A program made the position numbers and the translations under genes. Below the pieces are notes generated by a model. The model searched no databases. It saw nothing but the letters and a program-made list of their open reading frames with translations, and had not been told where the DNA came from. Shown piece by piece: positions 1 to 64,000 of a DNA stretch of 64,000 nucleotides. Source of the stretch: Proteromonas lacertae (Eukaryota). Every line of letters begins with the position of its first letter. Position 1 is the stretch's first letter. The stretch spans positions 1-64,000 of the forward strand of contig NGBS01000023.1 of NCBI GenBank assembly GCA_002245135.1, in the 5' to 3' direction.

Positions 1-3000
1 TATTTAATTTACAGAAGAATATTCAATACTATGAGTATCAAGAATGTATGATTATAATATTTCATTGTATTTTTATTATTTTAATTAGGGATTTCATGTC
101 TTGAAATTGATGATAATAACAATCATTTTCATTGTCCATTTACAATAAAGGTAAAACAGCTAAGTGTTGGTGTGATCCTTTATATGAATATCAAGTACCA
201 GGACAATATTTTTACAGAAACTGTACAAATGTGTAAGTTTTGATCCAGCAGATCAAAAATGTGTTTGGAGTCCTCCTGATCTAAAAATTAATATAACACA
301 ATTAGATTTTTCTTTGGATTATTATTATGGATATGTGAAAGGTAATTTGATAATTAATGATTTATCACCAGTTCCTAAATTGTTTGCAGAAAAGTTTGTG
401 TATATTTTAGCATGTTGGACTGATAAAGAGATTGATTTTAATAAAAATCAGGATTGTAGATGGGCTGAGAATAGATATGTGAGAAAATTTGATTATCCAT
501 TTGAGAATAATACATTAGTTATTCCTATCAATCTTAATAGTTATTTTATTAATATGACTCACTTTACAATAATGATTTCTCGAAATGATAATGGCAGAGA
601 TTTATCTAGAGATAGAATGTATGATTACTATCATAAAAGTATATATATTTTTTTTATTTCATTTTTTATTTATATAGTTGATCATTGTCAAGCTCAAACT
701 CTATTAGATGGTTCATATGTTAAATATCCAGCATCTTATCCAGGAATAATAAACTCAACATGTAGTGCTTTCTTTATACCAATGCCAAATGTTACTTTTA
801 CAAGAGAATGTAAAGCAGATGGTTTTTGGGCTGATAATGAAGCTAAATGTTGGTTAGGACCAAGTGATGGTTCTGGAGAAAAATGTATTTATATATATAT
901 ATATATATATATTTCTATTTTCAATAGTGGATCGATTTATAATAGATATATCAAATTTAACATTTTCATGGAAAGATAAAAATAGAAAAGGACTAATTTT
1001 AAATGGTGTGTTTACTGTAACAGATATATTAAATGGAAGTTGTGCTTTTTGTCCAGATGATGTTACACTACAATATGGATTTACAACAACTCTAGGTGAT
1101 ATATTCTATGGAAATAATGTTAGAAATTATAAATATCCTCTTATAAATAATTCTTTTACTGTTGATCCACCAAATGAACAATATCCATTTGTTGATGATC
1201 TTTTTTATACATATTTTATGTTCAAATATGTATTGGAGAAGAAGGAGGTAGTTTATGTTCACTTGCTTTATCTCGTGTGAATAAAATAATAGGTTGTGCT
1301 ACTAAAATTTATAATGAAATCCGTTTGCCATATATATTAATGGATGAAAATGTTACTTATGGTTATTGTCCTGAAATATGGGTATATTCACAAGGCTTTC
1401 AACCGATAAAAGAATGTGGACCAGATGGTCAGTTTTTAGATATGCATCCAGATATTGAATATTGCTATTATGATGAACCAATTAGTATTCAATGGGATGT
1501 AAAAATGTATTTAATTGAAAATGACTATTTCAGAGTTGAAACTAATTATTGGGTAAGAGATAAACATGCTTGTAATTATACAAGACCATATAACAGTTAC
1601 CGTACAATGGATTTAGTAGGCAAACCAGGTGATGATTATTATTATTGTATAGCAATAATTACCTGCAGTGTGTGGAGAAGGTCATAATTATACTCATCAA
1701 TATCATAGACATCGTATTGATACGTATAAGAGAAGTAGTTACTGGCATATAAAGTTGTTAGGGCAAAAATAATTACTAATTACAAAGGTATAATTTGGGA
1801 TAAAGATAGGCAGTTGTATCTTTATCAGAATTATTATGGTTGTCCTCATTACGTTTGTGAATAGAATAACATTCAATTTTGGTAATAACTCAGAATATAG
1901 AACAGGAGATTGTGAATATTTCTCCAATGTGTGGAAGTTCAGAAAAACCAAAACTTCAATGCCTTGGTGATAAATGGGAAGAATTTAACACAAAATATTT
2001 CATGTAAGTTTGAAGAAAAGCATTTCGAAATTGAAGTAGTAGATTATGCAGCATCAGTGACAGAAGATGATTTAGCAAATTTGAATATTACATTGAAATT
2101 GATAGATCATGATAATTGTGGATTTGATTATAAACCAGATTATTTAAAATTAGAATATGAAATAGGTGAAAATCGATGGTATTATAATCACAGTACAATT
2201 GAAGATGTAAGTTATTGCTTTGAGAATGGAGAAACAATAATTAATATTTATAATCTCACAGCAAACAATACAGAAGAAATAGATTTTAAAGTTAGATTAT
2301 GGTATGATAATACCACAATGGTTTTAGCCAGTTTTAGAAGGAGTATATATTTCTATTGTTATATTTTATAATAGGATATTGGTGTCCATTTTCTACATAT
2401 AATTATGTAAGATGGGATAAAAGTCCATTTGGAGTTGTTCAAGGTTATTGTCAGCCATTCTTCAAGAATTCTTCTGATGCTGTTTTAACAAGAACATGTA
2501 GAAATGATGGTAATTGGGAAAATGATTATGTATCTGGTTGTTTAGAATTGGATTTACCATATTTTTCATTAGAATTTATTAACTTTGAAGGTATGTGGGT
2601 AAATGAAACTACAGGTCATTATAATATGTCATTTTCAGTTCATATTGTAAATACACTTTGTAGAATTATACCAAATTATGGTCATATTAGATTTGCATAT
2701 ACATTTTATGATTCTGATGAAATGGAAAGTTTTCAATTACCATATGTTAATACAAGTATATGTAATACAAAAGCCAGTTATAGCTATACAATATTTGCAG
2801 ATATACCTCCATCTATAAAATCAAATTATACACCTTCATGCCAAAGTGTGTTTTGCAACAAAAATATGAAATATGTGTTCATCCCAGAACTGAAGATGAT
2901 GTTTGTATATTTATATTCTTTTTTATTTTTATTTAATAGTAATAAGATGTATTGGAGATGAAGAATACAATGCAACTTGGCCAAGTCAATTGGTTGGATT

Positions 3001-6000
3001 AAAAGCGAATGGTACTTGTATTGAAGATCATGTATATGATGGACTTGATTTATATCCATCAAGAACTTGTGGTGCTAGAAATAAATGGACAAAACCAAAA
3101 ATTACCATGTCGACCAATGGTTACACCTACTTTTGAATTTGATTTTAGTCATGTTACAACCTACTTAGAAAGTGATGATAGAACTGTTTCATTGAATGGC
3201 ACAATATTTGTTAGAGATTTGAATTTATGTGAAAAATATAAACCATATGTTTATCTTCAGTATTATATATCTGGTAAAGAAAATGATTATGGAGATGATA
3301 TATGGAGAGTAGACTATTGTTTTAAGAATAATGTTTTTGCAATTGATTATATAGATTTTCAAGAGATTGATGTTCTATATTTCAACGCTAGAATCTGTAT
3401 TGATGATATTTGTGAAGAAGTAATTCAAACATACAGTCAATTTTTATTTTGTACAGCTGATTATTCATATGAGAATATTGTTTGGCCAAATTCTGTTCCA
3501 GGTAATTATACAAAAACCATGTGGTGAACCATCTGGTTGGTTAGGTCCAGAAGAATTTCCAACAAGAGAATGTTATAGAAATGGAACATGGTCAAAATTG
3601 CCATATACATGTTATTTACCAAATCATTGGTGTCAAGCTGTTACAAGAGATAATGCGATATGGCCATTATCAATTCCAAAGATTTCATATGGTCGATGTA
3701 TTGATAATTATGTGAGTGTTGGACCAAATGGCAGACCAATGAGATTATGTACTGAAGATGGTCAATGGAGTACATTATACTATCCTTGTTATACAAATGA
3801 TGTGAAATATGTAAAGATATCAATAAAATATGTTGATAGTACAATTGAGATAATAGATTCCATGTGAATGGTAAGATTCAAATGGTATATACTAATGATA
3901 CATGTCGTTCAAATGGTGATTATTTGAATATATTATTAAATGCAACAGGAAAATTTGGTGTAGTTGATCCAAGTTATTATGAATTAGGATCAATTCTATT
4001 CAAATGTTCACTTGGTGTTATTTATGAAGCTGATTTACCTGATTCTATTTATTTGAATCCTCCAGATAATGAAATTGAAATAGCTATTAATTTAGATGAT
4101 GGTGTATTAGACAAAGATAGTAAAATATTAGGTTGTTCTAAAGATGAATATTTAAATTCATTTTGGAATACTTCTCATTTTGGTATATCCTATGGAACAT
4201 GTGATGAAGGATTTATGTCTGATGGTGTTAATGGTAAACCTTCTCGATTGTGTAATAATGATGGCAAATGGGATCTGAAGTGAATGATACATGCTATAAA
4301 CCAACATATCAAGATTTAAAGTTTAATTTTGAGTATATGTCTAAATTTGTTGATGATGATACAAATTCCTTCTGTGTTTCTAATTTCATAATGTTTGATC
4401 ATGTAGGATTATGTCCAGAAGCAGAGAAAGTGTTTGAATTACAATTGTTTTATAGATTTGGTAATGAAACAGTAGATAAACAATATGGAACACAAACTGT
4501 GGAGTATATATGTGAAGATACAATAAGATTTTATTCACCAGATGTTTGTATTTATTCACATTCATCCAACAATATAACATTTACATTATATGCAGATGGA
4601 AATCCATCCATCAATACAAATGTAATAATAGGTTGTGCAGAGATAAAAGAAGGTCGTAATAATTGGTATTCATCATTAGTTGATATACAAGAAGGTTTTT
4701 GTGATGAAGGTGGTTATATATCTGAAGGTATAACAGGTCGACCAATTAGAGAATGTCTAAGTAGTGGTGAATGGGGACCTATTTCTTACCAATGTATTTT
4801 ACCTGAGTATAAATTCTATACAATCAATGTAACTGATTCATTTGTGAAAGCTGTAGAAGATGAGTTTTGTTTAGTTACTATTGATGTTAATTATTTTAAA
4901 GAAGATTGTAATGGAACAGTTTATAATTATCAAATCTACTATTCTTCATCAAATACAACAACCAACTTAGAATTCTATAACAATTTTACATTTAATTGTT
5001 TAGCATCAAGGAATTATCATATAAAACCAGATGGTGATGCTTGTATAAGTGGAAAGTATAATAAAGTAACATTATGGTTATATAATGATATTGATTATAT
5101 AATGAATACAACTGTAGATACTGGTTGTCATATTCAGTCATTATCTCATGCTTATTTTAATAATTCAATATTTGATCAAGAAATAGAAGGAGTATGTGAA
5201 GAAACATATTTAGCAATGAGTGAAAATAGCAAACCAAAAGCGAAATGTCAAAATAACAAATTGTTAACAATAATTGACACTTGCTATGCTGATGATTTTT
5301 ACACTAGTCGAATGGATGTAAATGATTTAGAAGTCTCAATAGCATATGATAGTAAATTCTGTATAAATAAAGAGATTCATATTTCAATTGAAGATGAATG
5401 TCGTGATCCACAAGCACCAATAAAATTGCAACTATTCTATGAAGTAGAGAAAGGCGAATTAATAAAATATAGTGATATTGATTATAAATGTGAAACATCT
5501 CAACTAATAAGTAATTTATGTTTCAATTCATCAATTTACAATGAAATCAAATGGTTTTTGTATTATGAAGATGAATTATTAGATAATAAGACAATGATAT
5601 TAGGATGTAAACCATATAGAAGAGAGAGATTTGAATTACCAAGTAGTACATTTGGTTATAATGTCAGTAGTTGTTCAGAAGGATATGTATATAAAGGAGA
5701 AGAGGATAAACCAAAAGGTATTTGTAATAAAGATGGTGTATATGAGAATGTCACTTCCAAATGTTTTATACCAACATATATGGATACAAAATTTGAGTTA
5801 AAGAATCTGACTGTTTCATTACCTGTAGATATTAATAACACCTTCTCAGTAGGTGGAATGTTTGTTACAATTCGAAATGGTTTATGTGATAATGTGAGTG
5901 TTGAATTGAGTTTGTCAATTTATTATCAATATGAAGAAAGTGATGATGAAGAGACTTATTTCTTTTCAAACTTTACCTATCATTGTAGTGAAGGTGTTAT

Positions 6001-7123
6001 ATCAACTCATAGATTTACAGATCCTTTAATGGTGAATGGTAGTTTATATAACAATATAACCCTATTGTTAAGATATGAAGATACATTAATTAGCAAAAGC
6101 AGTTTAGTATTAGGATGTAAAGCAACAGAAGATGAATCAAGTATTTGGGAGAATTCATTATTAGGTGATGAAATAAATGGAACATGTAAAGAAGGATATG
6201 AACTTGAAAATCAGTTAATTCCACCTTGTCGTGTATGTCATAGAAATGCATCTTATGGTTATATAATGAATGAATGTCGAAAGATATCCTTACCAAAACA
6301 AAAGAACAGTCTTCCATTAATAATTGGATTATCTTTAGGATTTTTCTTTTTATTATTATTGCTGTTATTGCTGTTAATGTATGTTTATAAGAAATATCGA
6401 GATAGTCAAAAAGAAAAAGCAATGAAAACAGTTATACCATCAGATGCTGATATTTCGTTTAGAACATTACCAAGTAGTGATAGTATTGCATTTAACAAAT
6501 CAAATTCTTCATCATCAGATGATGGTAATTCAAAAGCATTAACTCCCACATTATTTACTAATCCTGTGAAAATGCCAAATAAGAGAAATATACAATTAAA
6601 ACCAATTGAAAAGCAGAATAAACCAGTGTTAACTTATGTTCCAAAGAAAAATGCATTTGATACATTTATGTCAGCTAGAAATGATACTACTGTAAATGAA
6701 AGTGATTTAACATTGAAAGTTAATAATAATAATGAAAAAGAAGATGAATTTGAATATAAAACAAATGTAAATCACAATAATTCAATTCATAATAATAATA
6801 GTAATAATAAGAGCGAAAGTGAAAGTGAAAGTGGTAGTGAAAGTGATAATTCTACTACACCATTTATACCAAAAACATTACCAAGAGCTCCACCTAAATT
6901 AAATCCAATCTTGCCAAGAAGAAATCCATTATTAAACAATTCAACAAATCTGACTGATCCAATTGCAATCTTAAACCAAGGTGTGTCTACCAATTTGAAT
7001 CCTGTTAATTCTTTCAGTAGATTGCCAAGACAATTACCTAAACTAAACTCTAATCCATTAAAACAAAATCCAATCACAAATATTCGTCCAAATGAATTGA
7101 AAAAGAAGCAGATGCTTGATTAG
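1..7123 (+). CDS. Very large type I membrane/surface protein with repeated Cys-rich HRM-like modules (5' partial; several introns and several frameshifts before ~4270)
   Basis: Successive ORFs repeat the pattern C..W....G....C...(G)..P.R.C...G.W...C separated by beta-rich spacers; TM helix (LIIGLSLGFFFLLLLLLLLLMYVY) followed by a Ser/Pro/Asn-rich tail; stop at 7123; GT-AG introns such as 639-677 and 885-927. Confidence 0.7.
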
Positions 7124-7255
7124 AAAAGATTATTATTATTTTATTCATATATTTTTATATGATTGTGTGATTTTTATAATAGATATAATAACCTCTTTGT
7201 AAGAATCACCATGTAAGAAACATCATAATAAAAAATATTTTGCCGTTTCATTAAA

Positions 7256-7800
7256 ATGTGTGATTCAAGTAAAGATATCAAAGATGAATATGTATATTAT
7301 AATAGTTATAGTTCTTTAACTATAGAGTGCTGCTTTAACATATTATCAAATACATAAAGATAAACGACCATTCGACAAACTGTTAATCCATCTTGATTCT
7401 ATATGTACACCTTTTCTAGAGAAAATTTATGGTATAAAAGAAATATATTTTATGTTCAATTAGCAAATAATTATGAAGTATCTGAATGGCAATCATTTTA
7501 TTTAAAGTTATGGTCAGAGAACACATCAAAAAATGACATTGGAGGTAATTCGTTGTTGTTTAGATTAGGTTCAACAGATATTCCCATATTTCAGGAATAT
7601 TTTAAACCATTTGGTGGTAGAGTGAGTATGACTAGTTTTATTGAATTTGTCTGCACATTTGTTTTCTTCACTGCTGAACAAATTCTTCCTTTGTTACTTA
7701 CAATTTCAAATGTCAAGAGTAACCGACTGATAACAGCAGTATACATTTGTATATATAATAAACATATAATATTAAAAAGAATACTATTATATTAACATAA
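7256..7800 (+). CDS. Hypothetical protein, shorter paralog of the convergent gene at 7815-9005 (possibly a degenerate EF-hand/calcineurin-B-like fold)
   Basis: ATG 7256; spliced frame MCDSSKDIKDEY/SAALTYY...IY/ANNYEVSEW...FIEFVCTFVFFTAEQILPLLL; stops at 7795 (unspliced) or 7800 (if 7739-7779 is spliced). Confidence 0.55.
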
Positions 7801-7814
7801 ATTGAATAAACATC

Positions 7815-9005
7815 TTATAAAATTGGAGTAATCTTTGTACTTGAAGTAAATGGCTTTACAGGAGAGAGTGTGGAATTATGAAGTGATTTATTCATTGCCA
7901 AGATACTTGATCTTTTATTCAAAGTTCTAGTTTTTGATCTAACACTATTCATTATTCTACTTGATTGTAAAGTCTGCTGTCTATAGCCATATCCATTTGT
8001 TTGTTTCATTACAAGGACTAAATTATCTGTTGATTGTTCAGTTGGTTTTGGAAGAATATAGTCATAATATAATGGAGGTAATTCATAAGTAAATAATAAT
8101 CTTCTTATTTTTCCACATATTGGTTCTTTTTGCTGTTCTAATATTCTTGTTGGATCTTCCGTATAATACTTCTGTCTTTTTAATATAGTGTTGTACATTT
8201 CATATGATAAAATCAATTGGATAAATGACATTTTTACTGAAAAGATAGTAGATTGCAATGATATTGATTGAGTTAAAAACTGAATAAAAGCTTTGATTGA
8301 ATAAGCTTCTTCTGAACTACATTTTATTAAATTAGGGATTTCATATATTATACTCAAAATTTGCTCTATTTTCACAACAAAACAAAGTAATTGCGCTAGG
8401 ATCATAAATGTTCTTAAATAGACCAATTACATTAAACAATTGAGACTAATTATGATAAAAATGAAATAAAATATACTTTAGTTATAATTAAATTGCTATG
8501 AATTTGCAAACATGATAAAAGATAAGATAAGATTTGTTGAGGATTTAAAAACACAAACATACACACGAACTGAAAAAAAGAATCATAATACACTTCTTCT
8601 ATTAAAATAATACTTATAACCATACCAGTATCAAAGAAAGAAAGTAAAAGCTCCTCTTTTAAATCAATATATGAATATTTTAATTGATTAATTGTGATAT
8701 ACTCTTTTTCTGAGTTATGAGACCATAATACCAAATAGGCTTCAAATATACAGTTAATTTCATAATGATTTACTACAGAAATTGAAAACATATTTATACA
8801 CATAAATGTCTGTGCCATTAAATAGCTTATACCTGATAAAGGGAAGAGTAAATCAACTGGTTTTTTTCTCTGGATCTTTGTCCTATGTTCATACGCAAAT
8901 GACTAGTTCATAATATATAAAGAATACTAGTTCATTTCTTGTAGGGTTTAAAAAAGTATTATCGCTAGTTGATGAATTTAAGGAAAATTTTATCGAAGAC
9001 TTCAT
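7815..9005 (-). CDS. Hypothetical protein, about 5 introns
   Basis: ATG 9005; an open frame is restored with 25-37 nt GT-AG introns (MKSSIKFSL...NEL/SFAYEHR...FFQFVCMFVFLNPQQILSYLL...KITPIL*). Confidence 0.65.
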
Positions 9006-9274
9006 CAAACAACCTAAAAAGAAAAGAATCGAAAAGTCATTTAATATCAGTTACACAATTTTAATTGACACGCATTCATGATTCAGTAAAATTATCCATT
9101 TAATAAATCCAAATACTAGTAAAAATGTTCATTTCTGTGATATATAAAGTAATCGTCAAAATCAAAATTCTAATTTAAGTATTTTTTACATAAATGTATA
9201 TCAAATTTAATTATTTTTTCACAATAAAAATATGAAATAAATCGATAAAATCATAAACAATAATGACATATTAT

Positions 9275-12200
9275 TTAAGGCAAATACCTTACAAATAACA
9301 GAGACACTGCCATAGCAATTCTACTAACAAACAAATATGCAACTGTTCCTAAAAAAAATTCCCATCGTTTATCAAAATGTAAATCTAAAACATTAGTTAA
9401 ATAGAAATTTATATCAACAGTCTATCAATATATAAATATATACATATACTACTCCTGTTGGTAATGTTAGATTTGTACAAATACTACTATCACAATGTAA
9501 TTGTGTTGTACTAACATCAGTGAAGAAGAAATTTATTGGATTAATGTAGTTTAAAACTTGAAAGAAACTAACTAAATCTTTATTGGGAATAATGAATCCT
9601 GAAATACAATTCATTAAAAGTAAGAAAGCCATTGTTCCAAATAACGAAATCTATTGAATAGAATAAATAAATATAACAAATACTTGAATAGATGGTGAAG
9701 TAAATGCAATCCATTGACCCAAATATGCAGTAAATAATAGAAATGCAAAATAGAATAATAAAAACTGTAAAACTTTACTTATATCTGAAGAATATCCAAC
9801 CATTGGATAAATAATTGCAGTACCAACCACACAACATAATAAAGAATATGGGATTTCACTAATTGTAAATGAATGAAGTACTGCAAATGGTGATACTAAA
9901 TGTTTATCAATATCTCTATAAATAGAATTTCTTTCTGAAGCTAAAGCAGGTAATGCAGCAACAGCAGAAAATACACCAATAAATAACGAACAAGAAAATA
10001 AGGAAGACATGAATGATGTAACACCTGATACTGTGTCTGGTATTGTTTGATAATATAAACCACCTAATACTAGACTAATGAACATTGTTACGATTAATCT
10101 TGATAAACTGTAAGAACTTGATCTCCAATAGAATTTGGCTATTTTTCTTGAATAGTAGTATATTTGAGTTGTTAGTGATGTCATATATTTAGGATAATTC
10201 AGTTTAGGAAGATTATTTCCTTGTCTTATTAAATATTCTATTTCTTCTTCATTAGCTTTCTTTAATTCACTATTTTCATAATTTTCAGCATAACTTTTGA
10301 AGGATATACTTGTACCAGCTCCAGTTATTTCTAATATCCAACTTGCAGGATTCTTACCATCTTGTAAACGAGGTATTTCTTCTATTTCATGGAAATAATT
10401 AACCAATTTAACACCATTCATTCCTGTATCACCTAAATAAACAGTTCTACCACCACTTTCTAATAACAAAATATTACTAAATAATTGAAATATCTCAAAA
10501 GATGGTTGATGGATTGTACAAACTACACATTTTCCATATTCCGAAATTCTGTTCAATACTTTTACTACCATCAATGCACTTTTACTATCTAAACCAGTAG
10601 TTGGTTCATCTAAGAATAATATTGCTGGATCTGCTACTAGCTCAATACCTGTCATTATCAATTTACGAATTGCCATTGAAATACCACTTCCTGGATTGCC
10701 AATAATTATCTTACGATAATCTTCTAATGATAATACTTTTACTACTTCATCTACTTTTGCTCTAACTTCATCATCATTTAACTTTGAATTTAATCTCAAT
10801 CTTGCATTGAAAAACAATACTTCTTCTACAGTCTCTTTAGTTGGTAAATTATCAGCTTGTTCAACATAACCTAATACATGACTTTGTGTATTTAATGACA
10901 ATTTTTGTCCATTGAATAATATATCACCTGTTACTTTTGTCTTTGTGGATGTATGTGATAATGCATCTAATAAGGTACTCTTACCAGCACCACTTGCTCC
11001 CATTAAAGCTGTTAATGTGCCTGGTTTTGCATATCCACTAATATTATATAACAACTGTTTTTCACCTTTTAGTGTATTAACAAATACATTTACATTCTTC
11101 CATACTAATGATACACCTTCATTTATACTTGATGCATTTTGTACATCTTCAGCTTCATCAACATCTATTTCTTTATCAGTAGCTACTATGGAGTATTCAG
11201 CAGCCCATTTACGACATTGCAATACAAATATAGTTAATATAGTAACTAATAGAAAATAAATAAAATATAAATATATAATATATATACATATGAAATGCAT
11301 CACTACCAAAATAACAAACCATTTCCACATATCTTTATCATCAGTAGGAAAGGACATTGTAGCTAAATTTGCAGGACCAGTAACTCCATAATCACCACTT
11401 AAGAATTCATTAACAGCTAATATTTTATGTCCATAACTTAGTGGATTAATATAATAGATCCATCTTAATATCCATGATATTTTATCATAAGGAACAGAAT
11501 AACCAGTGAAATTTGACATTATAAATATCATTAGAGGTAATGTTCCTAGAGCTACAAATTCGCTAGAGAAGCCAAACATAAATAATCTAAATAACGGTGT
11601 AACAGCAAATGCTATAGCAATACCACATAAACAAAATAGTATAAAATGTTTATAACTATGAGAAACAGATAATTCTGAAATAAAATAAATTGGAATCCCA
11701 CAAAACAGTGGTTGTAATATCATAAAAGGCCATTGTACAACCATAGATGATAAAACAAAGGTTGGAATTGAGAAATATTTACCTGTTATTTGTTTAGCTA
11801 AAACTCTACGTTGTTCTAATACAGAACCAAATTCAGCAACTGGTCCAAGTGTCATTAAAATTAAATAGAATAAAAATACACCATATACAGTTAATTTATT
11901 TTCTAAACTGGTAATATCATAGAATACAAATCCAATAAATACACCAGCTATTAAATAACCAAGCATAACACCAATAAGGTAGAATTTATCACGAAGTACC
12001 AATTTAGATTGTCTTTTGAATATTGTATATAACATAGAGAAGAAAGATAATGAATATTTTGAAGTATAAATACCTTTTTCTCTTCCTGATTCTAAAGACT
12101 GCATTTCGTATCTTTTAGATCTTGATATAGCTTTTTCTACATTACTATAATAACCAGAACTTTCATAGTAATGTATTAATTCATATTTCTTTATAAAACT

Positions 12201-13688
12201 CTAATGAAATAATAAATAGAAATAACAATAATAATACATGATCATATGGTAATCTTCTACTAGATTGATAACTATTGCAATTATTCAACATAATAGGGAT
12301 ATTTCCCATTTCAATAACCATTGGTGTCTTTTCATCAGAATTATCATTAACTATACATCTGTGACGACTTTGACTAATACTTCCACTCTTTTTCAATTGA
12401 CTTAATGGAACAACAGATATCTGTGGTGTATCTTCTGAATCTATTGTTCCTAGTGTGGGAGTTTGAATTGATTCAATTGTTATACCTTTTGTAAGTGGTG
12501 GTAATTCTACAACTGTACCATCTGTTGATTGTGGTAAACATAATCCTGCTTTTACCATTGCATCTCTCTATTATAATAATAATATAAATTAGAATATATT
12601 TATACTTTTCTCATCAACTTTCTATATGTTTCATTTCCAATATTACTCAAAAAGCTACCCACATCTGTATTACCAGTGATTCTATATCCAATTTTACTGA
12701 AATAAGTGACAGCATCAAATGGAGTACCACAATAGATAACACTTCCTTCTTCTAATATTACCAATTGATCAAAATATGGTATAATCTCAGGATCTGGTTG
12801 CAGTAATGCAGTAATAACAATATTGTTCATTTCTCTTGCATAGCTAGTCAGGAATTTTGTTATATCTTTTGTTATTGCACTATCTAAACCTGTACTGAAT
12901 TTATCTAATAATAATATCTTGTGAAAACCTAATAACATCTCACCAACTGTAACTCTTCGCTTTTCACCACCACTACATCCTTTTACTAACATTCCACCTA
13001 AATATGTACTCTTACATTTTTCTAACCCAATTGTATTACATAAATCATCCACTTTATTAGTTAAAATATTCTATTAATTTATAACATATATATATACTAT
13101 ATTAACTTGTGAATGAGATTTTTGATGAAATGATTCATTGCCATATTGACATTGTCTTGCGAATTCTAATGTTTCTTTTGCTGTTAATAATGCATTATGA
13201 TAATCATATTGACTACAGTAAGAAGCTATTCTTTTCCAATTTTTATATTCAGATATTGGTTTGTTGTTGTATTTAATATCTCCTGACAAGTAATTATTTT
13301 CTAAATTATCATAAATTGCATTTAGAAGTGAAGTTGAACCACATCCTGGAGCTCCAACAATCTATACATAATAATAGACATATAAATATACCAATGTTGA
13401 TGAGCCACACGGAAATAGCAAGTTAATTTCACTAAGTATAGGCTTGGCTCTCATCTTTTGTTGACCTGTTAGTAATTTTGTTGCATATATTAAATCATTA
13501 AACAAATTAGAAATGTGTGTCTCAGAAATATCCGGTATATCTGTGATCGTATAAGAAAAATGAGAAAGAACCAAATCCATTCTTGAACTAAGAGGGCTTT
13601 GGACAAATGCTTCAGGCACATCAGGATTAGATTCGACTGAAATATTTATTGAAGAGGTATCAATTGATTCCTCACTTGCACCTAACAT
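9275..13688 (-). CDS. Full-size ABCG (PDR-type) transporter, NBD-TMD-NBD-TMD, about 7 introns
   Basis: NBD1 has GAPGCGST, CSGGEKRRV and LLLDKFSTGLDS; NBD2 has LMGASGAGKST, FLDEPTTGLDS and CTIHQPS; two TMDs; last exon ends ...VRYLP-TAA at 9275. Confidence 0.93.
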
Positions 13689-13989
13689 TAAAGAAAAAAA
13701 ATTGATCTTGAAACGACTATGTTTTTGAAATGTACAACCTTTCTATAAACACAGTTAAAAAGGGGTGTATAAAATACTAAACAATGTTAAACAAGAGATA
13801 AAAATTAACAAATAACTATATCACTTACAAAAATTATCCTCAAAACACTTAAAAGCTGATTTAAGTTAAACACACATAAGTGTGTTGACTTTAACTAAAT
13901 AATATTCATGAGTTACATATAAAATACATATATCCCTACAAATTACAAAGATTAAGGTAAATAAATAATTAGTTAACATTATTCCTATA

Positions 13990-14503
13990 TCAACCTTTAT
14001 ATGCTTTTGGACGGAATGGAATTCCCCAAAATTTATCATTCCATTTCTCAAATGTTGGGTGATAGTGAAATTCTTTCATTAGCATATATACACCATCTTC
14101 ATGTCCTTTTCTTGCTTTATCATATATTTTCTTTATATCAGAGCACAGTGTGTCATATCTAAATAAAATAAACAACAAGAATCGCAATACAATTCCATAA
14201 AAGGTCCCATTACTTCATCAAAGTCTTGCTTAAACTTTTGTAACTCTTTTATTTCTTTCTGACGATCTTCTTTTTGTCTATTTAACTGCCTAAGTCTATC
14301 TTCAAACTCTTTACACCCTTGTTGATCTGCTCTAATTTCTATTAAACAGTAATAAATAAATTGTAAGAATACCTGTGTTCAATTGATCAATCTGTTGTCT
14401 TAAAGTGTCTAAAGCGCCTCCAAGACCGCTATTTAGAATAATATAACTCAGTTTACCTTGAAAGTGTGTTCATTTTCTTAAAATCCTTGCTTGATAACTG
14501 CAT
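13990..14503 (-). CDS. Small coiled-coil hypothetical protein, 3 introns
   Basis: ATG 14503; spliced frame MQLSSKDFKKMNTLSS-GLGGALDTLRQQIDQLNT-EIRADQQG...-YDTLCSDIKK...RPKAYKG*. Confidence 0.7.
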
Positions 14504-14603
14504 TTTATAAAAACTGAAAAACTGAAAGCTTGAGCATGATTTGTTTTGATATTTTATAAAACAAAATTTTGAATAGAATTAATACAAGAATTATATAATT
14601 TAT

Positions 14604-16205
14604 ATGCAAAAAGTACCTTCTGAAGATATAGATGAGAAAAAAGAATGTAAAATAAAAGAAAAAAATGTATCAGCCAAATTCCCTTGGAATAAAGTATTAG
14701 TCATAGATTTAATACTTTTAATAAATCAAGTTAGTGTTAGAATGGTTTACCCATTTATTCCTTTTATGGTAAAAGAGTTCTACCCAGAACTCAATGATAC
14801 AGAATTGGGTTATAAATCAGGAATATTAGGTAGTGCTTTTAATATAGGTATATTCTTTGGTGGATTATTATGGGGTTATATGGCAGATATGTATGGTAGA
14901 AGAAGAGTATTATTAACAGGTATTATTGGAACCTTTATCACCACTAACTTCTTTGGAATGTCATTGAATTACTTATGGGCACTTAGTGGAAGATTTCTAT
15001 GGGGATTATTGAATGGTAATATTGGTGTTGGTAAAACATATTTATCAGAAATATTAACAAATGAACAACAATCTCAAGGTTTTGCTACAATTGGTGTTAT
15101 GGATGCGACTGGAAGAATTATTGGGCCAATTTTAGGAGGATTCTTAGGAGATAAAAACAATATTGTTGAATTTTCAAATAAATTGAAAATATTTCAAAAA
15201 GTATATATTATTATTATTATTATTAGTTTCCGTTTTGGCTTCCATGTTTGTTGTGTTCGTTGTTTAGTATTGTTGGATTTATTGTAGCTTACAAATACAT
15301 CAAAGAGACAATGACAGCAGATACAAAGAAGAGATTATTGTCAAGATCGTATATTTATTAATATACAAATGATTTTAATAGAGATTCAAAAAATCAAACT
15401 GGTTTATTGAGTATTATAAAAACAAGAGACATTTTTCTTACTGCTATGATGTTGAGTATATTAATATAATTTATCTATTTATTAGCAATATTATCAATAC
15501 ATGGAAATGGAATGGATCAAATTATTCCATTGTATTTATTAAATCCAAAAGATCATGGAGGATTTGGATTTAAATCCAGTGATATTGGTATAATGTATTC
15601 ATTTGCTGGTCCATTTCAACTTTTATCAGCTTTATTTTTCTATCCGCAATGGATAAAATGGTTTGGATATAGAAAAGGTGAAATGCTATCCACAATTATA
15701 GTTTCACTAATTACTTATTTCTTACCACTATTATCAATGACTGAATAAATATCCTAGACATATTACAATGTGGTTTATATGTCCTTATGTTGGAATATTT
15801 CAAGCATTTCGTGTTATGTGTTTTACATCAATGAATGTTTTGATTAATAATTCATGTTTTCCAGAACAAAGATCAAAAGCGAATGGCGTGTCAATGACTT
15901 TATCTGGTATTGGATCTTTCTTAGGGCCTATTTTTGGAGGTTATATTATGGCATGGAGTGAGAATAACACTTTAGGAAGGAATTTCAATTATAGATACCC
16001 ATTTTCCTTGTTTTGTTTATTACATATAATTGTATGTATTGGTGCATATAGTTTACCATCATCCGTTGAATTGAAAAAAGAACATATAGATAGGTTTAGT
16101 TCAGAAAGAATAAGCACAGAATCAATCAACTCAACTTATTCAATTCAAAATAAAGTAAATGAGAATGAAGATGTTGGTGAAAAGACTAAGTTAATAATTA
16201 AATAA
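14604..16205 (+). CDS. MFS transporter (ZIF1/tetracycline-efflux-like), copy 1; one +1 frameshift at ~15739-15748
   Basis: MFS motif A (WGYMADMYGRRRVLL) and GRFLWGLLNGNIGVGKTYL; 3 GT-AG introns; alignment to copy 2 requires removing one base. Confidence 0.88.
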
Positions 16206-16281
16206 TAAGATTATTTTTATTTGTGTTTCATTTTTTCATTTTTCTAATGAAACGACTATATTTTTAGAAATACAATAGAAC

Positions 16282-18082
16282 ATGAGAGAAAGCTGGACAG
16301 CTGATGACGCAGAAATAAAAAATTATGTTTCTAGAAAATCTGTTGATGTAGAAGCATTAGAAAAAGCCACTAAAAAAGGATCGACATTCCCAGCTAAAAA
16401 GGTAGCTACTGTTTGTTTAGTTATTTTTGTAAATACAGTTAGTCTAAGAATGGTATATCCATTTTTACCCTTTATGGTTAAAGATTTCTATCCAGAAGTA
16501 TTACATTGAATTATTAATTCCATTAGTTAGGTGATACTGAATTAGGGTATAAGTCTGGTTTTCTAGGTGCAACATTTAACTTAGGTCAATTTTTTGGAAG
16601 TTTAATTTGGAGTGTACTTGCTGATATATTTGGAAGGAGATGTACTTTATTAACAGGTGTATTAGGAACATTGGGTAGCACATTATTTTTCGGTTTTTCA
16701 TTGAATTTTATTTGGGCATGTTTAGGTAGATTTATGTGGGGAATACTAAATGGCAATATTTGTGTAGCAAAAGTATATTTATCAGAAATATTAACTAACG
16801 ATCAACAATCGTTAGGATTTTCAGGAATTGGTGTTGCAGATGCAACTGGAGTGTATAAATCACCATGTTTTTACGTTAAAATAGAATCATTGGACCAGCA
16901 ATGGGTGGATATCTAGGTGATCAAACTACTGTGAAACAAATCGGAGAAGTAATAAAAATATTTCAGAAATTTCATTTTCTACTTCCTTGTTTGTTTTGTG
17001 CTGCTTTCTGTTTTGTTGGATTGATAATTGCTCATTGTTTTATTGAAGAAACATTGACACCCCAAGTGAAACAACAACGTGCAGAAATTGCGTATGATTA
17101 TATATATAATTTCTATTATTATTAGTAAAACAAGCAACAGTCATACTACTTGGAGTGTTTTGAAAATAACTGAATTGAGGATATCTATTATTATATTCTG
17201 TATATATTTATAATTAATATAATTATTATTATTAGTTATACTATCCATTCATGCAACTGGTGTTGATCAAATTATTCCATTGTTCTTCTTAAATCCTAAA
17301 GATGAAGGAGGTTTTGCTTTTTCATCTAGTGATATTGGATTGATTTATACTTTTGCAGGACCAATTCAATTATTAGGTTGTCATATCATTTTTTATTTTA
17401 TAATGTTAGTTATTTCTTTAATTTATTGTGTTAATTGTTGTTTATCCTCGTTTTATTGCTAAAACTGGATATAGAATTGGAGAAATGGTTACTTGTTCTG
17501 GTGCTTGTATTTTAACATATTTTCTACCAGTATTAACTGTATTTAATAACTTATCTAAAACTGTATATATATAATATTATATATCTTTCGATTATAGCAA
17601 GCAATGTGGATAATCTGTCCATATATTGGAATACTCCAAATGTTTAGAGTTTCATGTTTTACTACAGTAAATGTGTTTATTAGTAACTCATGTTTTCCTG
17701 AACAGAAGTCTAAAGGTAATGGTATTGCACAGTCGATGTGTGGCATAGGTTGTACAGTCGGACCACTAATTGGAGGACCAATAATGGCTTGGAGTTTGAA
17801 TAATTCAATAGGAGATCCATTCAACTATAGATTTCCATTCTTCATAATGTCTTTATGTCATATTGCTGCTGGTCTTTTTGCTTGGTTTTTACCAACAACA
17901 ATTGAAAAGAAGAAAGAACATAAACATCATGATAATGTATTATCAGCTCCACATTTAGAAAATGGATCTGAAAAGAAGGTAAAACAAAGTCCAAAAGATG
18001 ATAGTTCACATATTATTATGTATATTGTTAATAGTTTTATATATTTATTAGAACTGAGAAAACCAATCTGTTAGATAAGTAA
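16282..18082 (+). CDS. MFS transporter (ZIF1-like), copy 2, tandem paralog; 7 introns including one U12-type
   Basis: WSVLADIFGRRCTLL and GRFMWGILNGNICVAKVYL; colinear with copy 1; last exon ends TEKTNLLDK-TAA at 18082. Confidence 0.88.
17383..17434 (+). other. U12-type (minor) intron, AT-AA termini, 52 nt
   Basis: Donor ATATCATTTT; branch TTCTTTAAT at 17414-17422; removal gives QLLGCLVVYP, gap-free against the paralog QLLSALFFYP. Confidence 0.78.
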
Positions 18083-18230
18083 AAATCATATGTATAAGTG
18101 TTGTTTTTAAATGACTTTGATTTTTTAAATGGGTTATATAAAAACATTTGGAAAATATAAAAATAAAAATAAATTCATTTAATAAATCACATTAATTAAA
18201 AAATTCACATCTAATAATAAAAATATACAT

Positions 18231-20075
18231 TTAAAATCTCTTCTTATTAATATTAATTGATTTTTTAATTGTCTTTGACATTTTTGCATTTTCTTTCAAT
18301 CTCTTCTCTTTTTCTAAATCAATTCCTTTTATTACCATTTTCTTTATTTCTATTTCATTGCAATATCTCCAAATATGAAATTTTTCATATCTTGGCATTT
18401 TTAATCTCTCTTTTTTCTCCAAAAACTTTGGATTATCATAAAGACCAGTCCATTGAGGTATTTCATGTCTAGCTTTACTTCGATAAATCATCATGTCTGA
18501 AAAGTATTTCGCTTTTGCTCTAGATTCATGCAATTTTGACATACTATAAAGAAATTGCCAAAACATTGGATATTTTATTCTATTAAAAAGAAATATTATA
18601 ATTTAAATATACTCATCTCTAACTTTCAATGTACTGATTGATCTTTCTATTAAACCTCTTTTTCTAAAGTTTTTAATTATTTTGTTATGAACATCAGCTA
18701 ATTGCCTTTCTAAATCTCTAATTGACTTGAAATTATCTCCTAGCTGTGGATCTTCTTCTAAATATAGAGATGAGGATGTATTTCTTGGTTTTATAAACTC
18801 TAACTCTTCATGCTTTTCTTGTTGCTAATATAAAATAAAACTATATAAGGAAATAAATACCATTTGATTAACATAATCTGTTTCTAATGTTTCAAAATAC
18901 ATATTTATTATTTCAACTCTACTTTTATTCAACATTAAATGCCTTCTCATTGCTCTATTTATTATAGTCACTTTTCTCATATATTCTTTAACATAAGACA
19001 CTAAGAAATTACTAGGATCTTGAGAATGCAAAAAATCATAAATAACATTTGCACATATATTCTTTCTAACATATCTTAAGAAAAATTTTGTCACTACAAT
19101 TCTAGGCCAAAAGTAATGTTTATCTGCTTTATATTGAGCATATCTTTTCTTCCTAATAAGTTTAGAAAACCATTTTGATATATTATGAACAGCTTTACTT
19201 AATTGTCTGGAATTAAATTTAGTATTCACAAATCCATAAAAGGTATTATAATTTGTGATTACTGCCAGAGTTTTAAACCAAAATAATTGTCTTTCTTTTT
19301 TCTCTTCTTCAATTCTTTTTTTAAGTATTCTTTTTTGTCTTTCCATCTCGTGTCTTTTTATTTCTTTTACTCTTTCTTCTTCCAACCTTATTCTTCTTTC
19401 TCTAGCAATTAAGGATACTCTTTTATTTTCTTCTTTTTTCTTTGGTTGTCTTTTAATATTGATTGTGTTAGGAGAACTTGATGGAATCTTTATTGTGTCT
19501 TTTTCTTCATCTCTCCTAGCTGTTGATGAAGCTGAGGACGCTTGGCTATGTATGTCTGGTAATGTTGGAATGCTACTAGGATATGTACTGTAATGACTGA
19601 GACTCTTTTTCTTCTTTTTTATACCAAAATGTTCTTTATATTCATTTCTATAATACAAAATATATGTAAATAATTATAAAAATACAACAACATAGTACTA
19701 TGTTCATCATATTCTGCTATTCTCTGTATAATTCTAAATATTATAACAATGACGTGTAAATACTCGATTGTTTGACGATCCTATATATGAATATATTTTC
19801 TAAAATATATACTCTTTTACGACTATTTTCTATTTTCTCTCTCAACTTTTTCTCTCGATCTTTAAATTAAAATAATAAGTATACAATTATCGGCTGCACC
19901 AACTTGTCTCATGTCTCTCATCGTAATCATAGGAGGTCTAGATATATTAAATAACATTAATTTCTATACTGAGCATTAAGCTGTAATTGATCGATTGCAT
20001 TTATGACCTCGGCATGTATTGGGTTTATACTAAGCCTCTACACAATAATTACATATATACTGAGGATTTTTTCAT
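18231..20075 (-). CDS. Basic, charged coiled-coil hypothetical protein, about 8 introns including a 23-nt intron and a 17-nt exon
   Basis: ATG 20075; GT-AG introns join small 5' exons to ORFs 18825-19658 and 18231-18566 in one frame. Confidence 0.7.
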
Positions 20076-20402
20076 GGTTTTTGGAAATAACGAAAAGTCT
20101 TATGACCAAACTAAAGCTTGACAATAATTAACGACTATTTTTTAAATAATACATTGAGAAATATACACATCGTAATCATTTAAATATAAGTGTGACATAC
20201 TAGTTAATAATAAAAGAATGTAATTGAATCTGCTTTAACATTTGTAATTATGATCAACATAACTACAATTGATTTCTTCAACATATTACATTCTCTAAGT
20301 ACTGCTTAAATATATTTCCTATGAAAATCTTATTTTTACAATTTCTACAAAAGTAAACTCTCAAACTTGTTTGTCTCATTTTTTTTCTTTTTAGAAGTAA
20401 TA

Positions 20403-21326
20403 ATGTCGGTGGATTTATCTAAAAGAATATTAAAACTTTCAGATTATAGAGATAAAATTCATCTAAAGGAAATGTTTGTCAAAAAAACTCCGTCAAACCT
20501 AAATAAAGATGAAAGAAAGAAAAGAGATTATAAAATTATACATGAAATGTGCAAAATAAATAAAATAGAGTTAAAGAATGATATGAACAACAGAACAGCA
20601 GAGTTCATAAGGATGTTTCAAAATATAACGCCACCAGGGGTAATAAATTCAGATTTAATGGATATACTTGATGGATACATAATTGATTTATATAATGGTA
20701 TAAAAATTACTGATATAAAAGAGATTGATTCTATAGAGTGTTATTCCCCTCAAATATTTAAAAATCCATCTAAACTGTTTTTATGGCAAGGTGATATTAC
20801 ACATTTGAGAGTAGATGCTATAGTAAATGCTTGTAATAATCAGTTGTTAGGTTGTTTTGCTCCATTACATATGTGTATAGATAATGCAATACATACTTTT
20901 GCAGGTCCTCGTTTAAGAGATGATTGTGATATAATTATGAAAATGCAAGGTTTTAAAGAACCAACAGGTGAATGTAAAATTACCAGATCCTATAATTTAC
21001 CATGTAATTATGTTCTACATACAGTTGGTCCTATTTATGAAGAATACGAGGATAAGAAAGTCTGTGAATCATTGTTAAAGAGATGTTATATAAATTGTTT
21101 AGAGTTAGCTGAAGAAGTTGGAGATATTCGAACTGTAGCATTTTGTAGTTTATCAACTGGCGTATTTGGATATCCAATTAAAGAAGCTGTTAAAACAGCA
21201 ATGTTGACAGTTGATGATTGGATTTCAAATCATCAAGATAGTAAAATAAGCAAAGTGTTGTTTAACTTATTTTCTGATGAAGATTATAAAGTATATGAAG
21301 AGTTTATAAAAACAAAGAAAGAGTAA
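20403..21326 (+). CDS. Zinc-binding macrodomain (protein-ADP-ribose hydrolase of the SirTM-associated type), intronless
   Basis: LWQGDITHLRVDAIVNACN; LLGCFAPLHMCIDNAIHTFAG (Cys-His-Cys Zn loop); YVLHTVGP; VAFCSLSTGVFGYP. Confidence 0.9.
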   Translation: MSVDLSKRILKLSDYRDKIHLKEMFVKKTPSNLNKDERKKRDYKIIHEMCKINKIELKNDMNNRTAEFIRMFQNITPPGVINSDLMDILDGYIIDLYNGIKITDIKEIDSIECYSPQIFKNPSKLFLWQGDITHLRVDAIVNACNNQLLGCFAPLHMCIDNAIHTFAGPRLRDDCDIIMKMQGFKEPTGECKITRSYNLPCNYVLHTVGPIYEEYEDKKVCESLLKRCYINCLELAEEVGDIRTVAFCSLSTGVFGYPIKEAVKTAMLTVDDWISNHQDSKISKVLFNLFSDEDYKVYEEFIKTKKE

Positions 21327-21360
21327 TTTAAATTATTGTGCATTTATTATATATTTTTTA

Positions 21361-21851
21361 TCAATTTATTGTATATTTATTACAAACATCCATCAAGAAA
21401 TCAAATTTGTCATTATCATATATACTTTTCTTCAAATCTTCAATTATCATTGTTTTTCTCTTTCCATCTTCTGTATTAACCCAAGAGTGTAATGTCAAAT
21501 CATTTATAAACAATTCACATGCTTTAGAGAGTATAACTTGAACTTCTGGATTAACACTCTATACTTATTATTATAATACATATTATACAAGCACAGTTTC
21601 AGAGTATTTTATTGTATCTATTTTTAAATCAAATGAAGCTTGACCTGTAAAATCTTCAGTGTTTGAATCTATTGCTTTAACAATCTCCTTTTGATTTTTC
21701 CAGTAAGACTTCATCTGGTTATCAAAACTAATTTCATGTAGTTGTTTTCTCTTCTATGTTATACTATAACTACTTTCATAAATACTTGTTGGATAGGTAT
21801 AAGAGTAGGTGTAACCTTTGTATCAACATATGGTGCAATTTTAACATTCAT
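21361..21851 (-). CDS. NFYC: NF-YC (CBF-C/HAP5)-like histone-fold protein, 2 introns; absent from the ORF track
   Basis: Spliced product contains VILSKACELFINDLTLHSWVNTEDGKRKTMIIEDLKKSIYDNDKFDFLMDV, matching the NF-YC alpha2-alpha3-alphaC signature. Confidence 0.8.
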
Positions 21852-22036
21852 TATTTTGTTGTTAATCCACTTAGAGTAATGAAAAACAAAGAAAAATGAA
21901 AATAATAATCAAACAGACATTCGAACTATTATTATAAAATGTTGATTATAAACATTTCTTATTGTTATTTTTTATTGTAACACTCACATACATATTTTAA
22001 TAATAATAATATAACAAATTCTATCTCTTTTATCTT

Positions 22037-25000
22037 TTATAATCTTCTGAGTCCTTCATCTTTTATCACTATTGATTCATACCAAGCATAACACCCTTGA
22101 ATAATACCAACAACAGATAATACTTGAATAGTTGAAATATCACTTAATAAACCAACTGCAGCAATAGGCACATAAGATATAAATGCTATTTTCTGTATAT
22201 GATAATTCCAAAAATAGATATTTGTTGTTATAAGTGATGGTAAAATACAAATAATTAGAATAGAATTCTTAATAAAATAAAATGATCCAAATTCATTACT
22301 ATCATTATCATCATAATTATCTTTCATTATTCGAAAGACTCGATGTAATAAAGAAATAGTAATTGACCAACAAATAGGTGAATATTTTGATAATGTTTCA
22401 TTATAAAACTTCAATAACAAAATATCATGTTGTAAACATAACAACAATGAAGAGATTGCCAAATAACATATTATCCAATCTTTATAAGACACTATCAATA
22501 TATAAGCAGAGAAATATCCATAGATTGCTGAAATATTTCCTATAACTGCATGCCAATAATAACCTTTCTGAAGAATCTCATTTGCTGACATTTTAGCATA
22601 TCTAAATGAAGTTACTTTACTAGTAAATGCTAACAGTATTGAAATAAATGTAAATAATGATAAAGAAGTTTGATAACATGCTTTATAATAATCTATTCCA
22701 TTTTGTATTGGATAATTCTTGTATAAATAATTAACTAACAAAAGAAGAGCAAACAATGATGATATTAATCCACAATAAAACCATAACAATAACTTGGATG
22801 TAAATGGACTTGGATATAGTAAGAATATCAATGTTAAAGTAAATAATACAAACATAATACTCAATATTATAAAAATAGATAATCTCAAAGGATAGAAATT
22901 ACCAATAATGTATAAACTTAAACAAATTCCACATATTACACCATAACATATTCTTAAAAACAATGATTTCTTTATTGATACTATATCCAATACAACTACA
23001 AGTGTAACTCCAAATAACATTATTAATACCCATGGTGGCCAAAGTGGTTGTTCATTATTATCACTTTCAAATAGTAAAGATCGATTGATTATTGCATTAT
23101 ATATATCTAACATTAATAAATGGAATTGTATTTCTGGTTGTAATATATATAATAATGAAGCTATAACGAATAAAATCAATACAAAACGATGTAAATATGG
23201 AGATAAATTAATAGAGAATTTATCATAAAACAGTGATACAATTCCCCAAATAATTAAAGTACAAGAATTGACAACTGCATTTGGAACATAGGATTGGAAT
23301 AATATTAAATATAAATGATGTAACATTGAATATCTTAATAAATACAATATAAATCCACTCAGAAATATGCAACTACAAATATATTCTATTTTATTATAAC
23401 ATATATCAATGAATAATGGAAATGTAATAACTCCTACAAATAATAACACTAACCAACTTTCTTTATTACTAAAACCACATAAAATAGATAGTTTTCTTAA
23501 ATGTATAATGGTTAAAAACCAAGGATATACATTATTCACATGTTTTTGTTTATATATTCTCTTTGAAATGTATAATCCAATTGCACAAGTTATCAATAAG
23601 AAATATGAGTTATATATTCGATTATACTTATTTCGATAAAATATTTCTTCATTGTATAAACTCATTTCTAATAAAGTAAAGCAGAATGAATGTATTATTA
23701 ACAACAACAATGAATAAGGACGAGTATTATCATTATTATACAATGGTGGAAATAGGAGAATGATAACTGCGAATAATAACAATAAATATGCAACATTAGT
23801 AAGCGAAAGGGGATGGAATTGATTGAAAATGAAAAGTAAAAACATGATATTAAGGAAATAAAGAAGAAAATGCAATTGAATTAAAATGATATTCTAAATA
23901 CCAATATGTCTTTTGAATAAACCAATGATATGAACAGATAATTCCAACTATTATTGAAACATAAGTCTAAATAAAAGTCATTATAAAATATACATAAAAT
24001 GATTTCTTAAAGAACAATTCTACACTTTTATATACAGCAAATGTTAATATTGGAATATAAATAATATTAACTCCAAATAAAAAACACAAACAAAATGCAC
24101 TTATTGTCATACAACTTTTACCAAATTTCTCATTATTTTTACTATTTATTATATACAGAGAGATAACTATATATTGATACTTGTTAAATTCCAATACATA
24201 AGATATTGGGAAATATAACAACAATAACAATGATATAGTAAAGAATATAAAATTGAAATAAGTTGATAATACCATAAACTGATTACAGATTTTATATAAT
24301 ATTCGAAGTTCAAAACCAATTGTAAAAAATATTAATGACATTGCTGTTGCTAATTTCAATAATAATGAATAAAACTTTTCTTTTTCTATTAAAATATAAT
24401 TATCTAGTCAATATACGATAAACAGCTAATATCTTATAATGATTATAATAATGTAACAAGATGATTGGTGCTGAAGAAATCATTAATAATTCACTTATAT
24501 TATTAACATCAAAATGTATAAAAATCAAATTGAAATTAACAATCAAATGAATTGTATTTGGTATAGCAAGGAAATAGTATAACATTATACTTGTATCTTT
24601 CTTCCTTAATATTCTTAATTCTAATTATAACAAATACTTATAATAGATACGAAGTGGAACATTATAATTATTCTTCATATAAAATGATATATTGGATTTC
24701 AAAAATGAAGATTGTTGTGGAATAATGAAATAACTGTAATATATTACTGTAAATATAACAAAGAACATTGATATATGTGTTGAATGAAATACTGTTATTA
24801 CAACCCAAACTAACAGCAATGGCATTATTATTGGTATAAACATAAACAGTAATCTTTCCAATACTAATACTGACTTTGGTTCATCCCTTTGAATAAATTT
24901 GAACTGTAAAGTAATCCATATGCCAAATAATATCAATAATGAAAGCAATATCAAAACAACTAAAAAATTCCATATTGAGTATTCTAGTAGTGGTATTGCT

Positions 25001-25402
25001 GATAACCATATTGAGACAGATGATATTACAATTGTAAGCCACACAGAACCAATTGTACTATATACATTTAATAAAAATATATAACTAATATATATTTATA
25101 CTATTCTTCAAACCCAAATAGATCGAATGTATAACTGATTATACTTCCTGTAATTAAAAACCCTACCATTCTATACAGAGAGAAAAATATTGAAATGTTG
25201 ATACAGTTTCCCACAAAATGCAATTAAAATTAACAGACCAGGTAATAAGCTAAGAAAAACTCTCATGTTATATTCAAAGCCACAGCTAACAAAACTGACA
25301 ATTTCTTCTTTAGCTTTGCTTTCTTTTTGATTATCTCCATCATTATAATGCACCTGAATGATTATCACTGCCAACTAAACTACGATGAGTGATATTTTGC
25401 AT
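22037..25402 (-). CDS. NO EXINE FORMATION 1 (NEF1)-like polytopic membrane protein, about 7 introns including one U12-type; start uncertain
   Basis: FEYNMRVFLSLLPGLLIL and GIWITLQFKFIQRDEPKSVLVLERLLFMFIP resemble recalled plant NEF1 motifs (WASLQFKWIQ.ENPSIV.ALERLLF); many hydrophobic helices. Confidence 0.75.
23836..23892 (-). other. U12-type (minor) intron; AT-AC end at 23836 or AT-AA end at 23823
   Basis: Donor ATATCATTTT at 23892; branch TTCCTTAAT at 23857-23849; removes an in-frame TAA; no suitable GT-AG pair found. Confidence 0.7.
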
Positions 25403-25990
25403 TTTCAAAAAATGAGAAAATACAAAAATACAAAATTAATACAAATTTCTTATGTATTATAATAAATTCAAAAAATCAATAGAATGCGAATGTAAGCCAG
25501 CCAGAAATTATTCGAACAATAGATATACTTGCTTAAATAGATAAATTATAGATAGATAAATTACCAAATCAACATAAATGATGTAATTGTGGTATTAATG
25601 TTTATATCAATGTAATAATGGAATAAGAAATGAACTTATGTTACTTAAATCAAATGCCAGTGTATATGTTGTATTAGGTAAGTTTATAAGTGAATATATA
25701 TTACCTGATAAAGAGTTTGCTGGTGATGATTAAATACAAATATCAATTATCTTAAAATTCTATTAAAATTAAGAAACAAATTGTGATTATATAGAGTATA
25801 ACTAAATAAACAATGAAATGTACACTACGAAATATTATGAAGTGTATAAAACTTCATAATATCTTAATTGGATCTATAATCATCTAAATCAAAATGAATT
25901 AAAAAAGATATATGAATATCCAAATAACAAATTATCCCCAAAAACATTTATAATAAAAGTATATAGTAGATAACCAAAATTAAAAAAAAA

Positions 25991-27378
25991 CTATTTTGAT
26001 AAAGACTTTTTAAGTTCAGCATTTTCATTTTCTAATTCTTCAATTCTCTTTTTAGCTTCTTCTAATTCTTTCTCTAACTGTTGGTAAGTTTTTCTTTCAA
26101 TAACAACACTTCCTGATCCTTCAATCAACTTGTTTGCATCTTTAGGATTTAAACTAACCTTCACTGGTTCTTTTATTATTCCATTAAACCATTCACTAGC
26201 TTCACAAGAACATTTGCCACTAAAGCAAGGAGGATATAAATCATCTTGATAAGCCTCAGATCTTCTAGGAACAATAAAACTGATTGGCTCAACACTTTTA
26301 TCAGTTAATTTCAACATCCTTGTAATCTCACATTTCATTACATTTACTACTCTTTTTGGGCAAACTGCAACACCTTTAATAGGTGTAGCATCATTATAAT
26401 GATTCAAATAGAACAAATATGGAGAAATATCTTCACAAATTTCATAATAATGAATACAATTATCACCTTTTCCAAATATATAAAGTATATTTAAATCACT
26501 ATCATAATAAGGGAATAAAGCTCCTGATGATCGATCTAATTCAGTTGTATTTACTGGACCATTCTCTATCTTATCAACATCCCACATTTTTATCTCTCTA
26601 GAATTCATTTTATTAAATCCTGTAGTAATAATGAACTTATTCTTAATAAAACAACATTTACTCGTTCTTACACTTTCATGTGCATTAAATTCACAACATA
26701 TATTATTAGTTAATGGCTCCCATACTCTTACCATTTTATCTTTTGAATCTATTACTAATTTATCACCATTATAATTCCAGTCCATTGATTGGACGAATTC
26801 TGTAATACTATCTAAAGTTATATTACATGTTTGCTTTTCTACATCCCATATTCTTACTGTATAATCACCGCCAGCACTTGCTAATATGTTTTTAGCTGTT
26901 TTGTTCCATTTTATGACTAAGACTTTCCTTGTATGTCCTTCTAATGTGATACTTTCTGTAATATTCTCAGTTAGACCACCTTCTGGTATTTTCCATATAC
27001 GAATGGTAGTATCTTCAGAAGCAGTAGCTAATCTTTCTTCATCAAAAGGATCAAATTCGAAATCAAAAATTCTTCCTCTATAATTATAATAAATCGTTTA
27101 TAATAAATGTACTTATGTCCAGTTAGTGATTTTACTTCAGAAATTACTGGTACATAACTTCCTTTATCGTGAGGCCATACTAATACTGGACCACCACCTC
27201 CACTAATAGCTACTGCGAAATATTTAGTGTTGGCAGTGATGAATTCTTGATCTCCTGTTAAATTAGCTAAAGACAAATTAGTAATGTGATTTTCAGCTAT
27301 AGGATATATTCAATAAATCATACGTTTGGATAATTCACCATAAATAAAACGAAACTTAGATTCCCTCACAATATTCAT
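25991..27378 (-). CDS. CORO: Coronin (WD40 actin-binding protein), 2 introns
   Basis: MNIVRESKFRFIYG; GGGPVLV; WD repeats; GKGDNCIHYYE; VEPISFIVPRRSEAYQDDLYP; C-terminal coiled coil. Confidence 0.95.
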
Positions 27379-27450
27379 TAGAAGAAGAGAAGATTTATTA
27401 GAAGTATTTTTATGTAATTTTGACGCTAGGAATTACCAAAATTATTCAAA

Positions 27451-28954
27451 ATGAATTTTAAAACTATATATCTAACTGTTTATGCTGTTATCGTGATATC
27501 TGTTGCATTTTTAGTGAATTGTGTTGTAAAAAAGGATTATATGGACGAGATATTTCATGTTGAGATGAGTAAAAGATATCTGGATAGTATAAATAATCTA
27601 TTATGCGTTAATATAGTGAATTTTAGTTATTGGGATCCAAAAATAACAACATTTCCAGGATTATACATCTTCTCTTTTGCGTATAAGTAGTTGCAATATT
27701 TTCATAGTGTTTGTTATCCAATGAAATATGTATTTGCTAAACTAAATATCCAAATTGATGATTTGTTTTTATTCAGATCAATGAATATCCTGTTTAGCAT
27801 TGCAACTTACCTTGTCATGTTCAACATATTAAAAAAACTACATGGTCATGAATATACAGATGCAATTCTATCAGTTCATGCATTTTCACTAGTGTTATTT
27901 CCAGTTTATTTCTTCTTCAATTTTCTCTTCTATACAGATTTAGGTTCTGTATTTTTTACACTCTTATCTTTCTATTATTCATTACCTGATTATGATAAAG
28001 AGAAAGGTGTTAAAGATTTGAATATTTCAAATGTTACAATGTCAATGATCTATGGAATAATAGCAATATTTTTTAGACAGAATAATATAATATGGATATT
28101 GTTTATTATAGGTAATATGATATTATCAATAATAGATCCATTCAAGATTAATAGTTTCAAACAAATATTGAATGGGATTATTAAGAAAATGAGTGTAATA
28201 ATTGAAATATTTGAAATTTATATTCCACTGATTATTGGTTTTATTGTGTTTCTAATTTATAATGAAGGATCAGTTGTTGTTGGTGATAAATCAAATCATG
28301 TACCAGCATTTCATCCTACTCAGATATTATATTTCATATTATTTTTATCAATTCCTTATTATTTAAGATATATAATGAATGTTAAATATTTCATTCATGA
28401 GTTTCTTCATAGTGGTTTTGGATTTGTGAAGAATGCTTTGTTTATTATAATTTGTTGTATTTTGTCATTTATTATAATTGAGAAATTTACATTAATTCAT
28501 CCATTCTTATTAGCTGATAATAGGCATTATACTTTTTATATTGTTAAAAATATATTGAAGGTATAGTTTCTTCAATTTTTATAATTTAATAGAAAGAATG
28601 GTATTATCGATTTGCGCCATTTATTTATGGAGTATCATGCTATGTCACTGTTATTAATATGAAGAAACACATGTCACAATGGCAGATTATAGGATTCTTT
28701 GTGTGTTTATTCTTATGTCTGACACCTGCACATTTGATTGAGTATTAATATTGTATAGTTATTAATGTTATAGATTTCGTTATTTCTTAATCCCATACTT
28801 TATAATTCACCTTTATACCATCACTAAAGAGAAAAGAAATGAAATAGTTGTGCTTAATATTCACATGATAGTCAATATAATCACAATATATATATTTCTC
28901 TTCAAACCATTCCTTTGGCCAGGTAATGAAGATCAACAGAGATTCATGTGGTAA
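27451..28954 (+). CDS. ALG10: Dol-P-Glc alpha-1,2-glucosyltransferase ALG10/DIE2, 4 introns
   Basis: YMDEIFHV; WDPKITTFPGLY; FLFYTD; FRQNNIIW; VVGDKSNH; HPFLLADNRHYTFY; C-terminal FKPFLW...QRFMW*. Confidence 0.95.
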
Positions 28955-29265
28955 AAATAGCTCAATGGAATATAAATATAAGATATATATATATTTAATA
29001 ATTTTGCATTGCTTGATTCACTTTATTTCACCATGAAAAAATCATTTCAGTTTTTCTGAATTTGGTCATCGAAACTTTTCATACAATTTAAACCGTTTTC
29101 GTTTTGTTTTTAAATTTTTTAAATGTATACTGCTCAATTCCTCAATCTATCAAGATTTTTAATTTTTATATAATCCATATATATCTATTATCTGAATGTT
29201 CCTATTAATCTTTTCTGATATTATTTCTTCTTGTAATTTATTATAATATATAGTTTTTATAAAGT

Positions 29266-32200
29266 ATGACAGAACAAGGAGATTGGAGAAGGTCAGTCCC
29301 AACAATTAAAATTGATCCTAGAACTGTCAATTTACATCCTGAAGGTTACCCTATAAGTAGAAGTCCAAAAGCATATAAAAGAGAAATGACTGCAAGTGAA
29401 CAAGCAGTTGAAGTGAACTGGCAGCATAAAATTGCTCCAAAGCGTAGAATTATATATCCTCAGAATTGTCCTTTGTTTGCACATGTGACACTTCAACAAC
29501 ATCAAGAAACTGAGAATATTCGAAAGAATTCAGCAAGAAGCACATCCTCTGAACCACCAGTTCGAACATCAACCAAATTATCATCCCAAACAGCAATAGA
29601 AAGAACTCAAAATTCTGCAAGAAGATATAATCGTAAAAGATCAAATAGTTCATCAAGTAAAAACTCTGCTAGAAATGCAATTAATCAATCAAATTCAATA
29701 GCTCCTTCAGAGCAAACTCAAAACAACACAACAATGGAATCAGACTTACCTTCACCAGGAGTACCTGTATTAAAACAAGTATGGGTGACTGAAGTAGCCA
29801 ATCCAACACCAAGTGAAAGAATTGCGTTGAATTATAGTCAACCATTAGGTCATGCATCTCCTAGATTAAGTATATATTATATATATATACAATATCTATT
29901 ATTTAATTAGTGAATTTACAAAAGAAGAAAGCCAATCCTCCTCCTACAGTCACAACTAAAGATAGACCAGCTTCTAGCCTTGGGTTTGGTCATTTATTAC
30001 CAAAAGAAGATAAAGTCAGACCATTTAGACCAGTATCAGCATCACCTAGGGCAGATGGTATATTTGATGAAAGTGATTCAGATGAAGATATAGACGATGA
30101 AGATGATGAAATAGATATTAGTAATTTGCAATTTAACGGTTCAATATTGAGTAAAAATAAGAATAAGAAGAATAAAAAGAAAAAGAAAAGATTATTGAAA
30201 AGTCCAGTATTAGAACCAACTTCAACATTATTACCTCATTATGATGAACCAGCTCCATTATATGATAGAGACTTTATATTCATAGATGAATCAAAGTTAC
30301 CTGTGTATTTCTACGATCATCAAGAGTATGAGTCAAAAACACCCGAACAATGGCTTGAGAATGGTCCAATTACTGGTAAATCGCCAATGTATGAAAATGG
30401 TGCATATATTTGGGCACCATGCAATATCTTAAAATATGATGCATCTAAGACGAAGTATTTAATACAATTCGTGTATACAGGTAAAGAGAAATGGGTAAGA
30501 CGATTAAACTTAATGATGGATGAAGAAAATGCTGAAGATTTTTGGAAGAGAAGAATTGCATCTTATAATGATAGAGAGATGGCTAAGTGTGGTATTAGAT
30601 TAGCATTACATACTGAGAATCAACCAAGTGATGATATTCACGTTGCTCCAATGCAAAAGGAGTGGCAAGAGGATATATTATCAAAGATACTGACATTCAG
30701 TGATCCAGTTGTATATATGCAGAAGAATAAGAGAAAACTAGAAAATGTATTAACTGAAATTAGGAATCATTACATGCAAGGTGTAAAAAGAGGTATTTTG
30801 GAGTATAGACTCTTATCTGAGAATGAACGACAGAAGTTTATTCATTTAAGAATACCAGTCCCACCAAGAGATCCACCAGCTCCATTCTATGGTGAAATAA
30901 CTGATATACCTGAAGATAGAGGTGATTACTCGTTATATAAAGAGAATATAAGAGGATTACACTTTACTAAGCATAGATCAATATCTATATTATTATTATG
31001 GATTAATACAATTTGGGATACTGATTATGCTGATAGAATAATGTTAGATGCATTTGATAGAGAAGTTAAAGATATAGAATTGAAGTTTAATATTCCTTGT
31101 CTATTATCTAACTTTGAAAATCATCAAAAGAAACATTCTCGTAAGATGAGAGATACATTATTGAATGACTGGAGAACGATCTTATTACAATATGTATCTG
31201 ATGATTTTCAAGGGATTTATGATATGTTAATAAAATCAATTGAAGAATATGAAGTAAGTCCAATGAAACAAGAATTAACACATATTCAATATAATATTGG
31301 AGATCAATTAAGATTGATGGGAGTAAATACAGTAGATAGATATATTAATATGATTGAAGATTATTGTGAAAAAGATGAAAATAAAGCTCAAGTTTATGAA
31401 CAATATTTTATAGATAGAACTCCTGAAATGAATGGTTTACCTAACTTTATACCAACAGAAGTAGGTGATATACGTGAACCAGATATTAAATACACAGCAA
31501 TACCAGTTCCACCTCATATTCCACCTGTTATCTATACACATCCAGCATTATTTAAAGTGAATTTGGTAGTTGATGTTAATAATGGTATATGTAGATTAGA
31601 TCCATCAGCTGAAGATATTGAGAATACAATTATTGGATGTTTAGAAGATTCTATTAATTATTTTGGTGATATTTATAAGATAGATCAAATGATATTGACA
31701 CTTATTTCATTACCATTAGAACCATTAGTTGATTTTAAAACAAAAGATGAAAGTAATCCAACATTATCATCTATATTATACATTGAAAAAAGAATAGAAG
31801 AAGTAAGACAATATATAAGACAATCATTAAATGCACCATTAGCTTTAGCTGATTTATATACATCAGTAGCACAATATATCACATTAGATCCGTATGAAGA
31901 AATGAAGAGAATAGGTGTAAGACCTTGTGATAGAATCGATCCAGAGTTAGAAGGACAAGTGGAACAAACTGATCCATTAGATTATCCACCACAACCTGAG
32001 GATTATATAGATGAGAGAGAAACATTGAGATTATATAAGAGAATAATAGATGTAGTTAGATATTTATCTAATGATACTGAATATTTTAGTTTAGTTCAAG
32101 TAGATTGTAGAATGGCTAAAGATGTTATAGAAACAACCAGTAATACAATATATAGAACAATAATAGGAGGAATTGAAGAAGACCAAAGTGAAATTGTTGA

Positions 32201-35200
32201 TAGAATTAATAAGAAATATAAATCAATATCCGAAAAAGTAAGACAAATCCCAGAAACTGAAGATGAATTAAGTTCATTACAAAATTATATAAAAGGAATA
32301 GAAGATATAATTAAAAAGATGGAAGAAAATGTGAGTGTTATGTTTAATCGAATAGAATCATTGGAGGAGTTCAGATATATTCCAATTCAAGATGATTTTG
32401 AGAAAATGTGGTTAACTTTGACATGGCCAAGTGATATAAGAGATGCTGTAAATATAAGTTATGGTCAATTAGGAATGCAGAAGATGGCAATGATTGAAAA
32501 TCTAGATAAAGAGAAAGAAGCATTTAGAAAAGAATTAACACAATTAATAAGTGATGTTAAAGCATTTTTAACTGTAACTGATATTGAGAAACATGAAGAG
32601 TATTCAAGAGAAGCAATGTCATTACAAGATAGAATAGACGAAGCACATTATAAGATTAATAACTTTAACCACAGAGAAGAAGTATTTGATCTACAAAAGA
32701 CTGAATATAATGACATTAATGGATTACAGATTGAGTTTAAACCATATTATGATTTATGGACTACTTTATCTGAAGCTGTATCAATGATTGAAAGATATTT
32801 AACAGATGATTTCTCACAGTTAGATGTTGATGAAATTGAAACTAATATTATGGATTGGTGGAAAATGGCGTTAGCTTTAGCTAAGATATTCTCTAATCAA
32901 GAAGGACCAATGAGTGCTGTAGAACATATGAAAGAATCAATAACTGAATTTAGAAAGAAATTACCATTAATTCAAGCATTAACCTCTAAAGGCTTACAAG
33001 AAAGACATTGGAATGATATTTCTAATAAAGTTGGATTTGCCTTAAATCCAGATGAAGGATTGAATATTGAATGTTTATTAGATGAAGGTATTTTAGATCA
33101 TTTAGAAGAAATACAATCAATTGTAGCTGTAGCATCCAAAGAATGGTCATTAGAAAAAGCATTGAATGATATGGAAGCAGAATGGACAAAGATTGCTTAT
33201 GAAATTGCACCATATAGAGAAACAGGTACATTTGTAGTGAGAAGTACTGATGATATATCTGCATTATTAGATGACCAATTAGTAAAGACACAAACAATGA
33301 GAGGATCACCATTCATTGGACCAATCGAAGGAGCTGTTAAAGATTGGGAAGCGAAGATTACTTATACTCAGAAACTATTAGAAGCATGGATGTGGTGTCA
33401 AAGAACTTGGATTTATTTAGAACCTATTTTTAGTAGTGAAGATATAATGAACCAAATGCCAAAAGAAGCTAGAAAATTTGCAGGTGTTGATTCGATGTGG
33501 AGAAAAACAATGTCCAGTATTAGAAGAAGTCCAATGGTAATGGAAGTAAGTTCAAGAGAAGGATTTATTAGTCAATTTGAAAGAGCCAATAGTGTATTAG
33601 AAGAGATTCAAGCGAAATTGAATGAATACTTAGAAAGAAAACGAAAGGCATTCCCAAGATTCTTCTTCTTATCCAATGATGAATTGATTGAGATATTAGC
33701 ACAAACTAAAGATCCAAGAGCAGTTCAACCACATTTAAATAAAAGCTTTGAAGGTATTCATCATGTTACATTTACTGATGATTATTGTATTACCCACATA
33801 CAAAGTGCTGAGAAAGAAGAAATTGAGTTATTATCACCTGTTGATCCAAATGAAGGTAGAAAGAAAGGAAATGTTGAATTATGGATGACTGAGTTAGAAG
33901 AAAAGATGATTTCAGCTATGGAAGATTTATATATTCGATCTTTACATGCATATCCATTAAGTAAAAGGACAAGATGGGTATTTGATTGGCCTGGTCAAAT
34001 TGTCTTAGCTGTAGATTCTACAATATGGACACAAGAAGTGGAACAAGCTATAATATCTGAAGAAGAAAATGCATTAGTGGAATATGAAAAGAGATTAACT
34101 AATCAATTGAATGATATTGTTGAATTAGTAAGAGGTGATTTGACATTTTTACAAAGACAGACATTAGGTGCTTTAACAGTTATTGATGTACATGCTAGAG
34201 ATGTTGTTACCAGTTTAGCAGAAAAGAAAGTATATGAATTAGACGATTTTAATTGGATGGCTCAATTGAGATATTATTTCGAGAGAGAAGATGAACAATT
34301 GGTAGTGAAAATAGTAAATGCTGAAACTGATTATATGTATGAATATATTGGTAATAGTACAAGATTGGTTATTACACCATTAACTGATAGATGTTATAGA
34401 ACACTAATGGGAGCGGTGTATTTAATATATGGTGGTGCACCAGAAGGACCAGCTGGAACTGGTAAGACTGAGAGTGTTAAAGATTTAAGTAAAGCTGTAG
34501 CTACACAATGTGTTGTATTTAATTGTTCTGACGGTTTAGATTATTTAGCTATGGCAAAATTCTTTAAAGGTTTAGCTGCTTCAGGTGCTTGGAGTTGTTT
34601 TGATGAATTTAACAGAATTGATTTGGAAGTATTGTCAGTTATTGCACAACAAATATTAACCATTCAAAAAGCAAAACAAGAGCAAGTTACTAACTTTATA
34701 TTTGAAGGAACAAGTATTCCATTAAAAACATCTTGCAATGTATTTATTACAATGAATCCTGGTTATGCTGGTAGATCAGAATTACCTGATAATTTGAAAT
34801 CACTATTTAGACCTTGCGCTATGATGGTTCCTGATTATGCATTAATTGCTGAAATTACATTATATTCATACGGTTTTACTGAAGCTAGATTAATGGCAAG
34901 GAAATTAGTAAGAGTGTTGAGATTATGTTCTGAACAATTATCAAGTCAAGATCATTATGATTATGGTATGAGAGCTGTAAAAGCAATTCTATTAGCTGCT
35001 GGTAATTTAAGAAGAAAAGAACCTAATGAAAGACAAGATATATTAACTTTAAGAGCAATTACTGATGTTAATTTACCAAAGTTTACATCCAATGATATTC
35101 CATTATTCCAAGGTATTACTAGTGATTTATTCCCTAATGTTCAATTACCAAAGATAGATTATGGTCCATTGGTTAAATCAATGAAAGATTATTGTGAACA

Positions 35201-38200
35201 ACATAGATTAGTCTCACATGATAACTTCATTAGAAAATGTTTACAGTTGTATGATACTACAATAGTTCGACATGGTTTGATGTTAGTAGGTGGTGCTGGT
35301 TCAGGTAAAACATGTGTTATTAATTGTCTAAGTGCAGGTATGAGTGTATTGAAAGATATGTCTGATTATGAGAATGTTAAAGTTGTAACAATAAATCCCA
35401 AATGTATTACACAAGATCAATTGTATGGTAAATTTGATGAGAATTCACATGAATGGCAAGATGGTGTATTAGCTGTACAAGTCAGAGTTTGTGCAAAAGA
35501 TACAACACCTGATAAGAAATGGATAGTATTTGATGGTCCAGTAGATGCAGTTTGGATTGAAAATATGAATACAGTCTTAGATGATAATAAGAAATTATGT
35601 TTAAACAGTGGTGAAATTATCAGATTAACTCCACAAATGACTATTATGTTTGAAGTAGAGAATCTTATTGTTGCATCACCAGCTACTGTTAGTCGATGTG
35701 GAATGGTGTTTATGGAGCCAAAACAGTTAGGATATAATGCATTAATAGAATCATGGAGAATGACATTACCAGAAGGAATAAAGTTTATGGAATCATTTAT
35801 ATTTACACTTATTGATGAATTAATACCGCCCTGTTTATCATTTGTAATGAAAAGATTAGTAAAACCATTACCAGTTACTGAGATGGAATTAACATCATCA
35901 TTCTTAAGATTAGTAACATCACAATTGGATGAAGTGTTTAAAGATAATTGTGAAACATTACCATCATCACATGAATTAATGTCATATTTTGAAAGTATAT
36001 TCGTGTTTTGTACAGTTTGGTCAATTGGTATATGTACAGATGAACATGGTAGAGAGTTGTTCAATGAGTTTTTCAGATTACATTTATCACCAGCTAAAGT
36101 GAATACTGATGTAGATGATAAACCAGAAGTAGAAATATCAAAAAGACAAGCATTAAAGAACTTAAGACCAATTCCAAGAGATGGAAGTGTTTATGATTAT
36201 TATTTCGATAAAGAATCAAAGAAATGGGTAAAATGGACATTAATTAATGATAATAGATATGAAATACCTGATACAATTGAATATTCCAGTATATATGTAC
36301 CAACAATGGATAATATTCAAATATCAATGATTACTAATGATTTATTATTCCACGGATATCATACATTAGTTGTAGGACCAACTGGTACAGGTAAATCAGT
36401 CACATTTATGAAGAAACTATACGAAGAATTGCCAAGAGATAAATGGAGTCATACAATATTAGATTTAACTGCCACAACTACAGGTAATCAAGTACAAACA
36501 ATGATTGAGAATAAACTAATCAAAAGACGTAAAGGCTTATATGGTCCAACACCTGGTAAAACAATGATATGGTTTATTGATGATATGAATTTGCCTATCC
36601 CAGAATCATCAGGATGTCAACCACCAATAGAATTACTCAGACAATGGTCAGATCACGGTGGATGGTATGAAATACATGAACAACCAACTTACTTTAAGAA
36701 TATTCAGAATGTGCAGATGTTAGTAGCAATGGGTACTCCTGGTGGTGGTAAATATCCAGTTACTATGAGATTATTAAGACATTTCTCTATTATGAATGTT
36801 GTACCATTTAATGAAGAAACTATGAGGACGATATTCTCCACAATTGTAGCTTGGTTCTTGAGACCATTCCCTAATTCAGTAAGATCATTGAATAAAGAAT
36901 TAGTTGATTCATCTATTGAAATATTCCAAATTATCTCAACAGAATTACTTCCAACACCAGGTAAACTACATTATACGTTCAATCTTCGTGATTTATCAAA
37001 AGTATTCCAAGGTTTATCACAAGGTAGTAAAACAAGAATTACAGAACAAGTGCAAATGGCTAGAATGTGGTCACATGAATGTTTACGTATATTCAGTGAC
37101 AGATTAGTTGATGAAACAGATAGACAATGGTTTATGAAGAATTTGAAGGATTTGTTATATAAATATTACCATATGACATGGGAAAAAGTCAAAGGTGATC
37201 AAAATCGTATAATATTTGGTGATTATATACCATCCCATCAAGGAGATTATGCTGAAATAGAGAATCATGAAGAAATGAAACAGATTATACAACAACAAAT
37301 GGATGAATATAATACAATATCAAGTTCACCATTAGAATTAGTATTATTTGATATGGCAATTGATCATATGAATAGAGTAGCAAGATGTATTAGACACCCT
37401 CAAGGTAATGCATTACTAGTAGGTGTAGGTGGTAGTGGTAGAAAATCAATCAGTAGATTAGCTTCCTATATGCAACAATATAGAACTTATGAAGTTGAAG
37501 TATCTAGAAGTTATACAGTTCAATCCTGGAAAGATGATTTAAAGAAAGTGATTAAAATCGCTGGTGCTGAGAATAAGAGTATTTGTTTTATATTTTGTGA
37601 TACTCAAATCATGTATCCTTCATTTATGGAAGATATAAATGCATTATTAAATACAGGTGAAGTTCCTAATTTATATGAACAAGATGAACTTAGTCAAATC
37701 TTAGAAGCTGTTGGTCCTGCTGCAGTAAGAGCTGGTAAAGGTGGCAATAATGTTGATATGTATAACTTCTTTGTAGAGACAACAAGAAAGAATTTACATA
37801 TTATATTATGTTTCAGTCCAATTGGTAATGCTTATAAGAGTAATTTACGACAATTTCCATCTATTGTTAACTGTTGTTATATTGATTGGTTCTCAGAATG
37901 GCCAAGAGAAGCTTTAGAAACAGTTGGTGAATTTGAATTAAAGAAAATGAAGTTTAATGACATTTTGAGAAAGAATCTATTAGATATATGTGTTGATATG
38001 CAGGAAAGAGTTCAAGGATTATGTAAAAGGTATTTAGCTGAACATCATCAACATTATTATGTAACACCGATGAGTTATTTAGGATTAATGAAGACATTTT
38101 CTACTATTTATTTGAATAGAAAGAATGAAATGATGAAAACTCAGACTGGTTATGCTCAAGGTCTTCAGAAGTTATTAGAAACTGAGTCAAAGGTAGAATC

Positions 38201-41200
38201 AATGAAAGAAGAGTTAAAGAATCTACAACCAACATTAGAAGTAGCCAAAGAAGAAGTTGCTAAGTTAATGGAAGATATTAGTGTAAAGCAAATATCGGCA
38301 GATGCTCAAAGACAAGTTGTAGAGAAAGAAAGTGAAGAATGTGATAAACAAGCACAAGATGCTCAAGCTATAAGAGATAGTTGTGAAGCAGATTTATCAC
38401 AAGCATTACCTATATTACATGCTGCTGAAAGTGCATTAAAGAAATTATCTAAAGCTGATTTAGTAGAAGTCAAATCTATGACAAATCCACCAAAAGAAGT
38501 TAAAGTGGTGATGGAAGTTATGTGTGTATTTTTGAAAGAAAAATTACAAGGAACTTATTGGGAAACTGCCAAGAAGAAGATATTAAATGATACAAAATTA
38601 ATTGATAAATTATTAGGTTATAATAAAGAGAAGATGGATGAAAAATTGATTAATAAAATCTTGCCATATTTAGATGTAGCTGAATTTTCAGAAGCAAGAG
38701 TTCAAAATGCGTCCAAAGCTGCATTTGGTATGTGTAAATGGATTAGAGCAATGGTTAAATACTTCTATGTTGAAAAATCAATTAAACCAAAGAGAGAAGC
38801 TTTAAAAGAAAGTGAACAGAAATTATCTGTATTAAAAGCAGCATTAGCTCAAAAGCAGTCTGAATTACAGCAAGTAGTAGATCATTTGAACCAATTAAAG
38901 GCAAGTTTTGATGATGCTAATAGTAGAAAAGAAACTTTAGAACAACAAGTAGAAGATTGTAAAACAAGATTAACAAGAGCAGAGAAATTGATTTTAGCTT
39001 TAAGTGATGAGAAGTTAAGATGGGCAGATAAAGTGAGTGAATTAGGTAGTTTAAGTGAAAATGTAATTGGTGATTCCTTACTAGGTTCTGGTATAGTATC
39101 ATACTTAGGATTCTTTATGAAATCATATCGTGAAGAATGTATAAAGAATTGGAAAGATCAATTGAATGAAGCAAATATCATAACAACACCTGATTTCTCA
39201 TTAAGAAAATGTTTTGGTGAAGCAATTCAAATACGAAGTTGGACAATACATCATTTACCATCAGATGATTATTCTGTTACTAATGCATTGATATTACAGA
39301 ATAGTTTAAGATATCCATTGATGATAGATCCACAAGGACAAGCTTCTAGATGGATTAAGAGTAATGAAAGTGAAAGAGGTTTGAAGATAGTTCGACAAAA
39401 TGCAAGTGATTTTGTAAGAACATTACAAAATTGTGTTCAGTTTGGTAAACCAGTTTTAATAGACAATGTAGCTGAAGATATAGATGCTGTATTAGATCCA
39501 TTGTTATTAAAACAGATGGTAAGAATTGGTGGAGTTGATATGATCAAAGTAGGTGATTCTCAATTCAAAATGGATGATAATTTCCATCTATATATGATTA
39601 CTAAACTCAGAGCACCACATTATCCACCTGAAACGTGTGTTAAAGTGAATTTATTAAACTTCATGGCTACAGAAGACGGTTTATCTGATCAAATGTTAGG
39701 AATTGTAGTAAAGAAAGAAAGAGCAGAATTAGAAGAAAGAAGAGAAAGATGTCTATTAGAAAGATCAGAGAATCAAAAAGAGTTGAAAAGAATAGAAGCA
39801 AAGATATTACAAATGATTAGTAGTGCTGAAGGTAATATATTGGATGATGAAAGTTTGATTGAAGCATTATCAGAATCAAAGATTACTTCAAATGATGTAC
39901 AAGAAAGAGAGACTCAAGCTGAAAGAACAGAAAATATGATTACTTCTACAAGAGAGAAATATCAAGCTGTATCTGAAAGAGCTTCTTTGTTATTCTTTTG
40001 TATTTCTGATTTAGCTGGAATTGATAATATGTATCAATATTCATTAGAATGGTTTGTTGGATTGTTTAATAGAGCTATTGAAATTGCACCAAGATCAGAT
40101 AAAATCGATGAAAGATCACAATTTTTGATTAATAGTTTTACTTATTTGATATATACTAATGTCTGTAGAAGTTTATTTGGAGTTCATCATTTATTATTCT
40201 CATTTTTAATGTGTACAAAGATAATGACATCACAGAATCTTATACAATCAACAGAATATAGATATTTCTTAACTGGTAATACAGCAATGGAAATACATCA
40301 AGAGAATCCATGTGTAGATGAAGAAACAGGTAAGAAATGGTTAAGTGATGAAGTATGGAAAGATTTATATGGATTACATGATATTGAGTCATTTACAAAG
40401 TTTATTGATGATATAATAGAGAATCCAGAGATGATAAGAATAGTTGTTGATTCTGTCAATCCTAATGAAGATATGAAAGAAATAATAGAACCTTATGAAT
40501 TCAGTAGTTTTCAACAATTAACAATTATGAGATTCTTACGTTTAGATAAATTAGTTTCATTTATACAGTCATTTATATGTGATAATATGGAAAAGAAGTA
40601 TGTAGAATCACCACCATTTGACTTAAATGCTGCTTTTAATGATAGTACCTGTGTTACTCCAATTATATTCATGTTATCACCAGGTGCAGATCCAATGAAA
40701 GATTTCTTCAGTTTAGCAGAAGAGTGTAAATATGAAAAGAAATTAAAAACATTATCACTAGGTCAAGGTCAAGGTCCAATCGCTGAAAGTGCAATATTAG
40801 AAGCAGTAGATAAAGGTACTTGGGTTGTATTACAGAATTGTCATTTAGCTATTAGTTGGTTACCAACATTAGAATCATTATGTGAAGGTATCACTGTAGA
40901 TAGATGTAATCCAACATTTAGATTATGGTTAACCTCGAAACCAACAGAAGCATTTCCAGTATCCATCTTACAGAATGGTGTAAAAATCACTAAAGAAGCA
41001 CCAAAAGGATTAAGATCCAATTTAATTGGTTCTTATTTAAGTTATAGTAATAAGATGTATGATAAATGTCCCAGAGCTAAAGATATGCATAGATTGTTAT
41101 ATGGTTTATCATTCTTCCATGCATTAGTACAAGAAAGACGTAAATATGGTCCATTAGGTTGGAATATATCTTATGAATTCAATGATAGTGATTTAAGAAT

Positions 41201-42473
41201 CAGTGTTGCACAATTGGAATTATTCTTATCCACTTGTAAATCAGCTGAAGATATTCGTTATGATGCATTGCTATATTTGACAGGTGAATGTAATTATGGT
41301 GGAAGAGTAACAGATATGTGGGACAGAAGAACGTTAAACTGTATTTTGGAGGATTTCTATAATCCAAATGTATTAGAAAATGGATATTTATTCACTGAGG
41401 ATCCTACATATACTATACCTGAATATGGTCCAATCACTGGTGTTGTTGATTTTATTAAAACATTACCATTGAATGATGGTCCAGCTGTGTTTGGCTTACA
41501 TCAAAATGCTGATATAACATGTACAATTTCCGAATCAAAGACATTAATAAACAATTTATTATCTTTACAACCAAGAACATCAAGTAGTAATGATAGTAGT
41601 AATGAGAATTCAGGTACAAATAGTTTACTAACAGTAGTTGATGATTTAAGAGAAAGAATTCCAGGTACATTTGATGTAGAAGGTGTTTCAATATTATATC
41701 CAGTGAAATATGAACAATCAATGAATACTGTATTACAACAAGAATTACAAAGATATAACAAATTATTATCCAAAATAGATTCATCCTTAGAACAACTAAA
41801 GAAAGCAATTAAAGGATTGATTGTTATGTCAATTGATTTAGAGGAATTAGCTGGAAGTATAGAGAAAGGTTTAGTACCAGAACTATGGAAAACAGTATCA
41901 TATCCATCATTGAAACCACTTGGTTCATGGATTAAAGATTTAATAGAAAGAATAGATTTCTTCAAACATTGGATTGATGAAGGACCAGCTAGTAATTTCT
42001 GGATAAGTGGATTCTTCTTTACACAATCATTCTTGACAGGTATTTTACAGAATTGTGCAAGAGCTCATCAAATACCAATTGATGCATTAGGTTTTGATTT
42101 CCAAGTCTTAACAACTGAAGAAGAAAGTAGTATAACCGAAGCACCAAAAGAAGGATGTTATATTCATGGTTTATTCTTGGAAGGTGCAAAATGGAATAGT
42201 GAAGAGATGGTGTTAGATGAACAAGATCCAAAAGAATTATATTGTGTAGTTCCAACCATTCAATTAATACCAAAAGAGACTGTAAATATTGATATGAATA
42301 GTCATAGATATACATGTCCTGTATATAAAACATCTGAGAGAAGAGGTGTATTATCAACAACTGGTCATTCTACTAACTTTGTGGTTGAAATGTATTTGCC
42401 CATGAAAGAAGAACATGATGAGAATCATTGGGTTAAGAGAGGAACAGCATTATTAACACAATTGAATAGTTAA
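29266..42473 (+). CDS. DNAH1: Axonemal inner-arm dynein heavy chain, DNAH1-like; one intron (29870-29910)
   Basis: P-loops GPAGTGKT, GGAGSGKT, GPTGTGKS and GVGGSGRK; FPRFFFLSNDELIEIL; C-terminal HWVKRGTALL; N-terminal LPVYFYD..YESKTPEQW...WVRRLNL segment typical of DNAH1. Confidence 0.9.
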
Positions 42474-42513
42474 TTCTTTTATATTTTTATTCTTTTATAA
42501 TATTATTTTTCAT

Positions 42514-43585
42514 TTCAAAATCTTAAAAATAACATATTAATAATATCAATTTTCATTTCATTTAGTAGTTAAAACTACAAATATCAACTTTCGCATTTGG
42601 TAGTACAAAGAAATTCTATTATATAAATATTATATAGATATATACTATTGAATGTCCATCAACAGTTATTATTCCTTTACCTTCTTTACCAGATAAATCA
42701 GGTAATTCACCTTTATCGTTTAAATGTAACTTCACTCCATTCAAATATACTCTTTTAGCATCTAAACTATCAGCTGTAAAGTAAATTTCATTAAGAAATT
42801 CTCTATTTTAAGATTTATTATTTAATTAAATAGGATATTCTATATTCTTTTCTTTCAACATTTTCAAATTCTATATCTTTACTTGTTATGTTTACAGATT
42901 CTTTTAACAAATTTAATACTTCAATTACTATGCCTCCAGAATATTCACATGAACATTGACCATAGATTCGAATCATTTTATTAGAACTACTTACACTTAA
43001 GATTTTATTTCCTACTATATTTCGCCATACTTTCATTACATAATAATCACTATTTGGTTCACGACTTTCATCTCTTTCTAATAAAGAATACCAACCACCT
43101 ACAAATGCTTGACGAAATTGAGCTTTTATACCAACTTCAGCTAAACCTGCTAAATCATCAACATAATAGAATGATGAAACAAATCTATCAGTTACATTAT
43201 CATGTCCACTATCACAAGCAGCTGCTCCCTCACCCATATATATCTTCATATTTGGATTCTTTGATTTCTTAACCAACTATACATAATTGAAATGATTCTT
43301 GTATATATTTATACATTAACAATACTTTTAGCTGCATCAATGTGGCTATTTAAAAAAGATGGAGTAATTATTTTTTGTAATATATCATCATCTTTACCAT
43401 TAGTGTCATCTAACAACAACAATAAATATATGTTTATATATACAGTGATGATAGTTAATAATATCTAATAAATCATTTTCTATTAATGGATTTAAATATT
43501 CTGGTTTAACAGCAGTGTGATCTGGTCCAATTATCTTTGGTCTTACATCTTTATTTGGCCATAATCTTTCAATTTCTTTCTTAAA
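42514..43585. repeat. Left arm of a 1072-nt inverted repeat (partner 45070-46141)
   Basis: Reverse complement appears identical by eye, including introns and 3' flank; the ORF track gives identical 152-aa products at 42818-43276(-) and 45379-45837(+). Confidence 0.92.
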
Positions 43586-44285
43586 CATTACATAATCATC
43601 AAATTCCTGTTTTGGAGTAATATCGTAATCTAATTCATTTCCTAATTCCAATCCATATATTAAACCATTTTCATAATAACGTTTTTCTTTAATAAATTTC
43701 AACAATTGGAATGAGTTTTTATAGTCCCATTTTGCTCTTTTGTCCTGATATCTTCCGCCCATTCCATTGATTCCGTATATCAATTGTATTCCAGTTTCAT
43801 TGCAGAATTGAACAATCTCATCAAATCTTTTGGGTGTCATACACAAAATACCAGGACAATAATATGGATTTCCTTTATAGCTACAATATAAATAATTAAA
43901 CATTTAAACATACTAAGTAACTGGAGGATCTTCAAAATCATATGGTATTGAATCAGCTACAGTTCCACCAATTCTTAAAATAGCTGGTTTTAACACTAAT
44001 AATATAATAAAATTCGATAATACTTTCAACAAGATAAGTCAACCTTGATTCTTTCAAATTGAGTGTAATTACACTGCAATTAATCCATGCATTGGATTGT
44101 AATGAGATATTAGGATACCAATAATCTAAAGTAAACGATGCATAGAAGTCTTCAACAACATTTACTGGTTTTGTGAGATTTAAACCAACGTCAACATTTT
44201 TCTACTCATTCGTATTTTAAAATTATACAGCATCAGCTATAAATATAGCGGTAGCTAATAATAACAGGGTAAGTAAGAATTTCAT
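42562..44285 (-). CDS. Secreted GH79 heparanase/beta-glucuronidase-like glycoside hydrolase, copy A, 7 introns (one AT-AC)
   Basis: Signal peptide MKFLLTLLLLATAIFIADA; PAILRIGGT; LELGNEL (acid/base); IYMGEGAAA (nucleophile); RQAFVGGWYSLL; PNSDYY. Confidence 0.88.
42781..42838 (-). other. U12-type AT-AC intron, 58 nt, in GH79 copy A
   Basis: Reverse complement of 45817-45874: ATATCCTAT...TTTCTTAAT GAAATTTAC. Confidence 0.85.
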
Positions 44286-44302
44286 TATTATAAAAAATCT
44301 TT

Positions 44303-44364
44303 AATTGTGTTTAAAAAATAGTATTCGTTAGTTATATAACGAATATTTTTTCATAAACACAATT
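44303..44364. promoter_or_regulatory. Palindromic putative bidirectional promoter between the two GH79 start codons
   Basis: AATTGTGTTTA...TATTCGTTA/TAACGAATA...TAAACACAATT symmetry inside the 89-nt gap between ATGs at 44285(-) and 44375(+). Confidence 0.6.
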
Positions 44365-44374
44365 TTTTTGGAAC

Positions 44375-46093
44375 ATGAATTTCTCACTCGCGGTATTATT
44401 TTTAGCTGCTGCTGTATTTGTAGCTGCTGCTGTATATTTTATTAAATATTATAAAATAGAAAAATGTTGAAGTTGGTTTAAATCTCACAAAACCAGTAAA
44501 TGTCATTGAAGACTTCTATGCATCTTTTACATTTGACTATTGGTATCCTAATATATCCTATCAATCCAATGCATGGATTAATTCAAGTGTTATAACACTC
44601 AATTTAAAGAATCCAAGGTTAACATATCTTGCTAATAGTATAAAAGCAGTTCATTAATTTAATAGTGTTAAAACCAGCTATTTTGAGAATTGGAGGAACT
44701 GTAGCTGATTCAATACCATATGATTTTGAAGATCCTCCAGTTACCTTAGTATATTTAGATATTTTATAGACATATCATATAGTTTTAGAGGGTTTCCATA
44801 TTATTGTCCTGGTATATTATGTATGACACCCAAAAGATTTGATGAGATTGTTCAATTCTGCAATGAAACTGGAATAAAACTGATATACGGAATCAATGGA
44901 ATGAGTGGTAGATATAACAATACAAAAGCAGCATGGAATTATAAAAATGCATTCCAATTATTGAATTTTATTAAAGAAAAGAATTATGTTGTAATATATG
45001 GATTGGAATTAGGAAATGAATTAGATTATAATATCACTACCAAAACAAGAGGTTGAAGACTTTAAAATATTTAAGAAAGAAATTGAAAGATTATGGCCAA
45101 ATAAAGATGTAAGACCAAAGATAATTGGACCAGATCACACTGCTGTTAAACCAGAATATTTAAATCCATTAATAGAAAATGATTTATTAGATATTATTAA
45201 CTATCATCACTGTATATATAAACATATATTTATTGTTGTTGTTAGATGACACTAATGGTAAAGATGATGATATATTACAAAAAATAATTACTCCATCTTT
45301 TTTAAATAGCCACATTGATGCAGCTAAAAGTATTGTTAATGTATAAATATATACAAGAATCATTTCAATTATGTATAGTTGGTTAAGAAATCAAAGAATC
45401 CAAATATGAAGATATATATGGGTGAGGGAGCAGCTGCTTGTGATAGTGGACATGATAATGTAACTGATAGATTTGTTTCATCATTCTATTATGTTGATGA
45501 TTTAGCAGGTTTAGCTGAAGTTGGTATAAAAGCTCAATTTCGTCAAGCATTTGTAGGTGGTTGGTATTCTTTATTAGAAAGAGATGAAAGTCGTGAACCA
45601 AATAGTGATTATTATGTAATGAAAGTATGGCGAAATATAGTAGGAAATAAAATCTTAAGTGTAAGTAGTTCTAATAAAATGATTCGAATCTATGGTCAAT
45701 GTTCATGTGAATATTCTGGAGGCATAGTAATTGAAGTATTAAATTTGTTAAAAGAATCTGTAAACATAACAAGTAAAGATATAGAATTTGAAAATGTTGA
45801 AAGAAAAGAATATAGAATATCCTATTTAATTAAATAATAAATCTTAAAATAGAGAATTTCTTAATGAAATTTACTTTACAGCTGATAGTTTAGATGCTAA
45901 AAGAGTATATTTGAATGGAGTGAAGTTACATTTAAACGATAAAGGTGAATTACCTGATTTATCTGGTAAAGAAGGTAAAGGAATAATAACTGTTGATGGA
46001 CATTCAATAGTATATATCTATATAATATTTATATAATAGAATTTCTTTGTACTACCAAATGCGAAAGTTGATATTTGTAGTTTTAACTACTAA
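44375..46093 (+). CDS. GH79 heparanase-like copy B; two single-base insertions (~44744 and ~45039), either errors or a pseudogene
   Basis: Signal peptide MNFSLAVLFLAAAVFVAAA; same intron positions as copy A; stop TAA at 46091-46093. Confidence 0.8.
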
Positions 46094-46141
46094 ATGAAAT
46101 GAAAATTGATATTATTAATATGTTATTTTTAAGATTTTGAA
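45070..46141. repeat. Right arm of the 1072-nt inverted repeat
   Basis: Reverse complement of 42514-43585. Confidence 0.92.
45817..45874 (+). other. U12-type AT-AC intron, 58 nt, in GH79 copy B
   Basis: Donor ATATCCTAT; branch TTTCTTAAT at 45857-45865; acceptor TTAC; splicing gives RKEYR/FTADSLDAKRVYLNG, matching the GH79 C-terminal EEY.LT....L....V.LNG pattern. Confidence 0.85.
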
Positions 46142-46331
46142 GAAATGAAATAATAAAACTTAAAAAATTATATACAACCAATGTTTATACTTTGCATTCC
46201 TTAATAATTCTATTTTTAATAATGCAGTAGTAATTTATTCATTTTACATAAAATCAAAATAATATTCGTTTCTTTTATTAAAACGAATATTTTTTTAGAA
46301 TCAAATTTTATTCTTTTTTATATTCATTGAA

Positions 46332-47077
46332 ATGAGCGGATTTGGAACAGCACCTTTACCACCAGAATATGCGTATTGATTGAAAAATATGATATGTATA
46401 GAGATAAATTCAAAGCAAACATGGAATGGTTTAAAAAAGCATGTGATCCAAAAGGACCATTTGGATGGGTATCAGGAGGTAATAATGAAGGTGTAGATTG
46501 CTATTCTGCAACAGTAGATAACAATATGTGTTTTATGGGTAAAATGAAGTTCCCTTATCCAAGTTATGTATTGTTTGATTTAATAAGAAGTAACGATGCA
46601 ATAAAGAAGTATGATGAAATGCTTGAAAAAGCTGAAATGGTGAAACAAGTTGATGCTCAATGTTCTATTGCTCATAGAGTGTATTCAGACCAATTTCCAG
46701 CCTGGGGTAGAGATTTTGTTACTATTTCTCATTGGGAAGTACATCCAGATGGAGTTATTGAATTTGATTCTTTTACTGAGAAGCCAGAAGATTCATTGAA
46801 AATGGTTCCTGAAGTGAATCATAAAGTTAGAGGTGTAATTAATCATGCTGGATATTTAATTGAACCAGAAACTGAAGAATCTTGTAATGTTACTTATGCA
46901 GTTCAAATGGATATATGTGGATCTGTTCCTGGCTTTATTGCTAATCGTGTACTCTCTAAACAACCACTATGTTTAGCTGTAATGAAGAAGTTTTTAGCAA
47001 AATGTGATTTAAGTGGTATTTGTAAAGATCCTGTAAAGAATATATCTGAAGGTGAAAGAGCATATTTTGATTTTTAA
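46332..47077 (+). CDS. START-domain lipid-binding protein, 1 intron (46373-46401)
   Basis: KKYDEMLEK; FPAWGRDFV; VPEVNHKVRG...AGYLIEP; CNVTYAVQMDICGSVPGFIAN. Confidence 0.85.
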
Positions 47078-47220
47078 ATCAGAATCAATAGAATAATGAT
47101 ATAAGTATTGTATAGTTTTTTGTAAGAATTGGTTAAAATTGTGGTGCGAAAATTTTCATATTATTCTTTTCTCACATCACCATCACTTCAGATTATATTT
47201 TTTTGTCTCTTTTTACATCA

Positions 47221-50200
47221 ATGTCTGATAAAAACGTTGATACACTTTTGGACGATGTATATTTTATAAGTTATTGCTTTTATTTGATTTATAGATCCGA
47301 AACAAGCCACTTGATGACAGAATAATGGCTTATTTAGACTTAGGTAACTTGGTAAAAGCAAATACTGAATCAGTTATGAAAAGAATTGAGGATATATGTG
47401 ATTGTATCGTTCACACTCTTACAAAGAAAGATGAAGGCACAGAAACAATAGAGGTTGCAATGAAATGTATGGAAGCTTGTATAAATAAAGCTGGAGGAGA
47501 TCAGTTGAAGCATCTTACTGAAGCACTAGTTCAGAAGCTAATCGAAGAGAAAAAAAATTGTGACAGTTTTATGATGGGTTTAAAATCTATCATTACAAAT
47601 GCTAATAAGGAGTTTGTTCCAATGATAGCAGATTTGTCAATAAACCAATTAGTTGATGCTTTAGCTAATACTTCAATCTCAGATGATGTAGTATATGGAA
47701 TATTATTTGTCTTATCAAACGACTTCAATGTAGCAGGTAAAACAATTATTGTAAGAAAAGATGCAAGTCAAGCTAAAGATGTAGATGAAATGTTAAAGAA
47801 GTTGATTTCAAGAGCTTTAGAGTTAGTTTATCATCCTGCAAGTCGTATCGGTAACGAATCTATTGATTTATTGAAGGTTTTAACTCCTCATATTTCATCC
47901 AAAATCTTAGCAACAATTGTTCCAACATTATTAACTTCAATGGCTGATAAGAGTAAGTGTTATCGTTCTATCTGTTGCTTGAGTAGTATATTGACCAGTA
48001 CAGCTAGTAGATTAGTGAAATATCATAAAGAAATAATGGAGAAATTAAAGGCAGTGAAGAATGAACAACAATTGTCATCAGCTGATCAAGAACCTTGTGA
48101 AATTATTGAAAGAATTCAATTTTGTTACAGCAGTCTAGTATCCACAGGAAGAGATGAAATACGTATATATATTGAACCAATGTTGGAGGAAATAACTCAA
48201 GATATGGTGTTTGATCCAAATTACAATTACGATTGCGCTGTAGCAACACCAAGTGGAAATGCAATGGAAGAAGATAATAATGATAATGATGATGATGAGA
48301 ATGAATATGAAGATGATGGATTTGAATATGAAGATGAGCCTGAAGATGATGATGATTATGGTTGGAAAATCAGAAGAGGATCTGTTCAATTATTAAACAG
48401 TATAGTGAATAGTAAAATGATTCCATTATCAAAGGTTTATGCATTATGTTCAGAAACTTTGTTTTTATGTTTTAGAGAGCATGATGAATTAACAAGATTG
48501 GAAGTAATCAAATCAGCAATGAATTTATTAAATAAAATGATATTTAAATCTGATAAGAGTGAAATTGTTGCTGAAAATCCATCTTCATTCCCATTAAGAG
48601 GAAGAACTCAATCATTCAGAGTTCCATTGAAAGATGACGCACCTGCATTAAGTGAGAAAATATATGAATTATTAACAAGTGGATTATCAATGCCAATTAG
48701 AAGCCAATTATTTGCATTTTTATCAACTTTCTTTAAATCATGTGCTTCACTAGGAATGAGTGTAGAAAAACAGATTAATAAAGTATCTGAATTGATACAA
48801 ATACATATTAAAAACTTTAAAGATTTTCCAGATGATGGTAAATTTAATATTTTGGATAGTTTATTATCATTTGTATTATTCTTCAGAGATAATGAAATCA
48901 CTACTCATTTAGAATCAATCTTATTAATAGTTGGAGATTTATCTAAATATAATTTTAATAATAAATTATTATCTACTTATTTATCAATAATAAATACTTT
49001 AATCATTAAATGTTCAGATAATGAAACGAATTATAAAGTGTTTAGTAATAGTCATAAAGATATATATAATTACTTATGGAATTTATTAAACAGTAAAGAA
49101 AGTGAACAACAGATTAAAGATTCATGTTGTGATATTATTGGCTTATTAATTAGATATTTTGGTTTTCCAAAAGATATTAAAAGCGATGATTTTTATAAAT
49201 ACATCAGTTCTAAAGTGGTAATTGATAATTCAAGATATCATGCAATCTTATGTATTATTCAAATAGTACAAACTAAAGTGAAAATTGATTTAAAATACTT
49301 TGCTAAAGATGATTTATTGATTGAATTAACTAAATATATGAACCATCATAGTAGAGATATTCAAAAAGCATCAATTAGCTGTTATAAGTTATTATTAACT
49401 AATTTGAAATTAGCTATAAAACCTGAAGTTTTACAACATTTATTAGATCAAATTAACACATTATATCATGCTGGAAAACAATATTATGTTATTGTAGTCG
49501 ATATGTTGGATATATTATCAATAATTGTAACAACCAATGTCAAAGTCGATAAGAATGGTTTAAAGGACATGGTATTCCATATGATGAAATATACTCAATT
49601 ATCTGATGATCATTTGAATATTATAGCTAACTTTATTATCGTATTATCTGATAATACTTTACCATTAGCATCCATATTAGATGATTATTTCAAATTATAT
49701 AAGAATGATAATGAAATACAAAATAATAATACAAATCTAGCTAAAGTCTGTGCTTCTATTATCACTCATATAGTTAAAAACTCTAAAGAGAATCCAATTG
49801 AGAAATTATATCAATACAAACAGAATAATACTAATGATGTTATAATTCCATTATACTTTAAAGTAATTGGCCAATTTGGTTATAATAATAAAATACTGAA
49901 TTATTTACCATCCTTTGATAAAGATATTCCTACATTAATGACTGCTTATACTGATCCAGTTATTATCTCATCTTTATCTTATTGTTTTGCTTTATCTACA
50001 TTAGGAAGTATGAATGAGTTATTTCCATTATTGTTGAAGTATTGTGTAGAAATTAATACATTCCATTATTATTCATCTTTATATACCTTAGTACAAACTA
50101 TTAGAAGTAAAAATATATCCGTTTCAGTTGATAATATTAAAGAGATTGTGAAGTTATTGAATAGTAAATTGGATTCTGATAATAATAGTATTAGAAATTT

Positions 50201-51049
50201 TGTATATATTATTATTATATTATCATATTATATGAATAGATAATATCAACCTATTCAAATATAGTATTAATCAATCCAAGAACATTAGCAGAATTAACTA
50301 ACTTATTAAATGGTAAAAACAATCTCCAAATAACCTCCATACTTACTATAATAAGTGGTAGTGTAAATGAATCAACAGCTGATTATATTGTATCACATTT
50401 CAAGAGTATTGTTGAGTTAATAAAGAATGATGATATTAATATAAAGAGAGAATCTTTATCTGTTATATTATCATTATTAAAATACAGTCCTATTTTATTG
50501 AGAGACTTGTTAATTGAGAATAATGTGTTGGACATATTGTACGAATTAATAAAGAAGAATAACGCTTTTGTTACTTCTGTACAAATTGGACCTGTACAAA
50601 ATATATCCTTTTTTTTTTATTTTATAATCATTTTTTTTGTATTTTATTATTTTTCTTTAATTTCTCTCTTTGTGTAAGAAGAAGATAATGGTATACCTTT
50701 AAGAAGAATCACATATACCATATTAAAGATATTAATTGACGTATATCCACAATTAATCGACATTAATAAGATATGTGATGAATTAATAAATGGGTGCAAT
50801 GATACAGCAGAAATTGAGAATTTATCATCCCATATATTGAGTAAAGTCATACAATTATCACCATCTTGGGCTGAAGAGAGATCTGCTAAGATAATCGGTT
50901 TGCTTGAGAAGAGAGTGTTGAATAGTAAGAAGAATCCACCATCTGAAGAAGCATTGACTAATTATAAGAAGGTTTGCAGTCATGTAAAATACACATTAGC
51001 TTATGCCAGTAATTTCAGATTTAAGAAAGTTGCGTCATCGTTGCCATAA
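47221..51049 (+). CDS. CAND1: Cullin-associated NEDD8-dissociated protein 1 (CAND1/TIP120), HEAT repeats, 3 introns (one AT-AA)
   Basis: N-terminal LLDDIRNKPLDDRIMAYLDL; FDPNYNYD + acidic tract + WKIRRGS; FREHDELTRLEV; VQIGPVQNEEDNGIPLRR (compare VEMGPFKHTVDDGLDIRK). Confidence 0.87.
50603..50677 (+). other. U12-type (minor) intron, AT-AA termini, 75 nt
   Basis: Canonical donor ATATCCTTT; branch TTCTTTAAT at 50653-50661; ends GTGTAA, an in-frame stop if unspliced; removal restores the CAND1 hairpin motif without a gap. Confidence 0.82.
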
Positions 51050-51215
51050 ATATTATTATTTTTTGCTATAATATATTGCTTTTATTCAATTTAATGTTGT
51101 TTTATGAAAATACCAAAAAAATAGTCGGTTATATACTGTCAAGCTTCTTCTATCGAGCCTTCTATATTATTTTTAAGTTGGATATCTGAGCATAGTATAC
51201 TCCTAAAGCACAGTG

Positions 51216-51674
51216 ATGATGAGCAAGAAAAAAATGATTGCTCACAGTTATAAGCAATTCACTAAGGAACAGTGGTTATTTCTTTTTCGAAGAGTTGAAG
51301 AGGTTAATAACATTACAAGAGTGGCAAACGATATAGGTATAAGGAGGCAAGTGTTATCAGAAAAATATAACCAATGGAAGAAGTATGGCGACCAATTTCT
51401 AGCTAATGAGAAAACCGAAAGAATATTTACCAATAATGAGGAATATATACTATTTTGTAGGATACTAGATTATAAAAATGAAATTGGAAGTGTCTTGAGA
51501 TTATCAAATTCTGTAATTGAAAGAATAGTGATGAAATATTATAACGAATTGACAGCTGTACACAGAATGAAGAAGTTTAAAGTGACAAAAGAATGGATCT
51601 CTGACTTTTGTGCTAGATATGGGATTAGAATAACTCCTACAAGGAGTTACTATTTACAGTGGGAAATACTGTGA
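51216..51674 (+). CDS. CENP-B/pogo(Tc5)-type double helix-turn-helix DNA-binding protein without a DDE domain
   Basis: KQFTKEQ...ITRVANDIGIRRQVL (first HTH); RIFTNNEEYIL...LSNSVIERIV...FKVTKEWISDFCARYGI (CENP-B-type second HTH). Confidence 0.65.
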   Translation: MMSKKKMIAHSYKQFTKEQWLFLFRRVEEVNNITRVANDIGIRRQVLSEKYNQWKKYGDQFLANEKTERIFTNNEEYILFCRILDYKNEIGSVLRLSNSVIERIVMKYYNELTAVHRMKKFKVTKEWISDFCARYGIRITPTRSYYLQWEIL

Positions 51675-51797
51675 GTGAATTATTCATTTAGTATGTGCAT
51701 GTATTATGTATTTAATAACACTTTACTTGATATTATTTTTTCATTTTTCACAAATTATTTCCATAACATACGAAAAATGTTATTTATTAAATAATCA

Positions 51798-52851
51798 TTA
51801 TTTAAATGCACATTTAACAGGAGAATATTTAGGTAATATTTCCCCATCTTCATTAATTTCATAGAATTGACTTGATCTTCTATGGCTTGTCATTGGTTTT
51901 ATAATAACAGATCTCTTCTTTCTCAATGAAAGATTCTTATGAGATAATGGTGAAGTAATTATTGGTGGAATAGGAGTATAATATGATGGAGTTTCTGGCT
52001 TTTCTTTTACATCTTTTTTCTTTTCTGTTTTTATAGCAGGTAAAGTCATGACTAATCGGTTAATTCTTTCTTGCTCATTTCTTATATCATATGAACTGAT
52101 TCTTCTATTGTTAATTTTATTATCACCACAGCTAATTTTACTTCTTCTATGTTGATATACTCCTATATTATTATTATGTTTTGATTTATTTACTTTTTCA
52201 TTTACTGTATGAAGTTCTCTCATTGCTTTTTTCATCTTTTTCCATATATCCATATTGTTTGATTCTTTACCTTCATTTACTGTATTCATTCCTACATAAT
52301 AAACGGGTAATTCGAATAATTGCTTGTATATATCAACACTCTTTTGACTATTATCAGTTGTTGAAAGAGACATTTTTAACTATGAATAAAAGTGTTTATA
52401 TACATTATATCTTCTTAAACTATTCACAAATTCAATTAATTCATTTATATTATTGACTGATTCAACATCACCATACAGTCTATGCTTATCTATATAGATA
52501 AATTACATCAACAAAAAATACATTTGTTTGAAGACACTAAACCTTTGAATTCTTCAAAGGATAAAGAATTTTTAGGATGTTCACCTACAAAGCCAAAGTA
52601 TTTTGGAAGTCTTGAACCTTCTGGTCGAATGTTCAGATTTTTCATCATTTTCAACAACTCATTGTACTCAATAGTGTCTGTATATATATATTATACATTA
52701 CTAAGTAAAATATACTGGAATGATCTTCGTCTAATTGATCAAATAATTCTTTAATAGCCATATCATCTTCCTCATCGTAATTTTTATCTTTCCAGAGTGA
52801 TTTATTGTGTTTTAAAGCCCATTCCTGGCTGAAATAAAAATCATAAGACAT
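51798..52851 (-). CDS. EF-hand protein with a basic, disordered C-terminus, 3 introns
   Basis: Spliced IKELFDQLDEDHSNTIEYNELLKMM is a canonical EF-hand; second degenerate hand LSFEEFKGLV; the frame joins ORF 51798-52373. Confidence 0.75.
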
Positions 52852-53058
52852 TCCAATAAAATAGTCGTTTCATTAATTTATAACTGTTTAAATAATGAAT
52901 CTAATCAAGAGATTATGAAGTAGATAAAGAATCATGAACATTACAAAACAAATTCAACCATTTTTTCATATATATGCTTCTGATTGATAAAAAGAAAAAA
53001 ATGAAACGGCTTTTTTATGTTCACGATCTGATTTGATCGGAATAGAAATTTTGATCAA

Positions 53059-54884
53059 ATGTCTTCACACAACACCTTTAGTTCTGAAACGTCTGAATCA
53101 GATGATGATTTGAGTGATCTAATTATACCAGATGGTAAATTACAGTTTTCAATACCACATAAATCCACACCAACTACAAAACGCAAAAAAGAAGAAGCAG
53201 CTTCGATAAAAATACTTGCTGAAAATGCTTTAAATGGTTTGGAAACGGTTGATATCATATTAGCAGTATAATAGTTTATGCTATAGTTTTAGTCTAAATA
53301 CATGAGTCATTTTTCTGCGCTAGATACATCTATATTAGGTGAATATGAAGTTACGTATAAAGAAATACTTGAGACGAAATTACTTAGAGAGTCGGTATAA
53401 ATAGTGAATATATAGAAAATTAGGGAAAATTAACTCAAGCAAAAATAAAACAAGCACAAATCTGCAGGCCTCTACAAGAAATAATAGTTTCTAAATTAGG
53501 TTCTTCTAATTTTGATGAAAATGAAAGTTTTCTAGCATTATATACATTATCATATTGTATGTATGAATTAGGCCTAACATATGTGGAATTGAAATCACAA
53601 GATCAAGGATTAGCCATACTAAACCAATCAATACAATATTTAAATCTATGTAAGACAAATGCAACAATTTCACAATTACTACCATCATTAGAAAGTAAAA
53701 TTATATACAGTGTATTAATATATTGTAATAATAATAATTATTATTATAGATTGCTGAAAATAGTACAACAGATTCAAGCGAACAGTGTATTGAATATATA
53801 AACTATTTAATTTCACAAACACAAGTTCCAATTCCTTCTCCTGAAAAAAACTGGAATCACTTTGCATATGCATGTTATAATATATCAAATTATTTATTCC
53901 ATAATTATAAGAGTAAACAGATCAATAAAGCAGCCTTAGAATATGCATATCGAAGTGAAGCATCATTTTCATTACTTCAAATCATCAATAAGAATGTAAT
54001 TAATTTAATAGAAAGTATTAAGAATAGACATTCAAGTGAAGATGAATGGGATACATTTAGTCAAACAGTATATATTTTATATTATATTATATTTTATATT
54101 ATTAATAGAGTTTACTGGAAAGTAGCAATCAAATATCATTAGATTATGATATGAATGAAGATCTTTTAGAAGTGTCAAAAACTAACACATTTTTTAAACT
54201 TACATCGTCCAATAATTTAAATGTATTTCTATTATATATTTACATTTTAGAAATTATATAAGTGTCCAACAATCACATCAGGACATACATTTCCAAGTAA
54301 AGTTAATATTCCAACAACAATAACAGATATTATTTCACTGAATAGATCAATAATAAATCAACTACAAAGTATCAAAACATATTCATTTGAAGATAATGGA
54401 GATGAAGCATTATTACAGTTACAAAAACTCAATGATAGTAATGAAAAATACACATCAGAATGGAATCAGAATTATAAGAATAACGTTTATTCATTATATG
54501 CAAATAACAGATTTGATGATTGTTTATACTACATATTAAGGTACTTCATCTTATTAGATAAGAACAATAATAATAAACGATTTTCTACACCCTTAAGTAG
54601 TAGTAGTATAGCTGCAGATAGTAATGAAAATACAACAACTACTATTCTTAACAATAACAATATTTTGATAAATAATTATTTCTTATTATTACAGTTATAT
54701 GCAAATATACAAAGAATTGGGAATGAAAAAGATCACATTGGATTTGCTAAGTATTAATTATTACTATTATACTCATTCTATAGATGTTGTCATATAATGG
54801 AGAATATAGTAAAGAATGATATGGAAAGTACAATAAGATTGCAAATATTAATATGTGAATCAAGATTAGATAGTTTACCAGAAG

Positions 54885-54917
<33 letters not shown>

Positions 54918-57785
54918 TAATAGAATTGTGAAAAAAGTCAACAATTACTATACAAACTAAGTGATTTATATTATCTCTGCGAAGAATCTACATCACATAC
55001 TCCTGAATTCACACCACGAGATTCACCAGCAATCATTGAAGGAAAGAAATTCAGATCAGCCTCTGTAAGTACTACAGTAGCAAAGAAGAGTTGTTTAGAT
55101 ATGAATAGTTCTGAATTAAAAGAAACATTTCCTGTACAACATCATCAGAATCAATATAGTGGATTATTGAGATTATTATCAGCTCAAATATTATGTGATA
55201 TAGAGTTATATTATAATGGATATTCTCCTGTTAAGTTGGATAAATATTCATCTAGAAGATATAGTCAAGAGAATTTAGACAAAATTGATGATGTTTTTAA
55301 GAAGAGATTATCTAATAGTTTGTTGTATTACAACGATATTTATAATTGTGAAATAAAGAGGAAATCTGATTCTATCAAAAGATGGAGTAAGTATAGAATG
55401 AAGATTGATAATTATATTATATATTTTACGAATGAACATGATGAATCTAAACCAAGTGATTTTATTGACATTGATTCAATCACCAGTACTGACATAAAGA
55501 ATGATAATGAAGTTTCAATCAATTATATAACCATAAATCAAAAGAAAAGTAATATTTTGAAGTTTAATAATAGTGAGGAGTTTAATACATTTAATAAGAT
55601 AGTAAATAGCAAATTTGATACTCAAAGTTCTTGTGCTGATGATGATGATGATTATGAAAGTATATATTTAATATTTTTATTTTTATTTTTGTTACAGAAT
55701 TAAGAGAAGAATATCAAATACTGTTAGATAGCAATTATAGATCTTATATTTTATTTAATCTATCAAAATTTATAACAACTGCTTCCTATATTAGATCAAA
55801 GATACTGTTTTCATTGTGTTTAAAAATAGATAATAAAGATATGATAGAACAGTTATTATTTGAAAGTTACATATCTATTTTATATACAAATGTTAATGCT
55901 TTTACTGAACCACCTCCGTTTTCAACAGAATTAGCTTTATTAATTTATATTTACTTCGCTGAAGTGTTAGAAAATAATAATAAATATGAAATATCAGTTG
56001 GTATATATGATACAGCTTTGTGTTGTATTAGATTGCATAATGATACAGATAAAGTATATATATATATTAATATTAATATTATAATTTAGTATTATAATTT
56101 GGTTGGCAAATTAGCATGTCTTTCCAACGATCACAATGATTATCCTACTGCAATTACCTATTACAAACGACTATTGTTATATTATCAATCTAAACATATG
56201 ATCATCAACAGTGAAATACTATATGTTAGTGATAAATTATGTGATTTATACTTTCTAACAGGTAGTTTAGATAAAGGATTGGATTTGCTAGAGAATAAGT
56301 ATGAAGCATTAATGAAAAGTAAACAAAGTTATTCTAAAACGTATATATTATTTATATATTAAATATATATGAATAGTGATTATGAAAAATTATTGTTTTT
56401 ACTGTCACATTACACAATAGAATCATCCCATTATGAAAAGTCATTAAAATATTTGAATATTCTATACAATATGATAAGTAAATCCAATATAAAGAGATAT
56501 TTATCAATACTCTATATGATCTGTAATAGTTACTATAAAATGAGAGCCAAATATGAATCATTACATTATTTAGATTTATTATCAAGGAATATCAAAGAAA
56601 TAACTAAACAATCTCAAGCCAAGCCAAATCATATTTACAGATCAATCATTCCAAATATATATTATTACATTAAAACATATATAAAAGTCAATTTATTGAA
56701 TAATAATTATCAATGTGCAATGGACTCATGTTTACAATTACTCTATGGAGAAATAAAGTGTGAAAAAACACCAAGAATTTTGGCTAAGTTACATTACATA
56801 TTAGGAAAATGTTTAATTACAATTTCTCAATCTAAAAATGTAGAGTTTCCTTTCAAGTTAATAATAGGAGGTACGACAGTATTAGATAACCAAAATCAAT
56901 TATTTTATGAAGGTATTCATCAATATAAAATATCCAGTAAAATCTATAATCAAATTAATGACTCATTTCATTATGGAAAACTGTTGAATTTGATTGGTAG
57001 ACATCTGTTAAATTATATATTTGTTCCAGTTGTATATCAACAAGTGCCATTAGAGAAAGCATTGATGATTATATCTCCAGAATATAACATTGAATGTAAT
57101 TATAAGATAAATGATATTGAATCAACAAAAAGTGATCAATTAAACATAATATTTGTTAGAAATATGAATTTAAAGAAGAAGAATGAAGATGGTTTAATTG
57201 TTAGACTATTTGAAGTATAAATATATATATTATTGATTAGATGTCTGAGTTATTCACTATTATTGACAATACTTTCAAAATATTTGAAGTATATAATGAT
57301 CCAATCCAATATTCAATTGCTTATCTTAACAGAATAGAATATTATTATATTAATGTATTAATATTGATTGTATTTATTCTTGTTTATATAGAATGAATTA
57401 ACAAAATCATGTGATTTATTTGTGGAAGGTTATAATTATTATAACTTGTTATTTGTTGATGGTATTAAAATTCCACTCGTTAAATCAGCTCCAACATGTA
57501 TATATATATATCTATATATATCATTTATTTATTATTAATAGCTTTTCTTGATTATTTATATGATATTACACTTCGATATGTTCGAATTTTATTCCAAATG
57601 AACACTGCCTTTATTAATGACAATCTGTTACTGATTGATATTTATACAATTCTACAGATTGAATATAATGAAAGATATATAAATCCTTTATCTCAATTGA
57701 ATAAAGAAAGTAAACATAAGAATCAAATTTTATATTATTATCCATTACCTTGGATTGATTCTCATTATAAAAAAGAATCAAAAAG

Positions 57786-57820
<35 letters not shown>

Positions 57821-60177
57821 CAATTGTTATTGTTTATTAGTCAAAATTTTAAAGATTCTTGTGATTCTTCAGATCAATATATTTCCAGTATATTTGACAA
57901 TGATGATTTTACAATCAACAGTTTTAATCAATTATTCATAAAGAAAAGTCTTATTACTTCAATCGAGAAAGATAAATCGCCAGTTCAAATGGATGAGTAT
58001 AAATATATAATTTTATTTTCTATTAGTATTACCACCAATGCACTATGTGATGATAATTATATTTGGGGATTGTTTTATCAAATAAAAAGATATATTCAGT
58101 CTTATTATACAAGTAAATTGAATAGAGAAGAAATACAATTTAATATGAAGAATATAATAATGAGTATAAAGAGATACAATACATCAATAAAAGAAAAGAA
58201 TAATCAAGTGAAGATTGATGATTATGAATATGTTAATATAATATCTCATGTTAATACGATGAAGAAAAAAGTATTTTCATTAAAATATTTATGTTCTACA
58301 TTTAATTAGAAAAATAATCTAGAAATGAAAGTCAAGTCAATTATCTATATAATCAATTTTGATGATGTAGTGGTTGTTTATAGTCCATCAACATTAGATA
58401 AACACATCTATCGAATAGGTGGAAATCATGAACATTCCATTATATCATTATCATTTAATACAAATGCTCTATTGGCTAATAATATTTATCATCAATTTTG
58501 CCCTTTGTGTAGTATCAATGAAGGAAGTGTTATTGGAAATACGAATGTAAACAACAGTAAACATATAAGAGTTGCCAGTAATGTTGAATTTAAACTAGAA
58601 TTACTCAACAAATACTTGTTAGTATAAATATATATATAATTTATTTTTAATCTATTCATTTAGGTATTGAATAATGTTGTTAAAAATCCTTCTGTAATTA
58701 CATCTGTAGTTATTTCATTAACTGATAATAAGTTTGAAAATGATTATTACATTTGTACATTCACTATTGATGATAGTAAAGCTACATTGATAAATCAACA
58801 ACCTATATGTGTGAATAAAAGTATTTTAGTGTGTGAACAATATGTAGCAGTAAAACCTCCAATGTTTGTTGATAAGAATCAATACGTTGGAATTTATCAT
58901 AAAAATGACATTCTCCAATTAAAATGTCATAAATCAGATACTACATTATTTTACACTTCCAAATCAAATAATATTAATATTGTATTTGTTATTATTGTTT
59001 TTTATTTTTATATAGAATGAAAGTATTCAGATAGAAAGTTTATCAGACTTCTATGTCACATTTAGAGTAGTTTTACATCCATTGGAATATAATATTAGTT
59101 ATGGAATTCTTAACGAGAATAATAAAAACTATTTTGAATCACTCTATAGATATAACACCAAATGGAACAATATTAACTGTATATAATAACTATATATATA
59201 TTATTGTATAGCTAATATTGATCAAATAAGCAATCTTCGAAAATCAATTTATCCTTTTCATATATCAAATATAAAGAATATTAAATCACCAGATGATGAT
59301 GAAATACATCAATGTAGACCATTATACTCATTATTGAGTTACAGTAAAAAGAAAACATTCTGTTGTGGATCTTTAAATGTATATTTATATTTGTTTGTTA
59401 TATATATATATAGTTTGATTCATTTTATTATAATTCACTAAATAAGAAATGTGATGAAAATGATTATGATTCAAATGTATTAATTGTAAGTAGAGAATTG
59501 ATGTTTCTACCTTGGGAGAATATCCTACATATTGAAAATAGTTCAAGAAATATCTGTATTTCTACTCTTTTAGCATCTACAGTAAAGTATATTCATATTT
59601 TTATTATTAAAATAGCAATAAACATCTTTATCCAATATTCTATCTATTTTCACCTCACAAAATCAACTTTCCTTATTCAGAGATAAACAGTTCATTTTTA
59701 CACTGTAAACAATCAGATAATTTGCAGATACCTTCGGAAATGCTTCAACCATCATCATTTACTGAATTGTGTGAATTATATCAAAAGAAATATGATTATA
59801 TAAAGTATGTAAAAAGTGATGAATTTGTTGAACATCCTTCACAGATACTTACACTTCATAATAAAAGAAAAATTCATAACAATAACAGTACCAGTCATAT
59901 TGATGAACTAAATAGCACTTATTCAGTATATATATTTCCATATAGTGATTTAACCACATTTACAAATTATCATATTTGGTTATCAGCAAATTCACTAGAA
60001 CCTGTTGTATTTATACCAGTAAGTAGTTTTCAACTTGTGTTAAAGCATTTGGTGTTTTATAGTGAGCATTTCAGTAATCAGTTGGATTGCCAAAGTATTA
60101 TGAAGTTATTTATGAAAATAAGAAATGATTATCAGATACCAATAGTTATTTATAATTTGTCTTGTCATACATCTTAG
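53059..60177 (+). CDS. Large hypothetical protein (~2200 aa, about 18 introns): helical/TPR-like repeats, a PH-like domain and a CHAT/separase-like LPWE motif near the C-terminus
   Basis: One frame can be traced from ATG 53059 to TAG 60177 using only short GT-AG introns; PH-like IKRKSDSIKRWSKYRMKIDNYIIYF...KPSDFIDID; LIVSRELMFLPWENI. Confidence 0.65.
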
Positions 60178-60281
60178 AAATGCATATTAGTAATTTATTT
60201 AATACATTTACTGTTTGGTTCTATGTTATTTTACCATTAAACCCCATAACATAATGCACCAACAGAATATATATATATATA

Positions 60282-61303
60282 TTATGAGCTTAATTGTGTA
60301 TTAATGTAATCAACATAACTTGAACTAATATCTTTCAATTTACCTTCTTGTTTAGCTAATAATAAAAACTGTTTTCTCCATTTTTGTAGAATTACTGATG
60401 ATACTTTTCTTTGGATTAATACTTTATATTTTGTATTTGGAATTGTTATTACATCACCTTCACTTTTACTCAACATTTCACTTGTTATTAGATGATTTAT
60501 TGTCTTGGTTATAGTTTCTAAATCCTTCATAAAATCAGAATCAATTATTGGACTCTATAACATATATATATAATCTCAAAATATTCATACAACTTTTGTT
60601 GCAATATTTGGTTTGGGTGCTTTGGAGTGTAATAATGCATTATCTAAATCTACAAAATTGATTTCTGAAACGGGAAGTGGAGCTGGTTCTGGTAAATGAG
60701 TTACATTATTATCTGGTGAAACTACAAATAATGGACTATCCCAACGATTGTTTACATTCGGATATTCAAATCGAGAAATTATTTCCTCAACACTATATGT
60801 ATTTAATATATACAATCTAAATAAAATACATTTTTGGATCATATCCATTTTCTCTTTTACTATTCCATTCTATACAATCTTCTTTACTACTATCAACATA
60901 TAACTATATATTTATTTAAAAGTATTTAAAATTATTCATACAACAGCATATGTACTATTAACACTTCTAGAACAACAATAAAGCTCATATCTATATCCTT
61001 TTATATAGCACATTGAATCAAGAATTACAATCTGATCTGAAGATAAAAAACGACTAACAGCTGACTTTAAAGTGGATCTTGTCAACTTTTCAGCAGTACT
61101 GTCTAAAAATATTACCATTACATGTATACCACAAAACCCATTTTTTCTATCAATAGCTAATTCCTCATAACAAACAATCTGAACAGATTTACCTAAACCA
61201 TCATAATGCTCTTTAATCTTTTTAACATAAGCGCTTTTTCCTGAGCATGGATAACCACAGACAACTATCAGTGGCCTATTTATCTAGAAAAACAAAAATA
61301 CAT
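60282..61303 (-). CDS. KTI12: KTI12 (Elongator-associated P-loop protein), 5 introns; start codon split by intron 1
   Basis: MPLIVVCGYPCSGKS; VILDSMCYIKGYRYELYC; RFEYPNVNNRWDSPLF; LQKWRKQFL; YVDYIN. Confidence 0.93.
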
Positions 61304-61896
61304 TTAAATGTGTATTAAATTGAGATAAGAACAGATCATGATCAGTATTTTCATTTCTATTTATTTCATATAATAAACATATTTTGTTTGTATATTTATT
61401 TTTTAAATATTAGTATGTATGTATTAATTATGTTTAATACATAGAATTAGTCATATCTCACAACATTTTACATTTTTGTATTGTATTACAGCTGACACTA
61501 ATGAAATATGTGAATTAATGTTATTTATTGCAAATTAAAGTTATATTATTTACATTTACTCCATTATCACCATCATCAAATGAGTTTAACAGTCAATTCA
61601 TTAATGATTTAAATAAAGCATTCTACAATAATTAAAGGAAATCCTTTCAAATACACAATGAGCAATTAATCCTTTTCACTGAATCAAAAATAATTTGAAC
61701 CAGCTTTATTGAGAACTTGTGATAAAATAGTTGTGAGTAGTTATGGAAATGTATATTTGGGAGAAACACATCGAGTTAATTTCAAAAAATTATTTGTAGA
61801 TAGATATATAGTTTGATTATTATAACAAGAGTTTAATTTTATGAATAAAAAATATATGATAAATTTTATAGATTGTCATTAAGTATATATATGTAA

Positions 61897-64000
61897 TTAG
61901 TTATTCAATACATGCAAGTCACAATGTATCCACTCTTTCTTTGAAACACTTATAGTTGAAGTACTTCTTAATATCGGTTTAGGTGGCAATGGAAATAATT
62001 GATCTCTATTTTGTTTATTTAGAATTCTTGGAAATGATTTACTATCTTTTCTAAATTGAGTCAGTATTGGTGGCTTATTTTCTAATACAACAGTGTCACT
62101 ACGTGATACATTGATTTTGGCAGTAGGAAATGCAAATTTAGAAGAAGTAGAACGACCACCTTCACTTTCTGATCCTGTAGAATTTGAGAATGGTTCAATC
62201 TTACTATTCGATTTTCTCCATCCAATTTTTTGGGTAATATCTTTTAGACTCATTTTATATTTCTTTTCAAAATCATCAATTGGTCTTGGTGCTATTCAAG
62301 AAGATATATATATAGAGTTATACATAAGTAATAACTTGATATAACGCCAATTATTAACACTGGAATAATTAATGGAAAGAATATTTCATTTGGAAAATAA
62401 TCACCAACATTGCATTCTATCATTTCAGAATTACATTTAGCTCTATTTATTAATAGTTAAATTATCAAGAAATGTATACTTGAAGCATGCAATTAATGAA
62501 CATATATTTGCCCAAACTAATACTAAATTAGATGAAGAAAGGAAATAATTAACTGCCATTCTAGCAAATTGTGGATATAATAAACCTGAAATGAATTGTA
62601 TTAATGCAGCCAAAGTATAAACCACTGAAGCAATTACATTACCTGTACTTGATACTGAATCAGTTAATGTCAATAATATTTTCATAATACCGCAAATAAG
62701 ACCATATTTTGTTGATACTATAGGAGATATTAACATTAGAATTAAAAAATACTTTTCACCATAACATCACTGAACAATTGAAATCTGTCATTATTCCAAT
62801 TTCTATACCAGTCTTTCCAACATTTTATTTCACCCATATAGCTATAATAAAGATTTTATATATATATATATATATATATATACAAAATATCACCATCTAT
62901 TGCTCCTAATCTTAAACCAAGTGGTAAAAATAATGCAATCATGAAAAGCGATATAATCATATATATAATATGAAAAGCTCCCCAACACTAGATGTATAAT
63001 TATACACAGTTCTATATACTTCAAGTTGTGGTGCATTTTTCATTCCTTGATATTTATTATCTGATTCTGTTGAATTATTTGCATCTTCAGATTCATCATT
63101 AAAAGTTGAGCATTCAAAAGCACCAAAAAAGATATTGCAAAAAGGTATAAATAGTGAAGTAGTACAAATCCAAACATAAACTATATTATATAGAGTGATA
63201 ATTATCATACACCAAAGTAATTTCTTTAACCATTTTCGAAATTTGAATTGTTTAGGAGTTATATAGCCTTTATCATATCTTTCATTATTCTCATTACCTA
63301 AATTTGGTTTTACTGGTTTTGACAATTCACTATATTTTTGAGAAGATGATTCTTTAGCTGTTGAAGTTGTAGAAATTGAAGTTTTATCATTTTTTGAGGA
63401 AATACCTTCATCACTACTCTCAAGATCACCTACAGATCTACCTTGTGTTAATGCTAATAACTTTTTGTCAACTTTCCCTTGCCTGCTCTCAAGTTCTTTT
63501 TTAGATTCAATTATTCTTAATTCAGAATTTTTAATATTTTTTGGTCCATAAATATTGCCAAAAAATTCATATGATTCTATTTCCTGCTTCATTTTTAATA
63601 CTAACTGTAGAATGAGGATAATTACTAAAACAATTATACCAACAATTGCACCAACTATCTTAACATGATAAAGTAATGCTAAGTCTTCCTATTAATATTA
63701 CTGATTATAATATACATTAGAACTATAATTATTACCAGCTTTTCCGCTAAAAAAATCTATGAAATATGAAAAGGGATTAGTGTAATTAAGAAATGGATAT
63801 GACAATAACTGGAAGAAACTAACAATTAACAGAAATATTTGAATAAAAGTATCAACAGGTCTTGAAGAAAATTCTCTTTCTGGAGTATTAGTTTGCATAT
63901 GTGTTTGAACAACACTTCCATCATCAGAACCAGTCCATAAAAACTTGCCTGTTAATTGCAATGAGTTAATTCTGTCACTTTGTGGATTGAAAGATTTTAA
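61897..64000 (-). CDS. Multi-pass membrane protein with an upstream WD40-like segment (5' end outside the window)
   Basis: LWTGSDDGSVV followed by several hydrophobic helices (FQLLSYPF; PFCNIFFGAFEC; CWGAFH); exons joined by short GT-AG introns; stop at 61897. Confidence 0.6.

Follow-up and report, generated by a model that had tools for sequence, protein, structure and literature searches.

Likely U12-type introns with AT starts and a loose last base at four loci of a 64-kb window

Five segments beginning with AT interrupt reading frames in the window, which is the whole 64-kb stretch of DNA that was analyzed. Are they introns of the minor (U12) type, and does their number point to an expanded minor-intron system? 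We modeled 107 introns in the window. These comprised 102 GT/GC-AG introns and the five AT-start segments, so that the latter make up about 4% of the introns predicted. Eighty-nine of the 102 passed the clean filter, with a median of 33 nt and a range of 24 to 52 nt. The AT-start segments are 52 to 75 nt long and, as previously described, distinct in length from the major introns (P=4e-4). They are likely introns of the U12 type whose last base is loose. The basis for this reading is their signals, their lengths, the restoration of frame and homology at three loci, and conservation in relatives.

A preliminary description of the window gave the coordinates of the five segments, a donor ATATC(C/A)T, a branch box TTYYTTAAT, the spacing and the lengths, and all of these checked out. 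The donor has zero or one mismatch to RTATCCTT in all five segments, and three of the four donors are imperfect. One mismatch occurs in 3/102 GT/GC-AG models and zero mismatches in none. The branch box has zero or one mismatch to TTCCTTRAY in 5/5 segments versus 1/102 GT/GC-AG models (Fisher P=1e-6, counted on four loci). In coordinate order, the box lies 12, 13, 9, 9, and 16 nt from the 3' end. The branch A is at -14, -15, -11, -11, and -18, the second value becoming -22 if that intron is 64 nt long. The branch-to-3' splice site distance is short, as in U12-type introns, for which the consensus signals and an optimum of 11 to 13 nt have been published (10.1101/2020.10.12.336362; PMC3584512). 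The segments are T-rich throughout, so a polypyrimidine tract is indistinguishable from background. A T-rich background also makes chance branch-like boxes easier.

The first segment (17383..17434, + strand) lies in MFS transporter B (16282..18082, +; Pfam MFS_1). This gene contains six predicted GT-AG introns in addition to the AT-AA candidate. The candidate is 52 nt long in phase 1, with a branch box at 17414-17422, and was selected by the gene finder. MFS transporter A (14604..16205, +; Pfam MFS_1) is a tandem paralogue without the AT-AA intron and provides an internal control. With the 52 nt removed, transporter B aligns to transporter A without gaps and scores 268, whereas the GT-AG model reaches 213. 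An AT-TG deletion of 46 nt scores as well as the 52-nt removal. The frame of transporter A is itself broken by 1 nt near 15742, visible as overlapping open reading frames.

Two segments lie in GH79 heparanase-like genes, copy A (42562..44285, -) and copy B (44375..46093, +), both identified by Pfam PF03662 and PDB hits. The candidates are at 42781..42838 (-; branch box 42790-42798) and 45817..45874 (+; branch box 45857-45865). Each is 58 nt long, AT-AC, and in phase 0. The two are identical and sit in an exact inverted repeat, 45070-46141 being a copy of 42514-43585 (1,072 nt). The five segments therefore represent four independent loci, as had been counted before. With the segment removed, the spacing of the conserved Asn-Asn pair is 38 residues. 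The corresponding values are 38 for leech hyaluronidase (7eyo) and 40 for heparanase, and a 109-nt GT-AG model gives 21. The length at this locus rests on spacing counted by hand, because the phmmer alignment put the translation of the intron onto the chain. A PDB search with the downstream exon alone returned nothing useful.

The fifth segment (50603..50677, +) lies in a CAND1/TIP120 gene (47325..51049, +; Pfam TIP120; PDB CAND1/CAND2), which has one GT-AG intron and this AT-AA candidate. The candidate is 75 nt long in phase 0, with a perfect donor and a branch box at 50653-50661. Relative to human CAND2 (8vvy), it is a 25-codon insertion. A scan of metagenome contigs gave three distant CAND1 loci for alignment, at 20 to 36% identity, one of which (L001) has no intron at the corresponding position. 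After removal of the 75 nt, the alignment to L001 and L002 is ungapped over the junction and scores 107, versus 65 and 48 for GT-AG models. Six starts tie in the comparison with L002. Homology thus fixes the length removed, and the protein is restored, at CAND1 (75 nt), MFS (52 nt), and GH79 (58 nt). The position slides by a few bases, and it is therefore the donor motif that places the termini. The last exon of CAND1 gave no match in the metagenome contig scan and nothing useful in a PDB search on its own.

Relatives at 87% protein identity appear to keep the CAND1 donor, branch box, and RA end, judging from their peptides. The read-through peptides of these relatives carry ISF after the exon in 12/12 cases. 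Two reading frames, taken together, point to the same TTCTTTAAT box and to an RA end, with a T-run that varies between them.

The remaining segment (23836..23892, -) lies in a NEF1 (No exine formation 1)-family membrane protein gene (22037..25169, -; phmmer E values of 1e-19 to 1e-9). The name is based on Vanilla and Chara records among the phmmer matches that are called NEF1. Atlas searches found no family for the NEF1-like protein, and one with coronin pointed to no lineage. The candidate is in phase 2, and two of its signals are secure, the donor (23892) and the branch box (23849-23857), which matches the consensus perfectly. The preliminary description was borne out on both signals but not on frame restoration by the 57 nt alone. 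This length is a multiple of three, so its removal by itself leaves the frame of the downstream exon unrestored. The intron may be 57 nt, AT-AC, followed downstream by a 1-nt break, or it may run to 23829 and be 64 nt, AT-AT. The shorter form requires that a single-copy gene was misassembled, and the longer form that an AC in a good position is passed over at the 3' end. With an HMM of 23 homologues, the intron candidate gave 60.1 versus 55.2 bits. In a relative at 52% protein identity, the donor appears to be kept in 4/4 read-through peptides, and the best-fitting intron would be 41 nt with an AT end (DNA deduced from peptides in both cases). U12 signals and position are conserved in relatives at both loci examined for conservation, CAND1 and NEF1.

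The motif pattern of the preliminary description has six matches in the window versus 1.9 +/- 1.4 in 100 shuffles, and 0/100 shuffles reach six. Two looser patterns showed no enrichment over shuffles (35 versus 30.6 and 3 versus 4.2), and counting motifs is therefore a circular argument by itself. Comparison with permuted consensuses in a gene finder provided a noncircular test of the donors. The generic U12 consensus gained 25.2 log units, and the same five donors were always chosen at priors of 0.1 to 5%. The gain was 0 to 6.7 in 14/14 permuted consensuses. Further candidates (7626, 27785, 1133, and 63747) emerged only at priors of 20 to 50%. The site at 27785 was rejected because it is inside the Pfam-matched ALG10 frame, and the site at 63747 because it is in an open frame.

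An Rfam scan of the 64-kb window found nothing at gathering thresholds, including U11, U12, U4atac, and U6atac, and the window contains no minor-specific proteins; a single window is uninformative for the genome on both counts. One subthreshold lncRNA match inside the dynein gene was rejected as chance.

It had been claimed that GT-AG splicing does not fix the breaks. GT-AG solutions that reopen the frame do occur at all five sites, which qualifies this claim. They do so by deleting or replacing conserved residues, and they score below the AT-start models (213 versus 268, 65 versus 107, and 407 versus 432 to 437 bits). The preliminary description expected GT-AG gene predictors to miss these introns; a GT-AG-only predictor instead fills the sites with false introns of 25 to 135 nt. 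With the conserved residues lost in this way, annotations would be wrong in 5/25 gene models here.

We consider it likely that the segments are introns excised by a retained minor (U11/U12) spliceosome. On the established scheme for this spliceosome, U11 would pair with the ATATC(C/A)T donor. U12 would pair with TTYYTTAAT and leave the A bulged 11 to 18 nt from the intron end. U4atac/U6atac with U5 would complete catalysis. The 3' end would likely be chosen by its distance from the branch point, and the intron could then finish with C, A, or T. The segments are probably longer than the major introns of 24 to 45 nt because both extended signals must fit. Excision from mRNA, use of the minor spliceosome, and the exact last base are what we infer from these sequences.

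The preliminary description also proposed an expanded and diverged minor-intron system. Divergence stood up in a modest form and expansion was not established. Donor and branch box are zero or one base off consensus, and the real divergence is in the last base (AA at 2/4 loci). The minor fraction is 4/103, with a 95% confidence interval of 1.1 to 9.6%, in one window chosen after the fact. For this one window, assessed post hoc, the probability of at least 4 of 103 is 0.02 at a genome-wide fraction of 1%, 0.006 at 0.7%, and 3e-4 at 0.3%. The local density is above the ordinary 0.3% and compatible with a Blastocystis-like 1%. The same introns may thus belong to a genome that is merely Blastocystis-like, with about 1% or fewer minor introns, in which this window is a dense outlier. 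We give this reading an even chance. At 1%, a genome of 200 to 800 windows should contain about 4 to 15 of this density, and density is what brought this window to attention. In the available part of an intron survey, Physarum is the sole extreme and the highest fungal value is 0.554%. Against an outlier, the four loci lie in four unrelated genes, with the chance of 3e-4 at 0.3%. Counts made elsewhere from annotations may overlook introns outside the GT-AG class, which cuts both ways. The genome-wide minor fraction is probably 1% or more, and whether it reaches 2% is close to a coin toss. Expansion in the lineage is plausible but unproven.

That the minor machinery has been lost and the major spliceosome, tolerating looser termini, removes the segments (U2-dependent AT-AC splicing) is improbable. 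U2-dependent AT-AC introns exist (PMC1557818), and the major donors here are themselves GTATA, GTATT, or GTATG (88/107), counted as one base from ATATC. The +5 C, however, is present in 5/5 AT-start segments, and among the 88+3 GTAT donors it occurs only three times. The difference in branch box (5/5 versus 1/102) and the difference in length also stand against this route. U2-dependent AT-AC introns have a U2-like donor body without a U12 box, and here +5 C and the box occur together in 5/5. The U2 route has no need to conserve the box, which is nonetheless kept in relatives.

It is very improbable that the breaks reflect faulty assembly, pseudogene decay, or sequence that is retained, whether GT-AG splicing acts there or none does: several single-nucleotide frame breaks with no splice signals do occur in the window (near 3855, 4275, 15742, 44990, and 45050), GT-AG alternatives reopen the frame, and a 1-nt error could lie at the NEF1 site, but the inserts are 52 to 75 nt rather than 1 nt, those in CAND1 and NEF1 recur in independent short-read contigs of relatives, and the GT-AG models lose conserved residues.

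The minor-spliceosome reading allows a broader and more tentative proposal. A lineage of AT-rich flagellated protists, represented by many metagenome assemblies, might have 2 to 5% minor introns, second only to Physarum. These would be nearly all AT-start, with a freed last base (AC, AA, or AT) and a 3' end measured by distance. Large-scale minor-intron gain is documented mainly in Physarum, and minor introns are about 0.3% in most eukaryotes. Were another lineage to reach several percent, its minor introns starting only with AT and having a loose last base, it would inform both minor-intron gain and 3' end choice by the minor spliceosome. Such a lineage would add a second minor system of high density, independent of the first, and the simplest one for studying 3' splice-site choice. 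If the fraction is only about 1%, the Blastocystis pattern is usefully extended to a flagellated lineage. Our literature search found no paper on minor introns in a flagellated Blastocystis relative (zero for Proteromonas with U12-type), with subscription papers incompletely covered. For Blastocystis, Larue and Roy do not decide whether minor introns are newly gained, and they call for further species to be studied (PMC10639083).

The segments resemble U12-type introns of animals and plants (PMC3584512) in the RTATCCTT donor, the TTCCTTRAY box, and the short branch-to-3' distance. Those introns are about 0.3% of the total and mostly GT-AG; about 4% are noncanonical, AT-AA being the commonest such form (PMC3584512). 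Here, AT-AA is found at 2/4 loci (P=0.009 at 4%), and there is no clear GT-AG U12-type intron among the 102 GT/GC-AG models.

Physarum polycephalum has 20,899 minor and 154,299 major introns (10.1101/2020.10.12.336362). High minor density, AT-AA and AT-AT termini, and concealment by GT-AG-only annotation are shared with it, the Physarum figures being genome-wide and the density here coming from one 64-kb window. Minor introns in Physarum mostly start with GT, whereas all start with AT here. The branch site is transformed to TTTGA in Physarum and is a near-canonical TTYYTTAAT here.

Blastocystis ST1 has 346 minor introns among 35,412 (about 1%), which are short and 77% AT-AC, and it has all four minor snRNAs (PMC5608401; PMC10639083). 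The window is similar in having short minor introns amid major introns of about 30 nt. AT starts dominate in both (77% AT-AC there, 4/4 AT here), and phase 0 is common (49% there, 2/4 here). The segments are longer (52 to 75 nt versus a median of 39 nt) and locally denser (about 4% versus 0.7 to 1%), and, unlike in ST1, two of the four loci end with AA. The window also encodes a single-headed inner-arm axonemal dynein heavy chain (29266..42473, +), whose best PDB hits are DNAH7, DHC2, DNAH12, DNAH1, and DNAH3 at >1000 bits. The organism, an AT-rich protist, is therefore likely flagellated and probably distinct from Blastocystis, in which nearly all flagellar genes are lost. Introns here are still present in relatives that share 87% and 52% protein identity, whereas 11/12 were lost between ST1 and B. 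hominis (PMC10639083).

Very probably, genuine U12-type introns lie at five AT-start segments, which re-reading of the window DNA found exactly as the preliminary description had them. The candidate in MFS transporter B (17383-17434, + strand) has the donor ATATCATTT, the branch box TTCTTTAAT, and the end AA. That in the NEF1-like gene (23836-23892, - strand) has the donor ATATCATTT, the box TTCCTTAAT, and the end AC. The candidates in the two GH79 copies (42781-42838, - strand; 45817-45874, + strand) both have the donor ATATCCTAT, the box TTTCTTAAT, and the end AC. The candidate in CAND1 (50603-50677, + strand) has the donor ATATCCTTT, the box TTCTTTAAT, and the end AA. The two GH79 copies share a 1,072-nt exact inverted repeat, so the five segments represent four independent loci. 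This heparanase-like pair is divergently oriented, with 5' halves 81 to 87% identical and 3' halves 100% identical over 1,072 nt (42514-43585 and 45070-46141). The 3' identity may reflect recent gene conversion, duplication, or assembly collapse.

GT-AG splicing fitted the homologues less well. At CAND1, residues 120 and 148 of a read-through query (X at the stop) aligned to residues 1088 and 1091 of the human CAND2 chain, an insert of 25 codons, or 75 nt. The joined protein aligned without a gap at the junction to two distant CAND1 loci from metagenome contigs (L001 and L002). The junction scored 107 with the AT-start intron removed versus 65 and 48 for GT-AG models. Removal of 17383-17434 gave a gapless alignment to the tandem paralogue, MFS transporter A, which has no intron there; this scored 268, and the GT-AG model 213. 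It shared first place with one 46-nt AT-TG deletion when 1,354 frame-restoring deletions were compared. The paralogues (14604-16205 and 16282-18082, both + strand) have three and seven predicted introns, respectively; the AT-AA intron is part of this difference, which is not polarizable as gain or loss. With 58 nt removed, GH79 has 38 residues between two conserved Asn (hand count on printed chains). The same count gave 38 in leech hyaluronidase, 40 in heparanase, and only 21 for GH79 under a 109-nt GT-AG model.

The NEF1-family membrane protein (22037-25169, - strand) had no Pfam family match and was recognized via full-length homologues. Homologues occur in plants, Mesostigma, Diphylleia, and other protists. 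At the intron described at 23836-23892, the donor side held: the exon leading to the donor at 23892 contains the family W-F-L-D motif, and a 55-nt GT-AG bypass scored 407 bits versus 432 to 437. The 57-nt length is a multiple of three and does not alone restore the downstream frame, which requires 1 mod 3. Against a profile of 23 homologues, 57-nt AT-AC plus a 1-nt break scored 60.1 bits, followed by 67 nt (TT; 58.7), 58 nt (CT; 57.3), and 64 nt (AT-AT; 55.2). Other 1-nt breaks occur in the window, but none in the 12.5-kb dynein frame. We lean toward the 57-nt end.

Single-base frame breaks without splice signals (~3855, ~4275, ~15742, ~44990, and ~45050), mostly in repetitive or duplicated genes, are likely homopolymer assembly errors. 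In 1220-3544, several unusual GT-AG models probably bridge further breaks of this kind. The protein encoded at 3-7123 (+ strand) is very long, rich in Cys, and membrane-anchored, contains repeats, and matched nothing in a Pfam search; it is probably a single surface protein interrupted by frameshifts.

The window is eukaryotic DNA with 27.3% GC and the standard genetic code. A self-trained gene finder predicted 25 gene models and 107 introns, the majority of the tiny GTAT...TAG form. Major-intron donors included GTATA (61), GTATT (20), and GTATG (7) among the 107, and 96 introns end in TAG; G at +5 is rare, hinting at changed U1 or U6 pairing. Of the 102 GT/GC-AG models, 89 passed a clean filter, with a median of 33 nt. 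The intron denominator is about 95 to 110, as real introns in KTI12 and ALG10 were missed and some first-gene models patch frameshifts. The overlooked KTI12 intron (~61275-61302, - strand) is GT-AG and seemingly divides the start codon between AT and G. The dynein gene (29266-42473, + strand; inner-arm axonemal heavy chain, ~4,390 residues) has one predicted intron amid intron-dense surroundings. A macro-domain gene (20403-21326, + strand; Pfam PF01661) is intronless and, like similar genes, may have been transferred from bacteria.

The motif pattern fitted in the preliminary description had 6 matches versus 1.9 in shuffles, the sixth being an upstream ATATCAT that uses the same box as one of the five. 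Two looser patterns showed no enrichment over shuffles in the window, so motif counts alone prove little. A better chance test couples motif to reading frame, with generic matrices (RTATCCTTT and TTCCTTRAY) in the gene finder. The same five donors were chosen at priors of 0.1% to 5%, with the originally described ends in four. The gain was 25.2 log units at a 1% prior; 14 column-permuted matrix pairs gained 0 to 6.7, and none recovered the full donor set. A perfect U12 donor occurs in none of the 102 GT/GC-AG models, and a box with at most one mismatch in only one.

Close relatives found by protein search were Logan proteins only (CAND1, 85% and 51%, with 87% for the next exon; NEF1, 90%, 88%, and 52%). 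These were called on genomic contigs and translated into introns, and the relatives' DNA was deduced from the peptides. ISF, the donor translation, follows the CAND1 exon in 12/12 peptides; their divergence begins in the T-run. Taken together, two reading frames would give the same TTCTTTAAT box and an RA end (not AC or AG), assuming one allele. The 52% NEF1 relative has RISF at the same position in 4/4 peptides. Its pre-donor exon fits the true frame of the window (13 to 15 of 24 residues; equaled by 0/5,000 shuffles). Its best-fitting intron is 41 nt, 5 bits over the next, and ends inside an Ile codon, which makes it AT-AT. Three 51 to 52% relatives (P0002, P0021, and P0032) contain extra AT-rich inserts where the window has none, which would suggest intron turnover in the lineage.

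The candidate U12-type introns likely form a variant in which every start is AT and the last base is often non-canonical (2/4 loci versus 4% in animals and plants; P = 0.009). A likely route is that U11/U12 would recognize the donor and box, with branching at an A 11 to 18 nt before the intron end. The 3' splice site would then be chosen by distance from the branch point, which would explain the AC, AA, and AT ends. An Rfam search found no minor snRNA in the 64-kb window.

The minor-intron density was 4/103 (3.9%; 95% CI, 1.1 to 9.6%) for independent loci in one window. The probability of such a density is 3e-4 at a rate of 0.3%, 0.006 at 0.7%, 0.02 at 1%, and 0.15 at 2%. At 1%, 4 to 15 windows this dense are expected in a genome of 200 to 800 windows. 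A genome-wide fraction of 2% or more seems to us evenly balanced, as a judgment rather than a computation. A fraction of 2 to 5% combined with a freed last base is conceivable but somewhat doubtful.

The host may be a flagellated relative of Blastocystis, given the low GC, the tiny introns, and the AT-start minor introns. In a literature collection with few subscription papers, we found none on minor introns in such an organism. For Blastocystis ST1, one source counts 346 minor introns among 35,412 (PMC5608401), and another counts 253, with 77% AT-AC and a median of 39 nt (PMC10639083). The inner-arm axonemal dynein encoded in this window argues against Blastocystis itself as the host, since Blastocystis has lost nearly all flagellar genes (PMC12129017).
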